Assembly (NCBI GenBank): GCA_009773755.1
Contig: WSZJ01000008.1
Location: forward strand, 9,160-73,159
From: Planctomycetota bacterium
GTDB lineage: Bacteria > Planctomycetota > MHYJ01 > WSZJ01
Direction: 5' to 3'
DNA length: 64,000 nt
A program made the translations under genes and the position numbers. This document shows, one piece after another, positions 1 through 64,000 of this stretch; positions within the stretch are counted from its first letter, which is position 1; every line of letters begins with the position of its first letter. Below the pieces are notes generated by a model, which saw nothing but the letters and a program-made list of their open reading frames with translations, was not told the origin of the DNA and did not search any database.

Positions 1-945
1 CTCTGCGATCCGCCTCACGCCACAGCGGCGCTGATTGCGGCGTGCTACGCGGCGGGGGCGAAATTCCTGAACCTGACGGTGGTTCGCGACGTGGTCTGGC
101 GCGAAAACCGCCTCGAGGGTCTCGTTGTGAATTACGCGCCGATCTACAGCATGCCGCAGGGCACGGCGCACGTGGACCCGATCCCGCTTGAAGCGCATAT
201 TGTTGTCGACGCGACGGGGCACGACGCCGCTGTGGTGAATCTGCTGGCGAAGCGGAACATCTGCGCGAAGCCGCCGGGAAACGGGGCGATGTGGATTGAG
301 GAATCGGAAGAAGAAGTCGTAAAGCGGACGGGTGAGTACCTGCCCAATCTGTGGATCTGCGGCCTCTCGGTGGCGGCGGTGCACGGCACGCCCAGGATGG
401 GACCTGCGTTCGGTGGGATGCTTCTTTCCGGCCAGCGGGCCGCGGAGCAGATTCTCGTGAAACTGCGGCGTCCCGCCACGCCCACGGCGACGCAGGCGTA
501 CAAGACGGCAACGCCCGGACCTGCCGCGGCGGGAGTCGTACAGGTCAAGCTTCCTCCGGTCGCCGGGACGCTTACGCCGATCGCGCCGACAAAGTCGTTC
601 GGGGCGGTCGCCACGCTTCCCCCCGCGCCTGTGACGACAGGCCGTTTCCCCGGCGCCACGATACCCGCGCCAGGGACGCCTGTTTCCGGCACGAGGACGC
701 CGAGCGGAATGCAACCGGCAGTGACGGCGCAAGTCCCGGCAAAGCCGGCACAGACTCCCAGCAGCGGAAACCTGCCAGCTGTTAACTCTGGCCAGAATCC
801 GGCCGGCTCGCCTTCAAATCCGCCGAGCCCCCCGGTGAATCCGCCGCCCGTCGCCCCGCCGGACCCCGGCATTCCGACGGTCAACCCGGAGACCAACCGC
901 TGGATGCGAGGCAGCACCAGCCGCTTCTTCAAGAAGAAGCCCTGA
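1..945 (+). CDS. thi4: Thi4-family thiazole synthase, 5'-partial (continues upstream of the window), with a ~160-aa Pro/Thr/Ala-rich C-terminal extension
   Basis: Frame 1 is open from nt 1 to the TGA at 943-945. Motifs HIVVDATGHDAAVV and GTPRMGPAFGGMLLSGQRAAEQIL match the C-terminal half of Thi4/THI1 thiazole synthases. Sequence after about nt 465 is low complexity. Confidence 0.8.
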   Translation, partial: LCDPPHATAALIAACYAAGAKFLNLTVVRDVVWRENRLEGLVVNYAPIYSMPQGTAHVDPIPLEAHIVVDATGHDAAVVNLLAKRNICAKPPGNGAMWIEESEEEVVKRTGEYLPNLWICGLSVAAVHGTPRMGPAFGGMLLSGQRAAEQILVKLRRPATPTATQAYKTATPGPAAAGVVQVKLPPVAGTLTPIAPTKSFGAVATLPPAPVTTGRFPGATIPAPGTPVSGTRTPSGMQPAVTAQVPAKPAQTPSSGNLPAVNSGQNPAGSPSNPPSPPVNPPPVAPPDPGIPTVNPETNRWMRGSTSRFFKKKP

Positions 946-953
946 CCTCGGCG

Positions 954-2237
954 CTACAAGCTGGTCTTGAGCGAATCCCGCAAGATGTCCAGCCCGCGAT
1001 CCAGGTCCGCCTTCTTCACATTCAGCGGCGGAATGAAGCGGATCACGTTGTGCGCCTGGCCGCAGTAGAGCAGGACGAGCCCGGCCTCCTGGCATTTCTT
1101 GCGCACGACCTCGACGAGTTCCGCGTTCGGATCGCGCCCGTTCTTCACGAACTCGATCCCGATCATCAGGCCGGGGCCGCGGACGTCGCCGATGACGGCG
1201 CACTCCTTCTTCAGCGCCATCAGCCGCTCGGTCACGTGCTTCCCCGCCGCGCGCGCCTTGTCGAGAATCTTCTCCTTCTTCATCGTCTCGATCACGGCCA
1301 GCGCCGCCGCGCACGCCACCGGATTGCCGCCAAACGTCGTCCCGTGCGCGCCCTTTTCCCATTTCTCCATGATCGACGCCTTCGCGCACACCGCGCCCAG
1401 CGGCAGCCCGCCGCCGATCGCTTTCGCGACCGCCATGATGTCGGGTGAGACGCCGAAGTACTGCGCCGCAAACCACTCTCCGGTTCGTCCAAAACCTGAC
1501 TGGACCTCGTCGAACACCAGAAGGATTCCGTGCTTGTCGCAGAGCTTGCGGAGTTCCTGCAGGAAGCGCTTCGGCGCCGGCGTGTACCCGCCTTCTCCCT
1601 GGATTGGCTCGATGATGAAGGCCGCGACTTCGTCGGGCGCGAGGCGCGTCTCGAAGAGATCCTGGATCTCCGCCAGCGTCGCCTTCGTCGCCGCCTCTTC
1701 GCTTCCCGCGCGGAACGCCGACGGGAATGGAACATGGACGACCTCCGGGACGAGCGGGCGGTACCTGCGCCGGTATTTGGCGGCGCTCGAGGTGAGCGAA
1801 AGCGAGCCCATCGTCCTGCCGTGGAAGCCGCCGGAGAACGCGATCACCGCCGGGCGGCCGGTGGCGTAGCGCGCGAGTTTGAAGGCTCCCTCGACTGCTT
1901 CGGTCCCCGAATTCGAGAAGAAAAACCGGTCGAGCCCCTCGGGCATGATCGACTGAAGCGCCTCCCCGAGGTCCACGATGGGCGCGTGCTGAAAGACGCC
2001 CCCGGTGTGGATCAGTGTCCGGACCTGCTTCTCGATCGCCTCGATCACCGCAGGATGACCGTGGCCGAGCGCGAGCGTGGCCGTGCCGCAGGCAAAATCG
2101 AGGTAGGTGCGCCCGTCGTCGCATTCGACGTGACAGCCGGAAGCGCGGATCGCGCCCAGCTGCGTTGCCCAGCCGAGCACCGGCGCGAGCACGGCAGGTG
2201 AACGCGAGGAAATCGTGGCGGCAGTCTTGCGGGTCAT
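954..2237 (-). CDS. Class-III (acetylornithine/GABA-type) PLP-dependent aminotransferase
   Basis: ORF 954-2300. Motifs SNSGTEAVEGAFKLAR, SGGFHGRT and DEVQSGFGRTGEWFA are typical of class-III aminotransferases. The ATG at 2237 (MTRK) is preferred over the TTG at 2300, but the start is uncertain. Confidence 0.85.
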   Translation of the reverse strand: MTRKTAATISSRSPAVLAPVLGWATQLGAIRASGCHVECDDGRTYLDFACGTATLALGHGHPAVIEAIEKQVRTLIHTGGVFQHAPIVDLGEALQSIMPEGLDRFFFSNSGTEAVEGAFKLARYATGRPAVIAFSGGFHGRTMGSLSLTSSAAKYRRRYRPLVPEVVHVPFPSAFRAGSEEAATKATLAEIQDLFETRLAPDEVAAFIIEPIQGEGGYTPAPKRFLQELRKLCDKHGILLVFDEVQSGFGRTGEWFAAQYFGVSPDIMAVAKAIGGGLPLGAVCAKASIMEKWEKGAHGTTFGGNPVACAAALAVIETMKKEKILDKARAAGKHVTERLMALKKECAVIGDVRGPGLMIGIEFVKNGRDPNAELVEVVRKKCQEAGLVLLYCGQAHNVIRFIPPLNVKKADLDRGLDILRDSLKTSL

Positions 2238-2396
2238 GGCAGGTTCCGGACGGGTGGGAATGGCGGCGAGTCGGCTCATTGCCCTATCGTCGGCGAACAA
2301 TTTTCATTTTTCAATGATCAATCTGCAGCCGCTTCATTGCGTCTCTCCGCTTCTGCGCCGACAATCCCTCCAGCCCCCTTTCCAAGGTGACTCCGC

Positions 2397-4118
2397 ATGG
2401 CCTTCCAGGGCGACGTCGGCCAGATCGGCCTTGCCGACGTCCTCGGTTCCATCGCCGCCAACCAGCTCGGCGGCACGCTTCACGTGTCCAGCGAGCGCGG
2501 CGAGGCGTGGCTGGCGTTCGAGGGCGGGGCAGTGAAGTCGTTCTCGCGAGGGGTGAACAAAGCGCTTACAGCGGAGGAGGTTTTCCGAAACCGGGTTCCG
2601 CCGGGCTCGGAGGACGTGGACTCGCTCGTCAAGAAGAAGCGCCGCACGAAGAAGTCCTGGGCGGATTTCGCCGAGGCGCAGGGCGCCATGGGGGCCGATC
2701 AGTTTCGCGGCCTTCTTTCCGCCGAGCTGACAGAAAACGCGGTCGAGATCTTCTTCTGGTCTCCCGCGAAATTCGATTTCGTCCCCGGCCCCCCGTCCGC
2801 CGAGATCTTCGGGGAGGAATTCGGCGTTGTCCTCGACGTGAACAGCCTGATCATGGAAGCGGCTCGCCGGCGGGACCACTGGGAAATGATCCACAAGGTC
2901 ATAGCGTCGCCGGAGGACGTCTTCATCCGCCGCCGCCCCGAACCGCCACAGGGCCTTTCACCGCTTCAGCAAGCCGTCTGGGACCAGTGCACCGGATCGA
3001 TGACGGTCCGGATGCTCGAGAAAGCGACCCGGGCGACCCGGTTTGCGACGTACGACGCGGTGTCGGAGCTGGTCCGTGGGGGGCACCTGCGGGCGTTGTC
3101 CGGGGACGAGATGGTCCGGCTCGGCGAGGAGCATTCCCGGGCCTCGCGAAACGCCGAAGCGATCCGGCTCTTCCAGCGCGCGTTGGATACGGAGCATGCG
3201 AATGTGGGGGTCCGGGAGAAGTTGGCCGAGGCTTACGTCAAGCACGGGGAACCCGCAAAGGCCGCGGGCGAGTACAAGCAGCTGGCGCACCGGGCGCAGG
3301 AGAAGGGGGAAGCGCTGGCGGCGGTGGGGCTGTACAAGAAGGCCGTCGCGTGTGCGCCGGACGATGCCGCGGCCCGGGAGAAGCTGGTACAGCTCCTGCG
3401 CGACACCGGACAGCGCGCGGACGCCGCTTCGGCCGCCCTCGGGCTCGCGATGCAGGCGCGGAAGATGCTGCTGCACGACCGGGCGCTGTCGGCGCTGAAC
3501 ACGGCGGTCGAGCTGGACCCGGCGAGCAAGCCGGCGCAGGAACTCCGCCTGGAGACGCTGCTCGCCCTCGGCCGGAAGACCGAGGCGGTCCGGCAGCTGG
3601 AAGCCATGGCCGACCGCGCTTCGGGCGACGACGAGAAGGTCACGCTGTTCGAGCGCGCCAACAAGCTGGATCCGGCCAGGACCGACCTGAAGCAGCGGAT
3701 CTCCGACATCCGGAGCGGCCGGCTGACGCGCAGGAAGGCGCTCCTCCGTCGGCTTGTCTGGGCGAGTTGCTTCGTCGCGATCATCTCGGCGGTGGGGTTT
3801 GCGGCCTTCTGGGAGATCAAGGCGCGGATTCGTTACGACGCCGCGCTGCAGGACGTCCACGTCCAGATGGTGGGTGGCGATTATGTGAAGGCGCTGGACC
3901 GTCTGCAGGAGTTCGCCCAGAGCGCCAAATGGACCCTGGCCGCGCGATCCGCAGACGCGGAAGCCAAATCGATTCAGGAGGCCGCGATCATCGAGCTGAA
4001 CAAAAAGCTGTCTCGCGCTTCCGAGGCGGACAAGCCCGCGATACTGGCCGAGAAAGAACTGCTAAGGATGTGGCCGAAGAAGCCGGCGCCGCCACCTCCC
4101 GGACCTGCGGGGCAGTAG
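2397..4118 (+). CDS. DUF4388 (PatA-like N-terminal) domain protein with TPR-like repeats and one predicted TM segment
   Basis: The N-terminus GDVGQIGLADVLGSIAANQLGGTLHV...AWLAFEGGAV resembles the DUF4388 signature. The central region has TPR-like helical repeats (AEAYVKHGEPAKAAGEYKQLA...). A hydrophobic stretch, LVWASCFVAIISAVGFAAFW, is present. Confidence 0.65.
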   Translation: MAFQGDVGQIGLADVLGSIAANQLGGTLHVSSERGEAWLAFEGGAVKSFSRGVNKALTAEEVFRNRVPPGSEDVDSLVKKKRRTKKSWADFAEAQGAMGADQFRGLLSAELTENAVEIFFWSPAKFDFVPGPPSAEIFGEEFGVVLDVNSLIMEAARRRDHWEMIHKVIASPEDVFIRRRPEPPQGLSPLQQAVWDQCTGSMTVRMLEKATRATRFATYDAVSELVRGGHLRALSGDEMVRLGEEHSRASRNAEAIRLFQRALDTEHANVGVREKLAEAYVKHGEPAKAAGEYKQLAHRAQEKGEALAAVGLYKKAVACAPDDAAAREKLVQLLRDTGQRADAASAALGLAMQARKMLLHDRALSALNTAVELDPASKPAQELRLETLLALGRKTEAVRQLEAMADRASGDDEKVTLFERANKLDPARTDLKQRISDIRSGRLTRRKALLRRLVWASCFVAIISAVGFAAFWEIKARIRYDAALQDVHVQMVGGDYVKALDRLQEFAQSAKWTLAARSADAEAKSIQEAAIIELNKKLSRASEADKPAILAEKELLRMWPKKPAPPPPGPAGQ

Positions 4119-4119
4119 C

Positions 4120-4971
4120 CTAGCTGTGGACGCGGTTTCCGCCGGCCGCCTTGGCGCGGTACATCGCCAGGTCGGCCGCCCGGACCAGCTCGCGCGAGGA
4201 CATCCCGTCCTTCATCGTCGCGACGCCGATTGACGACGTAATCGCCGGCCCGACCTCCTGCTCGACCCGCGCGCGCAGGCGCTCCGCGGCCGTCCGCCCG
4301 GCTTCCAGCTCCACTTCCGGGAAAATGAACACGAATTCGTCCCCCCCGTAGCGGAAGGCGAGGTCCACGTGGCGGCGAAGAGTCGTCAGCGCGGCGCGCC
4401 CGACCTTCCGAAGCGCACCGTCCCCCGCCTGGTGCCCCTGTGAGTCGTTGTATTCCTTGAACCCGTCCAGATCGGCCAGCGCCATCGACAACGGGTGCTT
4501 CATCCGCTTGGCGCGCTCGACCTCCTCGACAACCCGCTCGTTGAAATGCGCACGGTTATACAGCCCGGTCAGCGAATCCGTGATCGCCAGCCGTTTGAGT
4601 TCCCGCTCCAGCCGCTTCCGCCGCCGGATGTCCTTTGAGATGCCGATCGTTCCCAGGAGCTTCCCCGACTCGTCGCGAAGCTGCGACATCGTCACCGAAA
4701 CGTCGATCGACCGGCCGTCGCGGGACTTCACGCGCGTCTCATAATCGATGACCCTCCCCTTCTTCTCGATCAGCCGGAGCAGCTTCCGCCGCTCCTCCGG
4801 CTCTTCCCAGATCCCCTCAGCGGGCTTTCCCAGGATCTCCTCCCGCTTCCAGCCGAACAGGTGTTCCGCCGCGGGATTCCACTCGGCGACATTCCCTGCC
4901 TCGTCCGTCGTGACGATGGCGTCGGCGGAGTGCTCGAGGATCGCTCGCAAGTAGGCTTCGCTTCGGAGCAT
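4120..4971 (-). CDS. PAS-domain diguanylate cyclase (GGDEF)
   Basis: A PAS-like segment (ILEHSADAIVTTDEAGNVAEWNPAAEHLFGW) is followed by a GGDEF domain (DSLTGLYNR ... RYGGDEFVFIF). The ATG at 4971 is preferred because a terminator hairpin occupies 5033-5056. Confidence 0.85.
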   Translation of the reverse strand: MLRSEAYLRAILEHSADAIVTTDEAGNVAEWNPAAEHLFGWKREEILGKPAEGIWEEPEERRKLLRLIEKKGRVIDYETRVKSRDGRSIDVSVTMSQLRDESGKLLGTIGISKDIRRRKRLERELKRLAITDSLTGLYNRAHFNERVVEEVERAKRMKHPLSMALADLDGFKEYNDSQGHQAGDGALRKVGRAALTTLRRHVDLAFRYGGDEFVFIFPEVELEAGRTAAERLRARVEQEVGPAITSSIGVATMKDGMSSRELVRAADLAMYRAKAAGGNRVHS

Positions 4972-5023
4972 GGGGGCGCGGATTGTACGGGGCGCGGGTG
5001 CCAACGCAATCCTATGGGCCCAC

Positions 5024-5056
5024 CCAAACAAAAACGCCGGCCAGGAGGCCGGCGTT
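5024..5056 (-). terminator. Rho-independent terminator downstream of the RsbW-like gene
   Basis: A 10-bp GC-rich stem (AACGCCGGCC at 5033-5042 pairing with GGCCGGCGTT at 5047-5056) has a 4-nt loop. On the minus strand it is followed by TTTTGTTTG. Confidence 0.6.
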
Positions 5057-5075
5057 TGACGGTTTTGCGTTCGTC

Positions 5076-5501
5076 CTAAACGAACTTCACCAGCGTCAGC
5101 TCGTTCTGAAACCCCTTCCTGTACGTGTAGTTCACTTCGTCCATCACCTCGCGCATCAGGAAAATCCCCATCTGGTGCTTTCGCTCGTTCTCCAGGTGGG
5201 CCCGCAGCTCGTTTTCCATCATTCCCGAAGAGTCGCAGTGGTTGGTGAAGTCGTCGATGACGGCCCTGAAGCGGGTCTCATCGAGGTCGATCGAGATGCG
5301 GATATCGCCCTGGCGGTTGGTGCCGCGGGCGTGGTCGATGATAGAAGCGAGGGCTTCGTCGACGGCGTGGGTGACGAGGCGTCCGTCGCGCTCGGCGAGG
5401 CCGCGTTCGGTCCACATGGCCTGAACGGCGGCGCGGATGTCGACGAGGTGGCGCGGGTCGCAGGCGAACGTCAGTTCCTTCTGGTGGGTCTTGGCCGGCA
5501 T
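5076..5501 (-). CDS. Anti-sigma regulatory factor-like Ser/Thr kinase (RsbW/SpoIIAB-type HATPase)
   Basis: 141 aa. The pattern VTHAVDEALASIIDHA ... IRISIDLDETRFRAVIDDF ... GMGIFLMREVMDEVNY resembles the HATPase_c fold of anti-sigma kinases. Confidence 0.6.
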   Translation of the reverse strand: MPAKTHQKELTFACDPRHLVDIRAAVQAMWTERGLAERDGRLVTHAVDEALASIIDHARGTNRQGDIRISIDLDETRFRAVIDDFTNHCDSSGMMENELRAHLENERKHQMGIFLMREVMDEVNYTYRKGFQNELTLVKFV

Positions 5502-5619
5502 CTGGGTTCCTTTCAGCAGAGTGACTATATCAGCCCCCTGTCTTTCGGCTAGAACAAATAAGGAACTTAAAGAATTCGCAACGTATGCAAATTGAATCTT
5601 CGCATCCGACCGCGACGGT

Positions 5620-6621
5620 CTATTTTTTCTTCGGCTCCAGGTCCGGCACCGCGTATCGCAGGCCCTTCACGTACTGCTCCCGCAGCCGTCGCATGAACGA
5701 CTCGAGGGCCGACCGCTCCTTCTGCATGCCCCGGACCTGCTCGCGGAGGTTTTCGAAGGTCTGCGGATTTGCGGGGAAGCGCTTGTTAAGCCGGAGAACG
5801 TGAAATCCCATCCTGGTTTCCACCACGGCGGACAGCTCTCCCGGATTCTGAAGGGCGAAAGCGGCGTCCTCGAATTTCTCCCCGAGTCGGGTCATGCCGC
5901 GGATGAACTCCGGGAGCTTCCCCCCGTCTTTCGCAGAATTGGCGTCGTCGGACTCGGTCTGGGCGACCTTGCCGAAATCGGCGCCTTGCACGACCTGCTC
6001 GCGGAGGGCCGCGGCCTTCCGGGCATCTCCGACCACGAGGTGCGACAAGGAAACCCGGGGTTCGGTGAGGTAGGCGTATCCCAGCATGTACTCCAGCAGG
6101 ATCTGCCGCTGCAGGTCTTCGTTCTTCCCGATTTCCGTCCTGAGCTGGTCGACCGTCTTTCCCAGCTGCGCAAGGTATTCCTTGAGCGTCATCTTGTATT
6201 TCTGCTGCGTTTCGCGTTCCCGCGCCTGCATCTCCTGGTCGACCCTGGCAGCGAGTTCCTTGTCGGTGATGGAAACGCCGCTGTCCTTGACCGCGCATTC
6301 GAAGACGTGACGCAGGATGATCTCCTCGAGAACCTCGCGGCCGAACCACTCGACCGAGCGGCGCAGCAGTTCCTCGCGCGTGATCTTGCGACCGTCCATC
6401 TCCGCGACGATTTCGGGCAGTCCAAGAAGCGGCTGTTCGCCGGAGCCGGGGTCGCCGGCTGCGTTTCCGCCGGCCGCGGCGGCGGGGGGAACTTCGGGCT
6501 CCCGGACCGCGCGCGGCTCCGGATCGGATGCCGAGGTGACCGGTTCGACCGATTTCGTGCATTCGTCCGACGCACATCCCGCCAGAATCGCCGCGAGCGC
6601 TCCCGCCAGGATCCTTCTCAT
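5620..6621 (-). CDS. Parvulin-type peptidyl-prolyl isomerase lipoprotein (SurA/PrsA-like)
   Basis: Signal peptide with a lipobox (ALAAILAGC). The C-terminal parvulin motif is SHLVV...GADFGKVAQTESDD...GGKLPEF...MGFHVLRL. Confidence 0.75.
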   Translation of the reverse strand: MRRILAGALAAILAGCASDECTKSVEPVTSASDPEPRAVREPEVPPAAAAGGNAAGDPGSGEQPLLGLPEIVAEMDGRKITREELLRRSVEWFGREVLEEIILRHVFECAVKDSGVSITDKELAARVDQEMQARERETQQKYKMTLKEYLAQLGKTVDQLRTEIGKNEDLQRQILLEYMLGYAYLTEPRVSLSHLVVGDARKAAALREQVVQGADFGKVAQTESDDANSAKDGGKLPEFIRGMTRLGEKFEDAAFALQNPGELSAVVETRMGFHVLRLNKRFPANPQTFENLREQVRGMQKERSALESFMRRLREQYVKGLRYAVPDLEPKKK

Positions 6622-6630
6622 CTTTGACTC

Positions 6631-7596
6631 CTATCCCCCCCGGGATCGGAGAAACTCGGCCACCGCCCGGATCGAGTCGTCGAGCGAGCGGCCGGGGGTC
6701 CAGCCGAGGTACCTTCGAGCTTTCGAGCATGAAGCGACCAGGGACGCGGGGTCTCCGGCGCGGCGAGGGCCATCCACGAACGGTACCTTTTTTCCCATGA
6801 CGCGACCGACGGAAGAGACGACTTCCCGGACCGTCGTCCCTTGCCCGCTTCCCAGATTGTACGCGCCACCCTCTCCGGGACGCAGCCGCTCCAGCGCGAG
6901 GACGTGGGCGTCGGCCAGGTCCCGCACGTCGACGTAGTCGCGGACGCAGGTGCCGTCGCGTGTTTCGTAATCCGTCCCCCAGATCGTGAAGGGTTTTCCG
7001 GTCGCAGCCGCGCGGATCACGAGCGGAACCAGGTGCGTCTCGTGTTCCCGCACCTCTCCCAGCCCCCACTCCGGCGCCGCCCCGCAGGCATTGAAATACC
7101 TCAGGCACGCGTACGACAGTCCGTCCGCCGGCCGCGCGTCTTCCAGCGCCTCTTCGAACTGCTTCTTCGTGCGCCCGTACGGATTGATCGGATGCTGACG
7201 CGATTCCTCGTCGATCGGCGTGATGGCAGGCGTCCCGTAAACCGCAGCGCTCGAGCTGAAGACGATCTTCCGGCACCCGGCGACGCGCATCGCTTCCAGA
7301 AGCCGCAGGCTGCCGACGACGTTGACGTCGTAATACAGGCCCGGGTTCGAAACCGATTCCGGCACGACCGCCTTCGCCGCAAAATGCATCGCCGCGTCGG
7401 GCAGGAACTCGCCGAATGCCTTGTCCAGCGCGGACCTGTCCCGGATGTCCCCGCGATAGACTCGCATCCCCTGGCATGCCCAGTCGTGCCCAGTTGAAAA
7501 ATCGTCGAACACGGCAATTTCATGCCCTGCGGCCTGGAGCGCGCGCCCGGTTACCCCGCCGATGAATCCCGCGCCGCCGGTGACGAGGACTTTCAC
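6631..7596 (-). CDS. galE: UDP-glucose 4-epimerase
   Basis: Motifs [19 protein letters not shown] and LRYFNACGA, with end-to-end SDR-extended epimerase similarity. The GTG start at 7596 overlaps the upstream stop (GTGA). The rest of the 635-aa track ORF upstream is off-frame overlap with the next gene. Confidence 0.85.
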
Positions 7597-8591
7597 GTGC
7601 GCACTCCCGGCCCTGAGCGAGCGAAGCGAAGCGCCGGATTCCCTCGCTTCGTTCTCGCGACCTGTTCCCTGAAATAAGGAAGCGTGAGTTTCAGGCCTTC
7701 CGCCCGGCTCACGCGCGGCTCCCAGTCGAGGACCTGCTTCGCCTTCGAGATGTCCGGCCTCCGCTGTTTCGGGTCGTCGACCAGCGCCGGCCTGTTCACC
7801 ACGCGGCTCTTCGACTTTGTCAACGCGATGATTTCCTCCGCGAGCCTCAGGATCGTGATCTCGACCGGGTTGCCCAGGTTGACCGGCTCGCGCTCGTCGC
7901 TCTGCAGCAGCCGGTAAATCCCGTCGATGAGGTCGCTCACGTAGCAGAAACTTCGCGTCTGCTTTCCGTCCCCGTAAATCGTGATGTCCCTTCCCCCAAG
8001 CGCCTGCCCGAAAAACTGCGGCAGCGCGCGCCCGTCGTTCAGGCGCATCCGCGGCCCGTACGTGTTGAAGATCCGCACCATCCGCGTGTCCACGCCGCGC
8101 GTCCGCCGGTACGCCATCACCAGCGCCTCGGAAAACCGCTTCGCCTCGTCGTACATGCTCCGCGGCCCGATCGGGTTCACGTGCCCCCAGTAGCTCTCGC
8201 GTTGCGGGTGCTCGAGCGGGTCGCCGTAGACCTCGCTGGTCGACGCGTGCAGGAAGCGCGCCTTCTTCTTTGCCGCGAGCAGAAGCGCGTTCTCCGTGCC
8301 GGCGCTGCCGACGCGCAGCGTCTCGACCTGCAGCCTGACGTAATCCTCGGGGGACGCGGGGCTGGCGAAATTCAGCACGGCGTCGACTTTTCCGGGGACG
8401 CTGAACGGCCGAGTGATGTCCTGCCGGATGAAGCGGAACCCCTTTGTCTTCGAGAGGTGCGCGATATTCGCGGGCGAACCGGTGAGAAAGCTGTCGACGG
8501 CCACGACCTGGTGGCCCCGCGAGAGGAACAGATCGCACAGATGCGACCCGATGAATCCGGCACCGCCGGTGATGACAACGCGCATCTGCAT
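7593..8591 (-). CDS. UDP-glucuronate decarboxylase (UDP-xylose synthase)
   Basis: Motifs [31 protein letters not shown] and [10 protein letters not shown] are typical of the UXS family. The last ~20 aa ([21 protein letters not shown]) are low complexity and encoded by a repeat arm. Confidence 0.85.
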
Positions 8592-8628
8592 TCCTGATAG
8601 GGGAACTCGCTTCGCTCGCTCGGGCCGG
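7607..8628. repeat. Inverted repeat bracketing the UDP-glucuronate decarboxylase gene
   Basis: Arm 7607-7633 (CCGGCCCTGAGCGAGCGAAGCGAAGCG) matches the reverse complement of arm 8606-8628 (CTCGCTTCGCTCGCTCGGGCCGG). The match is 15 + 7 identical nt with one 1-nt bulge. One arm lies in the 3' end of the CDS and the other in its 5' leader. Confidence 0.6.
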
Positions 8629-8672
8629 TCGAGCCGAATAGTACGCGCCGCGTCCTCGACGTCAATGCGCGC

Positions 8673-9587
8673 TTAGCGTTCCCGCTGCGCTTCGCCCCAG
8701 CGCTGCCGGAGGTCGCGCATGCGCTGGTTCAGAAAACCCTCGACGCTTCCCTCTCCTACCACGTCGTCGCCGGTGCGGTAGGCCGAAATCACCTTGCGAT
8801 TGCGTTCGACTTCGCGGCGGATTTCGGAATCTTTCAGGGGTTTGGCGAGTTCGTCAGGATTCTCGGAAGCTTTTTTTTCGTTGGAGGCTTCAAGCAGCCT
8901 GACCTGTGCCGTGCGCGCCTTCAGACATTCGCCGGAATCGGAGGCGGCGAACACCGGCTGGAGTCGATCGATGTCCTCCCGGATGGTCGCGGAAGACCAC
9001 CAGCCCGGGAGAAAATGCCGGACGACGCCCTTCGCCGTGCAGAAGTACAGGCCGATCATCCCTGTGGGGCCGGTGTCTCCCTCCTCCGTCGGCGCCGCCT
9101 TCGGGTCGCGGTCGTCCGGTGCGCCGGCGACTTCCGCGTTCCACCAGAGGAGGACGAAGCGCGCGTTGAGCGCGTTCGCAAGATCCGGGTTCGAGATCTC
9201 GCGCCTCAGGGCTTCGCCGGCCCGCGAACGTGGCGCTTCCAGGGCGCCGTCAGCGCAGACAAGGAGGATCGGCTTCCCGGCCCGCACGGCCAGTTCCATC
9301 GCCGCCTTGATCCCCGTCGCCCACTGCGGCTTGCCGATTTCAGAAAGGGCATTCTTCAGACGCATCCTGACCTCAGCATCCTTCACCTGCCCGATCTCGC
9401 GTTCGATCAGGGCACGCGCTTCCGGTCCGAGCGCAACGAGGTCCTGCTCGGCCTGCTCGCGCACGGCCCAGGCGTCGTCGGCGAGCTTCGCGAGAAGCGC
9501 CTGGAATTTCTCCTCGATGCCCGCGTCCGCGAATACCGGCATCGCGGCGGCGAACAGAAGGGGGATCGAGGCGACGAAGCGAATCAT
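8673..9587 (-). CDS. Secreted hypothetical protein
   Basis: The ATG at 9587 is preceded by GGAGG. A signal-like N-terminus (MIRFVASIPLLFAAAMPVFA) is present. No motif could be assigned with confidence. Confidence 0.55.
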   Translation of the reverse strand: MIRFVASIPLLFAAAMPVFADAGIEEKFQALLAKLADDAWAVREQAEQDLVALGPEARALIEREIGQVKDAEVRMRLKNALSEIGKPQWATGIKAAMELAVRAGKPILLVCADGALEAPRSRAGEALRREISNPDLANALNARFVLLWWNAEVAGAPDDRDPKAAPTEEGDTGPTGMIGLYFCTAKGVVRHFLPGWWSSATIREDIDRLQPVFAASDSGECLKARTAQVRLLEASNEKKASENPDELAKPLKDSEIRREVERNRKVISAYRTGDDVVGEGSVEGFLNQRMRDLRQRWGEAQRER

Positions 9588-9733
9588 GGGGCGGCCTCCG
9601 GAGTGATGTGCGGGAGCGGCTCGAGGGATCGTAGCATCGGATCCTCCGCGCGTCTTTCCCATCTATGGACGCTGCTCGGCCCGCCAAGTTCACCCGCTGG
9701 CGCGGAATCTCGATAAAATGGCGCTAGCACCCG

Positions 9734-11269
9734 ATGTCGCGCCTCCTCCGCTCCATTCCCCTCCTCCTCGCCCTCGCTCTCGCGGCGGCCGCGGAGACGC
9801 GCACCGTCACCATCCTCCATACGAACGACCTGCACGGGGCGCTGCTTCCCCAGTCCGAATTTGAAACTTCCGGCGCGCGAAAGCCCGATCGTGGCGGCGT
9901 GGCGCGGCTGGCGACGGCGATTGCGGCGGAGCGCGACGCCGCCGCGAAAGAAGGACGGCCGGTCCTGCTGTTCGACGCAGGCGACTGTTTCCACGGCACC
10001 CCGGAGGGGAATGAGACGAAGGGCGAAGCGGCGATTGCGTGGATGAACTTCGCGAAGTACGACGCCATGGCGATCGGAAATCACGAGTGGGCCTACGGCG
10101 ACAAGAATCTCTCCCGGCTGGCCGGTATGGCCAAGTTCCCCTTCCTGACCTGCACCGTGACCCGCGTCGATCCGGCCGCGACGGTGGCGGCAATCGTGGA
10201 GTACGCAAAGCCCTACGTCGTGATCAAGGCTGGCGACCTGCGCATCGCCATCATCGGATTCACCACTTCCGGCACGCCCAACATGAATCTCCCGGAACAC
10301 GTCCAGGCTCTCGACTTCGGGCCGGACTACGGTCCCCAGGGGGCGTTCTACATGAAGCGCGCGCGGACGGAGGCGGACATCGTGATTGCGCTGACACACC
10401 TCGGCAGCCAGTCCGACGCCCGGCTCGCGGAGAAAGCGCCCGGCTGGGACCTGATCGTCGGTGGCCACGACCACCGGGAGTTTCCGAAAGGGTTCGAGCG
10501 CGGCGGGACGCTGATCGTGCAGGCGGGTTGCGACGGAGCCTCGCTCGGGCGCGTCGATCTGAAATACGACACCGAAACCCGCAAGGTCACTTCGCGTGAA
10601 GCGCGCCTCATCGCGATCGACTCCACTCTGAAAGAGGATCCGGCTGCTGCTGAAGTCGTGAAGAAATACATTCGCGCTGAACTCGACAAACCCGCGGGCG
10701 CCACGGCGGCCTTTATCGGCCGCGGCCCGGAGAGCCCGCTCGGGATGCTGGTCGCCGACGGCATCCGCATCGCCGCGAACGCCGACGCCGCGTTCATCAA
10801 CAGCGGCGGGATCCGCAACGACCTGCCGGGCGGACCGGTGACGGGCCGCGACCTGTACATGGCCGCGCCGTTCGAGGACACCCTCGTCGTCTTCTCGATC
10901 ACCGGCGCCGACCTGCGCACGCTTCTGGACGGCGCATTTCGCGAAGGACGGCTCGATTACCCCGTCTCCGGACTCCAGTTCTCCGTCGATTCGAAGAAAC
11001 CTGCCGGACAGCGCATCCTCGGCCTCAAGGTCGGCGACCAGCCGTTCGACCCGGCAAAAACCTACTCGCTCGCGTCGACGCGCTTCGCCGCTAACCGGCT
11101 TGCCGCCGACTCGGTCGGCAGGAAAGTGCTCGGACCGCCCGAAGAACCCAGGATCCCGCGCAAGGATCTGCCGACGTCTCTCCAGGCCGCGCTCCTGCGC
11201 CGATTCGAGGGAGGCGCGATCGTGCCGCCGCCGGAGCCGGGAAGAGTGACGTTTGTGACGCGGAGGTAA
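9734..11269 (+). CDS. 5'-nucleotidase / UshA-like bifunctional metallophosphatase (secreted)
   Basis: Signal peptide followed by metallophosphoesterase motifs ILHTNDLHG, GDCFHGT, GNHEW and GGHDH, with a C-terminal 5'-nucleotidase-like region. Confidence 0.8.
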   Translation: MSRLLRSIPLLLALALAAAAETRTVTILHTNDLHGALLPQSEFETSGARKPDRGGVARLATAIAAERDAAAKEGRPVLLFDAGDCFHGTPEGNETKGEAAIAWMNFAKYDAMAIGNHEWAYGDKNLSRLAGMAKFPFLTCTVTRVDPAATVAAIVEYAKPYVVIKAGDLRIAIIGFTTSGTPNMNLPEHVQALDFGPDYGPQGAFYMKRARTEADIVIALTHLGSQSDARLAEKAPGWDLIVGGHDHREFPKGFERGGTLIVQAGCDGASLGRVDLKYDTETRKVTSREARLIAIDSTLKEDPAAAEVVKKYIRAELDKPAGATAAFIGRGPESPLGMLVADGIRIAANADAAFINSGGIRNDLPGGPVTGRDLYMAAPFEDTLVVFSITGADLRTLLDGAFREGRLDYPVSGLQFSVDSKKPAGQRILGLKVGDQPFDPAKTYSLASTRFAANRLAADSVGRKVLGPPEEPRIPRKDLPTSLQAALLRRFEGGAIVPPPEPGRVTFVTRR

Positions 11270-11277
11270 ACCCCAGA

Positions 11278-11991
11278 ATGAAGCGCATGCGCCGCGACTC
11301 GCCAGGTTTTACGCTCATCGAGCTCCTGATCGTCCTCGCGATCGCGATTCTGCTGCTCTCGATCGCGATCACCAGCCTCTCCCGCGCGCGCCTCGCTTCC
11401 AATGAGTCCCAGGCGGTCGCGGCGCTCCGAAACGTCGCGGTCCTTCAGACGGCCTGGCGGCAGAACGACGCGGACGGGAACGGTCAGGCGGACTTCTGGA
11501 CCCAGGACTGGTCGGGGCTGCACCGTGTGGCGAACAAGGACGGGGCGCCCTGGGCGTTCATCTCCGCAGAACTCGCGAAGGCGGACGGCGCGCCGGCGTT
11601 GGGGACGACCGGGACCGCGCGTCCTCTCGTGACCGCTCCGCTGGTGACCGGAGTGGCTGTCCCGCACGCGGGGTACTTCTATCGCGCCATGACATCGGAC
11701 AACTCCAATCCTCCGATGCCCTATCAGGCCGGAGGGCCGACGAATCCCGGGAAATTCGGTTTCACGGCCTGGCCAGCGGAGCCCGAAGCGACCGGACACC
11801 ATGTTTTTATTTTGATGGAATCAGGCGCGATCTGGGCGCGCGACCTCGAAGGGCCGGGACCCGGCGGCCCGGCGCCGGCGGGGGCGACGCTGATGGGGAA
11901 TTCGAAGGGCGGGCAGCTTGCGTGGCCGGGGGCGCCCGGGGGGAGCGCGCTCAATGAGCCGGAGGAGAGCGCCTGGAAGAGCGTGCAGTGA
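11278..11991 (+). CDS. Prepilin-type N-terminal cleavage/methylation domain protein (pseudopilin-like)
   Basis: The N-terminus GFTLIELLIVLAIAILLLSIA is the classical type IV pilin / T2SS pseudopilin leader plus hydrophobic helix. Confidence 0.8.
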   Translation: MKRMRRDSPGFTLIELLIVLAIAILLLSIAITSLSRARLASNESQAVAALRNVAVLQTAWRQNDADGNGQADFWTQDWSGLHRVANKDGAPWAFISAELAKADGAPALGTTGTARPLVTAPLVTGVAVPHAGYFYRAMTSDNSNPPMPYQAGGPTNPGKFGFTAWPAEPEATGHHVFILMESGAIWARDLEGPGPGGPAPAGATLMGNSKGGQLAWPGAPGGSALNEPEESAWKSVQ

Positions 11992-12474
11992 AGCTTGGAA
12001 GGGGGGGACGTACTTTTGGCAACACGGAGGTCACGGAGTTCACGGAGGGCACAGAGGTAAGAAAACTGTGCCCTGCCAAATCCGGGGCAAGCGCGACTCC
12101 TTGGCCGTTGAGATAACGACGCAGTCCTTCGGTCAGCTTTCTGGCGTGAAAATTGATGAGAAGTCCCGCTGTGAGTTCGGAGAGATGCAGGTAGGTCAGG
12201 ATCTGGGCTTCGTGCACATCAATCAGTTCCTCAACAGCTTTGAGTTCGAGAATCAGACGCTTTTCGACGAGCAGGTCAATCCGGTAGCCTCTTCAATCGT
12301 GACGCCCTTGTACTGAACCGGAAGAACAACCTGTCGCTCGACTTTCAGGCCTCGCAACCTCAGTTCGTGTTGCAGACAGACCTCATAGGCCCCTTCAAGC
12401 AAACCGGGCCCAAGTACGCGATGGACTTCGATCGCGCCGCCGATCACTGCGTATGTCAGATCGTTGAGTTGCAT
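11951..12474 (-). pseudogene. GxxExxY-family (PD-(D/E)XK-like) gene interrupted by a 1-nt frameshift
   Basis: The N-terminal part (ATG 12474, MQLNDLTYAVIGGAIEVHRVLGPGLLEGAYEVCL...PVQYKGVTIEE) stops at 12253. The expected continuation GYRIDLLVEKRLILELKAVEELIDVHEAQILTYLHLSELTAGLLINFHARKL is in another frame (track ORF 11951-12217). The frames switch near 12262-12275. The distal ~50 codons read through the left repeat arm. Confidence 0.75.
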
Positions 12475-12511
12475 TTCTCTGTGACCTCCGTGGACTCCGT
12501 GACCTCCGTGT
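12022..12511. repeat. 35-nt inverted repeat (9-mer tandem units CACGGAGGT) bracketing the GxxExxY gene
   Basis: Arm 12022-12056 (ACACGGAGGTCACGGAGTTCACGGAGGGCACAGAG) matches the reverse complement of arm 12477-12511 at 33/35 positions. Confidence 0.9.
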
Positions 12512-12536
12512 AACTCAATGAGACCTTGCCGCTCCC

Positions 12537-14489
12537 TCAAACCGCCCCTCTCCTCTCGGCCGTCGCAACCGCCTCCATCCCCTTCGGCGTCAGCACGAGT
12601 CGCGCCTCTCCATCCGCATCGACGTACCCCGACCGGGCCAGAACTTCCATCCGCTCGCTCCAGAACGACGGCTCCCCACCCAGCCGGCGCGCGGCCTGCG
12701 TCCTCGTCAGTCGACCCGGATTGCCCGCGACCAGATTCAGGATCCGAATCGCTTCCCCATGCGGCACCACGGGTCTCGGCCCGCCGGGTAACCATGTCGA
12801 CGCGGGACCGGGGACTTCATCGATCGCCCCTTCCTCGACAAGCGCCTTCCGCGTCTCCGTCAGCCTCGACGGCCCCAATCCCTCGAGCGACCCCAGGTGG
12901 GGCGTCCGGTGCAGTCCCCTCTTCGCCGCCGGCGCAATCTGCCCGGCCAGGATCTGGTTGAGGACGATTCGCGAAATGCCGCGCGGACCGAGTTCCCTGG
13001 CCGCCGCAAGCACCGCGGCTCGCACGGCTTCGTCGTCGGGATCGCGCCGGCCTGCGTAGACCCCCATCTCCCGGGCCTGCGGATGGTCCCCGGCGGATTG
13101 CCGGCAGCTGTCGCAGTTGCGACAGTCGAGGTCGGCAGGGACGCGCTCGCCGAAGTACCTTAGAAGCGCCGCGCGTCGGCAACGGCCGCCGTCGGCCCAG
13201 GCTTCGACCGCTTCGAGACGCGCGAGATCGGCGGATTTGCGGGCGCGAAGAGACGCAAGGTCGAGGGTCAGTGGAAGGGGCGCCAGCGGGCGGCCGGGGG
13301 CGAGCAGCCCCTGTTCGATCAGCCATGCGCGGGCGGACTGCCACTTTTCCGGCGGGAATTCTCTCGGAGGAGGCGGTCCTTCATCCGACAGGAGCCGCTC
13401 GTGCACAAGCCGGATCTCCGCTTCGGTGGGATAGCGGCGCTCGATGAAGAAGTGGTGGAGCGAAGAGTCGCGCGGGCTGTGGAGCAGCCAGCACTTCGCC
13501 GGTTCGCCGTCGCGCCCTGCGCGGCCGATCTCCTGGTAATAGGCCTCGAGCGAGCCCGGGAGGTGGAGGTGGACGACGGCGCGGACGTCGGGCTTGTCGA
13601 TCCCCATGCCGAAGGCGACGGTGCCGACCACGACGCGGGCGCGGCCGCGGATCCAGGCGTCCTGATTCCGGGAGCGCTGGTCGCGCTCCATTCCGCCGTG
13701 ATACGGGACGGCTGAGATGCCGCGTTCCACGAGGGCCGTCGCGACGTCCACCGTGTCCTTCTGGCGGCCGACATAGGCGATCGCCGACCCCTCGAGGCCG
13801 AGCTCGCGCGCCGCGGCGTCGATCTTCTTCTCCTCGGGGACCCTTTTTGATCCCAGGAACAGGTTTGGCCGGTCGAACGGGTTCACGATCACGCACGGCG
13901 ATCGCAAGCCCAGCCGTTCCACGATCTCCGCGCGCACGCGTGGCGTCGCCGTCGCCGTGAGCGCCAGCGTCGCCCCCGCCCCGAGCGCCGCCGCGTGGGC
14001 CGACAGCCCGAGATAGTCAGGGCGGAAATCGTGCCCCCAGTGCGAAATGCAGTGCGCCTCGTCGACGACAAAACGCGCGACGCCGGCGCGGCGAAGCGCT
14101 GCGACGGTGCCGGGAATTGCAAGGCGTTCCGGTGAAAGGTAGAGCAGCCTCAGGCGCCCGGCTGCCGCCTCCCGGATCCGCCTCATTCCCTCCCCCGCCG
14201 GCAGATGCGAGTGGATCTCCGCGGCTCCCTGGATGCCTCTTCGCCTCAACCCGTCCACCTGGTCCTTCATGAGCGCGATAAGGGGGGAAACGACGACCGT
14301 GAGTCCGGGCTTGAGCAGCGCCGGCAGCTGGTAGCAGAGGGACTTGCCGCCGCCGGTCGGAAGGATGCCGAGGGCGTCGCGGGCGTCGAGGAGGGCCTCG
14401 ACGAGGGGTTTCTGGCCGGGGAGGAAGCGGTCGTAGCCGAAGAGCCGCTTCAATTCGTCTTCGACGTTCATGCATCCATTATATGACAT
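12537..14489 (-). CDS. recQ: ATP-dependent DNA helicase RecQ
   Basis: Motifs FGYDRFLPGQ, LPTGGGKSLCYQLPA, DEAHCISHWGHDFRPDY, VATVAFGMGIDKPDVR and a zinc-binding Cys cluster, plus a C-terminal winged-helix-like extension. Confidence 0.9.
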   Translation of the reverse strand: MSYNGCMNVEDELKRLFGYDRFLPGQKPLVEALLDARDALGILPTGGGKSLCYQLPALLKPGLTVVVSPLIALMKDQVDGLRRRGIQGAAEIHSHLPAGEGMRRIREAAAGRLRLLYLSPERLAIPGTVAALRRAGVARFVVDEAHCISHWGHDFRPDYLGLSAHAAALGAGATLALTATATPRVRAEIVERLGLRSPCVIVNPFDRPNLFLGSKRVPEEKKIDAAARELGLEGSAIAYVGRQKDTVDVATALVERGISAVPYHGGMERDQRSRNQDAWIRGRARVVVGTVAFGMGIDKPDVRAVVHLHLPGSLEAYYQEIGRAGRDGEPAKCWLLHSPRDSSLHHFFIERRYPTEAEIRLVHERLLSDEGPPPPREFPPEKWQSARAWLIEQGLLAPGRPLAPLPLTLDLASLRARKSADLARLEAVEAWADGGRCRRAALLRYFGERVPADLDCRNCDSCRQSAGDHPQAREMGVYAGRRDPDDEAVRAAVLAAARELGPRGISRIVLNQILAGQIAPAAKRGLHRTPHLGSLEGLGPSRLTETRKALVEEGAIDEVPGPASTWLPGGPRPVVPHGEAIRILNLVAGNPGRLTRTQAARRLGGEPSFWSERMEVLARSGYVDADGEARLVLTPKGMEAVATAERRGAV

Positions 14490-14542
14490 GGTGCATATAT
14501 GTCAAGGGGGGCGGTTGAGAATACTGATGCGGACGATGCCGT

Positions 14543-15748
14543 TCACTTTGCCTGGCGCAGCGCCCTTGAGAACACGCCGGCGAGCCCGACCATGGCCCCG
14601 ATTCCTGCGCCGAGGAAGAGGGCCGGGGCGCCTATGCGGTCGCCGAGCCAGCCGGTGGCGAGGACGGAGAGCGAGGTGAAGCCGATCACGGTCAGCTGGA
14701 CGAGGGAAAAGGCCTGGGCCTGCATCTCGCGCGGAATCTGCTCCTGCACCAGGACGGTGCGCGGCACGGTGATGAGCGGGATCGTCAGGCCGTGCGCGAA
14801 AACCGCGAAGCACAGAAGCGGGAAGGAGCGGATCCAGAAGAAGGGGATGTAGGTCACGCCGTCGAGGAACATCCCGAGCAGCAACAGCTTCCCTTTCGGC
14901 AGGAAAAAGGTCGCCCGGCGTGCCAGCCAGATGCTGCCGGAGAACCAGCCCGCGGCGAGGCAGGCCTCGAAGATTGCCAGCTCTTTCACTCCGAGCCCGA
15001 AGGTCGTTTTCAGCAGGATCGCGCTTCCGACCATCGCCGGACCCATGATGAAGAAGTTGTCGACGGCGGTGAGGAAGAGGAGGGCGCGGAAGAGGGGGGA
15101 GCGGAGGGCGAGGGCGAGGCCTGCGGCGGCGGGGGCGGCGGCTCGCGGGGGGCGAGGGGCGGTGCGGATGAAGAACAGGCAGGCGGCCGAGAAGAGGAAT
15201 GTCGCGCCGTTGGCGGCGATGAGGGCGACCATGGTTCCCGGCTGGGCTGCCTTTTCAGCGCCGGCGGCGCCGAGGGCGGCGGCGGCGACGAGCATGCCGC
15301 CGATCATGGCGAGCTGGGTGGAGGTCTGGAGAAGGGCGTTGGCGCGAAGGAGGGCGAGGCCTTCGGCGATGTCGGGGACGAGGGCGCTCATCGCGGGCGA
15401 GAAGGCGCTGGAGAAGGTCGAAACGAGGAATGCCGCGGCGGCGAGGGTCAGCCAGGTGAGCTGGCCGGCCTGCCACAGGAACGGGATTGCGAGCAGGACG
15501 GCCGCGCGGGCGATGTCGGACGCCATCATGAGGCGCCGGCGGTCGACGCGGTCGGCGAGCATGCCTGCAAGCGGGCTGAGCAGCAGGAACGGGACGGTCG
15601 CGGCGAACCGCACGAGCCCCGCGCGGCCGCCGCCAACGCCCTCGGGGCTGAGCGCGAGGACGAGGAACACGAGCACGGCCGACAGCAGGGCGTCCCCCGC
15701 CTGCGACACGAACTGCCCGAGCCAGAGGAGGGCGAAATTGCGGCGCAT
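14543..15748 (-). CDS. MFS transporter
   Basis: The ATG at 15748 (MRRNFALLWLGQFVSQAGD) starts ~401 aa with about 12 hydrophobic segments and the MFS loop motif GMLADRVDRRR. The upstream part of the 616-aa track ORF is Arg/Pro-rich and overlaps the next gene. Confidence 0.8.
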   Translation of the reverse strand: MRRNFALLWLGQFVSQAGDALLSAVLVFLVLALSPEGVGGGRAGLVRFAATVPFLLLSPLAGMLADRVDRRRLMMASDIARAAVLLAIPFLWQAGQLTWLTLAAAAFLVSTFSSAFSPAMSALVPDIAEGLALLRANALLQTSTQLAMIGGMLVAAAALGAAGAEKAAQPGTMVALIAANGATFLFSAACLFFIRTAPRPPRAAAPAAAGLALALRSPLFRALLFLTAVDNFFIMGPAMVGSAILLKTTFGLGVKELAIFEACLAAGWFSGSIWLARRATFFLPKGKLLLLGMFLDGVTYIPFFWIRSFPLLCFAVFAHGLTIPLITVPRTVLVQEQIPREMQAQAFSLVQLTVIGFTSLSVLATGWLGDRIGAPALFLGAGIGAMVGLAGVFSRALRQAK

Positions 15749-15759
15749 GCGCTCCACGC

Positions 15760-16434
15760 TTACGGAGAACCTGGAAGTCCGGCGGCGCGCGCGGAGAAAA
15801 TGTAGCCCAGCGGATAACGCTCGCGGGCGAGGGGCCGCAGACACAGGAAAATCCGGTCGAGCACGGCGTAGAACGGATAGACCAGCACGCGAAGGAACCG
15901 CGGCAGCGATGGCGCGATCGTGTTGAAATTCAGGAGGAAGGGTCCCCCGCCGATCTCGCGCGCCGTCGCATCCGCGAACCCGGAATCCGTGAGGAGCCGC
16001 ACCAGCGCGGTTTTCGTATAGCGGAAATAGTCCTGCGGGTCCGGATGGTAGACGAACAGGAATGGGACGAATCCGACGAGCGGTCCGCCGGGCTTGAGGA
16101 TCCGCCGCATCTCCGCGAGCAGGTGGCGATGGTTGTAGATGTGCTCGAGCAGGTTGCAGCAGATTTCGCTGTCGACCGAGGCGTCGTCGTACGGAAGGCG
16201 GTCCTTTTCGTAGTCGATGCCGGAAATGGAGGCGTCGCTCGCCTCGATGCTCGCGTTCCCCTCCTGCTTGAGATACCCGAGGTAGGTCTGGTGCCGCCCG
16301 CCGCCGACGTCGACCGTGCGCCCCCGGATCGTTTCGGAAGCGAGCCCTTCGTCCATGAGGATCCGCAGCAGCGTCTGGTTCCGCCAGATACAACCGAGCC
16401 GGTGGATCAATCCCTGCTTCGGCATCCTCTCCAT
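15760..16434 (-). CDS. Class I SAM-dependent methyltransferase
   Basis: SAM motif I VDVGGG and motif RILKPGGPLV, with a Methyltransf_11-like layout. Confidence 0.7.
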   Translation of the reverse strand: MERMPKQGLIHRLGCIWRNQTLLRILMDEGLASETIRGRTVDVGGGRHQTYLGYLKQEGNASIEASDASISGIDYEKDRLPYDDASVDSEICCNLLEHIYNHRHLLAEMRRILKPGGPLVGFVPFLFVYHPDPQDYFRYTKTALVRLLTDSGFADATAREIGGGPFLLNFNTIAPSLPRFLRVLVYPFYAVLDRIFLCLRPLARERYPLGYIFSARAAGLPGSP

Positions 16435-16452
16435 CCTATTTCGAAGTTCGAA

Positions 16453-17481
16453 TCAGGGCAGAACCGTCGGCGTTCGCTTTACCCCCGCCATCGTCGCCGC
16501 CGCCTCCCGGTAAATCTCCATCATCGCCTTCGCCTCCGCTTCCGCCGAGTGGCGCGCCCTCGCGCGGATCGCGCCCGCTGCCCCGAGCGTGGCCCGAAGC
16601 GCGGCGTCCGTCGCGAGGCGCCGCGCGGCCTCCCGGAATTCGGCATCGGTTCGGAAGGTGAGACCGGTCACGCCGGATTCGACGAGACCGCGATTGCCGG
16701 GAATGTCTGAAGCGAGCACCGGGCGCGAGAAGTACATCGCTTCCAGAATCGCATTCGACATTCCTTCGAGGTCCGAGGCGTTCAGCACGACGTCCGACTC
16801 GCGGTAGGCTCCGGCCATGCGGGCGTGCGGACGGATTTCGATGAGGCGAACCCAGGGGCGTTCCCTGGCCGCCTCGACCACTTTCTTTGCGTACTCCTCG
16901 TCGAGTCGCGGGCCGGCGATGACGAGTTCGACGCCGAGGTCGTCCAGCGCATGGATCGCGCGCAGCTGCCCCTTTACCGGGCGGAGCCCCCCCGGCATCA
17001 GGAACAGCGGTCGATCAGGCGGAATTGAAAACGCCGCCCGGATCGCGAACGGCGCTTCCTCGACCAACCCCATTCCCTTCGGCACCACGCGAATTTTCGA
17101 CGCGAGCGAATGATCCGCTTCGAGAAGCGGCGCCGCCGTCTCGCTCTGGTGGACGACGAGGGCGTGCGCGGCGCGGCATGCGGCCAGCACTTCCTCGCGG
17201 CTGCCGGGAAGGTCGAGGTCGCGCCCGACGTCCGTTCCGGTCAGGGAGATCACGAGAGGGCGCGAATCGCGGACGAGAAATCCGGTCTTGCGCGCGTGGA
17301 ACGCGTGAACGACATCGGGTTCGTACGCCGCGATGATATTGGGGATGTAGACGCCGAGCGTTTCGAGGTCGAGGACTTTTGCCCGCGCGCCGGAAGCGAC
17401 GATGCCCTGGAGGATTCGCCGCGCGGAGATCGAGTTCCCCGTGACCGCACCGTACGCCGGGACGACGAGCGCGATTTCCAA
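16453..17481 (-). CDS. GT4-family glycosyltransferase
   Basis: GT-B fold pattern with a C-terminal E-x7-E-like region (SDLEGMSNAILEAMYFSRPVLASDIPGNRGLV). Confidence 0.75.
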   Translation of the reverse strand: MEIALVVPAYGAVTGNSISARRILQGIVASGARAKVLDLETLGVYIPNIIAAYEPDVVHAFHARKTGFLVRDSRPLVISLTGTDVGRDLDLPGSREEVLAACRAAHALVVHQSETAAPLLEADHSLASKIRVVPKGMGLVEEAPFAIRAAFSIPPDRPLFLMPGGLRPVKGQLRAIHALDDLGVELVIAGPRLDEEYAKKVVEAARERPWVRLIEIRPHARMAGAYRESDVVLNASDLEGMSNAILEAMYFSRPVLASDIPGNRGLVESGVTGLTFRTDAEFREAARRLATDAALRATLGAAGAIRARARHSAEAEAKAMMEIYREAAATMAGVKRTPTVLP

Positions 17482-17484
17482 GGG

Positions 17485-18297
17485 CTAGACCGCGCTCCAT
17501 TTCGAGAGCGTGAGGCCGCGGGCGCCGATTCCCTCGCGGATGCGGGGGTCGAGAAGAGCCTCGAGCTCGATTTCGCGTTCGGAGGTTGAGAACGGGAGGG
17601 AGCCGGCCTGCGGGTAGCCGGGATGAACGAGGACTTCGGAAATTCCGTCGCCGCAGAGGTCGAGGAGGCGCAGGAGAGTCCCCGGATGGACCGCGCCGAT
17701 CAGCCCCGCGCCGAGGTGTCGCTCCGGCCAGCGCCAGCCCGCGGCTTCCCAGAGTGGCCGCGACGCCGCGGACATTTCCCGGAAGCGGTTCAGGTAGGGC
17801 GCCTTGTCCGGGCCGGCCATGATCGTGCCGTCGGGGTGTTCGAAGACGAGCCGGACGCGGCGCGGCACTGAAAGCGCGAGAAGCCCGGCAGCGACGCGCG
17901 GAACGAGGTGGAGGTGCTGGTGGCCATCGAGGTGCGTGGGATCGACGCCGGCGCGGCGCATCAGCGACACCTGAGCCTCCGCCTCGATGCGGATTTCCGC
18001 CGGGTCGAACATCCCGCACAGCGCGAGGCGCCAGGTTTCGTCCTTGCCGAAGAACTCGCCGTTCCCGGCGGTGAGCGTCTTGTACGGGCCGCCGATCGGC
18101 CTGCCTTCGCTGATATTCAGGTGCAGCCCGCAGGGCAGCTCCTTCATGCGCGGATTGTGAACCGCGTCCTCGAACCCCTGTGTGTTCACAAGGAGCGACG
18201 CATCCGTCACGACGCCGCGCTGCGCGGCTTCGAAGATGCCGCGGTTGCGCGGGGCGTCGGCTCCAAGGTCGTCCGCGTTGATGATGAGGCGTCGCAT
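17485..18297 (-). CDS. YdjC/ChbG/HpnK-family carbohydrate deacetylase
   Basis: The N-terminal motif LIINADDLGADAPRNRGI and the downstream HLDGHQHLH are hallmarks of the YdjC-like family. Confidence 0.8.
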   Translation of the reverse strand: MRRLIINADDLGADAPRNRGIFEAAQRGVVTDASLLVNTQGFEDAVHNPRMKELPCGLHLNISEGRPIGGPYKTLTAGNGEFFGKDETWRLALCGMFDPAEIRIEAEAQVSLMRRAGVDPTHLDGHQHLHLVPRVAAGLLALSVPRRVRLVFEHPDGTIMAGPDKAPYLNRFREMSAASRPLWEAAGWRWPERHLGAGLIGAVHPGTLLRLLDLCGDGISEVLVHPGYPQAGSLPFSTSEREIELEALLDPRIREGIGARGLTLSKWSAV

Positions 18298-18399
18298 GGC
18301 TGAAGCGGGATTCTAGTCGTGCCGGCGATGCTTCGAAAGTCGGATTCCGGCATCCCGCCGCCTTTGACATACCGCCAGCCGCTTCCTTAGAGTGACGCC

Positions 18400-19005
18400 G
18401 TGTCCGCTTCCAAACCCGATGGCCTTTCCCGCCGCGATTTTCTCGGTGTCACGGGCGCCCTCGCCGGCGCCGGGCTTCTCGCGGGCAAGTCCACGGCCGG
18501 GGATGGCGACAACCGCCCGGCCGCCGGTGGACTCGGCCCGGATCCGGTGAAATTCGGGCTGCGGGTCAACGGCAAGGACCACGAGGTCGCCGCCGAGCCG
18601 CGCGCGACGCTTCTTGATGTCCTGCGCGACTCCCTCGACCTCACGGGCGCGAAGAAGGCCTGCGACCGCGGCGAGTGCGGCGCGTGCACGGTCCTCGTCG
18701 ACGGGAAAGCGGTCTACGCCTGCATGATGCTCGCGCTTCAGGCGAGAGGCCGCGAGATCCGGACCGTCGAGGGGCTCGCGAAAGGCGAAGATCTGCACGC
18801 CGTGCAGGCCGCGTTCATCGAGCACGACGGGTACCAGTGCGGCTTCTGCACCCCCGGACAGGTCATGGCCACCGTCGCCCTCCTCGAGAAAACCCCTTCC
18901 CCGTCCGGCGATCAGATCCGCGCGGGCCTCTGCGGCAATCTCTGCCGGTGCGCGGCGTACAACCGGATCTTTGACGCGGCAGCGGCCGCTTCGAAGGCGA
19001 AATAA
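18400..19005 (+). CDS. (2Fe-2S)-binding small subunit of a xanthine dehydrogenase/aldehyde oxidoreductase family enzyme, with a Tat signal
   Basis: Twin-arginine leader SRRDFLGVTGALAGAGLL. Cys motifs CDRGECGACTV and CGFCTPG...CRC. Confidence 0.85.
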   Translation: MSASKPDGLSRRDFLGVTGALAGAGLLAGKSTAGDGDNRPAAGGLGPDPVKFGLRVNGKDHEVAAEPRATLLDVLRDSLDLTGAKKACDRGECGACTVLVDGKAVYACMMLALQARGREIRTVEGLAKGEDLHAVQAAFIEHDGYQCGFCTPGQVMATVALLEKTPSPSGDQIRAGLCGNLCRCAAYNRIFDAAAAASKAK

Positions 19006-19006
19006 C

Positions 19007-21214
19007 ATGGCGAAGCGCACGCTGAGGGTCGGCTACCCCGGAAACTACCGCGAAATCGAGGTCGATTCGCCGGACGCCGAGCCGGCGCCGTGGGATGCGG
19101 ATTCGAAGCTGGCGGTGGTCGGGAAGCGGTCGCCGCGGCTGGAGGGAGCGGACAAAGTCACGGGGAAGGCGAAGTACACGGCGGACGTGAAGCTGCAAGG
19201 GATGCTGGTCGCGCGGGTGCTCCGGTCGCCGTACGCGCGGGCGACTGCGCGGTCCATCGGGCTTGCGAAGGCGCTGAAGATGCCGGGCGTGAAGGCGGCG
19301 ATCGAGGTGGAAAAGGAAGCGCGCTATCACGGGCAGGCGATAGCTGCGGTTGCGGCGGAGACCGAGGCGCAGGCGGAGGACGCGGTGGCTGCGATCGAGG
19401 TCGACTGGGCGGTCGGCGAGCACGTCGTCGACGTCGAAGCGGCGCGCAAGCCGAATGCGCCGCGCGTGCACGGCGGCAAGAACCCGAACGAGCGAGGCGG
19501 CGAGGCGCAGAACACGGCGACGGAAGAAGCCTGCGTTACGGCGCTCAAGAAGTCGCACGCGACGGTGGACATCACGTTCACGACGCCGGTGGTGACTCAT
19601 TCCTGCCTTGAAAGCCACGGGAGCGTCGCCAGGTGGGAATCCGACGGGTCGCTCACGGTCTGGGATTCGACGCAGTCGATCTTCGGCGTGCGCGACGGGC
19701 TGGCGCGCGGGTTCCAGCTTCCTGCCGAGAAAGTGCGCGTGGTCAAGGAACACATGGGCGGCGGCTTCGGCTCGAAGCTCGGCATGGGACAGCATTCGAT
19801 GATCGCCGCGCGCCTGGCGCGGGAGGCGAAGGCGCCGGTCAAGCTGATGCTGACGCGCAAGGAGGAGCACCTCGCCGGCGGAAACCGCCCGTCGAGCGTG
19901 CAGCGCGTGCGGGCCGGCGCGGACAAGGACGGCAAGCTGACTTGCCTCTGGCTCCAGAGCCACGGCACCGGCGGCATCAATGGAGGAGCGAATTGCGCAG
20001 GGCCCCTGATGTCCCTCTACAACTGCCCGGTGCGGCGTCTCTGGCACGCCGACGTGATCACGAACGCGAGTCCCGCTGCGGCTTTCCGCGCCCCCGGCCA
20101 CGTCCAGGGAATGTTCGCCCTCGAAAGCACGATGGACGAGCTCGCCGGAAAGCTCGGGCTCGACCCGATCGAATTCCGGAAGCGCAACGACCAGAACGAA
20201 ATGCGCCAGGCGGAGTACGGCGAAGGCGCGAAAATGGCGGGTTGGGAAGCGCGGGCCCATCTCCCGAACTCTGGTGGCAGGCACAAAGCTCGCGGCCTCG
20301 GCGTCTCCGCTTCCATCTGGGGCGGAGGCGGCGCGCCCGGTGCGCAGGCCCGCTGCGTCATCTCGCGCGACGGCGCCGTCGAAATCCAGTGCGGCACGCA
20401 GGACATCGGGACCGGGACGCGCACGATCATCGCGATGATTGCCGCGGAGGAACTCGGGCTGAAACCGGAACAGGTGCTCGTGAAGCTCGGCGACACGACG
20501 CTTCCCTTCTCTCACGGAAGCGGCGGCTCGATGACGGCCCCCAGCGTGACGCCGGCCGTTCGCGCGGCGACGGCGGCTGCCCGCGGGCGCGTGTTCGAGG
20601 CGTGCGCGAAGTCGCTGAAGGCCGACGCAGACAACCTGACAGCGAAGGGAGGCAATGTCGTCGCGAAAGGCGGCGCCTCCATCCCGTGGGCCGAGGCATG
20701 CTCGAAGATCGCCGGCGCCAACGTCAGCGAGCAGGCGACGCGCGCGCAGAATTTCCGCGGCTACAAGGACGGCACCGCGGGCTGCCAGTTCGCCGAGGTC
20801 GAAGTCGACCTCGAGACAGGCCACGTGCAGGTCCTGCGCGTCGTCGCCGTCCACGACTGCGGCCGCGTGGTCAATCCGCTTCTGGCGGAAAGCCAGATCA
20901 ACGGAGGCATCATCCAGGGACTCTCCTACGCCCTTCTCGAGCAGCGCATCCTCGACGACGCCACCGGACGCATGATGAACGCGAATTTCTCCGACTACCG
21001 CATCGCGGGGCCGAAAGAAATCCCGGAGATCAGCGTGGTGCTGTTCGACGTGTCCAACGGCCGCACCAATACCGGGGTGATGGGGATCGGCGAACCACCG
21101 ATCGTCCCGACCCCGGCCGCCATCGCGAACGCGGTCGCTCATGCGATCGGGAAGAGGATCACCGACCTCCCGATCACCCCGGACAAAATCCTCGCCGCGC
21201 TGGGGAAGAAATGA
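19007..21214 (+). CDS. Molybdopterin-binding large subunit (xanthine dehydrogenase family)
   Basis: The ATG at 19007 lies 1 nt after the upstream TAA. Motifs KVTGKAKYTAD, GGGFGSK and FRAPG, and a length of ~735 aa, fit the aldehyde oxidase/xanthine dehydrogenase Moco subunit. Confidence 0.85.
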   Translation: MAKRTLRVGYPGNYREIEVDSPDAEPAPWDADSKLAVVGKRSPRLEGADKVTGKAKYTADVKLQGMLVARVLRSPYARATARSIGLAKALKMPGVKAAIEVEKEARYHGQAIAAVAAETEAQAEDAVAAIEVDWAVGEHVVDVEAARKPNAPRVHGGKNPNERGGEAQNTATEEACVTALKKSHATVDITFTTPVVTHSCLESHGSVARWESDGSLTVWDSTQSIFGVRDGLARGFQLPAEKVRVVKEHMGGGFGSKLGMGQHSMIAARLAREAKAPVKLMLTRKEEHLAGGNRPSSVQRVRAGADKDGKLTCLWLQSHGTGGINGGANCAGPLMSLYNCPVRRLWHADVITNASPAAAFRAPGHVQGMFALESTMDELAGKLGLDPIEFRKRNDQNEMRQAEYGEGAKMAGWEARAHLPNSGGRHKARGLGVSASIWGGGGAPGAQARCVISRDGAVEIQCGTQDIGTGTRTIIAMIAAEELGLKPEQVLVKLGDTTLPFSHGSGGSMTAPSVTPAVRAATAAARGRVFEACAKSLKADADNLTAKGGNVVAKGGASIPWAEACSKIAGANVSEQATRAQNFRGYKDGTAGCQFAEVEVDLETGHVQVLRVVAVHDCGRVVNPLLAESQINGGIIQGLSYALLEQRILDDATGRMMNANFSDYRIAGPKEIPEISVVLFDVSNGRTNTGVMGIGEPPIVPTPAAIANAVAHAIGKRITDLPITPDKILAALGKK

Positions 21215-22179
21215 CAAGCCCCTTCACGTTCTGGGATGCGCGTACCGCCGAAGAGGCCGCGGCGCTTCTTTCGAAAAAGGGTGCCATGGCGCTGGGCGGC
21301 GGTGTGGATCTGCTCGGGGAGATGAAGGAAGGGATCCGGGCGCCCGAACACATCGTAAACCTGCGATCGATCCCGGGTCTCGACAAGATCCAGAAGACCG
21401 ACCGGGGATGGCGCGTAGGAGCGACGGCGCTGCTCACCGATATCGCGGACCACGCCGACCTTCGCAAGGACCTGCCCGGCTTTGCGGAATCGGCGGAGGC
21501 GGTTGCGACGCCGCAGATCCGCAATCAAGGGACGATCGGCGGCAATCTGGCGCAGCGGCCGCGCTGCTGGTATTACCGGGCGGCGGAGTTTGCGTGCGTG
21601 AAGAAGGGGGGAAAGGGCTGCCCGGCGGAGAAGGGCGAGAACCGCTACCTGGCGATCTTTGGCGACGGACCGTGCCACATCGTTCACCCGAGCGACTGCG
21701 CGCCGATGCTCGTCGCCCTCGACGCGCGACTCTTCCTTCGAGGTCCCGACGGCGCTCGAGACCTGCCGATCGCTGACTTTTACGAGCTGCCGTCGAAGAA
21801 TGCGCTCTGTGAATTCACACTCAAGCCGGGCGAATTCATTGAAGCCGTCGAAATCCCGACGGCTCTTCCCCGCTCGACCTACGTCAAGATTCGCGAAAAG
21901 GATTCGTTCGATTTCGCCATCGCCGCGTGCGCGATCGCAGGGAAGATCGACGGCGACCATTTCACCGATGCGCGCGTCGTCCTCGGCGGCGTCGCGCCGG
22001 TCCCGTGGCGCTCTGTGACGGCCGAGGCGAATCTCCGGAAGAACACGATCGCCGACGCCGTCGAGCCGGCGTCGAACTCGGCTACGGACGGCGCCAGGCC
22101 CATGTCGCAGAACGCCTGGAAGATTCCGATGACGAAAGCCGCCGTCGCACGCGCGATCCGCTCATTCCTGCCGAGGTGA
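21211..22179 (+). CDS. FAD-binding subunit (CO dehydrogenase flavoprotein-like) of the same oxidoreductase
   Basis: The ATG at 21211 overlaps the upstream TGA (ATGA). Motifs ALGGGVDLL and ATPQIRNQGTIGGNLAQRPRCWYYR are present. Confidence 0.8.
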   Translation: MTSPFTFWDARTAEEAAALLSKKGAMALGGGVDLLGEMKEGIRAPEHIVNLRSIPGLDKIQKTDRGWRVGATALLTDIADHADLRKDLPGFAESAEAVATPQIRNQGTIGGNLAQRPRCWYYRAAEFACVKKGGKGCPAEKGENRYLAIFGDGPCHIVHPSDCAPMLVALDARLFLRGPDGARDLPIADFYELPSKNALCEFTLKPGEFIEAVEIPTALPRSTYVKIREKDSFDFAIAACAIAGKIDGDHFTDARVVLGGVAPVPWRSVTAEANLRKNTIADAVEPASNSATDGARPMSQNAWKIPMTKAAVARAIRSFLPR

Positions 22180-22538
22180 CCGTGGACGTCCGCTTCGCCA
22201 ATCCGGACCAGGTCAGCCTCCTCTCACACATCTTCGCTTCCATTCTCCGCCGCGGCCTCGCCGATGCCGGAGTCGCGCGCAAGGTCGCGGGGCTCGGCCG
22301 CATCGGCGTCGAAATGGCCGGCATGTCCATCACGGCGGACTTCGGCGACTCCTCCGTCACCCTCTCCCCCGGCCGCGAGAGCTGCCGCGCCTGGGTCGGC
22401 GGCGGCATGGCCGATCTGCTCGAAGTCTGCCTTCGCGGGGCGGTCGTCCGCCCGTGGCTGGAAGGGCGCGTGGCGTGGGGAGGGAATCCGTTCGCGCTCC
22501 TGAAACTGCTGGCCGTGCTGGCCGCCGCGCGAAAGTAA
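22176..22538 (+). CDS. Small SCP2/sterol-carrier-like domain protein (tentative)
   Basis: The GTG at 22176 overlaps the upstream TGA (GTGA). It encodes 120 aa ending GGNPFALLKLLAVL, which weakly resembles SCP2-type lipid-binding domains. Confidence 0.4.
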   Translation: MTVDVRFANPDQVSLLSHIFASILRRGLADAGVARKVAGLGRIGVEMAGMSITADFGDSSVTLSPGRESCRAWVGGGMADLLEVCLRGAVVRPWLEGRVAWGGNPFALLKLLAVLAAARK

Positions 22539-22571
22539 GGGATCAGTCTCACCGCCTCAGCAATTGTCCTG

Positions 22572-22598
22572 TATATTCCACTCTTCCATGGAAATATA
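22572..22598. promoter_or_regulatory. Imperfect palindrome upstream of the ArsR-family gene (candidate operator / -10 region)
   Basis: TATATTCCA (22572-22580) and TGGAAATATA (22589-22598) form an AT-rich inverted repeat ending 13 nt before the ATG at 22612, in an otherwise GC-rich context. Confidence 0.35.
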
Positions 22599-22611
22599 GA
22601 ACCACCCCTTC

Positions 22612-22983
22612 ATGCGCCTCCACCACCGCCCCTCCCCCGCACCCCTTTCAGCTAAACGATCGTCGTCGCTCCCCTCGCGGCTCGACGCCGCCCGCATCCG
22701 CCGGCTCGCGGACATGTTCGGGCTCCTCAGCTCGCCGACGCGCCTGCGGATCTTCCACGCGCTGGCAATGGCGGGGGAACTGCACGTGCAGGGCGTCGCG
22801 GACGCGCTGCGCATGCGCGTGACGGCAGTTTCAAACCAGTTGCGGCTCATGGCGATCCTGGGAGTCCTTGCGGCACGGTCCGAGGGGTTGCGCGTCATTT
22901 ATTCCGTGGAAGCGACCTGGGCGCCGGCCCTCATGGCTGATGCACTGGCGCAACTTCGGGCGGGACGTTCGAAGCGGCGATAG
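22612..22983 (+). CDS. ArsR/SmtB-family transcriptional regulator
   Basis: Winged-helix pattern LLSSPTRLRIFHALAMAGELHVQGVADALRMRVTAVSNQLRLM. Confidence 0.8.
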   Translation: MRLHHRPSPAPLSAKRSSSLPSRLDAARIRRLADMFGLLSSPTRLRIFHALAMAGELHVQGVADALRMRVTAVSNQLRLMAILGVLAARSEGLRVIYSVEATWAPALMADALAQLRAGRSKRR

Positions 22984-23059
22984 CGACTGAACTCTGTTTC
23001 GACGCGCGAGGCCCCGCAGGTTGAATCCCGGGCGCGGGATGCGCGGCTATACTCCGCCG

Positions 23060-24496
23060 ATGCCCCTTCCCGAACTCGCCTCCCGGCTTGCCGCCCTGGT
23101 CGGCGCGGATCGCGTCTCGACGGACCCGGCGAAACTGCGTGAAGCGGCGCGGGACCTGACGGAAATTCGCGGGACGCCGCCGGATGTCATCGTTCGGCCG
23201 GCCGGCCTCGAGCACGTTCAGGCCGTTCTGCGGTTCGCGAACTCCGAACGCATCCCGGTCGTCCCGGTCGTCTTCAACACGAATGTCGGCGGTCTCGCGC
23301 TCCCATCGAATGGCGGAATCCTGCTCGACATGACCGGGATGAACCGGATCCTCGAAGTGAACGCCGACGACCTGTACATGGTGGTCGAGCCGGGGGTGAC
23401 CTGGGGACAGGTGAAAGAACACCTGGACCGGAATTATCCGCAGACGCGATTCGCCTATTCCCTCTCGCCGCCTGACACCTCCGTCCTCGCGAACACGCTG
23501 ATGGACGGGCTCCTGAATCTGTCGCTCCGCTTCGGCACGTCTTCGGACTGGCTGAACGGCGTGGAGGCGGTGCTGGCCGACGGCACGGTCGTGCGGACCG
23601 GCGCGGCGGCGTGGTCGACGGTGCAGTGGTGTTCTTCCGCGCCGATGCCCGATCTCACGGGGCTGTTCGTCAATCTCCACGGCACGACGGGGATCGTGAC
23701 GAAGGCGTCGATCCGGCTGCAGCACGGGAAACGACTGCGCCGGCGGTATTTCATGATGGGTTACGACCTTCGTGCGTGCTACACGACGATTCGAACGCTC
23801 GTGCGCGAAGAAATCTGCGACGACATCGGGCTGCTCACGTGGCCCGTCGCGAAAATGCTTTTCGGCGAAAAGCGCCCGCGCTGGCGGGGCCCGGGCGAAC
23901 CGCTCGCGATGATCTACCTCGACGTTTCCTCGAACCGGCAGGCGGAGATGGACCTCCGGCTCTCGATTCTCGAAGAAACGCTCGAAGCCGGGCGCAAGGC
24001 CGGCCATGCGTGGCAGGGACCGCTCGACGTGCGCGACCTCGTCAAAATCGAGCCCGCGTTCCGGAAGCTCGCGGAATTCCCGACGCGCCTCGACTTCATG
24101 CTCGACCATCCGGGCGGCGGCCTCTCGTGGGTCGGCACGTACGGCCCGACGAGCCGGTGGGACGAGGCTACCGAACTCGCCGTCCGCATCATGGAAGAGC
24201 ACGCCTTCCCGCCCTTTGCCGTCGCTCGCCCCATGGCCCAGGGACACTTTGGCGTCCTCCGGCTCATCGAGACGTTCGACCGCGACAAGCCGGCCGAAGT
24301 GGAAGCGGTCGCGAAGCTCAACGCCGCGCTCGTCGAGGCGCTCCTCCCCCTCGGATTTATTCCCTACAAGACGCCCGAATGGGTCTTCCGCGCGCACGGC
24401 TCGAAGATCGACGCCGGGTTCCGCGAGATGCTCCGGCGCGTCCGGTCCGCCCTCGATCCGAACGGCATCCTCAACCCCGGAAAATGGCCGGTGTGA
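23060..24496 (+). CDS. FAD-linked oxidase (FAD_binding_4 / GlcD-VAO superfamily)
   Basis: The N-terminal FAD-binding domain pattern is VIVRPAGLEHVQAVLRFANSERIPVVPV...GGILLDMTGMNRILEVN...VVEPGVTW. The start could be TTG 23021, ATG 23039 or ATG 23060. Confidence 0.75.
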   Translation: MPLPELASRLAALVGADRVSTDPAKLREAARDLTEIRGTPPDVIVRPAGLEHVQAVLRFANSERIPVVPVVFNTNVGGLALPSNGGILLDMTGMNRILEVNADDLYMVVEPGVTWGQVKEHLDRNYPQTRFAYSLSPPDTSVLANTLMDGLLNLSLRFGTSSDWLNGVEAVLADGTVVRTGAAAWSTVQWCSSAPMPDLTGLFVNLHGTTGIVTKASIRLQHGKRLRRRYFMMGYDLRACYTTIRTLVREEICDDIGLLTWPVAKMLFGEKRPRWRGPGEPLAMIYLDVSSNRQAEMDLRLSILEETLEAGRKAGHAWQGPLDVRDLVKIEPAFRKLAEFPTRLDFMLDHPGGGLSWVGTYGPTSRWDEATELAVRIMEEHAFPPFAVARPMAQGHFGVLRLIETFDRDKPAEVEAVAKLNAALVEALLPLGFIPYKTPEWVFRAHGSKIDAGFREMLRRVRSALDPNGILNPGKWPV

Positions 24497-25503
24497 CGCG
24501 GCCCCTCTTCGAGCGCTATCCCAAGCTCCTGGCCGCGGCCCCGATCGTCGAGATCGGCGCGTTTCCCACGCCGGTCGCGCCGCTTAAGTCCCTCGGCGCC
24601 GCGTGGGGAGTCGATCTCTGGGTGAAGCGGGACGACGTGACGGGCGAAGACTTCGGCGGAAACAAAGTCCGCAAACTCGAGTTTCTGCTGGCCGACGCAA
24701 AGGCGCGCGCCGAGCGGATCTGGGCCTACGCGGTGACGGGCTCGAACTGGGCAGTCGCCGTCGCCCACTACGGAAAGCGCTTCGGCATCCCCGTCGATCT
24801 TCTGCTCTTCAAGCGCCCGCTCAACCCGTACCTCAAGAAGAACCTCGAGCTCGCGCGGGGACTGGCGCGCTCTTCAAAGGTGACCCGGAGCGTCGCCACG
24901 ATCCCCTTCCACGGCCTCGTGCAACTCGTCTCGAACCTCCGGACCTACGTGATGCCGCCGGGCGGTTCCTCGGCGCTGTCGACGCTCGGCTACATCAATG
25001 CGGGGCTGGAGCTCGCGGCGCAGGTGAAGTCCGGCGAGTTGCCGCGTCCGGACGTAGTTGTAGTGGCGCTGGGGACGGGCGGCACGCTGGCCGGCGTTCA
25101 CGCAGGGCTCCGGCTCGCGGAGTTGAATGCGGAAGTCATCGGCGTCCGCGTCGCGGACCGGATCATTTCGAACGCGACGTTCACCGCGCGCATCGCCCGC
25201 CGCGCGACGGCGCTCCTCGCCCGCCGCTCCGGCGACGCTTCCGCCGCCATCGCCGTCCGCGCCCGCGACCTCCGTATCGTTCACGAGTTCATAGGAAAAG
25301 GATACGGAATCGCGACTCCCGCCGGAGATGAAGCGGCACGCGAACTCGAGGAACGGGAAGGACTGAAGGCCGAGAGCACCTATACGGCGAAGGCGCTCGC
25401 GGCGGTGAAGGCGATGGCGCCGGAATTTCGCGGGAAGCGCGTGCTTTTCTGGCTGACGTGCAACAGCCGCCCGATTGAGGGACTGGTGGTTCGGCACTCC
25501 TGA
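24484..25503 (+). CDS. ACC deaminase / D-cysteine desulfhydrase family PLP-dependent enzyme
   Basis: The ATG at 24484 overlaps the upstream gene by 13 nt. Motifs WVKRDDVTGEDFGGNKVRKLEFLL and GTGGTLAGV are present. Confidence 0.8.
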   Translation: MAGVTRPLFERYPKLLAAAPIVEIGAFPTPVAPLKSLGAAWGVDLWVKRDDVTGEDFGGNKVRKLEFLLADAKARAERIWAYAVTGSNWAVAVAHYGKRFGIPVDLLLFKRPLNPYLKKNLELARGLARSSKVTRSVATIPFHGLVQLVSNLRTYVMPPGGSSALSTLGYINAGLELAAQVKSGELPRPDVVVVALGTGGTLAGVHAGLRLAELNAEVIGVRVADRIISNATFTARIARRATALLARRSGDASAAIAVRARDLRIVHEFIGKGYGIATPAGDEAARELEEREGLKAESTYTAKALAAVKAMAPEFRGKRVLFWLTCNSRPIEGLVVRHS

Positions 25504-25584
25504 TTCCGTGGGTCGCGCCCTTCGAAAGCGTCCCACGAAATCAAAGCTGACTCACCACCCGGCGGCCCGGCATAGAATCGGCGC

Positions 25585-25893
25585 GTGAACCTTTTCCTGC
25601 GCGGCACGCTCATGGCCGTCACGTGGATCGCCGTCGCCGGCGGCGTGGTGTGGGTAGCTTTGAGGTGGACCAACGCGATCGGTGGCGTGCTGTGCGCGGG
25701 GGCGGTGCTGCTCCCGTTCGTGTACGTCATGGTCTGCACGCTCTACCCCGCCTGGGGCGACACGAAATGTCCGCGCTGCGGGAAGCCCGCGCTGCGGCGG
25801 CCGGACCCGAAGAACCCGCTTGGAGTGATCTGCGACGCGTGCGGTTACGAGGACCCCGAGCTATACCGCGCGTATCTGGACGAGATGCAGTGA
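25585..25893 (+). CDS. Small membrane protein with a C-terminal zinc-ribbon (CPRC...CDAC)
   Basis: GTG start, two hydrophobic helices, then CPRCGKPALRRPDPKNPLGVICDACG. Confidence 0.5.
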   Translation: MNLFLRGTLMAVTWIAVAGGVVWVALRWTNAIGGVLCAGAVLLPFVYVMVCTLYPAWGDTKCPRCGKPALRRPDPKNPLGVICDACGYEDPELYRAYLDEMQ

Positions 25894-26411
25894 GGGCGTA
25901 GTGGGTAGGAGGTAGGGGGTAGAAACGACCCGGCGTTCAGCCGCGCGCTTCCTGCGCGTCGCGTTCCGCCTCGAAGACGGCCAGGCGGGGGTAGGTCAGG
26001 TCGAAATGATGATCCCCAGTCGTCCAGTGCAGGACGATAAAGTGGTGGATGAGGTCCGACACCAGGAGTGCGACGCCGATGCGCATCGCCCAGACGATCG
26101 GCCAACCGTCATATGGTACGGCGAGCGCGCCGACCGAGGTTGCTGCGCCGACGTAGCCATGATGGATGCGTACGCCGAGCGTCAGCGGGGCGAGGAATGC
26201 GGTGTCGCGGGTCGACTGCATGTCGAGCCCCCAGCGGAAGGCGCAGGTGACGGCCTCGAACGCGGCCGTCAGGGCGACGATCCAGATCAGGTCGGTCATG
26301 ATGATCGGCAACTCCACCAGGGTGGCGACGCCGGATTCTACCGAATCCTGCCCGATGCCTCATCTGCCTTTTTGCCTTTCCTACCCCCTACCTCCTACCC
26401 ACTACCCCCTC
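25892..26411. repeat. Inverted repeat (7-mer tandem units GTAGGNG) bracketing a small membrane-protein gene
   Basis: 25898-25922 (GTAGTGGGTAGGAGGTAGGGGGTAG) is the exact reverse complement of 26381-26405. It extends to 31 nt (25892-25922 / 26381-26411) with one mismatch. Confidence 0.9.
25937..26317 (-). CDS. Hypothetical integral membrane protein (126 aa)
   Basis: Three to four hydrophobic helices and non-biased composition. No family recognised. Confidence 0.5.
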   Translation of the reverse strand: MELPIIMTDLIWIVALTAAFEAVTCAFRWGLDMQSTRDTAFLAPLTLGVRIHHGYVGAATSVGALAVPYDGWPIVWAMRIGVALLVSDLIHHFIVLHWTTGDHHFDLTYPRLAVFEAERDAQEARG

Positions 26412-26733
26412 TCCTCGAGTGGCTCACCACTTCATAAGTCTCGAGCGCATTGGCCACTTTCAAGACCCCATGCGGCGCCGGCTTCCCGGACTCCTTCGCC
26501 CTCTGGTGCCCCTTCTCAAACGCCTGCGACTTCGTCCACGCCTCGAACTCCTCTTTCGAATTCCAGTGCGACATCGAGATCAGCCGGCGCGGATTCTCGG
26601 CGCATTTGAGGAACGCGAAGGACAGGAAGCCCGGCTGCTGGTCGACCAGCCCGGACCGCTTCAGGAACATGGCTTCGAGATTCTGCGCCGAAGCGTCGTC
26701 TTCGCAGGTGAAGACGTTCATGGCGACGAACAT
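26395..26733 (-). CDS. Antibiotic-biosynthesis-monooxygenase (ABM) domain protein
   Basis: 112 aa with a ferredoxin-like ABM pattern (FLKRSGLVDQQPGFLSFAFLK...SMSHWNSKEEFEAW). The last residues (RRGGSG) are encoded by the repeat arm. Confidence 0.65.
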   Translation of the reverse strand: MFVAMNVFTCEDDASAQNLEAMFLKRSGLVDQQPGFLSFAFLKCAENPRRLISMSHWNSKEEFEAWTKSQAFEKGHQRAKESGKPAPHGVLKVANALETYEVVSHSRRGGSG

Positions 26734-26742
26734 CGCTCCTCC

Positions 26743-27885
26743 TTACCTCGGGCGGAACAATTCGCGCGCGATGATCACGCGCTGGATCTGGCTGGTTCCT
26801 TCGTAGATCGCGAAAATCTTCGCGTCGCGCATGAGCTTTTCGACGGGGTACTCGCGCGAGTACCCGTATCCGCCGAATACCTGCACCGCATCCGTCGTTA
26901 CTTTCATGACCATGTCCGCCGCGAACGCTTTTGCGATCGCCGCCTCCTTCGCGCATTTCTCGCCCGTTTCGGGCATCAGTGCGGATCGCCACACGAGCAG
27001 GCGCGCGGCTTCGACGTTGATGGCCATGTCGGCGATCATGAAGGAGATCCCCTGCTGCTCGTAGAGCGGCTTTCCGAACGCCTTTCGTTCGGTGGCGTAC
27101 TTGATCGACTCCTCCATCGCGCGGCGGGCGACGCCGACCGCGATCGCGGAGATCGCCGGGCGCGAACGGTCGAAAACACGCATCGCAATCGAGAATCCGT
27201 CGCCTTCCTTCCCGAGCAGGTTGGCTCTCGGGATGTGGACGTCCTCGAAGTGCATCGAGACGGTGTCGCTGGCGCGCTGGCCCATCTTGTCTTCCTTCTT
27301 GCCGACGCGCACGCCCTTGGCGCCGCGCTCGACGAGGAAGCACGACATGCCGCCGTAGCGCGCGGCTTTGTCGGTGTAGGCGAAGACGCAGTAGAAGTCG
27401 GCGACGGAGCCGTTGGTGATGAACTGCTTCGAGCCGTTGATGACGTAGGAATCGCCGTCCCGCTTCGCCGTGGTCTGGATTCCGGCCACGTCGCTCCCCG
27501 CCTCAGGCTCCGACAGCGCGTAAGCTCCGCGCCAGCCCTCGACGATCTTCGGCAGGAACTTCTTCTTGGTCTCCTCCGAGCCGCTCAACAGAATCGGCCA
27601 GTTCGAGAGATTGTTCACTTCCATCGACGCCGCCACGCCGCTGCACGCCCAGCCGAGCTCCTCGTTGATCAGCACCTCCTCCATCAGTCCAAGTCCGGTC
27701 CCGCCGTATTCCGCGGGGATGTTGACATTGAGGAGGCCGATTTCCAGGGCCTTGCGGAATATCTCGTGCGGAAACTCGTGGGTTTCATCGAACTTGCGGG
27801 CGAGCGGCAGGATCTCAGTCTGTGCGAATTTTTTCGCGAGCTCGCGGATTTCCTTCTGCTCTTCCGTCAGGGAAAAATCGACCAT
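26743..27885 (-). CDS. Acyl-CoA dehydrogenase
   Basis: The ATG at 27885 (MVDFSLTEEQ) starts the gene. Motifs ALSEPEAGSD, GSKQFITNG, QVFGGYGYSREYPVEKLMRDAKI and YEGTSQIQR are present. Confidence 0.9.
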   Translation of the reverse strand: MVDFSLTEEQKEIRELAKKFAQTEILPLARKFDETHEFPHEIFRKALEIGLLNVNIPAEYGGTGLGLMEEVLINEELGWACSGVAASMEVNNLSNWPILLSGSEETKKKFLPKIVEGWRGAYALSEPEAGSDVAGIQTTAKRDGDSYVINGSKQFITNGSVADFYCVFAYTDKAARYGGMSCFLVERGAKGVRVGKKEDKMGQRASDTVSMHFEDVHIPRANLLGKEGDGFSIAMRVFDRSRPAISAIAVGVARRAMEESIKYATERKAFGKPLYEQQGISFMIADMAINVEAARLLVWRSALMPETGEKCAKEAAIAKAFAADMVMKVTTDAVQVFGGYGYSREYPVEKLMRDAKIFAIYEGTSQIQRVIIARELFRPR

Positions 27886-27958
27886 CGTGGCGTGACCTCG
27901 TGGCGCGTGTCTTGAAGAGAACTTACTTGCGAACCGGTCGCTTGTCCAGCGAGGCGGG

Positions 27959-30193
27959 CTACCGCCTGTGCGCGGCAAACAGGTCTGCAATGCCCCCGGA
28001 GTCGCCCGCGAGGAGGCGGTAGTTCCCGCTGAGAGCGAGAAGGGGCGGACTGGGGAGCAGCCGGGCCGCCTGGGCGGCTTCGTGGGCAGCCGCCGCACGG
28101 TCGCCCGTCTGGTGCAGGAGCCTCGCGAGAATGACCCGCGACACGACGTGGCCGGGAGCCTCGGAGACCAGGCGGCGCGCCAGGGGAAGCGCCGCGGGTG
28201 CGCCGCGGGATTCTTCGGTGGCGAGAACGAGCGCGAGGAAAGCGGGGGCGAATCCGGGATCGAGAGAGAGGGCTGAGGCAAATTCTTTGGCTCCCGAGGC
28301 CCAGCTTCCAGCCCGGGCGTTCAGGCGCCCTTCCATCCAGAGCCCCTCGGCGGTCGGCGCGCCGGCCTTCGCGAGCACGATGCGCGCTTCGTCCCTGCGT
28401 CCCTGTTGAAGCCGCAGCGCCGCAAGTTCGATGGCGGCGGGTCCTTCCGCTCCTTCGGTCAAGACCAGCAGCCGTGCATCCTCCGTGCGGCCGAGGTCGA
28501 GAAGGCACATCACCCGGATGTGACGCGCCTCCGGTCCCTCTTCCCATCGGACGCGCAACCGGTCGAGGTCCGCGAGGGCCGCCATCGGGAGGCCGAGCCG
28601 GTAGCGAAGGTCGGCGCGGGCGAGCCACGACGACGGGAGATCGGGGAAACCGGAGACGAGGGCGTCGCAGCGACCCTCGGCGGCGGCGAGTCCACCCCGC
28701 GTGCGCATGGCTTGAAGGGCCTCGGCTGCCAGGCGGCCGCCGATCAGCGCGGTCGCGGAAGTCTCGCGGCCTTCCGGGGATTGAATCGCCACGGCGACGC
28801 GCGCGAGACCCGCCAGCGCGCTCGCGTTGCCCGGGTCGTCACGGAGGACCGAGTCGTAGAGCACCCGGACGCTGCCGAGCAGCGCGGGGTTCGAAATCGC
28901 CTGTTCTTCGATCACCGCCGCCTGTTCGAGGGACACCTCGATGTTGTCGGCGCGCGCCTTTGCCTCCCAGGCGAAAATCCCGATCAGCGCGCTCGGCAGA
29001 ACTGCGGCAGCGGCCAGGGCGGCCGCCAGAGCGGGATTCCGCTCGGCGCGGCGGCGGATGCGCCCGAGCAGCCCGATGGGGCGGGCGCTGATCGGTTCAC
29101 CCGCCATGTAGTGCCCCAGGTCCTGCGCGAGTTCTCTCGCCGACGGATAGCGGCGCTGAGGATCCTTCTCAAGGCACTTCGAAACAATCGTCTCCAGGTC
29201 CGGGTGAACTTTCGGCGCGAGCGTGGAGAGAAGCGCCGGCTCGGAGTGAATGGTGTTGTAGACGCTTGCGGCGGCCTGGTCGGCTTCGAAGGGCAGTTTT
29301 CCTGCGACGATTTCGTAGAGGATGCAGCCGCACGCGAAGACGTCCGCGGGCGGGCCCACGATTTCCTGGAGACCGAGCGCCTGCTCGGGAGCCATGTAGG
29401 CCGGCGTGCCGAATACGTCGCCCGCGACCGTGAGTCGCGTCACCGCGGTCTTGTCCACGGCGAGGCCGAAGTCCACGACCTTCGCGTGGCCTCCTTTTGG
29501 CGTCGGAAGCACGAGCACGTTTTCGGGCTTCATGTCGCGATGCGTGATCCCCGCCGTGTGCGCCGAGCCGAGCCCCTCCGCGCACTGCCGGACCAGCTCG
29601 ATCCGGCGCCGAGTTTCGGGACCCGTCGCGCGGTGGGCAATACGGTTTCGCAGCGTCTCGCCGGGGCAGAACTCGAGCGATATGAAAACAACGTTGCCCT
29701 GCACCCCGACCTCGTACACCTGCACGATGTTGGGGTGCGCGAGCCTCGCCGCCGCCCTCGCTTCACGCAGAAACCGCTCGCGGTGGTCGTCGTGCACCGC
29801 ATGCTCCTCGTGCAGCATCTTGATCGCCGCCCACCGGCCGAGCAGGTTGTCCCACGCCTTCCAGATCGTCCCCATGCCGCCGGAGCCGATTTTTTCGAGA
29901 AGCGTGTACCTCCCGAATTCGCTGCGAGGGTCCTTCGCGGCCGCCGTGACCTCGTCCGGCACGATCCGCTTGTGGGACGTCGATACGATCTCGCCGGGAA
30001 TCCGCGTCGTCGTATTGCCCCGGTCGCGGCGGATCCGGTCGACGTCCGTGTTGCGCAGCAGCCCGGCGTGCATGAGCGCCGACAGCAGATCCCCGCCGCC
30101 CGCCGAGGAGACCTCGTGACGAACCCTGTCGAGCTCCACGGTGGAAAGCAGCCCTTCCTGCACCGCAATCTGGGCGATATCGTTGTCTTGCAT
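27959..30193 (-). CDS. Ser/Thr protein kinase with one TM segment and a C-terminal TPR-like domain
   Basis: Hanks kinase motifs GSGGMGTIWKA, AIKML, HRDMKPENVL, DFGLA and APE, then a hydrophobic segment and Ala/Leu-rich helical repeats. Confidence 0.85.
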   Translation of the reverse strand: MQDNDIAQIAVQEGLLSTVELDRVRHEVSSAGGGDLLSALMHAGLLRNTDVDRIRRDRGNTTTRIPGEIVSTSHKRIVPDEVTAAAKDPRSEFGRYTLLEKIGSGGMGTIWKAWDNLLGRWAAIKMLHEEHAVHDDHRERFLREARAAARLAHPNIVQVYEVGVQGNVVFISLEFCPGETLRNRIAHRATGPETRRRIELVRQCAEGLGSAHTAGITHRDMKPENVLVLPTPKGGHAKVVDFGLAVDKTAVTRLTVAGDVFGTPAYMAPEQALGLQEIVGPPADVFACGCILYEIVAGKLPFEADQAAASVYNTIHSEPALLSTLAPKVHPDLETIVSKCLEKDPQRRYPSARELAQDLGHYMAGEPISARPIGLLGRIRRRAERNPALAAALAAAAVLPSALIGIFAWEAKARADNIEVSLEQAAVIEEQAISNPALLGSVRVLYDSVLRDDPGNASALAGLARVAVAIQSPEGRETSATALIGGRLAAEALQAMRTRGGLAAAEGRCDALVSGFPDLPSSWLARADLRYRLGLPMAALADLDRLRVRWEEGPEARHIRVMCLLDLGRTEDARLLVLTEGAEGPAAIELAALRLQQGRRDEARIVLAKAGAPTAEGLWMEGRLNARAGSWASGAKEFASALSLDPGFAPAFLALVLATEESRGAPAALPLARRLVSEAPGHVVSRVILARLLHQTGDRAAAAHEAAQAARLLPSPPLLALSGNYRLLAGDSGGIADLFAAHRR

Positions 30194-30325
30194 CCGCGCA
30201 TAAGGTAGCGGAAGAAGGCAGGGCGTGGGAACGCGAAAAAGCAGGCGATGCCGATTTTGCCGTTTCCCTGGCCCGCCTCACGATCATCTCGCCCTCTCCC
30301 GCCCTGCCGCATACACTTCCCCGCC

Positions 30326-31348
30326 ATGCCCACAGCCCGCGAACTCGCGGCATACCTCCAGGCGGACCTGACCGGAGATCCCGACATCGAGGTCCGGGAC
30401 GTCGGCGCTGTTGACGCCGCCAAGGCGGGAGACGCCGTCTTCGCCCTCGACGCCAGGTATCTCGCGCTCGCGGAAACCGGGCCTGCCGCCCTCGTCGTCG
30501 TCCCGCGCGCCCTCTCCAGCGCCCACAAAACGCTTCTGAAGGTCGATGACGCCCGCCTCTCCTTCGCAAAACTCGTCGAGCGCCTTCGCCCCGTCGAAAA
30601 ACCCGTCCCCGGAATCCACGCCTCCGCCATCGTCTCGCGCGACGCCCGCGTCGCGAAAACCGCTTCAGTAGGGCCCTTTGCGGTCATCGAATCGGGGGCG
30701 GAAGTGGCCGACCGTGCGGTGATCGGGGCAGGGTGTCTGCTGGGGGCGAGGAGCTCTGTCGGCGCCGACACGGCGCTGGCGGCGCACGTCACGATCTCGC
30801 GCGAGTGCCTGGTGGGCGAACGCTGCGTGATTCACGCGGGGGTCGTGGTCGGCGCCGACGGATTTGGATTCACGCCCGATGCGCAGGGGCGCTACGCGAA
30901 AGTCCCGCAGGTCGGCAACGTGGTGGTCGGCGACGACGTGGAAATCGGGGCGAACACGACGATCGACCGCGCGACGCTCGGGTCGACGACGATCGGCGAC
31001 GGGACGAAGATCGACAACCTCGTGCAGATCGGCCACAACTGCCAGGTCGGGAAGCACGTCATCATGGCTTCCCAGGTCGGCATCTCGGGCTCGTGCGAAA
31101 TCGGCGACCACGCCGTGCTGCTCGGCCAGAGCGGGCTCAAGGGACACCTCAAGATCGGCGAGCGCGCCGTGGTGATGCCCCAGAGCGGCATCGCTTTCGA
31201 CGTTCCGCCGGGGCAGACGGTCTTCGGCTCGCCTGCGGTCCCTAAGGTCGAGTGCGAGCGCATCTGGGTCGCCAGCCGGAAACTGCCGGAATTGCTGAAG
31301 CGGGTCAAGGCGCTGGAGAAAAAGCTGGGGCTGGAAAAGAAGTCGTAG
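30326..31348 (+). CDS. lpxD: UDP-3-O-acylglucosamine N-acyltransferase
   Basis: The N-terminal LpxD domain is followed by left-handed beta-helix hexapeptide repeats (VGDDVEIGANTTIDRA...IDNLVQIGHNCQVG). The ATG at 30326 is preferred over the track start at 30248. Confidence 0.85.
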   Translation: MPTARELAAYLQADLTGDPDIEVRDVGAVDAAKAGDAVFALDARYLALAETGPAALVVVPRALSSAHKTLLKVDDARLSFAKLVERLRPVEKPVPGIHASAIVSRDARVAKTASVGPFAVIESGAEVADRAVIGAGCLLGARSSVGADTALAAHVTISRECLVGERCVIHAGVVVGADGFGFTPDAQGRYAKVPQVGNVVVGDDVEIGANTTIDRATLGSTTIGDGTKIDNLVQIGHNCQVGKHVIMASQVGISGSCEIGDHAVLLGQSGLKGHLKIGERAVVMPQSGIAFDVPPGQTVFGSPAVPKVECERIWVASRKLPELLKRVKALEKKLGLEKKS

Positions 31349-31351
31349 CGA

Positions 31352-32641
31352 TCAAGTCCCGCCGCCGGCCTTTACCAACTCCCGCGCCGCCGCCCTCCCG
31401 CTCCTCACCGCCCCTTCCATCGTCGCCGGGTATCCCGTGTCCGTCCACGCCCCCGCCAGTACCAGCCCCGCGTGCCGCGTCCGCGGTCCCGGCCGCATCG
31501 GCGCCGTCCCCGGGCGCGCGCTGAACGTCGCACGGTGCTCGCGCGAAATCACGAATCGCACGAGCCGCGCTTCGCTTCTGAACCGCCGCTTCAGCTCCGC
31601 GTCGCAATCCGAGGCGATCTCCTCCCCCGGCCGGTGGGCCCAGTCGCGCGCCGCGCTGATCGAGCACGAGAGGTGCTGCCCGGGCCCCGGCAACCCGGAG
31701 ATGACGCTGCGGTTGAAGACCCACTGCACCCGCGAGTCGATCATGGCGAAAAACTCGAGGGAGGTGACCGCCTTGTCGTACCAGAGATGCGCGTTGAGGA
31801 TCGGCGAGTGCTCGAGCGGCGGCGCGGACTCAGGGAAGACCTCCGCCAGGTTTTCGTGGGGAAGCGCGAGCACGCACGCTTCCGCTTCGACGGTTCCTCC
31901 GTCGGTGAGTTCGAGGACGACGCGGCCGGTTTCCGGCCGGACCTTTGTCACGGTCGCGAGGGAGCGGATCGTTCCGCCTTTTGAAGTCAGGTAGGCTTCG
32001 GCGGCCGCCGGGAAGACGGTGCCGAGGGGGGCGCGGAAGAGGCAGAAGCGGGAGAATTGCGGCCCGAGGCCCATCGCGTCGCGGAGAACCCGTGCCGCGA
32101 GGGCGGCCGAGGAACGCGCTGCGGGCTCATTGAGCGCAGGGGCGAGGAAGAAATCCCAGAAGCGCGAGATCGAAGCGGGAGACTGCCCGAGATCGTCCAG
32201 CCAGTCTGCGGAAGTGAAATTGTCGAGAGGCGCGATTTCGGCGTCGCGCATTTTCCCGATGCGGCGAAGCGCGCGCGCAACGCGCCAGCGGTCCCCGAGC
32301 GACAGAAACGGGAACGTAAGGAATGACCACGAAGACTCCGTCAGCTCGGCGACGCGCCCGTCGGGTCCGACGAACGGAATGCGGAGGCGAGGCTGGCGCT
32401 TGAGGCGGTCGAGGCAGCCCAGGCGGCCGAACAGGCCCAGAAGCTCGGTGCAGGCCTCGATCGCGATGTGCTCGCCGTTGTCGATCTCGCCGCCGCTTTC
32501 GGGATCGGGAAAGGAGGCGACCATGCCGCCGAGGCGTTTCTTGCGTTCGAGGAGAGTGACCTTCCATCCGGCGTCGGCGAGGTCGCAGGCCGCGGAAATT
32601 CCTGCGAGGCCACCCCCGGCGACGATTGCTGTGCCTTTCAT
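31352..32641 (-). CDS. hpnE: Hydroxysqualene dehydroxylase (amine-oxidase/phytoene-desaturase fold)
   Basis: Dinucleotide motif AIVAGGGLAGISAACDL, ~430 aa, positioned after the hpnC and hpnD homologues. The start could be 32641 (MKGT) or 32674. Confidence 0.7.
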   Translation of the reverse strand: MKGTAIVAGGGLAGISAACDLADAGWKVTLLERKKRLGGMVASFPDPESGGEIDNGEHIAIEACTELLGLFGRLGCLDRLKRQPRLRIPFVGPDGRVAELTESSWSFLTFPFLSLGDRWRVARALRRIGKMRDAEIAPLDNFTSADWLDDLGQSPASISRFWDFFLAPALNEPAARSSAALAARVLRDAMGLGPQFSRFCLFRAPLGTVFPAAAEAYLTSKGGTIRSLATVTKVRPETGRVVLELTDGGTVEAEACVLALPHENLAEVFPESAPPLEHSPILNAHLWYDKAVTSLEFFAMIDSRVQWVFNRSVISGLPGPGQHLSCSISAARDWAHRPGEEIASDCDAELKRRFRSEARLVRFVISREHRATFSARPGTAPMRPGPRTRHAGLVLAGAWTDTGYPATMEGAVRSGRAAARELVKAGGGT

Positions 32642-32683
32642 CGATCCTGTGGAAAACAAAACGGCATTAGCCACAGAGCTCCC

Positions 32684-32875
32684 TCATTTCCTCTTCATGA
32701 AACCCCGCACGGCCCCCACCTCGAACGCCGACAGAAGAAATGCGCAGACGAGAATCCCGAACGCCACCGGAATCCGCCAGATCGGATGCGGGTGCCAGAA
32801 CCGGAACACCACCACGCACGCCACGGCACACTGCCCCAACGCAAGCACCGCGAGGCTTCCCTTCCACGTCTTCAT
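32684..32875 (-). CDS. Small two-helix membrane protein embedded in the hpn operon
   Basis: 63 aa with two hydrophobic helices. The ATG lies 1 nt after the hpnD stop, and the stop lies 10-40 nt before the hpnE start. Confidence 0.45.
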   Translation of the reverse strand: MKTWKGSLAVLALGQCAVACVVVFRFWHPHPIWRIPVAFGILVCAFLLSAFEVGAVRGFMKRK

Positions 32876-32876
32876 C

Positions 32877-33693
32877 TCAATACGTCCACGCGCGGAACCA
32901 TGCTTTCATCACGCACAGGATTTTCGCGGGCGCCGACAAAGACACCCGCCCCGCAAAAACATCGTGCCCTCGCCGCTCGATCCGGTCGAGGATCCCCGCG
33001 TACAAGCCTCGGATCGCGAGGGGGCAGAAGCGCGCCTTGCGTTCGAGCAGGGGGAACAGGCCTTCCGAGTTCGCGAACGCCTCCCGCGCCCTGGCGACCT
33101 GGAACTTCATGAGCTCCACGAACGAAGGGGTGAGCCGGAGCGCGAGCACTTCCTCCTCGCGGACGCCGAAGCGCGCGAGATCCTCCGCCGGCAGGTAGAT
33201 CCGCCCGCGCCGCGCGTCCTCAGATCTCGACGCAGACCAGCCCGACCGCGGATGCCACCTTGCAGCAGTATCCGCGGAGGTCCGCGAACGTCGCGTACCG
33301 CGTCACCGTGAGATCCTGCTCCGCGCCGTCGATGATTTCGGCGAGGTGCTGCTTCGGGAGATTGAAGCGTTTCGCCGCGTCCGCGAGCGCGACAAACACC
33401 TCTCCCTGGGGCGCGCCGGAAAACGCCGCTTCCAGACCTCGACGGAATTCAGCGAATCGGCCCGCGCGGTCTTCGATACCCGGCTCGTCGGCAATGTCGT
33501 CGGCTCCGCGCGAGAAGGCGTAGACCGCGCACATCGCGCGGCGGCGGTCCCGCGTCAGGCCGCGAATCGGATAGTAAAAGTTCCGGGCTTCGCGGCTCGT
33601 GAGGTCTTCGCAGAACGCGTAGGCGGAGTCGACGGAGACCGCCGGCGCGGGCGCCTGGAGACGGCCTGGAGGAGAAGCGGTCGGTTGGGTCAT
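32877..33693 (-). pseudogene. hpnD: Presqualene diphosphate synthase homologue split by an internal out-of-frame deletion
   Basis: The N-terminal fragment (33220-33693) carries YAFSRGADDIADE and ends VGLVCVEI-stop. The C-terminal fragment (to 32877) resumes in another frame with SEDARRGRIYLPAEDL. The ~27-30 aa normally between these motifs (compare hpnC here: FGQDD...LQLANHWQDVGR) are absent. Confidence 0.7.
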
Positions 33694-33721
33694 TGGGTTG
33701 GCGGTCCCGATTGTACGAGGC

Positions 33722-34570
33722 CTACCCCACGAGCGCCTTCATCGCCAGCCACACCTTGGTCTTCTTCGATACCTTCGGCCGCTTCACCAGCGTATCCCAA
33801 CCCTGCTTTTCGATCGCGTCCAGGATCGCCCGGCCGCCACCCAGAAACAGCTTCACGTCGCGCTTCAGCGTGCCGCTGACGAGGTCCAGAAGGGGCTCGC
33901 CTTCATCGAAGAGCGCCCTGGCCCGGCCGACGGAGACCTTCATAAGTTCGACGAAGCCCGGTGAGGTGCGCCGCGCCACGACGTCCGCTTCCTTCACGCC
34001 GTGCGCCTCGAGATCTTCCAACGGAAGGTAAATCCGCCCTTTTTCAGCGGCGTCGCGTCCCACGTCCTGCCAGTGATTGGCGAGCTGGAGTCCGGTGCAG
34101 ATCGCGTCGGACAGCGGCCCGCGCTTCGCGTCATCCTGTCCGAACAGCCCGAGGACCATGCGGCCGACGGGGTCGGCGGAATGGGCGCAGTAGAGGCGGA
34201 GGTCGTCCCATGTTTCCCAGCGCGACTGGCGCTGGTCCATGCGATTGGCCTCGATGAGGCGGAGGAAGGGGTCCTGTCGGAGTTTACGTTCGCGAATGGT
34301 GCGGGCGAGGGCGACGAGCATGAGTTCGGCGGGTTCGCCGCCCCAGCACTTGCGGACGTCCTTTTCCCACGCGTCGAGGGCGGCAAGGCGGTCTCCCGAC
34401 GCTTCGTCTCCGATGTCGTCGGTCGTGCGGCAGAACGCGTACACGGCGAAGAAATCGCGGCGCATTTCCTTGGGCAGGAACCAGGAGCCGACGGTGAAGT
34501 TCTCGTAGTGCGAGCGCGCGAGTTTTTCGCATGCGGCGTCGCCGGCGGCGATTTTCGTGGGGCTGGACAT
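33722..34570 (-). CDS. hpnC: Squalene synthase-like enzyme (hydroxysqualene synthase)
   Basis: The ATG at 34570 (MSSPTKIAAGD) starts the gene. Motifs YENFTVGSWFLP, YAFCRTTDDIGDE and QLANHWQDVGRDAAEKGRIYLPLEDL are present. The track N-terminal extension is repeat-derived. Confidence 0.8.
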   Translation of the reverse strand: MSSPTKIAAGDAACEKLARSHYENFTVGSWFLPKEMRRDFFAVYAFCRTTDDIGDEASGDRLAALDAWEKDVRKCWGGEPAELMLVALARTIRERKLRQDPFLRLIEANRMDQRQSRWETWDDLRLYCAHSADPVGRMVLGLFGQDDAKRGPLSDAICTGLQLANHWQDVGRDAAEKGRIYLPLEDLEAHGVKEADVVARRTSPGFVELMKVSVGRARALFDEGEPLLDLVSGTLKRDVKLFLGGGRAILDAIEKQGWDTLVKRPKVSKKTKVWLAMKALVG

Positions 34571-34585
34571 CCGATGAAATGATAC

Positions 34586-34768
34586 GCGGGCAGGCGGGCA
34601 AGCGGGCGGGAAAGGCTGCGGGCGTAAGGGCTGCGGGCGGGCGGGCAGGCGGGCGGGCGAAAGGACCAGCGGGCGGGCGGGCAAGCGGGCAAGCGAAAGA
34701 AAAGACGACGTCCGAAATCCGCAGGCCGTTTTTTTTCGCCCGTCCGCCCGCTCGCCCGTCCGCCCGCG
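34586..34768. repeat. G-rich octamer (GCGGGCRR) tandem arrays in three blocks, plus one inverted C-rich block
   Basis: The G-rich blocks are at 34586-34610, 34615-34659 and 34667-34695, separated by GAAAGG-like linkers. The C-rich partner is at 34737-34768. The element lies in the divergent hpnC / peroxiredoxin intergenic region. Confidence 0.85.
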
Positions 34769-34848
34769 TACCGTTGACCTCGTCACCGCCGCTTCCTATG
34801 ATCCGCCCCTCGTATTTCCTGAAGCAACCGCTTTACAAGGAGCCCTCC

Positions 34849-35319
34849 ATGCCTCTCGCCACCGGCGCCGCGGCGCCCGACTTCACCCTCAAGGGAACCC
34901 CGGCCGACGCGGTCACCCTGTCCGCGCACAAGGGCAAGGAAAACGTCGTCCTGCTCTTCGTTCCCTTCGCCTTCTCCCCCATCTGCACCGACCAGTTCTG
35001 CGGCATGCGCGACATCTGGAACGACCTCGGCAAGATCAACGCGAAGATCTACGGAATCAGCGTCGACTCGCCTCATTCACTCAAGGCCTGGAAGGCGAAG
35101 GAAAACATTCCGTTCGAACTCCTCTCCGACTTCAACAAGGCCGTGTCCAAAGCCTACGAAGCCCAGCACGAGAAACTCGGCGACTGGGTCGGCGTCGCGA
35201 AGCGCTCCGCGTTCGTGATCGACAAGGAAGGGAAAGTCGCCATGGCCTGGGTCAGCGACGACCCGAAAGTGAAACCGGATGTCGCGGCGATCAAGGCGGC
35301 GGTGCAGAAGCTGAAATAA
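34849..35319 (+). CDS. Peroxiredoxin (AhpC/TSA family)
   Basis: AAGGAG lies 6 nt before the ATG at 34849. Motifs APDFTL and LLFVPFAFSPICT (peroxidatic Cys) are present. 156 aa. Confidence 0.85.
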   Translation: MPLATGAAAPDFTLKGTPADAVTLSAHKGKENVVLLFVPFAFSPICTDQFCGMRDIWNDLGKINAKIYGISVDSPHSLKAWKAKENIPFELLSDFNKAVSKAYEAQHEKLGDWVGVAKRSAFVIDKEGKVAMAWVSDDPKVKPDVAAIKAAVQKLK

Positions 35320-35468
35320 ACGCCGAGTTCGGCTGAGGGGCGCCGGCGGTATGCTCACCGGGCCGCGCCGTGTGCATGGGTAGATCCCGACAGGTGAACC
35401 TTCGTCGAGGGAGCATTCTGTGAAAGCAGCCGCCGCCCTGCTGCTGAGGCACTTCGGAGCAGTTCGAG

Positions 35469-36047
35469 ATGGTTTTCGACGGGACCATCTCGATCGACCG
35501 CGTCGGAGACGACGGTCACGGCGAAGGACGCATGACCTTTTCGCGGATAGACGGAAAGGTGCGGACGAGCAAAGCGGCCATCAGGATTGACCTCAACACA
35601 ATCCAGCTGAAAGGGTATTCGCTTCGCTGCATCCTCACGGAGAGGGGCAATTTCGGCCTTGAATACCCACTCTGCCCGATGGGAAGAATAGACCTGTCCG
35701 AGAATTTCCGGGACTTGTTCATGGAATTTCCAAAGTCCCCTCTCTCCGCCGGGACATCGTGGACGGCGCGGCGCAACGGACTGACCGTGGCGCTGTCGCT
35801 GAAATCTCCCGGCGAAACGGTTCTGGCCATCGAAGGCGCACCCGACCCGGCCGAAATCGAAGTTCCCTCGAAGGCGGGCGGAATCCGGACAGCGTCAGGA
35901 GCGATTCACTTCCGATTCGATCCGGATGCCGGTTTCCTGACATCGATCGAAGAGGACGTCTCCTTCGAAAGCGTGAAACAGCCCGGCCCGGACGAAGTAG
36001 TGACGAAGCGGGTCTTCCGGCGCACGCTGAACGTCGAGAGGCGCTGA
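35469..36047 (+). CDS. Hypothetical protein (192 aa)
   Basis: Only ORF with non-biased composition at this position. An in-frame stop lies just upstream of the ATG. G+C is visibly lower than in the neighbours. No motif recognised. Confidence 0.45.
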   Translation: MVFDGTISIDRVGDDGHGEGRMTFSRIDGKVRTSKAAIRIDLNTIQLKGYSLRCILTERGNFGLEYPLCPMGRIDLSENFRDLFMEFPKSPLSAGTSWTARRNGLTVALSLKSPGETVLAIEGAPDPAEIEVPSKAGGIRTASGAIHFRFDPDAGFLTSIEEDVSFESVKQPGPDEVVTKRVFRRTLNVERR

Positions 36048-36058
36048 GCGCCCGAGTT

Positions 36059-36835
36059 TCAGACGGGATTGCCTGCAGGCGAATCGGCCGGGCCTGGTGC
36101 AGGCGGCGGTGCGGTCGCCTGGGCGATCGCCTGTTGCGCTTCCCCGTCCACGATCAGCCCATCGACCATTCGCACGACACGATGTGCACGCCGCGCGAGG
36201 GACGGCTCGTGCGTGACCATAACGAAGCAGGTGCGGCGTTCCTCGGCAAGGGACCACAGCAGGTCCTGAATCTCCTGCGATGTCACGGTGTCGAGGTTTC
36301 CGGTCGGCTCGTCGCAGAAAACCACCTCCGGATTCGTCATCAGCGCCCGCGCGATCGCGACGCGCTGACGTTCGCCGCCGGAGAGGGCGCCGGGGACGTG
36401 GTGCAGGCGGCTTCCCATGCCCATGCGGTCCAGCAGCGATTTCGCGCGGCGGCGCGCATCGCCGCGCACCATCGGCCACTTCAGGATCGACGACTGGATC
36501 ATGATCGGCATGATCGCGTTCTCGAGCGCGCTGAGCTCGGGGAGGAGGTGGTAGAACTGGAAGACGAACGAAAAGGTCGAGTTGCGCATGCGCGCGCGCT
36601 CGCCGTCGCTCAGGTCGCTGTACGGCGTGCCCTTGAAGAGCACGCTCCCCGACGTCGGCTTGTCGAGCAGGCCGAGAATGTGCAGGAAAGTGCTCTTCCC
36701 CGCCCCGCTGGGACCCACGATCGCGACGACGTCGCCGGGCTCGACGGAGAGGTCGATGCCGCGCAGCACGGGAAGCGTGCGGTCGCCGATCTGGAATTCG
36801 CGGCGGATGTCGCGGGCGTCGAGGAAGCCGCTCAT
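36059..36835 (-). CDS. ABC transporter ATP-binding protein (LolD/MacB-type)
   Basis: Walker A GPSGAGKST, signature LSGGERQRVAIARAL and Walker B VVFCDEPTGNLD. The ATG at 36835 overlaps the permease stop (ATGA). Confidence 0.9.
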   Translation of the reverse strand: MSGFLDARDIRREFQIGDRTLPVLRGIDLSVEPGDVVAIVGPSGAGKSTFLHILGLLDKPTSGSVLFKGTPYSDLSDGERARMRNSTFSFVFQFYHLLPELSALENAIMPIMIQSSILKWPMVRGDARRRAKSLLDRMGMGSRLHHVPGALSGGERQRVAIARALMTNPEVVFCDEPTGNLDTVTSQEIQDLLWSLAEERRTCFVMVTHEPSLARRAHRVVRMVDGLIVDGEAQQAIAQATAPPPAPGPADSPAGNPV

Positions 36836-38595
36836 TCGTACCTCAGGGCTTCGATGGGGTTGAGGCGTGCGGCTTTCCACGAGGGCCAGAGGGCGGCGAG
36901 GAGGCAGACGAACAGGGTCGCGCCGACGACGAGGGCCCAGACGGGCGGGTCCATCTGGTGGGGGATGCGGTCGAGGAGGTAGATGTTCTTGGGGAAGGGG
37001 TACCAGCCGGTGCGTTCGTAGAGCCAGTCGGCGAGCGGGTTGAGGTGGTCGAGGACGTACTTGGCGCTTCCCAGGCCGAGGCCGCACCCGAGGATTCCGA
37101 TGACCATGCCTTCGCCGAGGAAGATGGTCATGACGCCTCCGACGGTGGCGCCCTGGGCGCGGAGGATGCCGATGTCACGGGTTTTCTCGGTGACGAGCAT
37201 GGAGAGGATCGCGAGGATCGAGAAGGCGGCCATGATGACGATGAAGAACATGATGACGCCGGTGAGGGTGCGCTCGACGGCGACGGCCTGGAGGAGGATC
37301 GCTTTCTCGGCCTGCCAGGTGATGACGCCGTGGCGGCCGCCGAGGCCTTTGCGGATCCGGTCGGCGACACTTTCCGCGTCGTCGTAGTTCCTGATCCGGA
37401 CGCGGAGCCTGTTGACCCGGCCGGCCTGGATGCGCCCTTCGGCGTCCAGAATCGGCTCCCTGGTTTTGGCGTCGATGAGGCATTCGCGAAGCGAACGCTG
37501 CACGAATTCCAGCGGGGCGTAGACGATCGAGGTGTCGTATTCGTTCATGCCGGAGTTGAAAGAGCCGACGATGCCAAGTCTGGCGTTGGTCGGATCGATT
37601 CGCTTGTCGCCGATGCCTCGATCGCGCGCGTCCTCGGGGGTGATCGTCGTCACGGAAATCGACCGGCCGATGTAGGGATCCTGGACGCGCGAGACGAGCG
37701 CGAGGCGCGCGCCAGGGCCGGGCTCGATCGTGATTACCCCGGCGGCCCGGACGTTTTCGCCGCCGGGCTCGACGAGAATCTCCGCCTCCGTGAAGACGCG
37801 CAACCAGCGCCGCTGGTCGGACGGAAGCCGGTGCCACGCCTCCCGGTAAGCTGCTTCCGGCGGCAGCGCTTTGCCGAAGACGACCACGACGCACGGGCGC
37901 GTTTCCCCCTTGGGGTCGTAGGCGAGGAGGCGGAATGCCCGCTCCAGCGCGCCCGCCCAGTCTTTCACGGAGGCGTCTTTCCGGGATTTCAGCCACTCGG
38001 CGCCGGCGTGCAGCTCGCGCTCTTCGCCGCCGGAGTTGAGCTCGCCTGTCCACTCGGCGTCCCCTACGAGCAGTTCAAACTTGTCCTTTGGATTGACGGT
38101 GAAGAGCGCGCTGGCCGCAGAATCGACGGCGCCGGCTCCGTCGCAGACAAAGATGATGTCCTTGTGGCGGTGGTTCGCAAGAACTCCGGAGCCGATGATG
38201 CAGGGGCCCCAGTCGGGAGGTAGCGTCTGCTTCGAGAAATTCGTGAAGTCGGGCGGATGGCCGTCGAGCATGTGTTCTGCAAACCCGCTGACCTGTCTTT
38301 CGAGATCGGGAATGATTCCCACGAGCGTGGCGGGCTGGGGGGACTGGCCGTGGCTGATCATGATCGGCCACTCGAGCTGGGGGGAAATGGCGATGACTTC
38401 GTCCGGCGCCACGGCCCGGACCTTTTTCGCGAGCTCTTCCCAGTTCTCCATGGAGCCGAGGCGCGAAGCGGGTGACGACGTCACCGTGATGTGCGCCGTC
38501 ATCCCCCGGATGCGCGCCCGGAGGTCCCGCGCGAACCCGCCCATGACGCTCGTCACGATGAGGAGCGTCATGACGCCGAACCAGACGCCGATCAC
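36832..38595 (-). CDS. FtsX/LolC/E-family ABC permease with an enlarged periplasmic domain
   Basis: The C-terminal FtsX pattern is three TM helices (VIMFFIVIMAAFSILAI...GILRAQGAT...). The conserved N-terminal segment LFLALRYLRKRPISFLSV lies in frame upstream of the GTG at 38595, up to the stop at 38677-38679, so the true start is unresolved. Confidence 0.75.
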   Translation of the reverse strand: MIGVWFGVMTLLIVTSVMGGFARDLRARIRGMTAHITVTSSPASRLGSMENWEELAKKVRAVAPDEVIAISPQLEWPIMISHGQSPQPATLVGIIPDLERQVSGFAEHMLDGHPPDFTNFSKQTLPPDWGPCIIGSGVLANHRHKDIIFVCDGAGAVDSAASALFTVNPKDKFELLVGDAEWTGELNSGGEERELHAGAEWLKSRKDASVKDWAGALERAFRLLAYDPKGETRPCVVVVFGKALPPEAAYREAWHRLPSDQRRWLRVFTEAEILVEPGGENVRAAGVITIEPGPGARLALVSRVQDPYIGRSISVTTITPEDARDRGIGDKRIDPTNARLGIVGSFNSGMNEYDTSIVYAPLEFVQRSLRECLIDAKTREPILDAEGRIQAGRVNRLRVRIRNYDDAESVADRIRKGLGGRHGVITWQAEKAILLQAVAVERTLTGVIMFFIVIMAAFSILAILSMLVTEKTRDIGILRAQGATVGGVMTIFLGEGMVIGILGCGLGLGSAKYVLDHLNPLADWLYERTGWYPFPKNIYLLDRIPHQMDPPVWALVVGATLFVCLLAALWPSWKAARLNPIEALRYE

Positions 38596-38680
38596 CGAGA
38601 GGAAGCTGATCGGGCGTTTGCGGAGGTAACGGAGGGCGAGGAACAGTTTGTACAGGGCGGAGTGCCGAAAAGGTGGTTAG

Positions 38681-38860
38681 GGAAAAACGGCAACGACAAA
38701 TCCCAAATCCCAACTCCAACTCCAAATCCCAAGGTGCTGATTGCACGAACGGTGAGGCCTGGGAACCCGGAGCAAATCTCTAGAGGTACACCTTGTTCAA
38801 CGGCTTTTTGGGATTTAGGGTTGGAGTTGGGATTTGGGGTTGTCCTGGTCGTTTTCCCAC
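38681..38860. repeat. Imperfect inverted repeat of AAATCCC/AACTCC units with a 75-nt spacer
   Basis: The core arms are 38696-38732 (ACAAATCCCAAATCCCAACTCCAACTCCAAATCCCAA) and 38808-38843 (TTGGGATTTAGGGTTGGAGTTGGGATTTGGGGTTGT). The flanks GGGAAAAACGGCAACG and CCTGGTCGTTTTCCC are partly complementary. The element sits between the lysS stop and the permease start. Confidence 0.85.
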
Positions 38861-38864
38861 CCCG

Positions 38865-40334
38865 TCACTCCAGATTCCTCATCAGCGGGAACAGGATCAC
38901 ATCCCGTATCGACTTGCTGTCCGTCAAAAGCATCACCACCCTATCCACGCCAATTCCGATCCCCCCCGCCGGAGGCATCCCGTGCTCCTGCGCCACCAGG
39001 AAGTCCTCATCGATCCGCTCCATCCCCTCTTCCTTCGCCGTTATCTGCCGCTCAAATCGCTCCCGCTGCTCGATCGGGTCGTTCAGCTCCGTGTAGGCGT
39101 TCGCGATTTCCATGTTCGCGATGTAGAGCTCGAAGCGCTCCACGACGCGATTGTCCGCAGCAGACCGCTTCGTCAGCGGGCTCAGCTCGACCGGGAAGTC
39201 GATGACGAAGACCGGACCCGAGAGGTCCGCCTCGACCAGGTGCTCCCACACGTCGTTCGCGATCGCCTCGTGCGGGCGCTTCCCCACCTCCAGCTTGAGC
39301 TCACGGGCCTTCGCCACCACCTTCTCGTGGTCGAACCAGTCAAAGCCCGCCTTCTCCTGGAACAGGTCGAGGTACTTCTTTCGCGGCCACGGCGGCGTGA
39401 AGTCGAATTCGCGGCCGTCGAAAGGGACGCGGCCCGTCGTGGAGGTGAGCCGCGAGAGGTGCATGAGCAGCCCCTCCGTCAATTCCATCATCCCGTTGTA
39501 GTCGCTGTACGCCCAGTACAGCTCGCACATCGTGAACTCGGGATTGTGCCGCGGGCTGATCCCCTCATTGCGGAAGTTCCTGTTGATCTCGAACACCTTC
39601 TCCATCCCGCCCACCAGCAGCCGCTTGAGATACAGCTCCGGCGCGATCCGCATGTACAGCTGCATGTCCAGCGCGTTGTGGTGCGTCGTAAACGGCTTCG
39701 CCGCCGCGCCGCCAGGAATCGGCTGCATCATCGGCGTCTCCACTTCGATGAACCCCCGCTCCGACAGCCAGCGCCGCCACTCCGACACGATCAGCGACCG
39801 CTTCCGGAATGTCTCCATCACCTCCGGATTCGAAATCAGGTCCAGGTACCGCTGCCGGTACCGGATCTCCACGTTCTGCAGGCCGTGCCACTTTTCGGGA
39901 AGCGGCCGCAGCGACTTCGTCAGGACGCGGAACTCCATGACTTCAACGGTGGTTTCGCCGGTTTTCGTCTTGAAAAGCTTCCCCTTGACGCCGATCAGGT
40001 CGCCGAGGTCGAGCAGATTGAACAGCTCCATCGCGGCGTCGCCGACGATGTCCTTCTTCACGTAGAGCTGGATCTTTCCGGTCCAGTCGCGCAGGTCGAG
40101 GAAGTTCGCCTTCCCGAACTGCCGGCGTCCCGTGATGCGACCCGCGACCGAAACCTCGCGCCCCTCCTCGTACGCCGCGACGATGGGCCCGATGGAAGCG
40201 GTTCCGTCGTGGCGCCCGCCCCACGGGTCGATCCCTTTTGCCTTCACCGCGTCCATGTGCGCGCGCCGGTCCGCGAGGAGCTTCTCCTCCGGCCGGGGAC
40301 CTCCTGTCGTTTCCTTCTTTTCCTGCTCGCTCAT
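38865..40334 (-). CDS. lysS: Lysine--tRNA ligase (class II)
   Basis: The ATG at 40334 (MSEQEKK) starts the gene. Motifs YRQRYLDL, FIEVETPMMQ, FRNEG and GIGIGVDRVVMLL are present. 489 aa. Confidence 0.95.
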   Translation of the reverse strand: MSEQEKKETTGGPRPEEKLLADRRAHMDAVKAKGIDPWGGRHDGTASIGPIVAAYEEGREVSVAGRITGRRQFGKANFLDLRDWTGKIQLYVKKDIVGDAAMELFNLLDLGDLIGVKGKLFKTKTGETTVEVMEFRVLTKSLRPLPEKWHGLQNVEIRYRQRYLDLISNPEVMETFRKRSLIVSEWRRWLSERGFIEVETPMMQPIPGGAAAKPFTTHHNALDMQLYMRIAPELYLKRLLVGGMEKVFEINRNFRNEGISPRHNPEFTMCELYWAYSDYNGMMELTEGLLMHLSRLTSTTGRVPFDGREFDFTPPWPRKKYLDLFQEKAGFDWFDHEKVVAKARELKLEVGKRPHEAIANDVWEHLVEADLSGPVFVIDFPVELSPLTKRSAADNRVVERFELYIANMEIANAYTELNDPIEQRERFERQITAKEEGMERIDEDFLVAQEHGMPPAGGIGIGVDRVVMLLTDSKSIRDVILFPLMRNLE

Positions 40335-40711
40335 TCTTTTTTCCGCTTCTCCTCGACGACCGCCTGCACGACTCCGTTCAGCTTCTGGGCAAGCGCTTCG
40401 TACGCCTTTTGCGCCGCGACCAGTTGTTGAACAACCTTGCACGCGTCGAGGTTCGCCTGCACTTGCGCAATCCGCTTCGCTTCCGCCGGATCGAGCACTT
40501 TCCCCAGCCGCTTCAATTCCTGAATTTGCGCTCCCGCGTCCTGTGCGGATTTCACGAGCGCCTGGGCGACCGCGTCGGCCGCGTAGGCCCTTTCCCAACG
40601 CACCAGCTCGGCAAACTCAGGGCTGCCGGCGAGCGCTTCGCCAAGCCTGCGGGCGGTTTCTTCGAGGGTCATGGAGCGGCGGAGTGTATGAGGGGGTGGA
40701 AGCGGGGTCAA
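40331..40711 (-). CDS. Small helical protein, YlbF/YmcA-like (tentative)
   Basis: About 113-126 aa, all-helical and Ala/Gln-rich with heptad-like spacing. The stop overlaps the lysS ATG (ATGA). The family call is weak. Confidence 0.4.
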   Translation of the reverse strand: MTPLPPPHTLRRSMTLEETARRLGEALAGSPEFAELVRWERAYAADAVAQALVKSAQDAGAQIQELKRLGKVLDPAEAKRIAQVQANLDACKVVQQLVAAQKAYEALAQKLNGVVQAVVEEKRKKE

Positions 40712-40723
40712 TTCGGACCGGCG

Positions 40724-43700
40724 CTACTTCGCCAGGAGGCGCTTGAGCGATCCCGCGCGCGCCGCTTCCGCGACGGCGAGCGCTTCGACCTCTCTGTCGC
40801 CGTGAATGACGGCGACGGCCCACATCCAGGCGATGGCGGAGGGGGTGCGCGGGGACAGGGATCGGTGGATGCGCGCGAGTTCCAGCACCGTCCCCCGTTC
40901 GCGCGAGACCTTTGCGGCCTCGGCGGCGCGAGGGCTGCCGGCCAGCTCGAGAGCCATCGAATCCGAAATCCCGGAGGTTTCGAGGGAAGCGCCGAACGAG
41001 CGCTCGCTGAGCTCCTTCATGCGATGGACCTCGGGCCATTGGGCCAGCTTGCCGGCCACGTCGCGGTTCTTCCGGGCGTAAGCCCAGAGCGCCAGCATCG
41101 AGTATTTCGCTTCGACCCGGATCGCCTTGAATTCCGGATCTTCTCCCTCGAGTTTGTCAGCTGCAGCCCAGGCGTGAGCTTCCGTGACCATGTCGCGCGT
41201 GTCCGAGGTGTCGAAGGTCTTGAGCGCTTCCTCGGCCGCGACGATCGCTTCCCCGGTCGTGGCGCCCTTCACTCCCATCGCCACGGCCCGCAGGAATATG
41301 TCTGACTGACCCTTCAGGGCGTAAGCGAGCGTCGGGGCGTGCCCGGCCGCGCGCGCCCGTGTCACGCGCTTCGCCGCGAACGCGACCGCCCGTTCCATCT
41401 GCCGGATGTCGTCCGGGGTGTACTCCTTGCGCGCCAGGCGCTCGTTCCGCGCCGCCGCCTCAGGAAACGCGGGAGGGGACGCCTCCAGCGCTTCGCGCAG
41501 CCGTTTCAGGCGCGGCACGTCGGACGCCGCCGAGGCAAATTCCATCTGGACGCTGAAGCCGGTGGACTGATCGGGAGCGAGGAGCGCGGCGCGCTCGCCG
41601 AGGTCGGCGGCTTCCCGAAGCTCGGGCTGTGCCGAGACGCGCTTCCTCCAGTCTTCCCGGTCCGGCGCCGGGACGATGTACGGCCCCCAGTCGTCCGAGG
41701 GCATTTCCTGGAGGACGTCGACGCGAAGCGCGGTGCCGGTCAGGGTGCTCCAGCCGAAGTGGGCCATGCTGGCGACCGCGTTGGTGGTAAGGAGGGGGTT
41801 TTCGGGATTGAGGGCGAGCGCCTTGCGGAACGATTTCATGGCGTCGCGCAGAAGCGCCGGGTCGCCGGTGGCGAGGAAGGCGGTTTCGTAATTCACGCCC
41901 GCGTTGTTGAGCGAAGACGCCTGGTCGGTGTGTTTTTCCCAGTACGCGGCGGCCTGTTTGAGCAGCGGCACGGCCTCGGCGGCCTTCCCTTCTTCCATCA
42001 GCTTCCGCGCTTTCGTCTCGGCGATCATAGTGGCGACGTAGGGGTCGTCCTGCTGGCAGCGTCCGAGCCAGAGTAGTTCATCGTCGGAGTCTTGCGAGAC
42101 GAGGGCGCGAAGGGCGGCCGCGTGGGACTTCGCCGGGTCTTTCGGCAGCGTCGCCCACGCTTTCTCGAGAATGCGCGCGGCGGCGTCGGTGCGGCCGACT
42201 TCCCGGAGCGAATCGCCGAGTTCCGTGAGGATCAGCCCGTCCGGCGACTTCTCGAGCTTGTCGATCAGCGCGTCGGCTTCCTCGTTGCGCCCGAGCCAGA
42301 GGAACACCTGCACGAGCGCGAGATCGTCGCCGTCGTCGCCCCCGGAGACCTTGCGCAGATCGCGGAAGAGCCGCTCGGCTTCGGCGAGTTCGGTCTTGCG
42401 AGATTGCCCCGGGGGAAGCGCGCGCCCAGCGGAGAGGCGCACCATCGCGAGTTCGCGGGCCGCGATGCGGGCGTCCGCGTGCTCGCGGATCTTCGCGGCG
42501 AGTTCCCGCATCTTCGGCGCGCGGTCGACGTTGGTCTGGACCCACGCGGTGGCCTCTTCCTGCGCCTGGCCCTCCGGAAGAGCGTTGAGGCGCTTGACGA
42601 GCCCCTGGTCGATGCCTCGATTGAGCTGTTCCCAGAAGTGTTTCGTCAGCGACTCATTCTCCTTCTCCCAGGCCTGCCAGGCGGCGACGAAGGGCGGGAA
42701 GTGCTCGTTTACGAACGGGGAAAGCAGGTTGATGGCGTCCTGCGAGCGGCCGGCGCGCGCGTAAGAAACGCCGAGCCAGATGCGGGTCCCCGGGACGCCT
42801 TTGGACCGTTCCCCGATGGAGATCGCGCGGTCGGGTTCGCCCATGCCGAGCAGCCCCTGCATCGCCAGGGCGGCCATCTCGCCGTCGTCGGGAAACGCCT
42901 CGGCGGAAGCGATGGCGTGCGGGATCGTGAGGGTGAACGGGTATTTCTCCGGATCGGCGTCGTTGAGCTCGCTGTACGCAACCGCGAGTCGTCGCTCGAT
43001 GCCGGCCGCGTGCCAGGCATCCTGCGGCGCCTCCAGCTCGGCCACCTTTTTCGCGGCCTCGAGCATCGGAAGCCTCTTCGCCGCGCTTTCCTGCGCGTCC
43101 GCGTCGAGCATGGCGAGCAGCGCGGCGGGTAGCCGGGAGCGAAGAGGCAGCAGGTCAGCGCCGGCTTCGCGCCCGAGCCACGCATCGCGGGCGCGGAGGA
43201 GAAGCACGGGACGCGCGGCCTCCGCAGAGGCGGCGCCCAGGTAGACCAGCGCGTCCGCCTTCCAGCCCGGGTAGCGCTTGCGTTCGAGCTCACGGCCGAA
43301 CGAAGCGACCAGGTCCGAGGGAGGAGAACTTCCCTCATGCCAGGCGAGAACGGCCGCCTGCGTCGGCGGCCAGGGATGGCGCGCGCAGAATTTCAGCCCG
43401 GCCTGAAGATGCGGCCGGGATGCGATCGCGGGGCTCAGCTCCCGCGCCCAGTCGATGAGATCCCGCGGTGCCTGCGCCACCCGTTGATACGCGGCGGCGG
43501 AGTCCGGCGACGCTTCCGGATCCGGCAGACCCGGCCACGCAACCCGGTCGAGGCAACGGTCGACCGCCTTGAACAGCGCTTCGCCGAACCACGCCGTCGT
43601 TGTCGCCCGGGGCCACGACCAGATCTTCTTCCCCACGCCTTTCTGCACGAACTCCACCACCGCGTTCGCATCCGGCAGCCGGTCGAGCTCGCCGACTGCC

Positions 43701-44656
43701 GCGGCGCGCGCGATTTCGCCCGCCTTGCTCCGGATCTTTTCGTTCCGGGAAATCGTCGGCAGATAGAGCGCTTCCACCGCCTCGCGGTGCTTCCCCGCCT
43801 TCTCGAATTCCTCCGCGCGCGCCAGGTCGCGCTTCTGGAGCTCCTCCTGCTCGTCATGAAGCGCCGAGCGCACGCCGAGGAAGGTGAGGAGCGCGACGGC
43901 TGCGAGGGAGAAGCCGCGGGCCCAGCGGGCGAAGGCGGTGAGTGGGACGCGACCGAAGAACGTGGTGCCTTCGCCGGCTGCGCAGACGACGTAAGAGGTG
44001 AGTGGAAATACAGGAATGAAGAGCGCCGAAAGGCAGAGGGTCGAGACGTAGGTGCCGTCCGACTGACAGCTGCTGCGGCCGTAGAGTCCGACGCCGAAGC
44101 CGTTGATCCGGAAGAGCGGAGGAGCGGAGTTGATCGGGGCCATGAGGAGCCGCGGCTCGTCGAGCCATCGCTGGATACGGGCCTTCCCCGCCGGGCTGGT
44201 GGCCGCGGCGCGAATCTGCAGCAGTTTCCCGCGCGCTTTCCCGAGCCGTCCTTCGCGCGCCATCGCCGCGACGTCCATCAGCCCCATCGCGACCCCGGGG
44301 TCGTTGCGGTCCTGCTCGAGGATGAACTTCATCTCGTCCGATCGGGCTTCCCGCGCCGCTTCCTCCTGCCACTTCACCGACATCTCCGCCGACCCTCCCT
44401 GCCGGAGGTTCAGAATCGCAGCCTTCCGAAGAACCTGGGCGTAACCGTCGCGCAGGTCGTTCGCCGCTGCAGGGCCGGTCTTGTCCAGCTCCCGGGCCGC
44501 GGGGAGAGCGATAACGCCGGCCTGCGACACGAGCGCGGCCAGGCGCGCCTCGGCGGAGCCGCCCGGCGACGAAGCGCGTTCCAGGAGGTCCAGCGCCTGG
44601 GCGAGTTCCTGAAGGGCGAGGAGGGATTCTTCGAGAAGGGGATCCACAGCGCGCAC
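40724..44656 (-). CDS. Very large (1310 aa) helical-repeat (TPR-like) protein with an internal membrane hairpin
   Basis: Continuous ORF with Ala/Leu-rich TPR-like repeats. The hydrophobic segments LCLSALFIPVFPLTSYVVCAA and FSLAAVALLTFLGV are preceded by FRINGFGVGLYG. Confidence 0.7.
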   Translation of the reverse strand: MRAVDPLLEESLLALQELAQALDLLERASSPGGSAEARLAALVSQAGVIALPAARELDKTGPAAANDLRDGYAQVLRKAAILNLRQGGSAEMSVKWQEEAAREARSDEMKFILEQDRNDPGVAMGLMDVAAMAREGRLGKARGKLLQIRAAATSPAGKARIQRWLDEPRLLMAPINSAPPLFRINGFGVGLYGRSSCQSDGTYVSTLCLSALFIPVFPLTSYVVCAAGEGTTFFGRVPLTAFARWARGFSLAAVALLTFLGVRSALHDEQEELQKRDLARAEEFEKAGKHREAVEALYLPTISRNEKIRSKAGEIARAAAVGELDRLPDANAVVEFVQKGVGKKIWSWPRATTTAWFGEALFKAVDRCLDRVAWPGLPDPEASPDSAAAYQRVAQAPRDLIDWARELSPAIASRPHLQAGLKFCARHPWPPTQAAVLAWHEGSSPPSDLVASFGRELERKRYPGWKADALVYLGAASAEAARPVLLLRARDAWLGREAGADLLPLRSRLPAALLAMLDADAQESAAKRLPMLEAAKKVAELEAPQDAWHAAGIERRLAVAYSELNDADPEKYPFTLTIPHAIASAEAFPDDGEMAALAMQGLLGMGEPDRAISIGERSKGVPGTRIWLGVSYARAGRSQDAINLLSPFVNEHFPPFVAAWQAWEKENESLTKHFWEQLNRGIDQGLVKRLNALPEGQAQEEATAWVQTNVDRAPKMRELAAKIREHADARIAARELAMVRLSAGRALPPGQSRKTELAEAERLFRDLRKVSGGDDGDDLALVQVFLWLGRNEEADALIDKLEKSPDGLILTELGDSLREVGRTDAAARILEKAWATLPKDPAKSHAAALRALVSQDSDDELLWLGRCQQDDPYVATMIAETKARKLMEEGKAAEAVPLLKQAAAYWEKHTDQASSLNNAGVNYETAFLATGDPALLRDAMKSFRKALALNPENPLLTTNAVASMAHFGWSTLTGTALRVDVLQEMPSDDWGPYIVPAPDREDWRKRVSAQPELREAADLGERAALLAPDQSTGFSVQMEFASAASDVPRLKRLREALEASPPAFPEAAARNERLARKEYTPDDIRQMERAVAFAAKRVTRARAAGHAPTLAYALKGQSDIFLRAVAMGVKGATTGEAIVAAEEALKTFDTSDTRDMVTEAHAWAAADKLEGEDPEFKAIRVEAKYSMLALWAYARKNRDVAGKLAQWPEVHRMKELSERSFGASLETSGISDSMALELAGSPRAAEAAKVSRERGTVLELARIHRSLSPRTPSAIAWMWAVAVIHGDREVEALAVAEAARAGSLKRLLAK

Positions 44657-44711
44657 TCTATCGAATCGGAACTCGGCAGCGAAATGGAGAAGTCCCGGCG
44701 TGGAGCTCTAC

Positions 44712-45269
44712 TCAGGTCCGTCGGGGCGGCGGATGGCCGACGGGATACAAGCCGACGTGGACGGCGCAGCGTTCTTCGCCGTTCCTGGGCGCGCGCTCCC
44801 GCCCCCTGGCAAACGCATCGAGAATCGCGCTGAAGCGGCGGTGGAGGCGGCGGAACTGCGCCGGGGTCGCCGAGATCCGGCTCGTCGACAGGCCGAAGAA
44901 GCGGCCCGGCTCCCGCAGGATGGCGCGGGAAGCGACACGGTGGATATCCAGCACTTCCGACAGCGAGGACCGGCGCATGAGAACGTCTTCGGCGGTCCCG
45001 TGGCGCGTCGCGAACTTCAGGCGGCGCCCGCGGGTCGAGAGGGCGAACAGCCGCTCGACGGTGCCCCGCGGTCCCGGTCGCGTCCCGGCGCGGCGCGCCA
45101 GCCCGGCCGACTCGAGCTTCCGGAGGTGGAAAGCTGCGGTCGCAGGGGCCGCGTCGATCTCCCGGCCGAGTTCCGTCTGGGTGGAGGGGCCCCGCTCGCG
45201 GAGAAGCGCGAGAAGCCGGGAGCGGACCGGGCTGGACAGTGCGCCTGCGAGAAGCGGAGCGGTTCCCAA
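44712..45269 (-). CDS. Winged-helix (ArsR-like) transcriptional regulator
   Basis: Pattern ALSSPVRSRLLALLRERGPSTQTELGREIDAAPATAAFHLRKLESAGLA. The track start is a TTG at 45269. Confidence 0.65.
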   Translation of the reverse strand: MGTAPLLAGALSSPVRSRLLALLRERGPSTQTELGREIDAAPATAAFHLRKLESAGLARRAGTRPGPRGTVERLFALSTRGRRLKFATRHGTAEDVLMRRSSLSEVLDIHRVASRAILREPGRFFGLSTSRISATPAQFRRLHRRFSAILDAFARGRERAPRNGEERCAVHVGLYPVGHPPPRRT

Positions 45270-45326
45270 TTGAGTCTCCTTTAATTGTCTATCGATTCTT
45301 TGTGACTCTATCGATTGAGACTCAAT
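45269..45326. promoter_or_regulatory. Repeat-structured short intergenic region upstream of the ArsR-like gene (candidate operator)
   Basis: A perfect 10-nt inverted repeat ATTGAGTCTC (45269-45278) / GAGACTCAAT (45317-45326) encloses two direct copies of TCTATCGATT (45288-45297 and 45307-45316). The region is AT-rich relative to its surroundings. Confidence 0.3.
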
Positions 45327-45329
45327 AAG

Positions 45330-45956
45330 TCAAGCCGTTTCCAGCTTCTCTATTTCCTCAAACCGGTCGAATACCGAGTCCGCACCGGCCATCTCCAGGG
45401 CGGCCCGTCCGGCAAACCCGTAGGCGGCCCCCCAGCACGGAATCTGCGCCGCGCGGGCCGTCTCGACGTCGACCGGCGTATCCCCGATCAGAACGGCGCG
45501 CGCGGCGCCTGTCCTCCGGAGGATCTCCCGGACGCCGGAAGGGTCCGGCTTTTTCGACGGGAGCGAATCCCCGCCCAGCGACGCGGCGAAATGCCGGGCG
45601 ATCCCCAGTCCTTCAAGAATGGCATGCGTCATCGCCTTCGGCTTGTTCGAGAGGACCGCCAGCGGCACGGAGAGCCGGGCAAGCGTGGCGGCGACTCCTT
45701 CATACAGGATCGTCGTGTCGAGCAGATGGGCTTCGTAGTGCGCCGTCCACGCGGCCATGGCAGGCGCGAAGAGATCCCGTCGCGCACCGAGGCACCGCTC
45801 GATCAGTCTTGCGGCGCCCTCGCCGACAAACGTCGTGATGCGGTCGACCGCGATTTCCGCAAGCCCGACCACCCGAAGCGCGTGATTCGCCGCAGCCGCG
45901 ATATCCAGCCGCGTCTCCGCAAGCGTCCCGTCCAGGTCGAAAATCAGGACGCGCAT
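45330..45956 (-). CDS. HAD-superfamily phosphatase (phosphoglycolate phosphatase-like)
   Basis: Motif I FDLDGTL, with motifs SNK and GD.P.D downstream. The ATG at 45956 (MRVLIFDLDGT) is preferred. Confidence 0.8.
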   Translation of the reverse strand: MRVLIFDLDGTLAETRLDIAAAANHALRVVGLAEIAVDRITTFVGEGAARLIERCLGARRDLFAPAMAAWTAHYEAHLLDTTILYEGVAATLARLSVPLAVLSNKPKAMTHAILEGLGIARHFAASLGGDSLPSKKPDPSGVREILRRTGAARAVLIGDTPVDVETARAAQIPCWGAAYGFAGRAALEMAGADSVFDRFEEIEKLETA

Positions 45957-46677
45957 CCCGGGGCCGGCCCGCGGCATGCCGCGGGCCTACTTCCACAAAC
46001 CGGAGGTTTCCGTCGGTGGGGCGCAGGGCCCCGGACGAGGTTTTCTGCTCGCTCTTCACCACCAGGCCGGGCATCTCCCGGCTTTCCCACACCTTGCTCT
46101 CCGCCTTCTGTCCCTCGATCTCCAGCACCACCGTCTTCACCCAGCACGCCACTTCCTTCTCGCCGATTTTGACCGCTTCCGACAGCTTCGTCACGGCGCT
46201 CGTTTCCGTGCGGCAGCCCCCCGGCACGACGAGCTTCTTCTCCGACTTCACCTCCAGCGGCGCCCCGGCGACCTCCGTGATCCAGACCGTCCAAAGGCTT
46301 TTTTTGTCCGAGCTCGTCGCAATCCGCACCGAACACTTCAGTTTCTGCCCGTCGATTTCCAGTTCCTCGTTCCCCTTTTCCTCCCACGTCCACTCCGGCG
46401 CCGCGGACGGCGTGAGCGGAAACTTCACGTCGGTGACGGGAAGCGCGTTCCCGCCCATGGAGGTCTCGATCTTGAGGGCGTAGAAGTCGGCGGTGACCTC
46501 GGTCAGGGTGAACTTCGACTCCTCGACCATTTCCTCGCCTGAGAGCTTCGCCGTTGTTTTTATTTTCACGAAGCTCCCCGCCTTGAACTTCGTCCAGCGA
46601 TCGGAGAAGGCGTCGGCGTCTGCGGAAGAACGGATGGCGAGGAGGGCAAGAAGAGCGATGGACAGCAGGCGGAGCAT
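45700..46677 (-). CDS. Secreted hypothetical protein (3' end uncertain)
   Basis: Signal peptide MLRLLSIALLALLAIRSSADA followed by ~210 aa of non-biased, beta-rich sequence. The last ~90 codons of the ORF are Arg/Pro-rich and overlap the HAD gene out of frame. Confidence 0.5.
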   Translation of the reverse strand: MLRLLSIALLALLAIRSSADADAFSDRWTKFKAGSFVKIKTTAKLSGEEMVEESKFTLTEVTADFYALKIETSMGGNALPVTDVKFPLTPSAAPEWTWEEKGNEELEIDGQKLKCSVRIATSSDKKSLWTVWITEVAGAPLEVKSEKKLVVPGGCRTETSAVTKLSEAVKIGEKEVACWVKTVVLEIEGQKAESKVWESREMPGLVVKSEQKTSSGALRPTDGNLRFVEVGPRHAAGRPRDARPDFRPGRDACGDAAGYRGCGESRASGGRACGNRGRPHHDVCRRGRRKTDRAVPRCATGSLRACHGRVDGALRSPSARHDDPV

Positions 46678-46795
46678 GCGGCGATCTCCTTAGAGTGGGG
46701 GAAGCGTAGGGCCTGACCCCATACCTCGTCAACGGCGCCGGAGTGGAAGGGTTCAAGTTGAGTATTCCCCGCCGGACGCTCATCATCTCTCCCTG

Positions 46796-47860
46796 ATGCC
46801 TCCCCCACTCCGCGTCCTCCTCCTCATCACCGAACTCGACCCCGGCGGCGCCGAGAAGCAGCTTTTTCACCTCGCAACCGGTCTCGACCGCTCCCGCTTC
46901 GATCCCCGGGTCCTCTGCCTGCGAGGCTTCGGCGCGGTCGGCGAGGCGCTGGTCAAGGCGGGCGTCCCGGCCGAGACGCTGGGCATGAAACGAAAATGGG
47001 ACATCGGCGCGCCCTTCCGGCTCAAGCGCAAGCTCGTCGAACTGAAGCCGGACATTCTCCACTCGTTCCTCTTCCATGCCAACATGCTCGGCCGCCTGGT
47101 CGCCCGGCGGGCCGGGGTGCGGGTGGTGATCGGAAGCGTCCGGGTCTGCGAGACGCGCAAGCACCACCTGATGTGGGACCGGCTGACGCAGGGGCAGATG
47201 GACTGCGAGACGTGCGTTTGCGAAGCGGTCCGGGAATACACGGAGCGGGTCGCGGGGATTGAAGCGGGCAAACTGGTGGTAGTGCGGAATGGTGTCGAGC
47301 TCCCCGCGCTCGAAGGGATCGACCGGTCGAGGCCGGAAGCGCTTTTCGTGGGCCGCCTCGAACCTCAGAAGGACCTGCGGACGCTGCTGGCGGCATGGCC
47401 GCTGGTGAGGAAGCGGGTACCGGACGCGCGGCTGAGAATTGTGGGAAAGGGGCCGCAGGAGGCCGAACTACGCGCGCTCGGCGTCGAGGGAGTTGACTGG
47501 TGCGGGTTCCATGAGGACGTGGCGCCGTTCTGGCGCAGCGCGCGAGCGCTGGTGCTGCCGAGCAAGTGGGAGGGACTTCCGAACGTGGTGCTCGAGGCGA
47601 TGTCGTGGGGGCTGCCGGTCGTTGCGACGGCGGTAGGCGGTTCGGTGGAACTGGTGCGCGAGGGGAAAACCGGGTATCTCGCGGCGCCGGGCGAGCCGCT
47701 TACGCTTGCGGACCGCGTAGCTCGCGTCCTGGAGGACCAGGACATGGCGCGAGCGATGGGAAACGCGGGTCGTGAGCTTGCCGGGAGCGAGTACACGATT
47801 TCGGGGATGGTGAAGGCGAACGAGGAACTCTACGACCGCCTGCTGCGTCAGAAAGTCTGA
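46796..47860 (+). CDS. GT4-family glycosyltransferase
   Basis: Motifs ELDPGGAEKQ and LPSKWEGLPNVVLEAMSWGLPVVATAVGG (E-x7-E region). Confidence 0.8.
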   Translation: MPPPLRVLLLITELDPGGAEKQLFHLATGLDRSRFDPRVLCLRGFGAVGEALVKAGVPAETLGMKRKWDIGAPFRLKRKLVELKPDILHSFLFHANMLGRLVARRAGVRVVIGSVRVCETRKHHLMWDRLTQGQMDCETCVCEAVREYTERVAGIEAGKLVVVRNGVELPALEGIDRSRPEALFVGRLEPQKDLRTLLAAWPLVRKRVPDARLRIVGKGPQEAELRALGVEGVDWCGFHEDVAPFWRSARALVLPSKWEGLPNVVLEAMSWGLPVVATAVGGSVELVREGKTGYLAAPGEPLTLADRVARVLEDQDMARAMGNAGRELAGSEYTISGMVKANEELYDRLLRQKV

Positions 47861-48143
47861 GCTCAAAGCGACATAGGGCTGGAGGCGGTCTCCCGATCCT
47901 GCGAAAACAGAGGCCCCAAAAAATATTCCGCATCTGGCGCGCCGTTTGAAAACGGCAAGGAACTTGTCAGCACCCTGAACACTTCCATTGCATTTCAGGC
48001 CCTGGTTGTAACTGCGATTGACACTTTCAACGATTGTGCCACCGTTGAAAAGTCATATCATATTGTGGCGCAAGGACTTAAGAAATTTGATTGCCACGGC
48101 ACATCCCTTGCTTTAATCCTCCCTCGTCCAAGGAAACAAGCCA
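47861..48143. promoter_or_regulatory. AT-enriched 283-nt non-coding region upstream of the FHA gene (probable promoter/leader)
   Basis: G+C is clearly lower than in flanking DNA. The region contains TTGACA (about 48019) and small hairpins, including TTTCAACG...CGTTGAAA at about 48026-48051. No convincing -35/-10 pair could be fixed. Confidence 0.25.
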
Positions 48144-50078
48144 ATGCTCACGGTAACCATCGAGCTGGACGGGAAAGAGACGACCCGGCACCTCGACGGG
48201 AAATCAACCGTGATCGGACGCTCCCGTTCCTCGGACATCCGGATCGATCACCCCAGGGTTTCCGGCCGTCACGCAAGAATCCAGATCGCTGACGACGGAA
48301 CCGCGGAGCTGGTCGATGCCGGAAGCCGGAACGGCCTCCTGGTCAACGATGTGAAGGTCGACCGCGTCGCCGTGACTGACGGGCTCGCCGTAACGATCGG
48401 TCCAGCCCGATTCCTCTTCTTAACAGGCGGTGGCCAGGCCCGAGCGGAAAGTCTGCAGCGGTTGCAGCTTCCGGACCCCGGAGCGTCGGGAATCTCCCCC
48501 CCTCCCGCCCCCGGCTCGGGCCTGGGAACCACCCGCCGTGGCGAGGTCAGCGCCACAGGCGCTGACCCCGTCACGGCGGCCCTGAGCGAGGGTGAGCGAA
48601 GCGAGCCCCAGTCGAAGGGCTCTACCGAGCCACCGCCAAAAATCGAAGCAGCGCCTGCTTCCCATTCTCCAGCCGCTTCCCTCCTCGCCGAGCTCGTCAG
48701 GAAGTCGGCGAAATCGGAAACACCTGCTCTCGAGGTGGCCCCTCCTCCCTCCCCATCTCTCTCATCCCCCAAACTCCTCGCCCCCTCCCGTCGCGCCGTC
48801 CTGCGAGCACGCGACCGCCGCTTCACCCTCAAATCCCTCGTCGCCGCCGCCACCGCTTCCGGCTCCCTCGCGCTGTCCCTCGGCATCCACGGTTTCATCG
48901 CGCTTCTCCTCACCGTCTGCGTCTACCGCCACTACATCACCGCGCCGCCGTCTCCGATCACCATCACACTCGCCCCGCCGAAGTCGATCTTCATTCCACC
49001 CGCGGACGCGTGGCAGGGGGACGGAAAGGGGATCCCGGACGGAGCCGATGCGCCGAAATTGACCAAGCGTCCCGCGACGCCGGACTTCGCGGATCAGGCG
49101 ACGGAGCCCGAACTGTCGATGGATGCGACCGCGCTCCCGGATTCAGCCCCCGTTCCCGACGCCTCGCCGCGAGCCTCTTCCGCCCCCCGTCCCGCGATTT
49201 CGCTGTCGAAGCGGAGCGCGATGAAGAAGCTGGTGAAGCTGGAGCTGGTGCCGGACGACGGGTCGTGGGAGAAGGGGCTGAAGCCGGTGCCCGGGCTGCC
49301 GGTGGAGAAGAAGATCGGCGGGAAGCCGAACGACGCCGTGGACATCAAGCCCGGCGACGACCCGGCGGAGCTGGTGCGCGGCAATCTCGAGAACGGGCAG
49401 CAGGGGGGGTGGAAGACGGTCGCGATGATGGAAGCGGGCGAAATCGCGGTCGTGACGGGTGAATACGACACGGTGCAGCGCGTGCTGGACAAGCTGAAGC
49501 TGCGGTACACGACGATTGAGCCGCGGAAATTCGGCGGGGTGAAGCTGAGCAGCGTGAAAGTGCTGATCATCAATTGCCCCGGCGAGCTGGACGGTTCGGG
49601 GATCCTGAAGCTGCGGAGTTACGTCGACAAGGGCGGCTGGGTCGTGAGCACGGACTGGGCGCTGTCTCCGATCAAGGAAGCGTTTCCGGGGTATCTGAGG
49701 AACGTGTCGCTGTCGCCCGAGACGTGGGTCGGAATCGAGGAGGCGGAGGGGGCGAAAGGAGATCCTCTGCTGAAGGACGTTTTCAATTTCAAAGGGGACG
49801 CGACGAAGTGGTACCTGGAAGAGCGGTCGTACCTGTTCAAGGTAGACGATAAGGCGAAGGAGAAAGTGAAAGTGCTGATCGAGAGCGCGGAGATGAAGAA
49901 GAAGTGGGGGACGGGGTGTGTGGCGGCGACGTTTGACTATGGAAAGGGGCGAGTGCTGCACATTGTGAGTCACCTGCAGCAGGTCTCGACGGACCCGAAG
50001 GCGCACTACTCGATGTACCAGTTCCTCGCGAACTGGCTGATTGGCGCCGCGGGGGTGGTGAGGGAAGAGAAGAAGTAG
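48144..50078 (+). CDS. FHA-domain protein with a Pro-rich linker, a TM segment and a C-terminal globular domain
   Basis: The N-terminal FHA pattern is STVIGRSRSSDIRIDHPRVSGRHARI...NGLLVND. The TM segment is LALSLGIHGFIALLLTVCVY. The C-terminal ~230 aa are non-biased. Confidence 0.8.
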   Translation: MLTVTIELDGKETTRHLDGKSTVIGRSRSSDIRIDHPRVSGRHARIQIADDGTAELVDAGSRNGLLVNDVKVDRVAVTDGLAVTIGPARFLFLTGGGQARAESLQRLQLPDPGASGISPPPAPGSGLGTTRRGEVSATGADPVTAALSEGERSEPQSKGSTEPPPKIEAAPASHSPAASLLAELVRKSAKSETPALEVAPPPSPSLSSPKLLAPSRRAVLRARDRRFTLKSLVAAATASGSLALSLGIHGFIALLLTVCVYRHYITAPPSPITITLAPPKSIFIPPADAWQGDGKGIPDGADAPKLTKRPATPDFADQATEPELSMDATALPDSAPVPDASPRASSAPRPAISLSKRSAMKKLVKLELVPDDGSWEKGLKPVPGLPVEKKIGGKPNDAVDIKPGDDPAELVRGNLENGQQGGWKTVAMMEAGEIAVVTGEYDTVQRVLDKLKLRYTTIEPRKFGGVKLSSVKVLIINCPGELDGSGILKLRSYVDKGGWVVSTDWALSPIKEAFPGYLRNVSLSPETWVGIEEAEGAKGDPLLKDVFNFKGDATKWYLEERSYLFKVDDKAKEKVKVLIESAEMKKKWGTGCVAATFDYGKGRVLHIVSHLQQVSTDPKAHYSMYQFLANWLIGAAGVVREEKK

Positions 50079-50082
50079 CCGT

Positions 50083-50264
50083 CCGTTCCCTTTCCCTTTC
50101 CCTTTCCCGTTCCCGTTCCCGACTGCGACGGCGCAGCGCGCACCCGCTTTGATCTCTCGCGCCGCAAATGACCCGACGCCCTTAATCTTCGCCGGCGTTG
50201 ACGCTTGGAGAATTCGGTGCCTTGTCGCAATCGGGAAAGGGAACGGGAAAGGGAAAGGGAACGG
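50083..50264. repeat. Inverted repeat of CCCTTT/CCCGTT hexamers with a 108-nt spacer
   Basis: The arms are 50083-50122 (CCGTTCCCTTTCCCTTTCCCTTTCCCGTTCCCGTTCCCGA) and 50231-50264 (TCGGGAAAGGGAACGGGAAAGGGAAAGGGAACGG), with 6 versus 5 units. The element lies between the FHA gene stop and the radical SAM gene start. Confidence 0.9.
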
Positions 50265-50350
50265 CACAGCCACGGCTCGCCTTGCGGAAGCCCCCCTCCC
50301 CCCTTAACATCCCCTTGGTAAAGTCTTCCCCTTCGCAAAGGTTTCCCCCG

Positions 50351-52813
50351 ATGTTCCACGACAATTCCATCCTCCACGCCCCGCCTCTTCTCCAGTTCGG
50401 CGAGAACGGCGCTCGCGTGCTCGTGGACCCCGACGGCCCCAACTGGGTTGCGACCGACCCGCGCGGCGCAGCGATTCTCGGCTGGGTGGACGGCCACCGC
50501 ACGGTGCGAGACATCGCCGACCGTTACGCGCGCGAATTCGCCGTCGAGCCGGCGAAAGCCTGGATCCACGTCCGCACCGCGATTGAGGACGGACTTCGCA
50601 CTCACCTGCTCGGCGAAAAACCGTTCACGCGCAGTCCCTACGCCGGACGCGCCGCGCACAAGAAACCGCAGTTGCGGGAACTGTGGATCCAGGTCAACAA
50701 CCTCTGCAACCTGACTTGCTCGCATTGCCTCGTCTCAAGCGGGCCGGAGGGGGCGAAAGGGTTTTCGCGGGAAGTTCTTTTCGGCGTCGCCGACCAGGCC
50801 GTCGCGCTCGGCGTGAAGGAATTCTTCGTCACGGGCGGCGAGCCGTTCTTGCGCGAGGACATTTACGACTTCATCGCGAAGGTCACCGCGACGGCCGGCC
50901 TCACGATCCTCACCAACGGAACACGCTGCGACGCGAAGCGGCTCGCGGCGCTTCCCCACCGCGACCGCCTGCGGCTGCAGATCTCGTGCGAAGGCGCGAC
51001 GCCGGCAACGAACGACCCGGTGCGCGGCGAGGGGACGTTTGAGCGGATCGTGAAGGGAGTGAAGGAACTGGTGTCGGCGGGGGTGCCGCACCTGACGCTG
51101 TCGTGCGTGGTCACAAATAAAAACATCGATGAGCTGCCGGCGTTCCCGGCGCTCGCGAAAAAGCTCGGCATCGAGTCGGTGCACTTCATGTGGCTCCACA
51201 AGCGCGGCCGGGCGATCGAACCGGGCAGCGACTTCTTCGTTCCGGTCGATCGCCTGATCCGGCAGATGCGCGCGACGAGGAAAGCTGCAGTCGTGGCCGG
51301 CGTGCGCGTCGACAACGACGAGGCCTTCAGGCTGCGGCTCGACCGCGCCGCCGGCGACAAGCTCGACCTCGGCAACGCGGGCGTCGAGTCGCTCTGCGTG
51401 AATTACGATGGCAAGGTCTACCCGAGCGCTTCGTTCAGCGGCGTGCCGGAGCTCCTCTGCGGCGACATCGCGACGCAGAAGCTCGACGCGATCCTGCGCG
51501 ACGCCCCCGTCTGCCGCGAATTCCAGCGGGCGTCCGTCCGCGAAAAGGCCCTCTGCCACGACTGCCCGCTCAAGTTCCTCTGCGGCGGAGGCGACATCGA
51601 ACACTCCTACTGGGCCTCGGGCGGCTCCGTGCTGGGCGCCGATCCCTACTGCGAACTCTGGAAGGCGACCATCGCCGACCAGTTCGAGGCGATGTCACAG
51701 GAAGCGCTGTCCCAGGTGAACCGGAAGTCGGGCTTCGACGCGCCCTACGCGGTCCGCGCGATGGGACAGGGCGAAAAACACTGCGCGAGCGAATACCGGC
51801 CGCTTCCCGGCGAAGTCACGGTCTCCACGACTCACTCGAACTGCGTGCTGTCCGTCGACATCGACCAGGCGCGGCAGCGCGTCCGAAAGTACTACGGAAA
51901 GGCGGCGGAAGAGCCCAAACAGGAGCTCTGCTGCCCGACCTCGTACCCGAAAGACCACATCGGTCACATCCCGAAGGACGTCATCGACCGCTTCTACGGC
52001 TGCGGCTCCCCCGTTGCTCTCACCGAACTCAAGGAAGGCGAAACGCACCTCGACCTGGGAAGCGGCGCCGGCATCGACTGCTTCATTGCGAGCAAGTTCG
52101 TCGGGAAGACGGGCAAATCGATCGGCGTGGACATGACCGACGAGATGCTCAAGGTGGCGCACGCGTGCAGGCCGATCGTCGCGAAGAATCTCGGCTGGTC
52201 GAACGTCGACTTCCGCAAAGGCTTCCTGGAAACGCTTCCCGTCGAGCCCGCGAGCGTCGACTGCGTGACGTCGAACTGCGTGATCAACCTGAGCCCGGAC
52301 AAGTCGAAGGTGTTTGCGGAAATGTGGCGCGTCCTGAGGGATCACGGCCGGATCGTGGTCAGCGACATCGTGAGCGAGATCGAGGTGCCGGCGCACCTGC
52401 GCGGCAACGAGCGGCTCTGGGGCGAATGCCTGAGCGGCGCGCTGACGGAGGACGCGTTCATGGCGGGACTGGAAAAAGCCGGGTTCTACGGCGTGCAGGT
52501 TCTCAAGAAGGTCTACTGGAAGAACGTCGACCAGTTCGCGTTCTACTCCGTGACGGTCCGCGGCTACAAGTTCGAGAAGAAGGCGGGCTGCGTCTACGTC
52601 GGCCAGACCGCGATCTACCAGGGGCCGGCGAAGGCGATCGTCGACGAGGAGGGGCACTTCTTCCCGCGAGGCGTCGCCGTCGAAGTCTGCACCGACACCG
52701 CCGCGAAGCTGCAGAAGGCGCCCTGGCTGGGGATGTTCGCCGTCACCGATCCAACCCGCGAGCGCCCCGCCGACTGGCAATGCTGCGGCGCCGACGGCAA
52801 GTGCTGCCCATGA
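50351..52813 (+). CDS. Fusion protein: PqqD-like N-terminal domain, radical SAM core with SPASM/twitch-like Cys cluster, ArsM-like SAM methyltransferase and Cys-rich tail
   Basis: The ATG is at 50351. The PqqD-like segment is WVATDPRGAAILGWVDGHRTVRDIADRYAREFAVEPAKAWIHVRTAIEDGL. The radical SAM motif is CNLTCSHC and the Cys cluster is CHDCPLKFLCGGG...DPYC. The methyltransferase part has CCPTSYP, YGCGSP, LDLGSGAGID, SNCVINLSPDK and WGECLSGAL. The tail is WQCCGADGKCCP. Confidence 0.8.
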   Translation: MFHDNSILHAPPLLQFGENGARVLVDPDGPNWVATDPRGAAILGWVDGHRTVRDIADRYAREFAVEPAKAWIHVRTAIEDGLRTHLLGEKPFTRSPYAGRAAHKKPQLRELWIQVNNLCNLTCSHCLVSSGPEGAKGFSREVLFGVADQAVALGVKEFFVTGGEPFLREDIYDFIAKVTATAGLTILTNGTRCDAKRLAALPHRDRLRLQISCEGATPATNDPVRGEGTFERIVKGVKELVSAGVPHLTLSCVVTNKNIDELPAFPALAKKLGIESVHFMWLHKRGRAIEPGSDFFVPVDRLIRQMRATRKAAVVAGVRVDNDEAFRLRLDRAAGDKLDLGNAGVESLCVNYDGKVYPSASFSGVPELLCGDIATQKLDAILRDAPVCREFQRASVREKALCHDCPLKFLCGGGDIEHSYWASGGSVLGADPYCELWKATIADQFEAMSQEALSQVNRKSGFDAPYAVRAMGQGEKHCASEYRPLPGEVTVSTTHSNCVLSVDIDQARQRVRKYYGKAAEEPKQELCCPTSYPKDHIGHIPKDVIDRFYGCGSPVALTELKEGETHLDLGSGAGIDCFIASKFVGKTGKSIGVDMTDEMLKVAHACRPIVAKNLGWSNVDFRKGFLETLPVEPASVDCVTSNCVINLSPDKSKVFAEMWRVLRDHGRIVVSDIVSEIEVPAHLRGNERLWGECLSGALTEDAFMAGLEKAGFYGVQVLKKVYWKNVDQFAFYSVTVRGYKFEKKAGCVYVGQTAIYQGPAKAIVDEEGHFFPRGVAVEVCTDTAAKLQKAPWLGMFAVTDPTRERPADWQCCGADGKCCP

Positions 52814-53919
52814 CGGCAGCCCTCGTCATCGCAGTCCTCGCCGTCGCCTTCGCGAACGGGGCCAACGACAACGTCAAGGGCGTCGCGACGATTCTCGGTT
52901 CGCGCACCGCGCGCTACCGGACCGCCATGGCGTGGGCGACGATCACGACGCTCGCCGGAGCCGTGGTGTCTATCTGGTTTGCGGAAGCGCTGTTCAAGGT
53001 CTTCGGCGGCGCGGACCTCGTCCCGGCCGGAGTTGCGGCGACGCCGGTGTTCCTGTTCAGCGCGGCGTGCGGCGCGGCGGGAGCCGTGCTCATCGCCACC
53101 GTGCTGGGCCTCCCGATTTCAACGACCCACGGCCTCATGGGCGCGCTTCTCGGCGCCGGCCTGGTCCTCGCCCCCCAGGATCTCCGCTGGAGCGTCCTCG
53201 GATCCAAGTTCGCGCTTCCCCTCGCCCTCTCCCCCGTAGCCGCCATGCTCGCGACGCTCGTCCTCTACCCGCTATTTCGCGGCGCACGCAAATCGCTCGG
53301 CGTAACGGCCGAATCCTGCGTCTGCATCGGACAGAAAGTTGTCGCGACGTGCCCGACTCCCGCCGCCGCCGTCGCTTACATGGAACAGCACGTCGTCCCC
53401 ACCCTCGAAACCGGCACCACCGCCTGCTGCACCCAGCGCTACAACGGCGCCGTCGCCGGCGTCTCCGCCCAGCAGGCCCTCGACTCCGCCCATTTCCTCA
53501 CCGCCGGAGCCATGTCCTTCGCCCGCGGCCTCAACGACGCGCCGAAAATCGCCGCGCTCGCCGTGGCCGCCAGCATCATGGGCGTTCGTGGAAGCGTCGC
53601 CCTCGTCGCCGCCGCGATGGCGGTCGGCGGGATCGCGCTCGCGAAGAAAGTCGCGCGGACGATGAGCGAGCGAGTCGCGGAGATGAACACCGGCCAGGGT
53701 TTCACCGCCTCCCTCGTCACCTCGGCGCTCGTCATCAGCGCCACCGCCTTCGGCCTCCCCGTCTCCACAACCCACGTCTCCTGCGGCGCCCTCTTCGGCA
53801 TCGGCACCGTCAACGGCTCGGCGAAGTGGAAGATGATCTGCACAATTCTGCTCGCGTGGGTGACGACTCTCCCCGTCGCGGCGCTGATCGCAATGGCGGG
53901 CGCGGCAATTCTGAAATAG
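52810..53919 (+). CDS. PiT (Pho4)-family inorganic anion transporter, divergent
   Basis: The ATG at 52810 overlaps the upstream TGA (ATGA). There are ~10 hydrophobic helices. Duplicated signature-like motifs are FANGANDNVKGVAT (N-half) and FARGLNDAPKIAAL (C-half). Confidence 0.7.
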   Translation: MTAALVIAVLAVAFANGANDNVKGVATILGSRTARYRTAMAWATITTLAGAVVSIWFAEALFKVFGGADLVPAGVAATPVFLFSAACGAAGAVLIATVLGLPISTTHGLMGALLGAGLVLAPQDLRWSVLGSKFALPLALSPVAAMLATLVLYPLFRGARKSLGVTAESCVCIGQKVVATCPTPAAAVAYMEQHVVPTLETGTTACCTQRYNGAVAGVSAQQALDSAHFLTAGAMSFARGLNDAPKIAALAVAASIMGVRGSVALVAAAMAVGGIALAKKVARTMSERVAEMNTGQGFTASLVTSALVISATAFGLPVSTTHVSCGALFGIGTVNGSAKWKMICTILLAWVTTLPVAALIAMAGAAILK

Positions 53920-53945
53920 CCGGTTCCCTGCTAGCATCGCGTCCG

Positions 53946-54551
53946 ATGAGCAGTTACGGAAATCTGAATTCGACGGAGTCGCTCGGCTCCGAACCCGATC
54001 TCGTAAGCGGGCAGCTGATCGCCTGCGGCAAATACATCGTGCCTGTCGGATGGATGTTTGCTGCGTCCTCATCGGACCGGATTCGCGGTGTCTCGCCGGA
54101 AGACGAATTCGAGTTTTTTTTCTATCGCGTTCCGAAGCAGATGGCTCTTGTCCGGCTTCAGACCGCTGTAACCACGTTGAAGAGGGACCGATATTTCTGG
54201 AGCGTATTCCACCACCTCGAAGGACTTGTAGGCGAGATCTCCGACGCGCCTCACTCTCGCCTCGAGATCGAGTTCTCGGAACTGATTGCTATGGGCCACG
54301 AGCCATTCCTCGAGCAGGCGGCGCGCGCGGTCGATGAATTGCCCAGTTTCCTTGCGTCCATTATTGCCGGGGACCGAAGCGCCGCACTCAAGCAGCTCAA
54401 CTCGCTCGAGGAATTGTGCGGAATGAAATTGACGGGGAATTCGACGACGGACGAACCGGCATGGAAGGGAGACATGAAATTCCTTGGGATTCCTACGGCC
54501 GAAGAACTCTGCCGATGGTGGGTTCGCGGTCACTTCAAATCGGAGTTCTAG
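53946..54551 (+). CDS. Hypothetical protein (201 aa)
   Basis: The ATG lies 26 nt after the PiT stop. Composition is non-biased, G+C is lower than in the neighbours, and no motif was recognised. Confidence 0.5.
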   Translation: MSSYGNLNSTESLGSEPDLVSGQLIACGKYIVPVGWMFAASSSDRIRGVSPEDEFEFFFYRVPKQMALVRLQTAVTTLKRDRYFWSVFHHLEGLVGEISDAPHSRLEIEFSELIAMGHEPFLEQAARAVDELPSFLASIIAGDRSAALKQLNSLEELCGMKLTGNSTTDEPAWKGDMKFLGIPTAEELCRWWVRGHFKSEF

Positions 54552-55285
54552 GAACGCTTGTTCGCCCCGCCCTCCGCCACCAGCTTGCTCGCGCGCAGCA
54601 GCGACTCAAAAGTCCCCGCGTCCGACCACCAGCCGTCCAACACGTCGTGCGTCATCGTCCCCTGCTCGATGTAGAAATTGTTTACGTCGGTGATCTCGAG
54701 CTCGCCGCGGCCCGACGGCTTGCAGCGCTTGATGAATTCCCACACCTGCTCGTCGTACATGTAGATTCCAATGACCGCGAATTTCGACTTCGGCTGCTTC
54801 GGCTTCTCTTCGATTTTCACGACCTGCGTCCCCTTCAACTCCGGCACGCCGAACCGCTCGGGATCCGGCACCTCCTTGAGCAGGATCTTCGCGCCCTTCG
54901 CCTGCGCCCGAAACTTCTTCACCGCTTCAGCGATGTTCCTCTCGATGATGTTGTCTCCGAGCACAACCGCGATCCGCTCCCCCTTCCCGAACTGCTCGCA
55001 GATCCCCAGCGCTTCCGCAATCCCGCCCTCGCCTTTCTGGTAGGCGTAATTGATCTGCTTCAGCCCGAATTCCTCGCCGTTGCCGAGCAGCTTCAGGAAA
55101 TCCCCCGCCGAGTTTCCGCCCGTAACGATCATGATGTCCCGGATCCCTGCGTCGACGAGCGCCTGGATCGGGTAATAGACCATCGGCTTGTTGTAGACCG
55201 GCAGGAGGTGCTTGTTGGTCACCTTGGTGAGCGGCATCATTCGGGTGCCAAGGCCGCCGGCGAGGACGATTCCTTTCACGGGCAT
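54548..55285 (-). CDS. Sugar-phosphate nucleotidyltransferase (RmlA-like, short form)
   Basis: The N-terminus KGIVLAGGLGTRMMPLTKVTNKHLLPVYNKPMVYYPIQALVDAGIRDIMIV closely follows the glucose-1-phosphate thymidylyltransferase signature. Confidence 0.85.
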   Translation of the reverse strand: MPVKGIVLAGGLGTRMMPLTKVTNKHLLPVYNKPMVYYPIQALVDAGIRDIMIVTGGNSAGDFLKLLGNGEEFGLKQINYAYQKGEGGIAEALGICEQFGKGERIAVVLGDNIIERNIAEAVKKFRAQAKGAKILLKEVPDPERFGVPELKGTQVVKIEEKPKQPKSKFAVIGIYMYDEQVWEFIKRCKPSGRGELEITDVNNFYIEQGTMTHDVLDGWWSDAGTFESLLRASKLVAEGGANKRS

Positions 55286-55355
55286 CTCCTTTTGAAGGGG
55301 CGCGAGTGTACCCGCAAGAGGAGGAACGGTTGATCGAAACGAAGCCGCGGCGGGC

Positions 55356-55718
55356 GTGGCAATGGATTCGCGCGCCGCTGATCGGGCTGGCGCTCTCGCC
55401 GACCTCGAGGCCGATGGTGGGACCGACACTCTCTCGATCGCCGACTGCCGCCAGGCGCTGGGCCGGCATGCCGAAGCCGTCAAATCCTACGACGCGTACC
55501 TTCGGCATTCCCGCTCACTCGACGTCGTCTACCGCCGGGGCGTCTCCCGCTTCGCCATCGGCGACCGCGCGGGCGCCCTGGAGGATTTTTCCCGGGCGTG
55601 TCTCGACGAAGGCTCGCCGCGGACGGCGGCAATGGACTTCATCCAGCAGCACCCCGGGGATCCCATGTCCGCCGTCCTGCAGGAAGCCCTGCGCCCGAAA
55701 CCCGAAGCCCCACGGTGA
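55356..55718 (+). CDS. Small TPR-like hypothetical protein
   Basis: 120 aa with helical-repeat-like segments (AEAVKSYDAYLRHS..., GDRAGALEDFSRACL). The start is GTG 55356 or ATG 55362. Confidence 0.4.
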   Translation: MAMDSRAADRAGALADLEADGGTDTLSIADCRQALGRHAEAVKSYDAYLRHSRSLDVVYRRGVSRFAIGDRAGALEDFSRACLDEGSPRTAAMDFIQQHPGDPMSAVLQEALRPKPEAPR

Positions 55719-55769
55719 GAACGGCATGATGCACATCTACTAATCCAGGTTCGCTTCGAAGGGGCGCGC

Positions 55770-56810
55770 GTGACCACGGAAAACCGGGAGGGATTGATCG
55801 AAACGGCTGTGCGGCGCATGCCGAAGGCGGAGATGCATTTTCATTTCGAAGGGGCGTTCCGGTGGTCGACGGTGCGCGAACTGCACCCGGACGGGCGGGC
55901 GCTCCCGGAGATCCCGCCGTGGCATGGAAAGCCCTTTGAGAACTGGGAAGCCTTCACCGCAGTCTTCAGCCAGTTCCTGAAACCCGTGACCGGCAAGCCG
56001 GAGTGGATCGAACGCCACGCGCTCGAAGCGCTCGAAGACCTCGCTCTTCAAAACGTGCGCTACGTCGAACTTCTCGTCTCGCATCGCTTCCATGCGTGGC
56101 GCGGCCTGTCCGAACGCGAGGTCTGGGAAGCGGTCGTGCGAGGCCGAGCGCGCGCGCAGGCGAAACACCGGATCGACGCGCCGCTCTTCCTGGGCGTCTC
56201 GCGCGACCAGCCACCCGAGGCGGCGGAAGCGATCTTCGAGCAAATCGCGGAATTCGCGGTGCCCGCCGGGTGGCTGAAAGGGATCGACCTGCAGAGCGAC
56301 GAGCGTGCGCGTCCGAACCGCGATTTCGCGCGGCTCTACGCGAAAGCGGCACAACTCGGGTTGAAATTGCGCGCGCACGCGGGCGAACACGGGGGAGCAG
56401 AAAACGTGCGCGACGCGGTGGATCTGTGCGGAGCCCTCCACATCTCGCACGGCACGCGCGCCGCCGAGGAGCCGGCGCTCGTCGCCTACCTGGCCCGCAC
56501 CGGCGCCTGGCTTCACCTGTGCCCGTCCAGCAACTGGCTCCTCGGAGTCTGCCCGTCCATCGCAGCCAATCCCCTTCGCAAGCTTCAAGACGCCGGCGTC
56601 CGCTGCACCGTCAACTCTGACGACCCGCTGCTCTTCGCGACCGATACGACGCGCGAGTACCTGATCGCGACAACGGAAATGGGGTTCAGCCGTTCGGAAA
56701 TCGCCGGGCTTGCGAAGAATGCTTTTGGAGCCAGTCTATTGGCCGATCGCGACATCGCGGAAGCGTGCGCCGAGATTGACCGTTGCCTCAGCACCAGGAA
56801 ATCACCATGA
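55770..56810 (+). CDS. Adenosine/adenine deaminase family amidohydrolase
   Basis: The metal-binding motif is PKAEMHFHFEGA, with HAGE and VNSDDPLLFATDTTREY near the C-terminus. The start is GTG 55770 or ATG 55818. Confidence 0.8.
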   Translation: MTTENREGLIETAVRRMPKAEMHFHFEGAFRWSTVRELHPDGRALPEIPPWHGKPFENWEAFTAVFSQFLKPVTGKPEWIERHALEALEDLALQNVRYVELLVSHRFHAWRGLSEREVWEAVVRGRARAQAKHRIDAPLFLGVSRDQPPEAAEAIFEQIAEFAVPAGWLKGIDLQSDERARPNRDFARLYAKAAQLGLKLRAHAGEHGGAENVRDAVDLCGALHISHGTRAAEEPALVAYLARTGAWLHLCPSSNWLLGVCPSIAANPLRKLQDAGVRCTVNSDDPLLFATDTTREYLIATTEMGFSRSEIAGLAKNAFGASLLADRDIAEACAEIDRCLSTRKSP

Positions 56811-56960
56811 ACTGGGGCCGCACCCGCTACCAATCGGTCGGGTCAGCGAGCTCAGGAATTCTCACGCCTTCGGCTTCGAGCACCGATTTCACTCTCGAGA
56901 GCATCTCCAGGGTCTTCACTTTCTCGAACGCACCGTACATGTCGCAGAGGCCCATGCGCG

Positions 56961-57740
56961 CTACTTCGAGAGCATTCCGGACGCCGGGCTCGACGGATTT
57001 CCTTCGAAGGACCGCTTCGGAATCCGCCCGGCCAGGAACGCCAACCGCCCGCCGATCACGCCGTGCTTCATCGCCGCCGCCATCTTCGCCGGGTCCTTCG
57101 CGTGGGCGATCCCCGTGTTGCACAGCACCCCCGCGGCGCCGAGCTCCATCGCGACAGCGACGTCGGAAGCGGTGCCGACGCCCGCGTCGACGATGACGGG
57201 GACGGCGAGTCGATGGAGGATGATCTGCAAATTGTGCGGGTTCAGGATCCCGAGCCCGCTGCCGATGAGCGACCCGAGCGGCATCACGGAAGCGCACCCC
57301 GCGTCCTGCAGCTTCAGCGCCGTCACGGGGTCGTCGCTCGTGTACGCCATCACGACGAACCCTTCCTTCACCAGCACCCGCGCCGCCTTCAGCGTCTCCT
57401 CCACGTCCGGCAGCAGCGTCTTCTCGTCCGCCAGAACCTCAAGCTTCACCAGGTCGCTCAGCCCCGCTTCCCGCCCCAGCCGCGCATAACGCAGCGCGTC
57501 ATCGGCGTTGAAGCACCCCGCGGTGTTGGGGAGGATCTTGAAGCGCTCCCGGTCGATGCGCGTGAGGATCGACTCTCTCGCCTTGAGATCGACGCGGCGC
57601 ACCGCGACTGTGACGCAATCCGCGCCCGAGGCGTCGAGCGCCGCGGCCATGACGTCGAGGGTCGCGTACTTCCCCGTCCCGACAATCAGTCGCGACCGGA
57701 ACTCGTGTTTTCCAACTTTGAAAGCATCCCCGTCGTTCAT
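56961..57740 (-). CDS. thiG: Thiazole synthase
   Basis: Motifs [23 protein letters not shown] and [13 protein letters not shown]. 259 aa. Confidence 0.95.
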
Positions 57741-57743
57741 CGA

Positions 57744-57773
57744 CCCTTTCCCTTTCCCGTTCCCTTTCCCGCC
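57744..57773. repeat. Solo CCCTTT/CCCGTT hexamer tract filling the thiS-thiG spacer
   Basis: The sequence is CCCTTTCCCTTTCCCGTTCCCTTTCCCGCC. It uses the same unit family as the arms at 50083-50264 and the tract at 63244-63279. No inverted partner lies nearby. Confidence 0.85.
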
Positions 57774-57782
57774 AATTCCCTG

Positions 57783-57983
57783 TTACCCGCCCCCGACGAA
57801 GCTCACCACCTCAACCCGGTCCCCGTCCTTCAACATCCGCCCAGCCCTCTCCGCTCTCACGACGATCTCCAGGTTGACCTCAGTCGCCACCATCGGCTCC
57901 CGGAGCCCGATCTCCCCGAGCAGTCCGTCGAGGGTCATTCCTTCGCGGACCTCTCGTTCGTCCCCGTTGAGCGTGATCTTCAC
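57783..57983 (-). CDS. thiS: Sulfur-carrier protein ThiS
   Basis: 66 aa, GTG start, ubiquitin-like pattern ending in VSFVGGG. Confidence 0.85.
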   Translation of the reverse strand: MKITLNGDEREVREGMTLDGLLGEIGLREPMVATEVNLEIVVRAERAGRMLKDGDRVEVVSFVGGG

Positions 57984-58059
57984 GCGGGAAAGTGTAAGCC
58001 GTCCCGTGCACGCCGCAAAGTCCCTGAAATCCGCCCTTGTTCCCGACTATGATTGCGCC

Positions 58060-59502
58060 ATGGATTGCAAGGGGTCCAAGAGCTGCATGAACCCGTTCGC
58101 GCCCTTCCTCCTCGCCATCATTCTCTGTTCCTGCGCCGCTCAGGAATCGCACGATGCCCTCGATTCGAAAACGTCGGAGACCCGGCGACGCATTGACGCC
58201 AGGATCGCCCGGGCGGAATCGGCAATCGCCAAATCCGTGGCGGAGTCGAACGCTTCGCCGAGCGTCGTGTCTCCCGAAAAGACGCGGGCTTCCCTCGTCG
58301 AGTACGACGCCCTGTCCGAGGTCGATCTGGTCGAGCCGGCGGAAGACGCGACCGTCTCCGGCTGGATCATTCGACTCGGCGATGCGACCGGGAGCGGATC
58401 GCGAAAGGCGTGGCAGAAACTTCTGGAGCAGGGTCTTCGAGTGGCCGGCCGTCTGCAGGAGGCGTCGCGCGAGGATTCGCTGAGCGGCATTCAGGCGTCG
58501 TCACTTCTCGACGTCATGGATCCTGAGATCACGGAGGGCTGGTGCCGCGACGGGCTCGCGGGCTGGGGGCTGATCGAAAATGGAAGCGGCTTCCTTGCCT
58601 GGACCGGCGATCCCCCTCGCACTCTCGTCCGCATTGCGACATCGAGCGGCGAGACAGTCTGGTCGGTGACCGAGCAAGCTCTTACGGACATTGTGGGAGG
58701 AAATGGCGAAATCTGGTGGAACCCAAGGCAATGCCCGGAGCTGGACTCCCTGACTCACCGGTACATTCTGGTTGATCGTGGCGCGCTTCGAATTGAGGTG
58801 GATGGAATCACCGGAAAACTCGAGGCCACTCGGGGCTTCCGACGCGATTTCGAAGTCCCGCTACCACCAGAGGTGTCGTCGGATCGCGCTTCGCTGACTC
58901 GAAGATTCTCGGACGGAGTAGTCGTAATGTGCCGCAAGGACGGCGCCTGGATCCGAAGCGCAGGCCGCTCAAGTTGGAACGACTTGACGGTTGGCTCCTA
59001 TCGAAAACATGCTCTTGACGTGGGCGTGACGCCGTTTCGCATCTTGGTTCTTTACCAGGACCGCCTACTCCTCTACGACCGAGCGAACTTCAAGTTGCTC
59101 GAAGAGACGATCCCGATCCGGGACGCCCGTTGGATGAGCGTGCAGGTTCAGGAAGGACTGGTCTTCCTCGGCGCCCCGGGGTGGACTTCGTTCGGCGTGC
59201 TCGGTGGGAGCCTCCCGCGGCCTCTCGGCCGTAGCCGCGCTTACACGGGACGGATGGTCGCGATGACCGGCGATCCGGATGGCCGCTGGGTTGCCGCGGC
59301 CGACAGAGAGGGTCTTATCCGCGTTTTCCTCGGGGCGACGCTCGAACGCATCGCGACGTTGGAAAGCGGGATGCGAATTCAGCGCCTTGAGTTCGTCGCT
59401 GATCCGCCTACGCTCGTGGCAATCTCGGCGACTTCAGATTGGCCAGAAAAGGTTCGCATTCGGACCTGGAACTTCGATGCGAGCACCACCGCCAAAAAAT
59501 GA
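58060..59502 (+). CDS. Hypothetical lipoprotein (480 aa)
   Basis: Signal peptide with a lipobox-like LAIILCSC. The C-terminal part has WD40/beta-propeller-like strands (GRWVAAADREGLIRVF). G+C is lower than in the neighbours. Confidence 0.55.
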   Translation: MDCKGSKSCMNPFAPFLLAIILCSCAAQESHDALDSKTSETRRRIDARIARAESAIAKSVAESNASPSVVSPEKTRASLVEYDALSEVDLVEPAEDATVSGWIIRLGDATGSGSRKAWQKLLEQGLRVAGRLQEASREDSLSGIQASSLLDVMDPEITEGWCRDGLAGWGLIENGSGFLAWTGDPPRTLVRIATSSGETVWSVTEQALTDIVGGNGEIWWNPRQCPELDSLTHRYILVDRGALRIEVDGITGKLEATRGFRRDFEVPLPPEVSSDRASLTRRFSDGVVVMCRKDGAWIRSAGRSSWNDLTVGSYRKHALDVGVTPFRILVLYQDRLLLYDRANFKLLEETIPIRDARWMSVQVQEGLVFLGAPGWTSFGVLGGSLPRPLGRSRAYTGRMVAMTGDPDGRWVAAADREGLIRVFLGATLERIATLESGMRIQRLEFVADPPTLVAISATSDWPEKVRIRTWNFDASTTAKK

Positions 59503-59532
59503 ACCCCGCGTCTCCGCAGGGTTTTGTTCTTC
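59502..59532 (+). terminator. Rho-independent terminator after the lipoprotein gene
   Basis: The stem AACCCCGCG (59502-59510) pairs with CGCAGGGTT (59515-59523) with one mismatch, followed by TTGTTCTTC. Confidence 0.5.
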
Positions 59533-59546
59533 GTCGTTCCTGCCTG

Positions 59547-59606
59547 CTACCTCCTACCAACTCCCCACTCCTCCCTACTCAATCCTCACCACTCCCAACT
59601 CCCAAC
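59547..59606. repeat. C/T-rich ~7-nt periodic tract (CTACCTC-like units), solo
   Basis: The sequence is CTACCTCCTACCAACTCCCCACTCCTCCCTACTCAATCCTCACCACTCCCAACTCCCAACC, in the convergent intergenic region before the rpsU stop. Its first units resemble the 26381-26405 arm. Confidence 0.7.
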
Positions 59607-59611
59607 CGGCC

Positions 59612-59821
59612 TTACCGGTAAACCTTCTTCACCTTCTTCTTCCCGATATTCCGGATGTTCTTTTCCCGCTGTTTGGCCTCACGGCGGCGCTGCTCGCTGG
59701 GCTTCTCGTAGTACGTCGAGCGCTTGATCTCTTTGAAAATTCCCGCGTCGTTGCAGATGCGCTTGAACTGTTTGAGTGCCCGATCGAGCTGGTCCTTCTT
59801 GTCGATGTTGATCTTGATCAT
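59612..59821 (-). CDS. rpsU: 30S ribosomal protein S21
   Basis: 69 aa, MIKINIDKKDQLDRALKQFKRICNDAGIFKEIKRSTYYEKPSEQRRREAK, matching the S21 pattern. Confidence 0.9.
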   Translation of the reverse strand: MIKINIDKKDQLDRALKQFKRICNDAGIFKEIKRSTYYEKPSEQRRREAKQREKNIRNIGKKKVKKVYR

Positions 59822-59853
59822 TCGCCGCCTTCGGTCCTTTCGTTGCTGGAGCT

Positions 59854-60162
59854 TCAATGGGGAGAGCGACCGCCGCCCCCGCCTTTCTGCTTGTCGAAAC
59901 AGGCGCGGCAATATACAGGCTTCTGCAGCCGGGGTACAAATGGAACTTCTGCCTCCGCCCCGCAGCCGGCGCACTTCGTCTTGTGCATCTGCTGCCCCGG
60001 CAGGAGCCCGCGCCCCTCCCGCTTCCGCTTCTCCCGGCACGGCGTGCAGCGCCGCGGCTCGTTGGCAAACCCCTTCTGCTGGTGGAACTCCTGCTCCGCA
60101 GCGGTGAAAACAAACGCCGCCCCGCAGTCCGAACAACTGAGCTGCTTGTCCTGGTAGGCCAT
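59854..60162 (-). CDS. Zinc-ribbon (double CxxC) small protein
   Basis: Motifs CSDCGAAFVFTAAEQEFHQQKGF..PRRCTPC and CAGCGAEAEVPF.P....PVYCRAC. The gene lies immediately upstream of rpsU. Confidence 0.7.
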   Translation of the reverse strand: MAYQDKQLSCSDCGAAFVFTAAEQEFHQQKGFANEPRRCTPCREKRKREGRGLLPGQQMHKTKCAGCGAEAEVPFVPRLQKPVYCRACFDKQKGGGGGRSPH

Positions 60163-60332
60163 ACAAGGACTCCCCTGATCAGTTGCACCGGCGGCGGAGT
60201 ATGCGTCAGAGTCTCCGCGCGGAGGCTGCCGTCCCTCACGGCCGCCAGCGCGACTGCCATTCCCTCCTTGGGGAGCAGGCTTGCAAGTAGCTTACGCCTT
60301 TCACGTGGCCTTAACGAAGCCCAAAAGCGCGC

Positions 60333-61205
60333 TTAGTCCGCGAGCTGCCGGAGGAGCCCGAAGCGGAGGCCGGTGGCGACGGGGACGAGGCGGTCGCGGC
60401 GGAGGTGACGGACGGCGAGGTGCACGACCGCTGCGCCGGCGGAAATGATGTCCTCGCGGCCCCACGGAACGCCGAGGCCAAGGATCTGCGGGGGAGACAG
60501 GGTGCGCAGGAGCGCAGACATCGAGGCGATGCGATCCGCGGCGAGGGGCTGGAAGGGGTCGGCCGGGTGGGCGAGCTTCGCGAGGGTGGCGACGGTCCCG
60601 CCGACGCCGATCAGCGTCCCGGGGAGATCCGGGGGGACGGAAGCGAGCGCCGCGAGGACGTGGTCTTCCAGCAGGGTCCACGAGCCTGCACGGGCGGGCC
60701 CGGCTCCGGGGAGGAAGCGCTCGCGGAGCCGGACGGCGCCGAGGGGGAGGCGGGTGGACCAGGTGACAATCTCGCCGTCGCCGGCGGTGATTTCCGCCGA
60801 GCCGCCGCCGACGTCCAGGACCACCGAAGGACCGGCCGGGAGGTTAAGCGTCCCGCCCAGCCACGAAAGACGCGCTTCCTCCTCCCCGCTCAGCACGCGC
60901 ACATCGAGGCCGCGACTCCGGCAGGCGAGAAGGAACTCGGCGGCGTTCGTCGCGTTCCGAGCCGCTTCCGTCGCGGTGACGACGGTCTGGGAAGCGCCCG
61001 CCTCGCGCGCTGTGGCGGCGAATTTCAGGGCGGCATCGATGGTGCGCACCATCGCGTCCGTCGACAGCGGCTTCCCCTCGCCGATCCCCTCTCCAAGCCG
61101 CGTGTAGGCGATTTCCTCCTTGAGCGGCGAGAGATTCCGCCCCTCGACCTTTGCCACGAGGAGCTTCACCGTGTTCGAACCGATGTCGATCGCTGCGAGG
61201 ATCAC
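60333..61205 (-). CDS. Ppx/GppA-family phosphatase (two-domain short form)
   Basis: The GTG at 61205 overlaps the mgtE stop (GTGA). Motifs AAIDIGSNTVKLLV and LDVGGGSAEI are present. Confidence 0.75.
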   Translation of the reverse strand: MILAAIDIGSNTVKLLVAKVEGRNLSPLKEEIAYTRLGEGIGEGKPLSTDAMVRTIDAALKFAATAREAGASQTVVTATEAARNATNAAEFLLACRSRGLDVRVLSGEEEARLSWLGGTLNLPAGPSVVLDVGGGSAEITAGDGEIVTWSTRLPLGAVRLRERFLPGAGPARAGSWTLLEDHVLAALASVPPDLPGTLIGVGGTVATLAKLAHPADPFQPLAADRIASMSALLRTLSPPQILGLGVPWGREDIISAGAAVVHLAVRHLRRDRLVPVATGLRFGLLRQLAD

Positions 61206-62557
61206 CCGAGGATTCTCAGGAGGGCGATCGAGCAGCCCATGTAGATGAGGGTCGCGGTGATGTCGTTGAGAGCGGTGATGAAGGGGCCTGCGGAGATGGC
61301 GGGGTCGGCCTTGAAGTGGTGGAGGATGAGGGGGAATGCGGTGCCGTTGAGTGCTGCGGCGGTGATCGCGGTGATCATCGAGATGGAGACGATGGCGCCG
61401 ATGTGCGCTGAGGCGGTGAACCAGCCCGCGGCCCCGATAAGCGCGCCGCAGACGAGGCCGATGAGGGCGCCGACGCGCGTTTCGGCGAAGAGAATCCCGA
61501 AGATCCTCGATGTTTTTATTTCTCCCGTGGCGAGACCCCGCACGACGAGCGTCGATGACTGCACCGCAACATTTCCCGCGGTCCCCATCATGACGGGGAT
61601 GAACAGCACCAGCGCGATGAACTCCAGCGGCTGCATTCCTTTGAACCAGTTCTGGATGTTCCCGACGATGAGCCCGCCCAGCAGCGGCGGGATCAGCCAC
61701 GGCATGCGCAACAGCACCCGCTTCATCACCGGGTCCGCGAACATGTTCAGCCCGCCCGCGCCGCCCATCTTCAGCAGGTCTTCCCCGGCTTCCTCGGCGA
61801 CTACCTGAAGGATCGTGTCCGCAGTAACGACGCCCAGCAGCCGCCCGTTCGCGTCCGTAACCGGAACCGCCGAGAGCGTAAACCGCCGCACGATGAGCGC
61901 CACCTCTTCCTGGTCCATCTGCGGCAGCACCGTGACCGTGTCCGGCTTCATGATGTCCGTGATCCGCGTTTCGGGCGAGGCGCGCAGCAGCGACCGGATC
62001 GACAGCACTCCCTTCAGCACTCCGGACGCATCCACCACGTAAATGTAGACCACCGTGTTCGACTGCACCGCGCCCTGCAGCGCCTTCAGCGCTTCCGTCG
62101 CCGTCGCCGTAACCGGGACTGCGACGAAATTGGTCGTCATGAGCGCGCCCGCGGTCTTCTCGCCGTACCGCAGCAGCTCCCGGACTTGCTCCTTCTGCCG
62201 CTTCGACAGGAACTCGAGCGCCGCGTCGCGCCCGTGCTCCTGCGCGATCAATCGCACCGTCGCCGCGGCGTCGTCAGCCGACATCGCGCCGAGGACTTTC
62301 TGCACGAGGTCCTGCGGAAGCGCGTTGACGACCTCTTTGGTCGCGTTGTCGTCGAGCTCCGCGAGCACGGCCGCCGCAGTCTCCATGTCGAGCAGCTTGA
62401 AGACCTGCGCCTTCTCTTCGCCGGTCAGGTCCTCGAGGATGAACGCCATGTCGACGGGATGGACGATTTCCAGCATCCCGTCCAGCTCGTCGCGCGAAAT
62501 TCCCTTTCGCTCGAGGATTGAAGCGAGTTCCTGGATGACGGCGGAGTTCTTCTCCAT
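61202..62557 (-). CDS. mgtE: Magnesium transporter MgtE
   Basis: An MgtE N-domain is followed by a CBS pair and five C-terminal TM helices with GNVAVQSS and PFITALNDITA. Confidence 0.9.
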   Translation of the reverse strand: MEKNSAVIQELASILERKGISRDELDGMLEIVHPVDMAFILEDLTGEEKAQVFKLLDMETAAAVLAELDDNATKEVVNALPQDLVQKVLGAMSADDAAATVRLIAQEHGRDAALEFLSKRQKEQVRELLRYGEKTAGALMTTNFVAVPVTATATEALKALQGAVQSNTVVYIYVVDASGVLKGVLSIRSLLRASPETRITDIMKPDTVTVLPQMDQEEVALIVRRFTLSAVPVTDANGRLLGVVTADTILQVVAEEAGEDLLKMGGAGGLNMFADPVMKRVLLRMPWLIPPLLGGLIVGNIQNWFKGMQPLEFIALVLFIPVMMGTAGNVAVQSSTLVVRGLATGEIKTSRIFGILFAETRVGALIGLVCGALIGAAGWFTASAHIGAIVSISMITAITAAALNGTAFPLILHHFKADPAISAGPFITALNDITATLIYMGCSIALLRILG

Positions 62558-62685
62558 GCAGTCCCGGGTGTGAGGCGAGGTCGGAGGAAGAAGCGGGCGG
62601 AAGCGGGCATTATGGACGGGGGGAGAGGCCCGCGCAAATCAAACGGAGAGAGATCGGATTCCTTCGTGTCCAGCGCAATGCAGCA

Positions 62686-62783
62686 GAACGAAAAACGAAA
62701 AACAAAAAACGAAAAGAAAACGACCGCGGTCGCTGTACTTTTCGTTTTTCGTTTTTCGTTTTTTGTTTTTCGTTTCGTTGTTC
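62686..62783. repeat. A/T-rich imperfect inverted repeat of CGAAAAA units
   Basis: The left arm is 62686-62716 (GAACGAAAAACGAAAAACAAAAAACGAAAAG). The right arm is 62738-62783 (CTTTTCGTTTTTCGTTTTTCGTTTTTTGTTTTTCGTTTCGTTGTTC). The ~21-nt spacer contains CGACCGCGGTCG. The element lies in the mgtE leader. Confidence 0.85.
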
Positions 62784-62803
62784 TCTGTTGCGGAATACTC
62801 AGC

Positions 62804-63193
62804 CTATTCCTTCGCCTGACCGCCTTCCTCCTCCTTCTCAAACGCGGTCGCCAGATCCCATCCTCCGTCAAAGTCCTCCCTCTTGTCTTCGTCGCGGCGT
62901 TTCATAACGCCGGCCTCGATGAGGTTGTAGACGATGTCGCCGAAGTGGCTGCTCTGCGTCACGCCCCACGCCTTGAACACCATCGGCGCCAGCCGCCCGA
63001 ATTCCTTCGCCGCCAGCCGCCGGATCCCCTCGAGCAGATCCTGCCCCGAAACGTGCTGCCGCTTCCCTTTCATCTCGTGCATCGTGTAATCGAGGCCCTG
63101 GAACGTGAACGCGTAGGCCTCGGCGGTGAAGCGCGGGTCTTTCTGGCGGATTTCGCGGAGCATCGCGGGGAAATCGGTGGTTTCTTCGGCCAT
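62804..63193 (-). CDS. Conserved-looking hypothetical protein (129 aa)
   Basis: Non-biased composition with an acidic C-terminus. The ATG lies 8 nt after the metG stop. No family could be assigned with confidence. Confidence 0.55.
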   Translation of the reverse strand: MAEETTDFPAMLREIRQKDPRFTAEAYAFTFQGLDYTMHEMKGKRQHVSGQDLLEGIRRLAAKEFGRLAPMVFKAWGVTQSSHFGDIVYNLIEAGVMKRRDEDKREDFDGGWDLATAFEKEEEGGQAKE

Positions 63194-63201
63194 GACTCCC
63201 T

Positions 63202-64000
63202 CTATTTCGACTTCCCCTCGGCCCCGCCTTGATCCGCGCCGTTGCCTTTCCCTTTCCCTTTCCCTTGCCCTTTCCCGCCCGCCTCTTTCTTCTCCGTCTC
63301 GATTCTGGGAAACAGGACCGCCCCCTCCCTGACTTTATGCCCCGCCGGCAGCGCCTCCCACTTCCCCGGCAGCCGCTCCGGTTTCGCCGGCAATCCGAGT
63401 TGCTCCCGGATTTTCTCCGCTGTCGAGGGCAGGAACGGGTGCAGAAGCGCCGAAATCCGCCCGATCGCCGTCGCCAGGTTCGTCATCACGGCCGCCACGC
63501 GCCCGGCCTTCCCCAGCTTGTTCAGCGCCCAGGGCTGGCTTTCCTCGATGTACGAATTCGAGCGGCGGACCGCATCCCAGATCCTCGTCAGCGCGCCGCT
63601 CAGGTCCTGCTTATCCATCAGCGCCGCAACCTCGTTCGAACACGCTTCCATGTGCGCCACCAGATCCGCGTCGGTCCCGCCCGGCTCCGTCGTCGCGGGC
63701 ACGGCCCCGCCGCAGTACGTGTTCACCATCTTCAGCGTGCGGTGCAGCAGGTTTCCGATGTCGTTCGCGAGATCCGCGTTGTAGCGCGCGATGAACGAAT
63801 TCCACGTGAAGTCCCCGTCGCGGTCCCACGCGATCTCGCGCAGCAGGAAATACCGGAGCGCGTCCGCCCCGTGCGGCTCGATGACGTCGAACGGATCCAG
63901 CAGGTGCCCCGTCGACTTCGACATCTTTTCGCCCTCGTAGTGCACCCAGCCGTGCCCCCAGACCTGTCTGGGAAGCGGAACTCCGGCGGACAGGAGCATT
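63202..64000 (-). CDS. metG: Methionine--tRNA ligase, 5'-partial in this window (N-terminus lies beyond nt 64000)
   Basis: The KMSKS motif and anticodon-binding helices (NDIGNLLHRT..., QPWAL) are present. The normal end LFPRIE is followed by a repeat-encoded tail TEKKEAGGKGQGKGKGKGNGADQGGAEGKSK. Confidence 0.9.
   Translation of the reverse strand, partial: MLLSAGVPLPRQVWGHGWVHYEGEKMSKSTGHLLDPFDVIEPHGADALRYFLLREIAWDRDGDFTWNSFIARYNADLANDIGNLLHRTLKMVNTYCGGAVPATTEPGGTDADLVAHMEACSNEVAALMDKQDLSGALTRIWDAVRRSNSYIEESQPWALNKLGKAGRVAAVMTNLATAIGRISALLHPFLPSTAEKIREQLGLPAKPERLPGKWEALPAGHKVREGAVLFPRIETEKKEAGGKGQGKGKGKGNGADQGGAEGKSK
63244..63279. repeat. CCCTTT-type hexamer tract inside the 3' end of metG
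   Basis: The sequence is GCCTTTCCCTTTCCCTTTCCCTTGCCCTTTCCCGCC. It is translated on the minus strand as GKGQGKGKGKG. Confidence 0.85.

Follow-up and report, generated by a model that had tools for sequence, protein, structure and literature searches.

Inverted tandem-repeat hairpins of apparently local origin in the intergenic DNA of a Planctomycetota genome

A 64,000-nt stretch of DNA from a Planctomycetota bacterium (GCA_009773755.1, WSZJ01000008.1:9160–73159; hereafter the window) contains, next to housekeeping genes, seven sites (A–G) at which short arms face their own reverse complement, together with solo tracts of the same tandem type. We compared approximately 64 kb of this genome with roughly 250 kb of DNA from relatives (designated by L numbers), of which 5–7 are syntenic. 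The features are as follows.

7593–8591, minus strand: NAD-dependent epimerase/dehydratase gene, resident, bracketed by the site A arms
7613–7656, minus strand: site A 3′ hairpin, CGCTTCGCTTCGCTCGCTC on the sense strand
8606–8621, minus strand: site A 5′ arm, purine tract GAGCGAGCGAAGCGAG in the epimerase/decarboxylase 5′ UTR
12022–12056, minus strand: site B 3′ arm, CTCTGTGCCCTCCGTGAACTCCGTGACCTCCGTGT on the gene sense strand
12090–12478, minus strand: GxxExxY pseudogene (TIGR04256/PF13366, PD-(D/E)XK), frameshift near 12289
12477–12511, minus strand: site B 5′ arm, ACACGGAGGTCACGGAGTCCACGGAGGTCACAGAG, directly adjoining the ATG and carrying the family-typical tandem CRCRGAGG motif
25892–25925, minus strand: site C 3′ arm, C-rich on the gene sense strand; an insertion separating two convergent stop codons
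25937–26317, minus strand: 126-aa membrane-protein gene, resident, enclosed by the site C arms
26378–26411, minus strand: site C 5′ arm, G-rich, GGTAGG-type units, overlapping the end of the ABM gene
34578–34775, no strand assigned: site D, GCGGGCRR array (34586–34699) and complementary arm (34734–34775)
38682–38858, minus strand: site E, approximately 51-bp stem with a 75-nt loop, between the lysS stop codon and the start of an FtsX-like gene
50083–50264, plus strand: site F, CCCTTT/CCCGTT arm pairing with a GGGAAA arm
57744–57770, minus strand: solo tract, GGGAAAGGGAACGGGAAAGGGAAAGGG on the sense strand, located in the thiS–thiG spacer with its end 3 nt from the thiG ATG
59547–59606, minus strand: solo tract rich in purines, within the rpsU 3′ UTR; a conserved canonical terminator (59523–59502) follows downstream
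62687–62775, minus strand: site G, A-rich and T-rich CGAAAAA arms around a GC-rich core (62719–62734)
63245–63276, minus strand: solo hexamer tract, in frame in the metG 3′ end

Results

Inverted tandem-repeat hairpins are real and common in the intergenic DNA of this genome. Two inverted-repeat scans, one of them with our own finder, yielded six strong inverted tandem-oligomer pairs and one weak pair in the window. Seven entries at six loci were obtained for the window, compared with a mean of 0.2 across 20 dinucleotide shuffles, an excess of inverted pairs that bears out the original prediction at the scale of the window. TRF recovered the repeat units that had been named. The pairs are inverted and direct dispersed copies of a tract occur in the window only inside D; a CRISPR array, with its direct repeats of 24–40 nt and unique spacers, had also been dismissed by the prediction and was rejected on these grounds. 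The proposal that at least seven loci share one design holds in part: six strong pairs lie where predicted, A is weak, and B appears to have a separate origin. The loci seem alike in look, not in origin, and are not one element; the arms in the window share no consensus.

Short-read contigs are broken at the arms, with a Logan contig ending exactly within arms E and F, and contigs carrying mgtE are very short, as might be expected if the tracts were assembly artefacts of a metagenome bin. However, an ENA contig from an independent assembly is 100% identical over 13 kb including the F hairpin and two solo tracts, related metagenome-assembled genomes (MAGs) from other studies carry hairpins at the orthologous sites, and the same design is found in finished plasmids of cultured bacteria. 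The probability of an artefact is, in our view, negligible.

Four of the strong pairs (D–G) are compact. At D, the G-rich array (34578–34699) and its partner (34734–34775) are complementary over 27–32 nt at 84–89%; the site lies between divergent squalene/phytoene-synthase and ahpC genes, adjoining the ahpC promoter (34774–34802), and a hairpin occupies this position in L003 and L006, with none in L007. The F arms (50083–50138 and 50215–50264; 41–50 nt, 86–88%) begin 5 nt past the stop codon of an FHA gene and end with the GGGAAA arm 85 nt before a radical-SAM gene, and the hairpin is confined to the window lineage among the compared genomes. The G arms (62687–62716 and 62738–62775; 30 nt, 93%) lie between the stop codon of a Minf_1886-family gene and the mgtE promoter and are missing in L113 and L114. 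The G core (62734–62719) fits the intrinsic-terminator pattern, the only instance of the canonical form among the sites.

Site E combines a kept stem with sequence turnover. Its inner arms (38699–38732 and 38808–38841; 34 nt, 91%) belong to a stem of approximately 51 bp, in which the C-rich arm comes first on the sense strand and the G-rich arm lies nearest the downstream gene, and which folds with z of about −9 to −10. The stem is kept in five genomes with an arm complementarity of 80–86% over 45–56 nt, but when the same arm is compared between the window and the others, identity is only 22–61%, both arms having been replaced together. The outer stretch of approximately 19 nt is homologous between genomes, and the flanking genes have diverged to about 70–87% nucleotide identity. 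L007 has no spacer at all at this site. Hairpins at E in relatives carry CGAAAAA units, and those of L003, L004 and L006, placed after the stop codon, have a GC-rich core flanked 5′ by an A-rich arm and 3′ by a U-rich one. Some unit families turn up at more than one unrelated site: CGAAAAA is shared by G in the window and E in relatives, and CCCTTT occupies three sites, a pattern that could suggest mobile elements.

The solo tracts at 57744, 59547 and 63244 are present as predicted, with the qualification that the last lies in frame within the metG 3′ end, where it encodes a GK-rich tail, GKGQGKGKGKGNG; relatives do not carry it. In three genomes a tract occupies the same position in the rpsU 3′ UTR, the relatives having other units there. 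A solo GGTTAAGG tract is found in L091 where L003 has a full hairpin with a homologous 3′ arm.

Of the three pairs predicted to enclose a complete gene each, those at A and C do so, and the gene at B is frameshifted. The gene enclosed at A is orthologous to the first epimerase gene of relatives (86–90% amino acid identity). Its 5′ arm lies 14 nt upstream of the ATG and downstream of a conserved promoter (TTGACG-17-TACTAT), and is missing in L083, L085, L086 and L088. The sequence CGCTTCGCTTCGCTCGCTC is the reverse complement both of this arm (15/16) and of an adjacent ancestral purine stretch, GCGAGAACGAAGCG, and sits in an in-frame insertion of roughly 33 nt in the final codons of the epimerase gene; tract and inverted copy are both window-specific. 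The pair predicted at 7607/8606 therefore reduces to a 16-nt match (15/16; 8606–8621 versus 7613–7631) plus a local hairpin (7613–7656), whose fold is weak (z = 0.2).

At C, where the arms are complementary over 34 nt at 94%, the enclosed gene is kept in place in L089, L090, L091 and L112, and its conserved TAGAAT −10 box lies downstream of the 5′ arm. The 3′ arm lengthens across increasingly close genomes: it measures 0 nt in L089, approximately 13 nt in L112, which shares 91.6% nucleotide identity with the window, and 34 nt in the window itself. L089 already has the 5′ tract; L090 and L091 have neither arm.

Site B is set apart from the other sites. It is a unit of approximately 0.5 kb (arm, gene, arm; arms of 35 nt, 94% complementary) between recQ and a pilin-like gene, and the gene product matches TIGR04256 (6.9e-43) and PF13366 (1.1e-41). 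Three relatives (L085, L086 and L088) lack the unit, and their empty sites show no hairpin, with convergent stop codons 0–10 nt apart. L083 has the same arms and a truncated ORF, and in this dead element the arms have decayed; the window copy is likewise a decaying pseudogene. The original prediction had regarded the units as locus-specific and the arms as accompanied by no conserved sequence; both are wrong for B, the CACGGAGG arms of which have counterparts on GxxExxY genes in several phyla. In this module, (CRCRGAGG)n stands directly 5′ of the start codon and (CCTCYGYG)n just 3′ of the stop codon, frequently within operons. The polar pattern is found at 12/20 GxxExxY loci versus 0/20,000 background window pairs, significant bracketing inverted repeats occur at 9/15 metagenome GxxExxY loci, and cultured Bacteroides, Bernardetia, Gemmatirosa and Sphingomonas also show the pattern. 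Gene-less CRCRGAG hairpins and solo arrays are found in other Planctomycetota.

In six related intact GxxExxY elements, a 40-bp stem spans an ORF of approximately 390 nt with 84.8% of positions paired, versus 43–58% with the partner slid. The arms covary, 11/40 pairs having changed on both sides compared with 6.2 ± 1.6 in shuffles, as was anticipated for arms that stay paired. G·U and A·C mismatches are balanced in these stems, with no sense-strand G·U bias. A search of Rfam returned nothing in the window, none for B at E ≤ 1, and only sub-threshold miRNA-hairpin noise for eight GxxExxY loci.

All hairpins fold with z = −3.7 to −12 except the A local hairpin and the D minus strand (z = −1.4). 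Folding at E, F and G is better on the antisense strand than on the sense strand. With this, and with the balanced mismatches of the GxxExxY stems, either strand may be the one that acts, as RNA or as single-stranded DNA. The whole D hairpin and the C 5′ arm lie upstream of the nearest recognizable promoters, and an RNA role there therefore needs read-through transcription. Canonical terminator sites are fewer in the window than in shuffles, and a U tract is absent at D, E and F. The proposal of RNA stems that loop out a cistron gains support for the GxxExxY class only.

Discussion

The closest known counterparts of B are the ORF-containing intervening sequences (IVSs) of 23S rRNA in Coxiella, Leptospira and Salmonella: the ORF family has been reported from IVSs and tends to decay, and GxxExxY loci share the anatomy. 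In Coxiella, the IVS ORF is enclosed by a terminal stem of 28 bp, and RNase III cuts this stem (PMC4990558). At B, a stem of at least 20 bp encloses an ORF of this IVS-associated family (GxxExxY/four-helix-bundle). Unlike IVSs, however, B lies between protein-coding genes rather than in rRNA helix 9, 25 or 45 (the window contains no rRNA, so B is not within a 23S rRNA helix), and its arms consist of CRCRGAGG oligomers in tandem, which are conserved in several phyla. The covariation of GxxExxY arms supports, as far as sequence comparison can, a long-range stem enclosing the cistron. Because the arms are family-typical and covary around intact ORFs, the module would behave like an rRNA intervening sequence outside rRNA. 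REP/REPIN sequences with their RAYT genes are similar in forming intergenic hairpins from two inverted short repeats and in flanking a gene with inverted copies of a repeat that is found gene-less elsewhere. In contrast to RAYTs, which are Y1 transposases (IS200/IS605-like), the window gene encodes a PD-(D/E)XK protein (PF13366), and the arms are tandem oligomers with no common repeat consensus in the window.

The remaining sites recall several other systems. Cyanobacterial STRR and Beggiatoaceae TAACTGA heptamers are short tandem 6–9-mers in spacers, often just before start codons (PMC4679880); tracts here match this description, with units that differ from the published consensus, and the same form is seen in two solo tracts, the one at 57744 and that of L091. 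Here, however, units vary by site and between close relatives and most tracts have an inverted partner, whereas only 1/170 BOGUAY repeat sets is inverted (PMC4679880). Hairpins made by template switching (PMC8794818, PMC10710096, PMC8604942) share the lineage-specific reverse-complement copy of nearby DNA, the homogenization of arms and the apparent compensatory change, but here the distances reach 0.45–1 kb and the donors are tandem repeats; switching over 0.45–1 kb exceeds the usual range of such events. Bidirectional intrinsic terminators resemble G, and also the hairpins that L003, L004 and L006 carry at E, except that the A/U arms are 30–50 nt of tandem CGAAAAA and that A–C, D, E and F have no U tract. 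Integron attC sites are likewise imperfect inverted repeats, variable in sequence and conserved in structure, at the ends of promoterless genes; the arms here contain no R″/R′ core (RYYYAAC/GTTRRRY), no integrase or cassette array accompanies them, and A and C enclose resident genes. A MITE was rejected, with no target-site duplication at the B, E and L003 junctions and no near-identical copies in the window or in the relatives' DNA.

Most hairpins appear to arise locally via inverted copying of purine-rich tracts, a reading drawn from the comparison of genomes. Purine-rich tandem 6–9-mers would arise and switch unit fast at gene boundaries (in leaders just before start codons, trailers and spacers), most simply by replication slippage. 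Next, a reverse-complement copy would be written at a distance of 21 nt to approximately 1 kb, to yield a 30–55-bp stem; the simplest mechanism would be template switching during replication, which can create and maintain hairpins (PMC8794818). Copies made at short range would account for D–G, and those placed in the next spacer would leave a resident gene between the arms, the situation at A and C. The arms would then stay complementary as their sequence changes, through selection on the stem or arm-to-arm copying. If transcribed, the stems would be long duplexes and possible RNase III substrates, and they may block exonucleases or hide the Shine–Dalgarno-like GGAGG repeats of the 5′ arm, with G adding a classical terminator core. 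As a whole explanation, this two-step local origin, with B as a separate GxxExxY module and a putative action through duplexes, is the one towards which we lean, with somewhat better than even confidence.

An unlikely alternative to function is that slippage and template switching leave the tracts and their inverted copies behind as neutral by-products wherever a spacer is unconstrained. Such a reading would account for the fast turnover of units, the position of D between divergent promoters, the lack of G·U bias towards the sense strand, the decay of arms in the dead B element of L083 and the tolerance of one tract in frame in metG. It fits poorly with the covariation of GxxExxY arms around intact ORFs, with the 80–86% complementarity of the E stem in five genomes despite the divergence of its flanking genes, and with the placement of the A, B and C arms at the edges of cistrons. 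In a genome of 66% GC, an A/T-rich arm of 30–40 nt in a terminator position, as at G and, in relatives, at E, would also be hard to keep without selection.

A mobile origin, in which every hairpin is a copy of a MITE- or REPIN-like non-autonomous palindromic element moved by an enzyme encoded elsewhere and the arms are locus-specific in look only through small sampling, seems to us distinctly improbable. Presence or absence among close relatives (E, empty in L007; F; G; hairpins found in L003 only), the recurrence of unit families at unrelated sites and in unrelated genomes, the gene-less CRCRGAG hairpins and solo arrays of other Planctomycetota, and the likeness of GxxExxY genes with inverted dispersed-repeat flanks to RAYT genes with REP flanks would all be expected of mobile DNA. 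Against this, filled and empty junctions (B, E and the L003 site) show neither shared termini nor target-site duplications, the C arm grows stepwise from a pre-existing local tract, solo tracts predate their inverted partners, the E stem retains its outer part while its inner arms are replaced, and the window arms lack a consensus. We give very little credence to the related proposal that pre-existing hairpins are targets for gene cassettes, with gene-enclosing pairs as filled sites and short-loop pairs as empty ones. GxxExxY relatives are known in hairpin loops of 23S rRNA, and a nested insertion could replace the inner part of an older stem as seen at E; filled and empty states do exist at B, E and G. 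Yet the empty B sites are hairpin-free with nearly abutting stop codons, A and C enclose resident genes with orthologues in the relatives, and the B arms are conserved with their gene across phyla and hence travel together with it.

Alongside the local origin that we favour for most hairpins, the GxxExxY repeat arms seem not to have been described before, although the gene is widespread, small and nuclease-like. It is possible, and we advance it only tentatively, that GxxExxY with its CRCRGAGG/CCTCYGYG arms is an undescribed cross-phylum module, either a self-insulating intervening sequence outside rRNA with a stem that would undergo processing at the RNA level, or a counterpart of REP/RAYT systems whose nuclease-fold protein would recognize the repeats and seed gene-less hairpins across genomes, and that Planctomycetota may repeatedly evolve stems around single resident cistrons, as at A and C, for post-transcriptional control or insulation.

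Inverted tandem-repeat pairs in the window

The original prediction of tandem-oligomer tracts arranged as inverted pairs was confirmed, with corrections, and its coordinates were borne out by an inverted-repeat finder and by TRF. In the window (GC content 61–69%, from a Planctomycetota metagenome bin), a second finder (arms of at least 24 nt, at least 85% complementary and at most 1.5 kb apart) returned 7 entries at 6 loci against a mean of 0.2 in 20 dinucleotide shuffles, and direct dispersed tract copies were confined to site D. The sites and the solo tracts, which lack an inverted partner, are as follows.

Site A, 7613–7631 / 8606–8621: local hairpin and a 15/16 match, weak as a pair
Site B, 12022–12056 / 12477–12511: 35-nt arms, 94% complementary, between convergent recQ and pilin-like genes; encloses a frameshifted GxxExxY gene (PF13366, TIGR04256)
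Site C, 25892–25925 / 26378–26411: 34-nt arms, 94–97% complementary, between a convergent ABM gene and 102-aa gene; encloses a 126-aa membrane-protein gene
Site D, 34578–34699 / 34734–34775: between divergent squalene/phytoene-synthase and ahpC genes, adjoining the ahpC promoter
Site E, 38699–38732 / 38808–38841: 34-nt arms, 91% (full stem around 51 nt), directly after lysS
Site F, 50083–50138 / 50215–50264: arms of up to 50 nt, 86–88%, after an FHA-domain gene
Site G, 62687–62716 / 62738–62775: 30-nt arms, 93%, after a Minf_1886-family gene and before the mgtE promoter; core fits a terminator pattern
Solo tract 57744: ends 3 nt upstream of the thiG ATG
Solo tract 59547: rpsU 3′ UTR, ahead of a canonical terminator
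Solo tract 63244: in frame within metG

Folding yielded z scores of −3.7 to −12 for all hairpins except the minus strand of D (−1.4) and the short local hairpin of A (0.2). The view that three pairs each enclose a complete gene fails at B, where the gene is frameshifted; the genes at A and C are resident. Arms are indeed read into open reading frames (ORFs), the 63244 tract giving metG a GK-rich tail that is absent from relatives. At C, neither the 126-aa nor the 102-aa protein matches a Pfam or NCBIfam family, and the window contains no Rfam family match, tRNA or tmRNA.

Promoter-like boxes conserved in 4–5 genomes lie upstream of the epimerase gene enclosed at A (TTGACG-17-TACTAT, 8629–8657, minus strand) and of the 126-aa gene (TAGAAT, 26330–26345, minus strand), and are useful reference points for telling transcribed arms from untranscribed ones. 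Sites resembling canonical terminators (GC stem and T run) occur at about half the shuffle frequency (5 versus 10.7 in 49500–64000; 5 versus 12.2 in 25500–39500), yet the rpsU terminator is kept in three genomes.

A covarying repeat stem around GxxExxY genes

Site B is an object different from the other sites. GxxExxY proteins are abundant and often multi-copy. A metagenome scan with the repaired B protein returned 20 loci (35–64% GC), in which nearly all full-length GxxExxY genes are bracketed as at B: a purine-rich tandem array of CACAGAG, CGCAGAG, CACGGAG or CACAGAT directly precedes the start codon, and its complement lies 3–20 nt past the stop codon. The bracketing inverted repeats were significant in 9 of 15 loci (against 200 shuffles), and at least two CRCRRAK units sense-upstream together with at least two antisense-downstream were found in 12/20 loci versus 0/20,000 random window pairs. 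The same design occurs, inside operons such as fabD–fabG, in finished plasmids of Bacteroides finegoldii, Bernardetia, Gemmatirosa and Sphingomonas; gene-less CRCRGAG hairpins and solo arrays are also present in other Planctomycetota. The B. finegoldii element has radA and an FAD-dependent gene as its neighbours. On the Sphingomonas parapaucimobilis plasmid, fabD and fabG, members of an essential operon for fatty-acid synthesis, flank a GxxExxY gene (482837–483265) whose upstream repeats are of the CGCGAAG type. At a metagenome locus (L110, 2054–2854), two GxxExxY domains are fused in tandem (266 aa), and a 31-nt inverted repeat still brackets them.

Five metagenome loci carry orthologous elements with intact ORFs between the same two ABC-permease genes. 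In an alignment of these five and a sixth from a different context (L100), a 40-bp stem spanning the ORF of around 390 nt is 84.8% paired, versus 43–58% when slid. Compensatory arm changes, a proposed check, were found: both sides have changed in 11/40 pairs, where shuffles give 6.2 ± 1.6 (1 of 500) and slid partners 0–3. This covariation argues that the long-range stem matters in the GxxExxY class. Strand assignment by G·U wobble was uninformative, G·U and A·C mismatches being balanced in the GxxExxY stems; the stem may act as sense RNA, antisense RNA or single-stranded DNA. The closest anatomy is that of rRNA intervening sequences; the Coxiella example, 428 nt long, has a decaying ORF enclosed by a terminal stem of 28 bp, within which RNase III cleaves (PMC4990558). 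Literature searches returned nothing specific on Planctomycetes hairpins or on the flanks of GxxExxY genes. The most interesting result of this analysis is this tandem-repeat stem, conserved and covarying, around GxxExxY genes across phyla.

Persistence and turnover of hairpins

The nearest syntenic relatives of the window are metagenome-assembled genomes (MAGs) labelled Planctomycetota, Planctomycetia or Brocadiia; synteny with five of the contigs compared (L003–L007) spans window 28–56 kb. At site E, L003, L004 and L006 have long hairpins of CGAAAAA/GGAAAAA units, L005 has GGATAGG and the window AAATCCC. L007 has no spacer, its lysS stop codon and the following start sharing bases (TGATG). 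The arms are 80–86% complementary across 45–56 nt inside each genome; compared with its counterpart in the other genomes, a given window arm is just 22–61% identical. Homology among the window, L003 and L004 is seen in the outer ~19 nt of the stem (GGGAAAACGAC... / ...GTTGCCGTTTTTCC). One stem has therefore persisted at E while both inner arms were replaced jointly, at least twice. The D hairpin is shared with L003 and L006 (whose arm sequence differs) and absent from L007, F and G are restricted to the window lineage among the genomes compared, and L003 has its own hairpins where the window has plain spacer. Other Planctomycetota lysS loci hold 19 such inverted repeats in 1.2 Mb, 7 of them tandem-armed and several directly after lysS; the design is therefore phylum-wide, at a density around tenfold higher in the window.

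The alignments also revealed features of the neighbouring genes. The FtsX-like gene after lysS has an apparent CTG start in the window (~38655, minus strand), L003 (~11953), L004 (~11770) and L006 (~11908), a GTG in L005 and an ATG in L007; a conserved AGGAG lies 8–12 nt upstream, and these features suggest a non-canonical start codon. The alignments with L003, L004, L006 and L007 skip from ~45.4–44.7 kb to ~40.7–40.4 kb and contain no counterpart of a 1310-aa TPR-like gene beside lysS (40724–44656, minus strand); L005 matches are partial. One orthologous site, equivalent to window ~53.9–54.5 kb, has in both L004 (640–726) and L006 (2714–2800) a near-perfect hairpin, a 40–43-nt palindrome that lacks tandem structure (ACGCGGAAACGCGCGGGAAC..., z = −12).

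Origin of the arms

Hairpin-targeted gene cassettes, one of two proposed explanations, would leave filled and empty sites. Empty sites do exist at B: L085, L086 and L088 have 0–10 nt between the stop codons of recQ and the pilin-like gene. The hairpin is absent from them, which excludes a hairpin target, and no target-site duplications or shared termini were seen at the filled/empty junctions of B, E and the L003-specific hairpin. L083 (RecQ 87% identical) retains the same arms around an ORF cut to its first ~100 nt; thus, the arm–gene–arm unit is a single insertion, made in an ancestor shared by two lineages and decaying in both. Cassette insertion is likewise refuted at A, where tblastn shows the enclosed gene to be a resident orthologue, and at C, where the 126-aa gene is kept in place in four relatives (L089, L090, L091 and L112).

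At A, the window-specific features are a 5′-UTR purine tract and an in-frame 3′ insertion of ~33 nt bearing the reverse complement of that tract. Both C arms are absent from L090 and L091; L089 has a homologous G-rich 5′ tract and, at the 3′ end, just a 22-nt spacer. The 3′ arm thus measures 0 nt in L089, ~13 nt in L112 (91.6% nucleotide identity to the window) and 34 nt in the window, a series that is the trace expected from inverted copying of a local donor. The G-rich 3′ arm of an L003 hairpin (16201–16298) is homologous to an L091 solo tract that lies directly upstream of the ATG of the same gene, so the solo tract is older than its partner. The rpsU trailer has purine tandem tracts of three different units in three genomes, at the same position before the conserved terminator. 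Taken together, these comparisons suggest that tandem purine tracts are long-lived in particular spacers, that their units turn over fast and that inverted partners come later. Replication slippage with template switching would be the simplest mechanism; published work documents that hairpin arms are created and homogenised by template switching (PMC8794818, PMC10710096, PMC8604942). This comparative series on hairpin birth is our second most interesting result: with the arm replacement after lysS, it offers a natural time course, of a rare kind, for the birth and upkeep of hairpins, which bears on the origin of structured RNA elements and terminators.

An assembly artefact was rejected. A separate assembly (an ENA contig) is 100% identical across a 13-kb stretch that takes in F and two solo tracts, hairpins occupy the same sites in relatives from other studies, and finished plasmids have the same design. 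A Logan contig extends over exactly 38705–50115, and its breaks therefore fall inside arms E and F. Short-read contigs of the window lineage tend to stop at or near hairpins (L002, the Logan contig, at its ends; L115), and mgtE orthologues (proteins P0241, P0242) lie on contigs of just 1.7–1.9 kb; the arms therefore fragment assemblies and prompt spurious low-complexity ORF tails, which affects MAG annotation in practice. At window 46024, the junction of a HAD-hydrolase gene and an adjoining 232-aa gene, the Logan contig, identical elsewhere, carries an additional 48 bases (TTTTCATTTCACTTCGAATTCAATGACC...; L002 7321–7368); the difference is either an indel between strains or a small deletion from the assembly of the window.

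Possible RNA roles

The other proposed explanation, RNA stems that loop out a cistron, finds support in the GxxExxY module only, through its covarying stem. Of the other sites, G and A are plausible candidates for an RNA role, G for its terminator core and A for an arm placed at the predicted transcript's 5′ end. Such a role is doubtful for D and the 5′ arm of C, the nearest promoters lying downstream of them. At E, F and G, folding is better on the antisense than on the sense strand.

For the GxxExxY module, the conserved, covarying stem is the first concrete handle on its role. The repeat stem ties many non-rRNA GxxExxY copies to rRNA intervening sequences, and the module is testable in cultured Bacteroides or Sphingomonas.

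Follow-up and report, generated by a model that had tools for sequence, protein, structure and literature searches.

Between a recQ-family helicase gene and a convergent pilin-like gene lies what we consider, with moderate confidence, to be a small selfish cassette, present as a decaying copy and made up of a heptad array, a gene for a nuclease of ~125 aa and an inverted heptad array. The gene is a pseudogene member of the GxxExxY family, its reading frame being broken, and the arrangement of gene and arrays is shared by family members from many phyla, a conserved architecture that apparently has not been described before. Below, the window means the whole stretch of DNA that was analyzed (64,000 nt), and positions refer to it unless a locus is named.

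The two 35-nt arms of the inverted repeat (12022-12056 vs. 12477-12511) are complementary at 33 of 35 positions (94%) and are separated by 420 nt that hold only a GxxExxY (TIGR04256/PF13366) gene, as the preliminary description had proposed. Tandem Repeats Finder resolved each arm into a four-copy tandem of a 9-nt unit, CACGGAG plus 2 nt, and both mismatches between the arms sit in the 2-nt spacers. The ungapped inverted-repeat score was 29, whereas 30 windows of 64 kb simulated with a Markov model scored no higher than 18. Six occurrences of CACGGAGNNCACGGAG were found in the window, where 1.3 were expected, and all six are in the cassette arms. Other parts of the described layout also held: the ATG (12472-12474) is located 2 nt inside the right arm, that arm on the mRNA-sense strand (ACACGGAGGTCACGGAGTCCACGGAGGTCACAGAG) contains GGAGG twice, and the cassette sits between convergent genes (Table 1). 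In ENA the window is part of the metagenome contig k139_592919 (298,761 bp). For RecQ and the acyl-CoA dehydrogenase, the closest relatives with a source label were Planctomycetota MAGs. As the source is a metagenome assembly, chance similarity or an assembly artefact had to be considered. This explanation is refuted, and we give it practically no weight: the inverted-repeat score is far above the simulations, the 550 nt comprising cassette and spacers are identical in two further assemblies, of which the Logan assembly is independent, and an orthologous copy is present in a sister species (see below).

Table 1. Positions of the cassette, its parts and its neighbours in the window, and of hairpin arrays in two other GxxExxY loci
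Feature	Position	Strand	Details
5' arm (gene sense)	12477..12511	-	CACGGAG x3 + CACAGAG x1, 9-nt period, ends 2 nt before ATG
3' arm (gene sense)	12022..12056	-	CTCTGTG cc CTCCGTG aa CTCCGTG ac CTCCGTG, reverse complement of 5' arm
Outer spacer, recQ stop codon to 5' arm	12512..12536	-	within 545-nt inserted segment
Outer spacer, 3' arm to pilin-like stop codon	11992..12021	-	within inserted segment
N-terminal half of pseudogene	12289..12474	-	residues 1-62, GxxExxY motif G24-E27-Y30
Frameshift site	12288..12290	-	GGG run minus one G
C-terminal half in shifted frame	12104..12289	-	residues 63-124, D67, E77-x-K79, Q91xxxY95
Read-through tail	11951..12103	-	~50 codons, through 3' arm into pilin-like 3' end
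recQ-family helicase	12537..14489	-	host gene directly upstream, same orientation as cassette
Prepilin-type N-terminal / DUF2950 protein (pilin-like)	11278..11991	+	convergent host gene
Hairpin arrays	L066 200-1780; L050 1900-4420		at least 9 units of ~122-140 nt or ~225 nt

From its ATG the reading frame runs for 73 codons to a stop at 12253, and the C-terminal half of the product is encoded in a different frame. One G of a GGG run has been lost at ~12288-12290, the sense strand reading GAAGAG-GC-TACCGG where relatives have ...GGC TAC CG... The same frameshift was found in three assemblies, the independent Logan assembly included, and it therefore reflects the organism's own sequence and not an error of assembly. 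When the two frames were joined, the product matched TIGR04256 with 144 bits over profile positions 1-114 of 116 (cut-off 35) and PF13366 (PDDEXK_3) with 141 bits. It has the GxxExxY residues G24, E27 and Y30 as well as the nuclease residues D67, E77, K79, Q91 and Y95, all of them conserved in an alignment of 19 sequences. The family profile ends at residue 120 of the joined product, the native stop codon of the gene is absent, and the frame continues for ~50 codons more. An ORF without in-frame stop, reading through the left arm to give the odd 'TSVPSVNSVTSV' peptide, had been described earlier; the read-through of the left arm exists, but the ORF is discontinuous, and both tail and peptide are encoded by the second frame of a pseudogene. 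Programmed frameshifting was considered and ruled out: a slippery site is absent, the native stop is also gone, and the copy in the sister species is deleted.

Orthologues of the recQ junction were obtained via protein search, and the gene order around recQ is kept in five relatives. In three related species (L176, L177 and L178), whose RecQ is 75-77% identical to that of the window, the stop codons of recQ and the pilin-like gene are 4, 0 and 10 nt apart, and neither heptads nor an inverted repeat are found at the junction. In the sister species (L174, RecQ 87% identical) the same site carries CACGGAGttCACGAAGgaCACGGAAgaCACAGAAaaATG, followed by ~30 codons of the gene and, immediately after these, CTCTGTGctCTGCGTGaaCTCCGTG. 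What remains there is the F arm, the ATG, the short stretch of ~30 codons and the R arm, the greater part of the gene having been lost by deletion. Between window and sister species the arms are 79-88% identical and the adjacent spacers 56-67%, where gapped alignment of unrelated sequence gives roughly half. Since the empty junctions have no hairpin, the arms were not pre-existing at the site. Comparison of empty and filled junctions further shows that the gene and its arms entered the recQ/pilin junction as a single ~545-nt unit, that this insertion is older than the split of the two Planctomycetota species and dates to their common ancestor, and that both copies are decaying, the one in the window through a 1-nt frameshift and the one in the sister species through internal loss of sequence. 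The L174 copy likewise shows that internal deletion of a cassette can yield a gene-less hairpin. A comparison of this junction with relatives lacking the cassette had been suggested as a check, and the three empty sites together with the same-site copy in the sister species bear out the idea of a discrete insertion bounded by an inverted repeat. Counting against a mobile cassette, no target-site duplication was visible between filled and empty sites, although the outer spacers have diverged so much that one could have become unrecognisable, no defined cleavage site was found, and within-species presence/absence polymorphism was not seen for P0002, which had a single context in 22 contigs.

To place this copy in its family, we sampled 80 GxxExxY loci in genomes from many phyla, of which 75 had enough flank for inverted-repeat scoring. 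Control DNA came from a metagenome scan with RecQ (80 loci, 566 kb), in which the best matches were 32-52% identical and no orthologous junction was found. The best flanking inverted repeat had a median score of 17, compared to 8 in windows shifted within the same loci, and 69% of the GxxExxY loci exceeded the 99th percentile of the control. Nearly all arms consist of tandem CACAGAG, CACGGAG, CACGAAG, CGCAGAG or CGCGGAG heptads. Across the 80 loci CRCNRAG peaks upstream of the gene (-100 to 0) and CTYNGYG downstream of it (0 to +60), and at least two heptads on each side were present in 54/80. Earlier it was anticipated that other GxxExxY copies would be flanked by 'similar but different' oligomers; comparable inverted repeats are indeed there, but they are built from variants of one heptad, CRCNRAG. 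The arms (112 in total) hold 2-5 heptads (mode 3) with a period of 8-11 (mode 9), and their outer boundary falls between TTyAC and CACAGAG. In the 44 elements of standard polarity, arms are ~30 nt long and enclose a median of 404 nt.

We define the cassette by at least two upstream CRCNRAG heptads with a period of 8-11, their complement downstream, and a ~370-700-nt interior that contains the gene only. The window copy, with 4+4 heptads, a period of 9 and an interior of 420 nt, is a typical member of these heptad-bracketed GxxExxY cassettes. Opposite polarity was seen in 7/80 loci, with the gene between hairpins instead of inside one, which speaks against a mobile cassette. In the opposite-polarity loci that were inspected (L008 and L033), a further heptad array lies outside and the gene lies beyond the bracketed segment; in L023 and L056 there are hairpins on either side of the GxxExxY gene. 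Several family proteins (P0002, P0010, P0013, P0024, P0040, P0074 and P0095) carry terminal repeat peptides such as TExTExTE, HGEHGGE and AISAISAVS. These look like translated heptad arrays, i.e. gene calls extending into the arms, and this would explain the odd N- and C-terminal repeat peptides annotated on many family members.

A less specific origin of the arms is that they are one more tandem-heptamer hairpin of the host, in or beside which the gene landed by chance or through a preference for hairpins. The window holds six other tandem-oligomer hairpins, at a density of 109 per Mb compared with 10.6 per Mb in the 566 kb of unrelated control loci, and paired heptamer repeats exist in Xanthomonas (PMC4692102). 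For this locus, however, the reading is contradicted by the empty orthologous sites, which have no hairpin, and the other hairpins of the window are built of unrelated units. In addition, CRCNRAG hairpins were found in GxxExxY loci only: among inverted repeats with periodic arms they account for 23/29 in those loci and 0/6 in the controls, and the 566 kb of control DNA contained neither a CRCNRAG hairpin nor a GxxExxY gene. We regard a generic host repeat as very improbable.

The pattern of mismatches between the arms was analyzed in 41 elements. Complementarity between the arms is 95.8% at heptad positions but 64.3% at spacer positions, and among mismatches on the sense strand G·U is not favoured over A·C (35 vs. 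37). This pattern places the constraint on the repeated word and not on continuous pairing of the arms. Had the sense-strand RNA been selected to form a helix, G·U would be expected to exceed A·C. The heptads are equally conserved in Bacteroidota, and the arm lies anywhere from -6 to 162 nt from the start codon, depending on the element.

These data bear on the possibility that the arms act at the RNA level, by forming a long-range stem in a read-through transcript that either hides the ribosome-binding site or provides an RNase III site by which the cassette is excised, like the 23S rRNA intervening sequences. For the window RNA, the minimum-free-energy and the centroid structure both pair the arms (z = -3.9) and enclose the ORF, GGAGG is found 10 nt upstream of the ATG, and there is one compensatory spacer change across the arms between the window and L174. 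Several family cassettes also lie inside operons, and the upstream neighbour is co-oriented with the cassette in 54/73 family loci by a crude longest-ORF test. The poorly paired spacers, the lack of G·U excess and the variable distance to the start codon nevertheless speak against such a stem, as does the conservation of the motif sequence from phylum to phylum, which would not be required for a plain stem. Rfam families gave no match either, in a permissive scan of the region and a gathering-threshold scan of the whole window. On balance we find an RNA-level bracket unlikely. The same evidence divides the earlier proposal that pairing of the arms sequesters the Shine-Dalgarno sequence. Sequestration is possible in this copy, where GGAGG precedes the start codon and the predicted fold brings the arms together, but it leaves the family unexplained, given the conservation in Bacteroidota, the range of distances and the 7/80 loci of opposite polarity, and the constraint lies on the heptad word more than on pairing. 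It would be at most a side effect, a by-product and not the reason for the arms.

The region 11800-12800 contains no promoter-like or terminator-like site. Expression of the cassette is likely to occur by read-through, with recQ as the probable source here. The cassette would thus have no promoter of its own and would be transcribed from the upstream host gene, and masking of the ribosome-binding region by paired arms in the RNA would be a secondary effect. A regulatory reading of the arms is largely not supported, whereas the cassette reading is supported.

Structure prediction for the GxxExxY protein gave a model with a pLDDT of 95, and the closest fold matches were Cas4 SSO0001, lambda exonuclease and the AdnAB nuclease domains. 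The fold search returned solely generic PD-(D/E)XK relatives, PADLOC gave a weak Cas4 match only, and a PDB sequence search with the family profile had no match. We know of no activity for any GxxExxY protein, which also counts against the proposed cassette. The TIGR04256/PF13366 family is very large; one search returned more than 7,900 cluster representatives. PF13366 is listed as of unknown function (PMC3424549). In the literature GxxExxY, PF13366 and TIGR04256 are barely mentioned, and the flanking repeats appear in none of the papers searched, database family descriptions aside; strings of the heptad motif retrieved only unrelated papers or primer sequences.

The heptad variant also follows the protein. 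Pairs of heptads are identical in 54% of cases within an element and in 21% between elements. The CACGAAG elements, which come from at least seven phyla, all (11/11) encode M[EKQ]FDxLSN[RK]VIGCA proteins (permutation p<=0.0005), and a 37%-identical paralog carries CACGAAT arms. This co-variation could come from shared descent alone. From the constraint on the word, the G·U result, the tracking of variant and protein, and the nuclease fold, we infer that the heptad arrays are putative sequence-specific recognition sites of the encoded nuclease.

The arrays could instead be autoregulatory operators with no part in mobility, where the nuclease-fold protein binds the heptads flanking its own gene and loops or blocks transcription, so that a potentially toxic product is kept low. 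The constraint on motif and not on pairing, the heptad variant that follows the protein subfamily, and the position of the arrays next to start and stop codons are all in line with operators. What they leave unexplained is the joint arrival of arms and gene at a new site, as well as the gene-less hairpins, long hairpin arrays and arms around other genes that are described next, and we therefore judge this explanation to be distinctly unlikely.

Hairpins with CRCNRAG arms and a short loop, but no gene, were found in L063 and L073. In L066 and L050 such hairpins form long tandem arrays with the gene in one of the units (Table 1). The same heptads also enclose other genes, a further point against a mobile cassette. 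In L008 (686-1630) CRCNRAG arms surround a 154-aa ORF beside the GxxExxY gene; it has a D...ExK pattern and no Pfam match. In L072 (1789-2965) they surround a gene pair next to the GxxExxY gene, which by eye resembles a DUF433 protein and a PIN-like protein in a toxin-antitoxin-like arrangement. A Chloroflexota MAG (L052, 3990-4456) has seven AGTGGGT upstream and three ACTACCC downstream of a 122-aa gene, the product of which resembles, again by eye, the four-helix-bundle or 23S rRNA intervening-sequence protein family. Its heptad is nearly identical to that of a second inverted repeat in the window (25892-26411). Phages as a vehicle of GxxExxY genes are not evident, with one relative in 2.9 million viral contigs.

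The second inverted repeat (25892-25922 / 26381-26411) has arms of 31 nt that are 97% complementary and composed of GGTAGGN/GGGTAGT heptads, and it encloses a 126-aa membrane-like ORF on the minus strand (25937-26317). The ORF has orthologues in the corresponding position both in the sister species (L179), where the upstream heptad array alone occurs, and in an outgroup (L180/L181), where there is no array. This distribution suggests that the gene was there first and that the arms formed around it in situ. A mobile insertion was ruled out for 25892-26411, as the ORF is resident and has been inherited vertically. A different heptad inverted repeat in the same genome can accordingly bracket a resident gene, which is evidence against a mobile cassette: heptad arms need not be transposon ends, since those at 25892-26411 seem to have an in-place origin.

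The window contains further repeats of this general kind. A hairpin with arms of GCGGGCRG 8-mers (34583-34770) lies between divergent genes and also occupies the orthologous site in the sister species (L182, about 2860-2970), where unit number and spelling differ. Gene-less hairpins were observed at 38702-38838 (CAAATCC-type tandem arms, loop of about 75 nt), 50083-50264 (CCCTTTC/CCCGTT-type tandem arms, loop of about 95 nt) and 62687-62775 (AACGAAA tandem arms, loop of about 22 nt). A rule by which the purine-rich arm comes first in the hairpins of the window was dropped, as those at 38702 and 50083 start with the pyrimidine-rich arm. Separately, a ~690-nt segment at ~35400-36050, which carries an ORF of 192 aa on the plus strand (35469-36047), is missing from the orthologous position in the sister species (L182), and no flanking repeat was seen around it.

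Taken together, our results argue for a small selfish cassette at the recQ/pilin junction. Its unit would consist of 2-5 heptads (CRCNRAG, period 8-11), a gene for a Cas4/RecB-like PD-(D/E)XK protein and the same array inverted. The encoded nuclease would recognise the heptad arrays, and spread or maintenance would proceed as with transposon terminal repeats or REP sequences; this mechanism of mobility is one that we infer. More tentatively, and with clearly less confidence than for the copy in the window, we suggest that these are undescribed miniature mobile cassettes of many phyla, in which a Cas4/RecB-like nuclease recognises its own end heptads and leaves gene-less hairpins and arrays behind, and that inverted heptad arrays may commonly bracket small selfish genes, such as those for the 'IVS' protein or toxin-antitoxin pairs. 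The heptad array is a conserved DNA partner and gives a first handle on the role of the GxxExxY protein. The arrays and their tracking of subfamilies suggest a new small selfish element that settles in operons and between genes, and remnants of such elements would account for a class of intergenic hairpins and hairpin arrays.

None of the known systems, REP/RAYT, TIR transposons and MITEs, homing endonuclease genes or 23S intervening sequences, fits the cassette as a family. As in REP/RAYT systems, one small nuclease-type gene lies between inverted short repeats, and the repeats also occur without the gene as dispersed or clustered hairpins. RAYTs, however, are HUH/Y1 proteins (IS200/IS605-like), whereas the fold here is PD-(D/E)XK and Cas4/RecB-like; no HUH/Y1 transposase was found between the arms, where Pfam and NCBIfam gave PDDEXK_3/GxxExxY only. 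REPs are moreover GTAG-containing palindromes in place of heptad arrays, and the GxxExxY cassette has, in distinction to REP/RAYT, been spread over many phyla by transfer. Terminal inverted repeats are present in the cassette as in TIR transposons and MITEs, which share with it inverted ends of several subterminal binding-site repeats and intergenic insertion; gene-less derivatives by internal deletion, as in MITEs, are directly seen in L174. Unlike in TIR transposons, the sole gene encodes a 125-aa nuclease with PDDEXK_3 as its only domain, and no DDE or other transposase of known class was found in the cassette. A target-site duplication was not visible across the diverged outer spacers. The arms also differ from integron attC sites in being tandem heptads instead of a single imperfect palindrome, and there is no integron integrase among the called neighbours of the cassette.

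Free-standing homing endonuclease genes, including that of the PD-(D/E)XK enzyme I-Ssp6803I, are likewise small selfish nucleases with a life cycle of invasion, fixation and decay, and the locus studied here resembles them in being present or absent at one site among relatives, with degenerate copies. It differs in that the empty site has no recognisable target, and the heptad arrays have no counterpart there. 23S rRNA intervening sequences carry a four-helix-bundle protein (TIGR02436/PF05635) and, like the cassette, comprise a small ORF bracketed by complementary ends within a host transcript. The four-helix-bundle-like gene within inverted GGGTAGT heptads in L052 may link the two, a connection drawn from this one locus. 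The cassette differs in its location between protein-coding genes, and none of the Rfam families, those for rRNA among them, reached threshold anywhere in the window. Similar in the form of the repeats are the paired heptamers described as GGGAATC in Xanthomonas (PMC4692102) and as TAACTGA in Beggiatoaceae (PMC4679880), which are tandem and intergenic, often form convergent stem-loop pairs and sometimes lie next to start codons. Those repeats have one unit per genome and no tie to a gene family, whereas the heptads described here are tied to GxxExxY genes across phyla.

Follow-up and report, generated by a model that had tools for sequence, protein, structure and literature searches.

An inverted pair of heptanucleotide repeat tracts around a resident membrane-protein gene of a Planctomycetota bacterium, with a predicted RNase III-type duplex

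The bracketed gene and its inverted repeat

Within the window, the 64-kb stretch of Planctomycetota DNA analysed here, a small membrane-protein gene on the minus strand (25937–26299) is enclosed between two neighbours and bracketed by an inverted repeat. On one side, a plus-strand gene (25585–25893) encodes a 102-aa membrane protein with a C-terminal CxxC...CxxC zinc ribbon; this gene is convergent with the enclosed gene and is syntenic in relatives. On the other side lies a minus-strand gene of the ABM family (HmuQ/IsdG-like; 26395–26733; Pfam PF03992, E-value 4e-15). The preliminary description of this DNA called the ABM gene convergent, which applies to its relation with the zinc-ribbon gene only. 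The enclosed gene is on the minus strand too; the ABM gene thus reads in the same direction and lies upstream of it.

The two arms of the inverted repeat enclose 452 nt and, as had been described, a single minus-strand ORF. Read from a GTG at 26317, this ORF (25937–26317) yields the 126 aa first assigned to it; the likelier start is the ATG at 26299 (MTDLIW...), and a length of 120 aa is most probable because homologues of 119–120 aa start at the equivalent ATG. The gene call is supported by synteny and by 83 homologues, which come mostly from Planctomycetota MAGs and whose alignment reveals the conserved motifs E15, FRFGL-LQSTRDTA, RIHHGY and SDLIHHF. An AlphaFold (AF2) model of the protein contains five helices (pLDDT 92, pTM 0.80). 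The protein matched no entry in Pfam, NCBIfam, PADLOC or PHROGs and none in the PDB by sequence profile, and the structural search proposed in the preliminary description, carried out with Foldseek together with the PDB profile check, returned no PDB fold match (best E-value 2). Judged by its homologues, the protein is a member of an uncharacterised conserved family.

A candidate −10 box on the minus strand is the TAGAAT hexamer at 26335–26340, which precedes the ATG by 35 nt and falls within the bracketed segment. It is invariant across relatives in both locus alignments (A1 and A2), and a consensus promoter scan of 25500–26800 detected no full σ70 match. The hexamer suggests that the membrane-protein gene may also have a promoter of its own. 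Such an invariant element inside the bracket further suggests that the gene's own mRNA would lack the 5′ arm, carry the 3′ arm only and be unable to form the stem described below. A consensus scan of the same interval (25500–26800) for intrinsic terminators found no terminator-like site on either strand.

The inverted repeat itself is real. A repeat search of the window placed the left arm at 25892–25925 (34 nt) and the right arm at 26378–26411, 452 nt apart, the right arm being the reverse complement of the left at 32 of 34 positions (94%). The 25-nt perfect core and the 31-nt version with one mismatch were both recovered as reported. The core, GTAGTGGGTAGGAGGTAGGGGGTAG, occupies 25898–25922 on the plus strand and 26381–26405 on the minus strand; the 31-nt version pairs 25892–25922 with 26381–26411 and is interrupted by a single mismatch (25897 C against 26406 C). 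Extension to 34 nt adds a second mismatch (25923 A against 26380 C), which becomes a G·U pair on the minus-strand RNA. The GTAGTGGGTAGGAGGTAGGGGGTAG core matches the 64-kb window twice and was never found in 100 dinucleotide-preserving shuffles. When only the two spacers flanking the gene are compared, their complementarity score is 28, with a maximum of 13 in 200 shuffles. Across the whole window, exactly five inverted repeats score at least 18 within 1.5 kb, and none did so in 10 shuffles. Four contigs from four different samples were aligned and proved 100% identical over up to 6.4 kb, with identical arms in identical orientation; an assembly artefact can therefore be dismissed. Among all sampled contigs of this genome no population variation was seen, their sequences being identical.

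Both arms are tightly placed with respect to stop codons. The left arm starts within the TGA of the zinc-ribbon gene (25891–25893), and the right arm, read on the minus strand, supplies the final five codons and the TAG (26395–26397) of the ABM gene, which thus ends in ...SHSRRGGSG*; the preliminary description had both placements right. The tail and stop of the ABM protein are accordingly repeat-encoded, and they vary among relatives (RRGGSG*, RSGGSK*, VKGRE*, AKGKD* and GKLA*). Relative to the enclosed gene, the left arm is positioned 11 nt past the stop codon and the right arm ends 78 nt upstream of the ATG.

Tandem Repeats Finder identified both arms as period-7 arrays, with 2.7 copies in the left arm and 4.4 in the right. 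On the plus strand the left arm is G-rich and nearly free of C and comprises about four heptamer units (GTAGTGG, GTAGGAG, GTAGGGG and GTAG); on the strand of the enclosed gene, the 5′ arm consists of the units GTAGTGG, GTAGGAG, GTAGGGG and GTAGGAA. Each arm is nearly devoid of either C or G. Read inward from either side, both arms specify the same RNA, GAGGG(C/G)GUAGUGGGUAGGAGGUAGGGGGUAG, beginning at the stop codon. The repeat has a unit within the 5–11 nt of prokaryotic simple-sequence repeats and changes in unit number between relatives. Each arm is one copy of a fast-evolving simple-sequence repeat of heptanucleotides, (GGTAGNN)n, and the two copies are inverted relative to each other. An origin from REP/RAYT elements, suggested by the recurring GTAG, was ruled out for want of a multi-copy family and of any short palindrome: with up to three mismatches allowed, the arm sequence occurs just twice in the 64 kb, and the arms themselves are not palindromes.

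RNA spanning both arms is predicted to fold on either strand. The minus-strand RNA has a predicted stem of 5 + 28 bp closing a 452-nt loop (z = −5.2) and the plus-strand RNA one of 5 + 25 bp closing the same loop (z = −6.8); the long-range stem is present in the minimum free energy and centroid structures of both strands.

The gene and its arms in relatives

The preliminary description regarded the membrane-protein gene as the cargo of a cassette delimited by the arms. Comparison of orthologous loci argues otherwise, as the gene predates the arms at this locus and relatives keep it without them. Its position and orientation are unchanged in relatives at 95, 85, 85, 77 and 75% protein identity, within the shared order kinase, acyl-CoA dehydrogenase (ACAD), ABM, the gene itself, and then the convergent zinc-ribbon gene, a PALP enzyme and an FAD-binding oxidase. 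Synteny is held in seven relatives (L001, L004, L007, L011, L012, L016 and L017), and the kinase–ACAD–ABM–membrane protein order is still kept at 61 and 66% identity (L016 and L017). Orthologous pairs of ABM and zinc-ribbon genes lacking the insert were looked for and none was found; every relative examined has the membrane-protein gene in between. It had been proposed that two things together would speak against a cassette, namely relatives carrying the gene at this position without flanking repeats and a lack of other cassette-like examples in the genome. The first was observed: in L004 and L007 (75–77%) the gene is present, the arms are absent and the convergent stop codons abut, 0–2 nt apart. 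The arms are absent in L016 and L017 as well.

The same picture emerged from a wider survey. A flanking inverted repeat above shuffle level was detected at none of 80 homologue loci in species-representative genomes, which do not include the window's own genome and among which the best hit is at 85%. The best flank score among these 80 loci was 12, within the shuffle maxima of 10–13, as compared with 28 in the window. A scan of metagenome contigs for further close relatives gave homologues at no more than 53% identity. The composition of the segment is native, the interior having 65% GC and the ORF a GC3 of 0.85 in a genome of 66% GC. In sum, arms and gene are not present or absent as one unit at the orthologous site, the protein family is not recurrently flanked by inverted repeats elsewhere, and the interior is not foreign in composition. 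Judged from these comparisons, the membrane-protein gene is an old, vertically inherited resident, the last gene of a kinase–ACAD–ABM–membrane protein cluster. Because the gene is an old resident, the locus is better described as a young, lineage-specific long-range hairpin than as a mobile cassette.

The arms, in contrast to the gene, turn over rapidly. L001 (85%) has an upstream tract, AATAGTAGGTAGTGGGTAGGAGG, and no downstream tract; L012 (85%) has a downstream tract, (ACTACCG)x4, and only a decayed one upstream. In L011, which is 92% identical at the DNA level over 3.1 kb, the upstream tract has diverged (GGGGGTAGTAAATAGGTGGTAGTGGGCAGG) and the downstream tract is shorter by 14 nt, that is, by two units. 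The complementarity between the two spacers is at chance in 7/7 relatives (scores of 5–9, with a shuffle mean of ~7), and among the relatives compared, pairing of both arms is possible only in this genome.

The history of the window's upstream arm can be read in part from its differences to L011 and L001: at three positions these two have the same state and the window another (AATAG in place of GGTAG, and GTAGTGG in place of GTAGGGG). With the ancestral state taken from four sequences and an assumed tree, the window's upstream arm is best read as derived at these bases, through changes from AA to GG and from T to G. Each of the three derived bases has its mirror in the window's downstream arm (alignment A2), indicating that the two arms changed in concert in this lineage. 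The mirrored changes, together with the exact match of irregular units, fit a templated copy better than independent substitutions, and the arms were probably homogenised by templated copying.

Other inverted repeats in the window

Tandem repeats make up the arms of all five strong inverted repeats, the units being mutually unrelated, and each of the five begins 0–30 nt past a stop codon. In addition to the heptamer pair (25892/26378, 452-nt loop), they are located at 12022/12477 (unit CACGGAGGT, 420-nt loop), 38699/38808 (AATCCC type, 75-nt loop), 50083/50215 (CCCTTT/CCCGTT, a loop of ~76–94 nt depending on arm extension) and 62687/62738 (AACGAAA, 21-nt loop). The 10 kb past the window end contain no extra strong inverted repeat. 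Two features were considered as a common denominator and rejected. Shine-Dalgarno/anti-Shine-Dalgarno mimicry (GGAGG/CCTCC, present in the arms of both long units) is not common to all five inverted repeats, and a G-quadruplex likewise fails as a unifying feature, the AACGAAA arms having neither a G-quadruplex nor GGAGG/CCTCC.

The heptamer-flanked segment had been likened to the unit at 12022–12511, which holds a frameshifted GxxExxY gene (TIGR04256, PF13366). The likeness holds for form and not for history, as the GxxExxY unit is an insertion and the membrane-protein gene a resident. Both units have 34–35-nt arms of short tandem units (9-mers in the GxxExxY unit), an interior of 420–452 nt with one minus-strand ORF, arms placed 0–30 nt from the stops of a convergent gene pair, and a polarity in which either strand starts with its G-rich arm. 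They differ in that the GxxExxY 5′ arm ends 2 nt before the ATG whereas the heptamer arm is 78 nt upstream of it, and in that the GxxExxY interior has 54% GC, as compared with 66% for the genome and 65% for the membrane-gene interior. On comparison with relatives the unit at 12022–12511 is a true insertion: in a 77% relative (L106) it is absent and the RecQ and pilin-like genes abut at their stop codons. In an 87% relative (L105) the unit is kept with only the first ~105 nt of the gene left and a loop of 117 nt; its arms have diverged to 84% complementarity and one of them is a unit shorter. The deleted L105 unit illustrates that a decay route from a long unit to a short loop exists. To see whether flanking by repeats is general, other GxxExxY loci were looked for, and none was found among 108 loci fetched or in viral contigs.

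Among the short-loop hairpins, those at 50083 and 62687 correspond to clean gaps in a 77–82% relative. The hairpins at 38699 and 50083 present the C-rich arm first on both strands, opposite to the long units, and this opposite polarity indicates that the short hairpins are not simply decayed long units. Decay from G-first cassettes was rejected on this ground and also because the loops of these two hairpins contain no obvious gene remnant.

Origin and possible roles of the matched arms

Several known systems share features with the heptamer pair. The closest in outline are the intervening sequences (IVSs) of 23S rRNA in Coxiella burnetii and Leptospira, which likewise form a unit of ~430–520 nt with a terminal stem of ~28 bp and one small ORF. 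In Coxiella, the IVS is 428–444 nt long, has a 28-bp terminal stem with one mismatch and a bulge and contains one small ORF; it is excised by RNase III at this terminal inverted-repeat stem around its ~430-nt ORF-bearing interior (PMC4990558). A stem of ~20–30 bp around a few hundred nucleotides, characteristic of an IVS, is also what is predicted here (5 + 28 or 5 + 25 bp around 452 nt). Unlike an IVS, however, the present locus is flanked by protein-coding sequence and not by 23S rRNA, no Rfam family, rRNA included, being detected in the window at the gathering threshold. Its ORF is a resident membrane-protein gene and not of the S23p or GxxExxY type, and its arms are tandem heptamers that come and go in relatives while the gene stays.

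The arms resemble long prokaryotic simple-sequence repeats, such as the heptamers of cyanobacteria and Beggiatoa, in being intergenic tandem heptamers of variable unit number (PMC4679880). The Beggiatoa genome has 169 direct repeat sets and one indirect set (PMC4679880); unlike those repeats, which are almost all direct, the two tracts here are a matched inverted pair across a gene. REP, BIME and REPIN elements are extragenic palindromes located just downstream of genes, often as inverted dimers and many with GTAG (PMC3733652). REPs have a GTAG or CGTC tag, stems of 5–13 bp, loops of 2–20 nt and tens to thousands of near-identical copies, whereas the arms here are present in two copies in 64 kb. 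Invertons share with the locus inverted repeats of tens of base pairs around a segment of a few hundred; the locus differs from them in showing a single orientation, in lacking a nearby recombinase and in having sites of its own, not ones common to several loci. Finally, the derived substitutions mirrored between the arms, and irregular units that nonetheless match perfectly, are in keeping with quasi-palindrome correction and template-switch mutation, in which a template turns imperfect inverted repeats into perfect ones (PMC8794818, PMC5453318). Unlike the template-switch cases analysed in PMC8794818, source and target are ~450–490 nt apart here, with no direct footprint such as a loop inversion. 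A literature search found no description of matched inverted tandem-repeat arms around Planctomycetota genes or GxxExxY genes.

We tentatively favour, as the best explanation, an inverted pair of heptamer tracts around a resident gene, re-copied by templating, that forms an RNase III-type duplex in read-through RNA. Repeat tracts would have arisen in both spacers in the common ancestor of a small clade (at least 85% protein identity). In all relatives sampled they have since changed by gain and loss of entire units, and one tract or the other has decayed. Within the lineage of the window, one arm would have been re-copied from the other, either by a template switch during replication or by conversion of one inverted copy by the other, and the re-copying would have restored the 25/25 (30/31) complementarity. 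A single template-switch event can produce a perfect stem (PMC8794818), although the events of that study were limited to sources and targets separated by a few bases, as compared with ~450–490 nt here. A minus-strand RNA crossing both arms would be read-through from the ABM operon, and a plus-strand RNA crossing both would be antisense read-through from the zinc-ribbon gene. Either spanning RNA could fold into a 28–33-bp duplex with the geometry of an RNase III-type substrate and be cut within the stem. Cleavage may then separate the membrane-gene segment from the operon transcript or destroy convergent read-through RNA. If the candidate promoter is used, the stem would act on read-through RNA and not on the primary transcript of the membrane-protein gene. 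Because pairing is lost in all relatives, even at 92% DNA identity, an RNA role of this kind would have to be dispensable or very recent.

The absence of pairing in every relative is evidence against a strong function, and for this reason the duplex explanation is put forward only tentatively and a neutral by-product, though doubtful, is regarded as a real possibility. Under the neutral account the origin is the same, heptamer tracts followed by a templated inverted copy, and the product has no role as RNA or DNA and will decay. Chance-level complementarity in 7/7 relatives, the 92% DNA identity relative L011 included, is what this account expects, as are the one-sided remnants in L001 and L012 and the whole-unit deletion in L011. 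Solitary tandem-repeat tracts of a comparable kind are also found at 57744–57771 and 59543–59608 of the window, and some prokaryotic genomes are rich in 5–11-nt repeats, of which heptamers are the commonest class (summarised in PMC4679880). A perfect 25-nt match of irregular units with three mirrored changes is nevertheless demanding for it, requiring either a very recent event or selection, and the start of 5/5 strong inverted repeats within 0–30 nt of a stop codon is non-random and suggests a 3′-end role or targeted insertion. It is unlikely that the zinc-ribbon gene (plus strand) and the ABM gene (minus strand) each independently carry a same-sense 3′ tail, a G-rich, C-free, GGAGG-containing heptamer array at the stop, so that the inverted repeat would be incidental to their convergent layout. 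Such tails might serve as a protein- or ribosome-binding element, or as a three-frame stop, since GGTAGNN repeated three times places TAG in every frame. The identical RNA read inward from both stop codons agrees with this, as do a similar G-rich, C-free tract in mRNA sense after the ribosomal protein S21 gene (59543–59608) and a purine-rich hexamer repeat between thiS and thiG that is conserved in a relative. Without copying, however, the 25-nt identity of irregular units is left unexplained; the three short-loop hairpins, moreover, put the C-rich or A-rich arm first in mRNA sense, and the tails are absent or decayed in relatives.

Two further readings treat the bracketed segment as a unit that moves. 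Recombination between the arms might flip the 452-bp segment, switching the membrane-protein gene between the ABM-side and zinc-ribbon-side transcription units. This is very unlikely, even though the arms have the length and spacing usual for such segments. For RecA-dependent exchange, a perfect 25-bp core is close to the shortest that suffices, and position 26407, just 2 nt outside the core, is where two independent k = 31 contigs stop; this break, however, lies 2 nt beyond the expected inversion-branch point, and the arms share no 30-mer. One orientation is seen in every contig of this genome that was retrieved and in all relatives, with the qualification that a minority orientation would be hidden in a consensus assembly. 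No recombinase Pfam domain was found among the called genes between 10 kb on the zinc-ribbon side and 3 kb on the ABM side, an invertase encoded farther away being conceivable, and each inverted repeat in the window differs in sequence, unlike the sites of a shared invertase. Least credible, and highly improbable, is a mobile IVS-like cassette with the membrane-protein gene as cargo. Its appeal lies in an architecture matching both the GxxExxY unit at 12022–12511, a true insertion, and rRNA intervening sequences. Against it stand the armless gene in L004, L007, L016 and L017 within an old synteny, the 0/80 homologue loci flanked by inverted repeats, the native composition and the mere two copies of the arm sequence in the window.

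Taken together, the locus is a young, lineage-specific inverted heptamer pair around a resident gene, predicted to be capable of forming an RNase III-type duplex. For genome scans it carries a caution: a striking inverted repeat around a single gene is insufficient for calling a cassette, and here the orthologous loci put the gene first. It also offers a dated natural example of a ~30-bp long-range stem appearing around a whole gene, with the tracts present in relatives and the pairing, with its mirrored derived changes, confined to this lineage, and it bears on the origin of IVS-like stems and long RNA duplexes. A bolder and quite improbable proposal is that an active process in this lineage and some other Planctomycetota writes locus-specific, tandem-repeat-armed hairpins just past stop codons, makes the arms of IVS-like GxxExxY insertions and can bracket a resident gene, the matched arms being its fresh product and not a chance template switch. 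If true, a hairpin-writing process would convert an ordinary stretch of mRNA into a module that resembles an IVS and is excisable by RNase III. Seen alongside the GxxExxY insertion, at a distance of 14 kb, and the three short-loop hairpins, which are young as well, the heptamer pair suggests that Planctomycetota contain a little-described class of hairpins with tandem-repeat arms, and this wider class is a more interesting lead than the single locus.

The GxxExxY unit as an insertion

Comparison with related sequences shows that the GxxExxY unit at 12022-12511 is a true insertion. The unit is absent from the 77% relative (locus L106, 5932/5933), where the RecQ gene abuts the pilin-like gene; in the 87% relative (locus L105, 5960-6126), only the arms and the gene's first ~105 nt are left. 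The GC content of the unit interior is 54%, compared with 66% for the genome. The ATG of the GxxExxY gene is located 2 nt past the end of the 5' arm, in which GGAGG is present, and the window copy of the gene contains a frameshift near 12289.

The enclosed membrane protein and the right arm of its locus

The protein encoded at 25937-26299 on the minus strand, enclosed by the arms of the 25892-26411 locus, defines an uncharacterised, well-conserved family of small membrane proteins. A scan of genome contigs confirmed 228 stretches encoding the family, with hosts mainly in the Planctomycetota and also in the Pseudomonadota, Acidobacteriota and others. Alignment of the homologues revealed invariant residues that include E15, R22, H46, H47, Y49, and S81, together with a nearly invariant HH pair at 85-86. 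A confident AlphaFold model was obtained for the protein; its comparison with the PDB gave no match.

Two independent k=31 assemblies (SRR8863439 and SRR8438314) each have a contig that stops at 26407, which is 2 nt beyond the right arm's perfect core. The left and right arms of this locus have no 30-mer in common, and large-k assemblies cross the position uninterrupted. Strain heterogeneity and a minority rearrangement are both possible explanations for the k=31 ends.

Hairpins and repeat tracts elsewhere in the window

Three short-loop hairpins with tandem-repeat arms are found at 38699-38841 (arm unit of AATCCC type), 50083-50264 (CCCTTT/CCCGTT), and 62687-62775 (AACGAAA), all of them located 4-28 nt beyond a stop codon. 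The 77-82% relative (L103) has clean gaps at the positions of the latter two. In the 38699-38841 and 50083-50264 hairpins the C-rich arm comes first, on both strands; the two long units have the opposite polarity.

A CCCTTT/CCCGTT hexamer repeat also fills the thiS-thiG spacer (57744-57771), where it is purine-rich in the mRNA sense and just ahead of the thiG ATG; this repeat is kept in L103. On visual inspection, a 28-nt stretch of the repeat is identical to right-arm sequence of the 50083 hairpin (50233-50261), and arm sequences are therefore not invariably single-locus. A third array, of CCTTTC (63245-63276), is located close to the Met-tRNA synthetase gene's 3' end. At 34586-34700 and 34737-34767, tandem repeats of GCGGGCGG type form an imperfect inverted pair with a spacer of ~40 nt that contains a T8 run; this pair fell under the score threshold (18) of the inverted-repeat scan.

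A lone 66-nt G-free tract (59543-59608), G-rich in the mRNA sense, follows the ribosomal protein S21 gene and shares CTACCTCCTACC with the arms of the 25892-26411 locus. The tract adjoins a 480-aa gene (about 58060-59502; 13692-15134 in locus L108) that is convergent with the S21 gene and has no Pfam match. L103 is devoid of the 480-aa gene and has S21 next to thiS.

Tandem-repeat-armed hairpins in other genomes

Hairpins with arms of 9-10-nt tandem repeats occur in unrelated Planctomycetota genomes, at 1758-1848 of locus L030 and at 4429-4525 and 5337-5473 of locus L070. Their arm units include GCGCGGAGA, CAGGAT-containing 9-mers, and ACGCAGATG, and one of the hairpins lies ~100 nt downstream of a membrane-gene homologue. 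The phenomenon therefore extends beyond the genome of the window.
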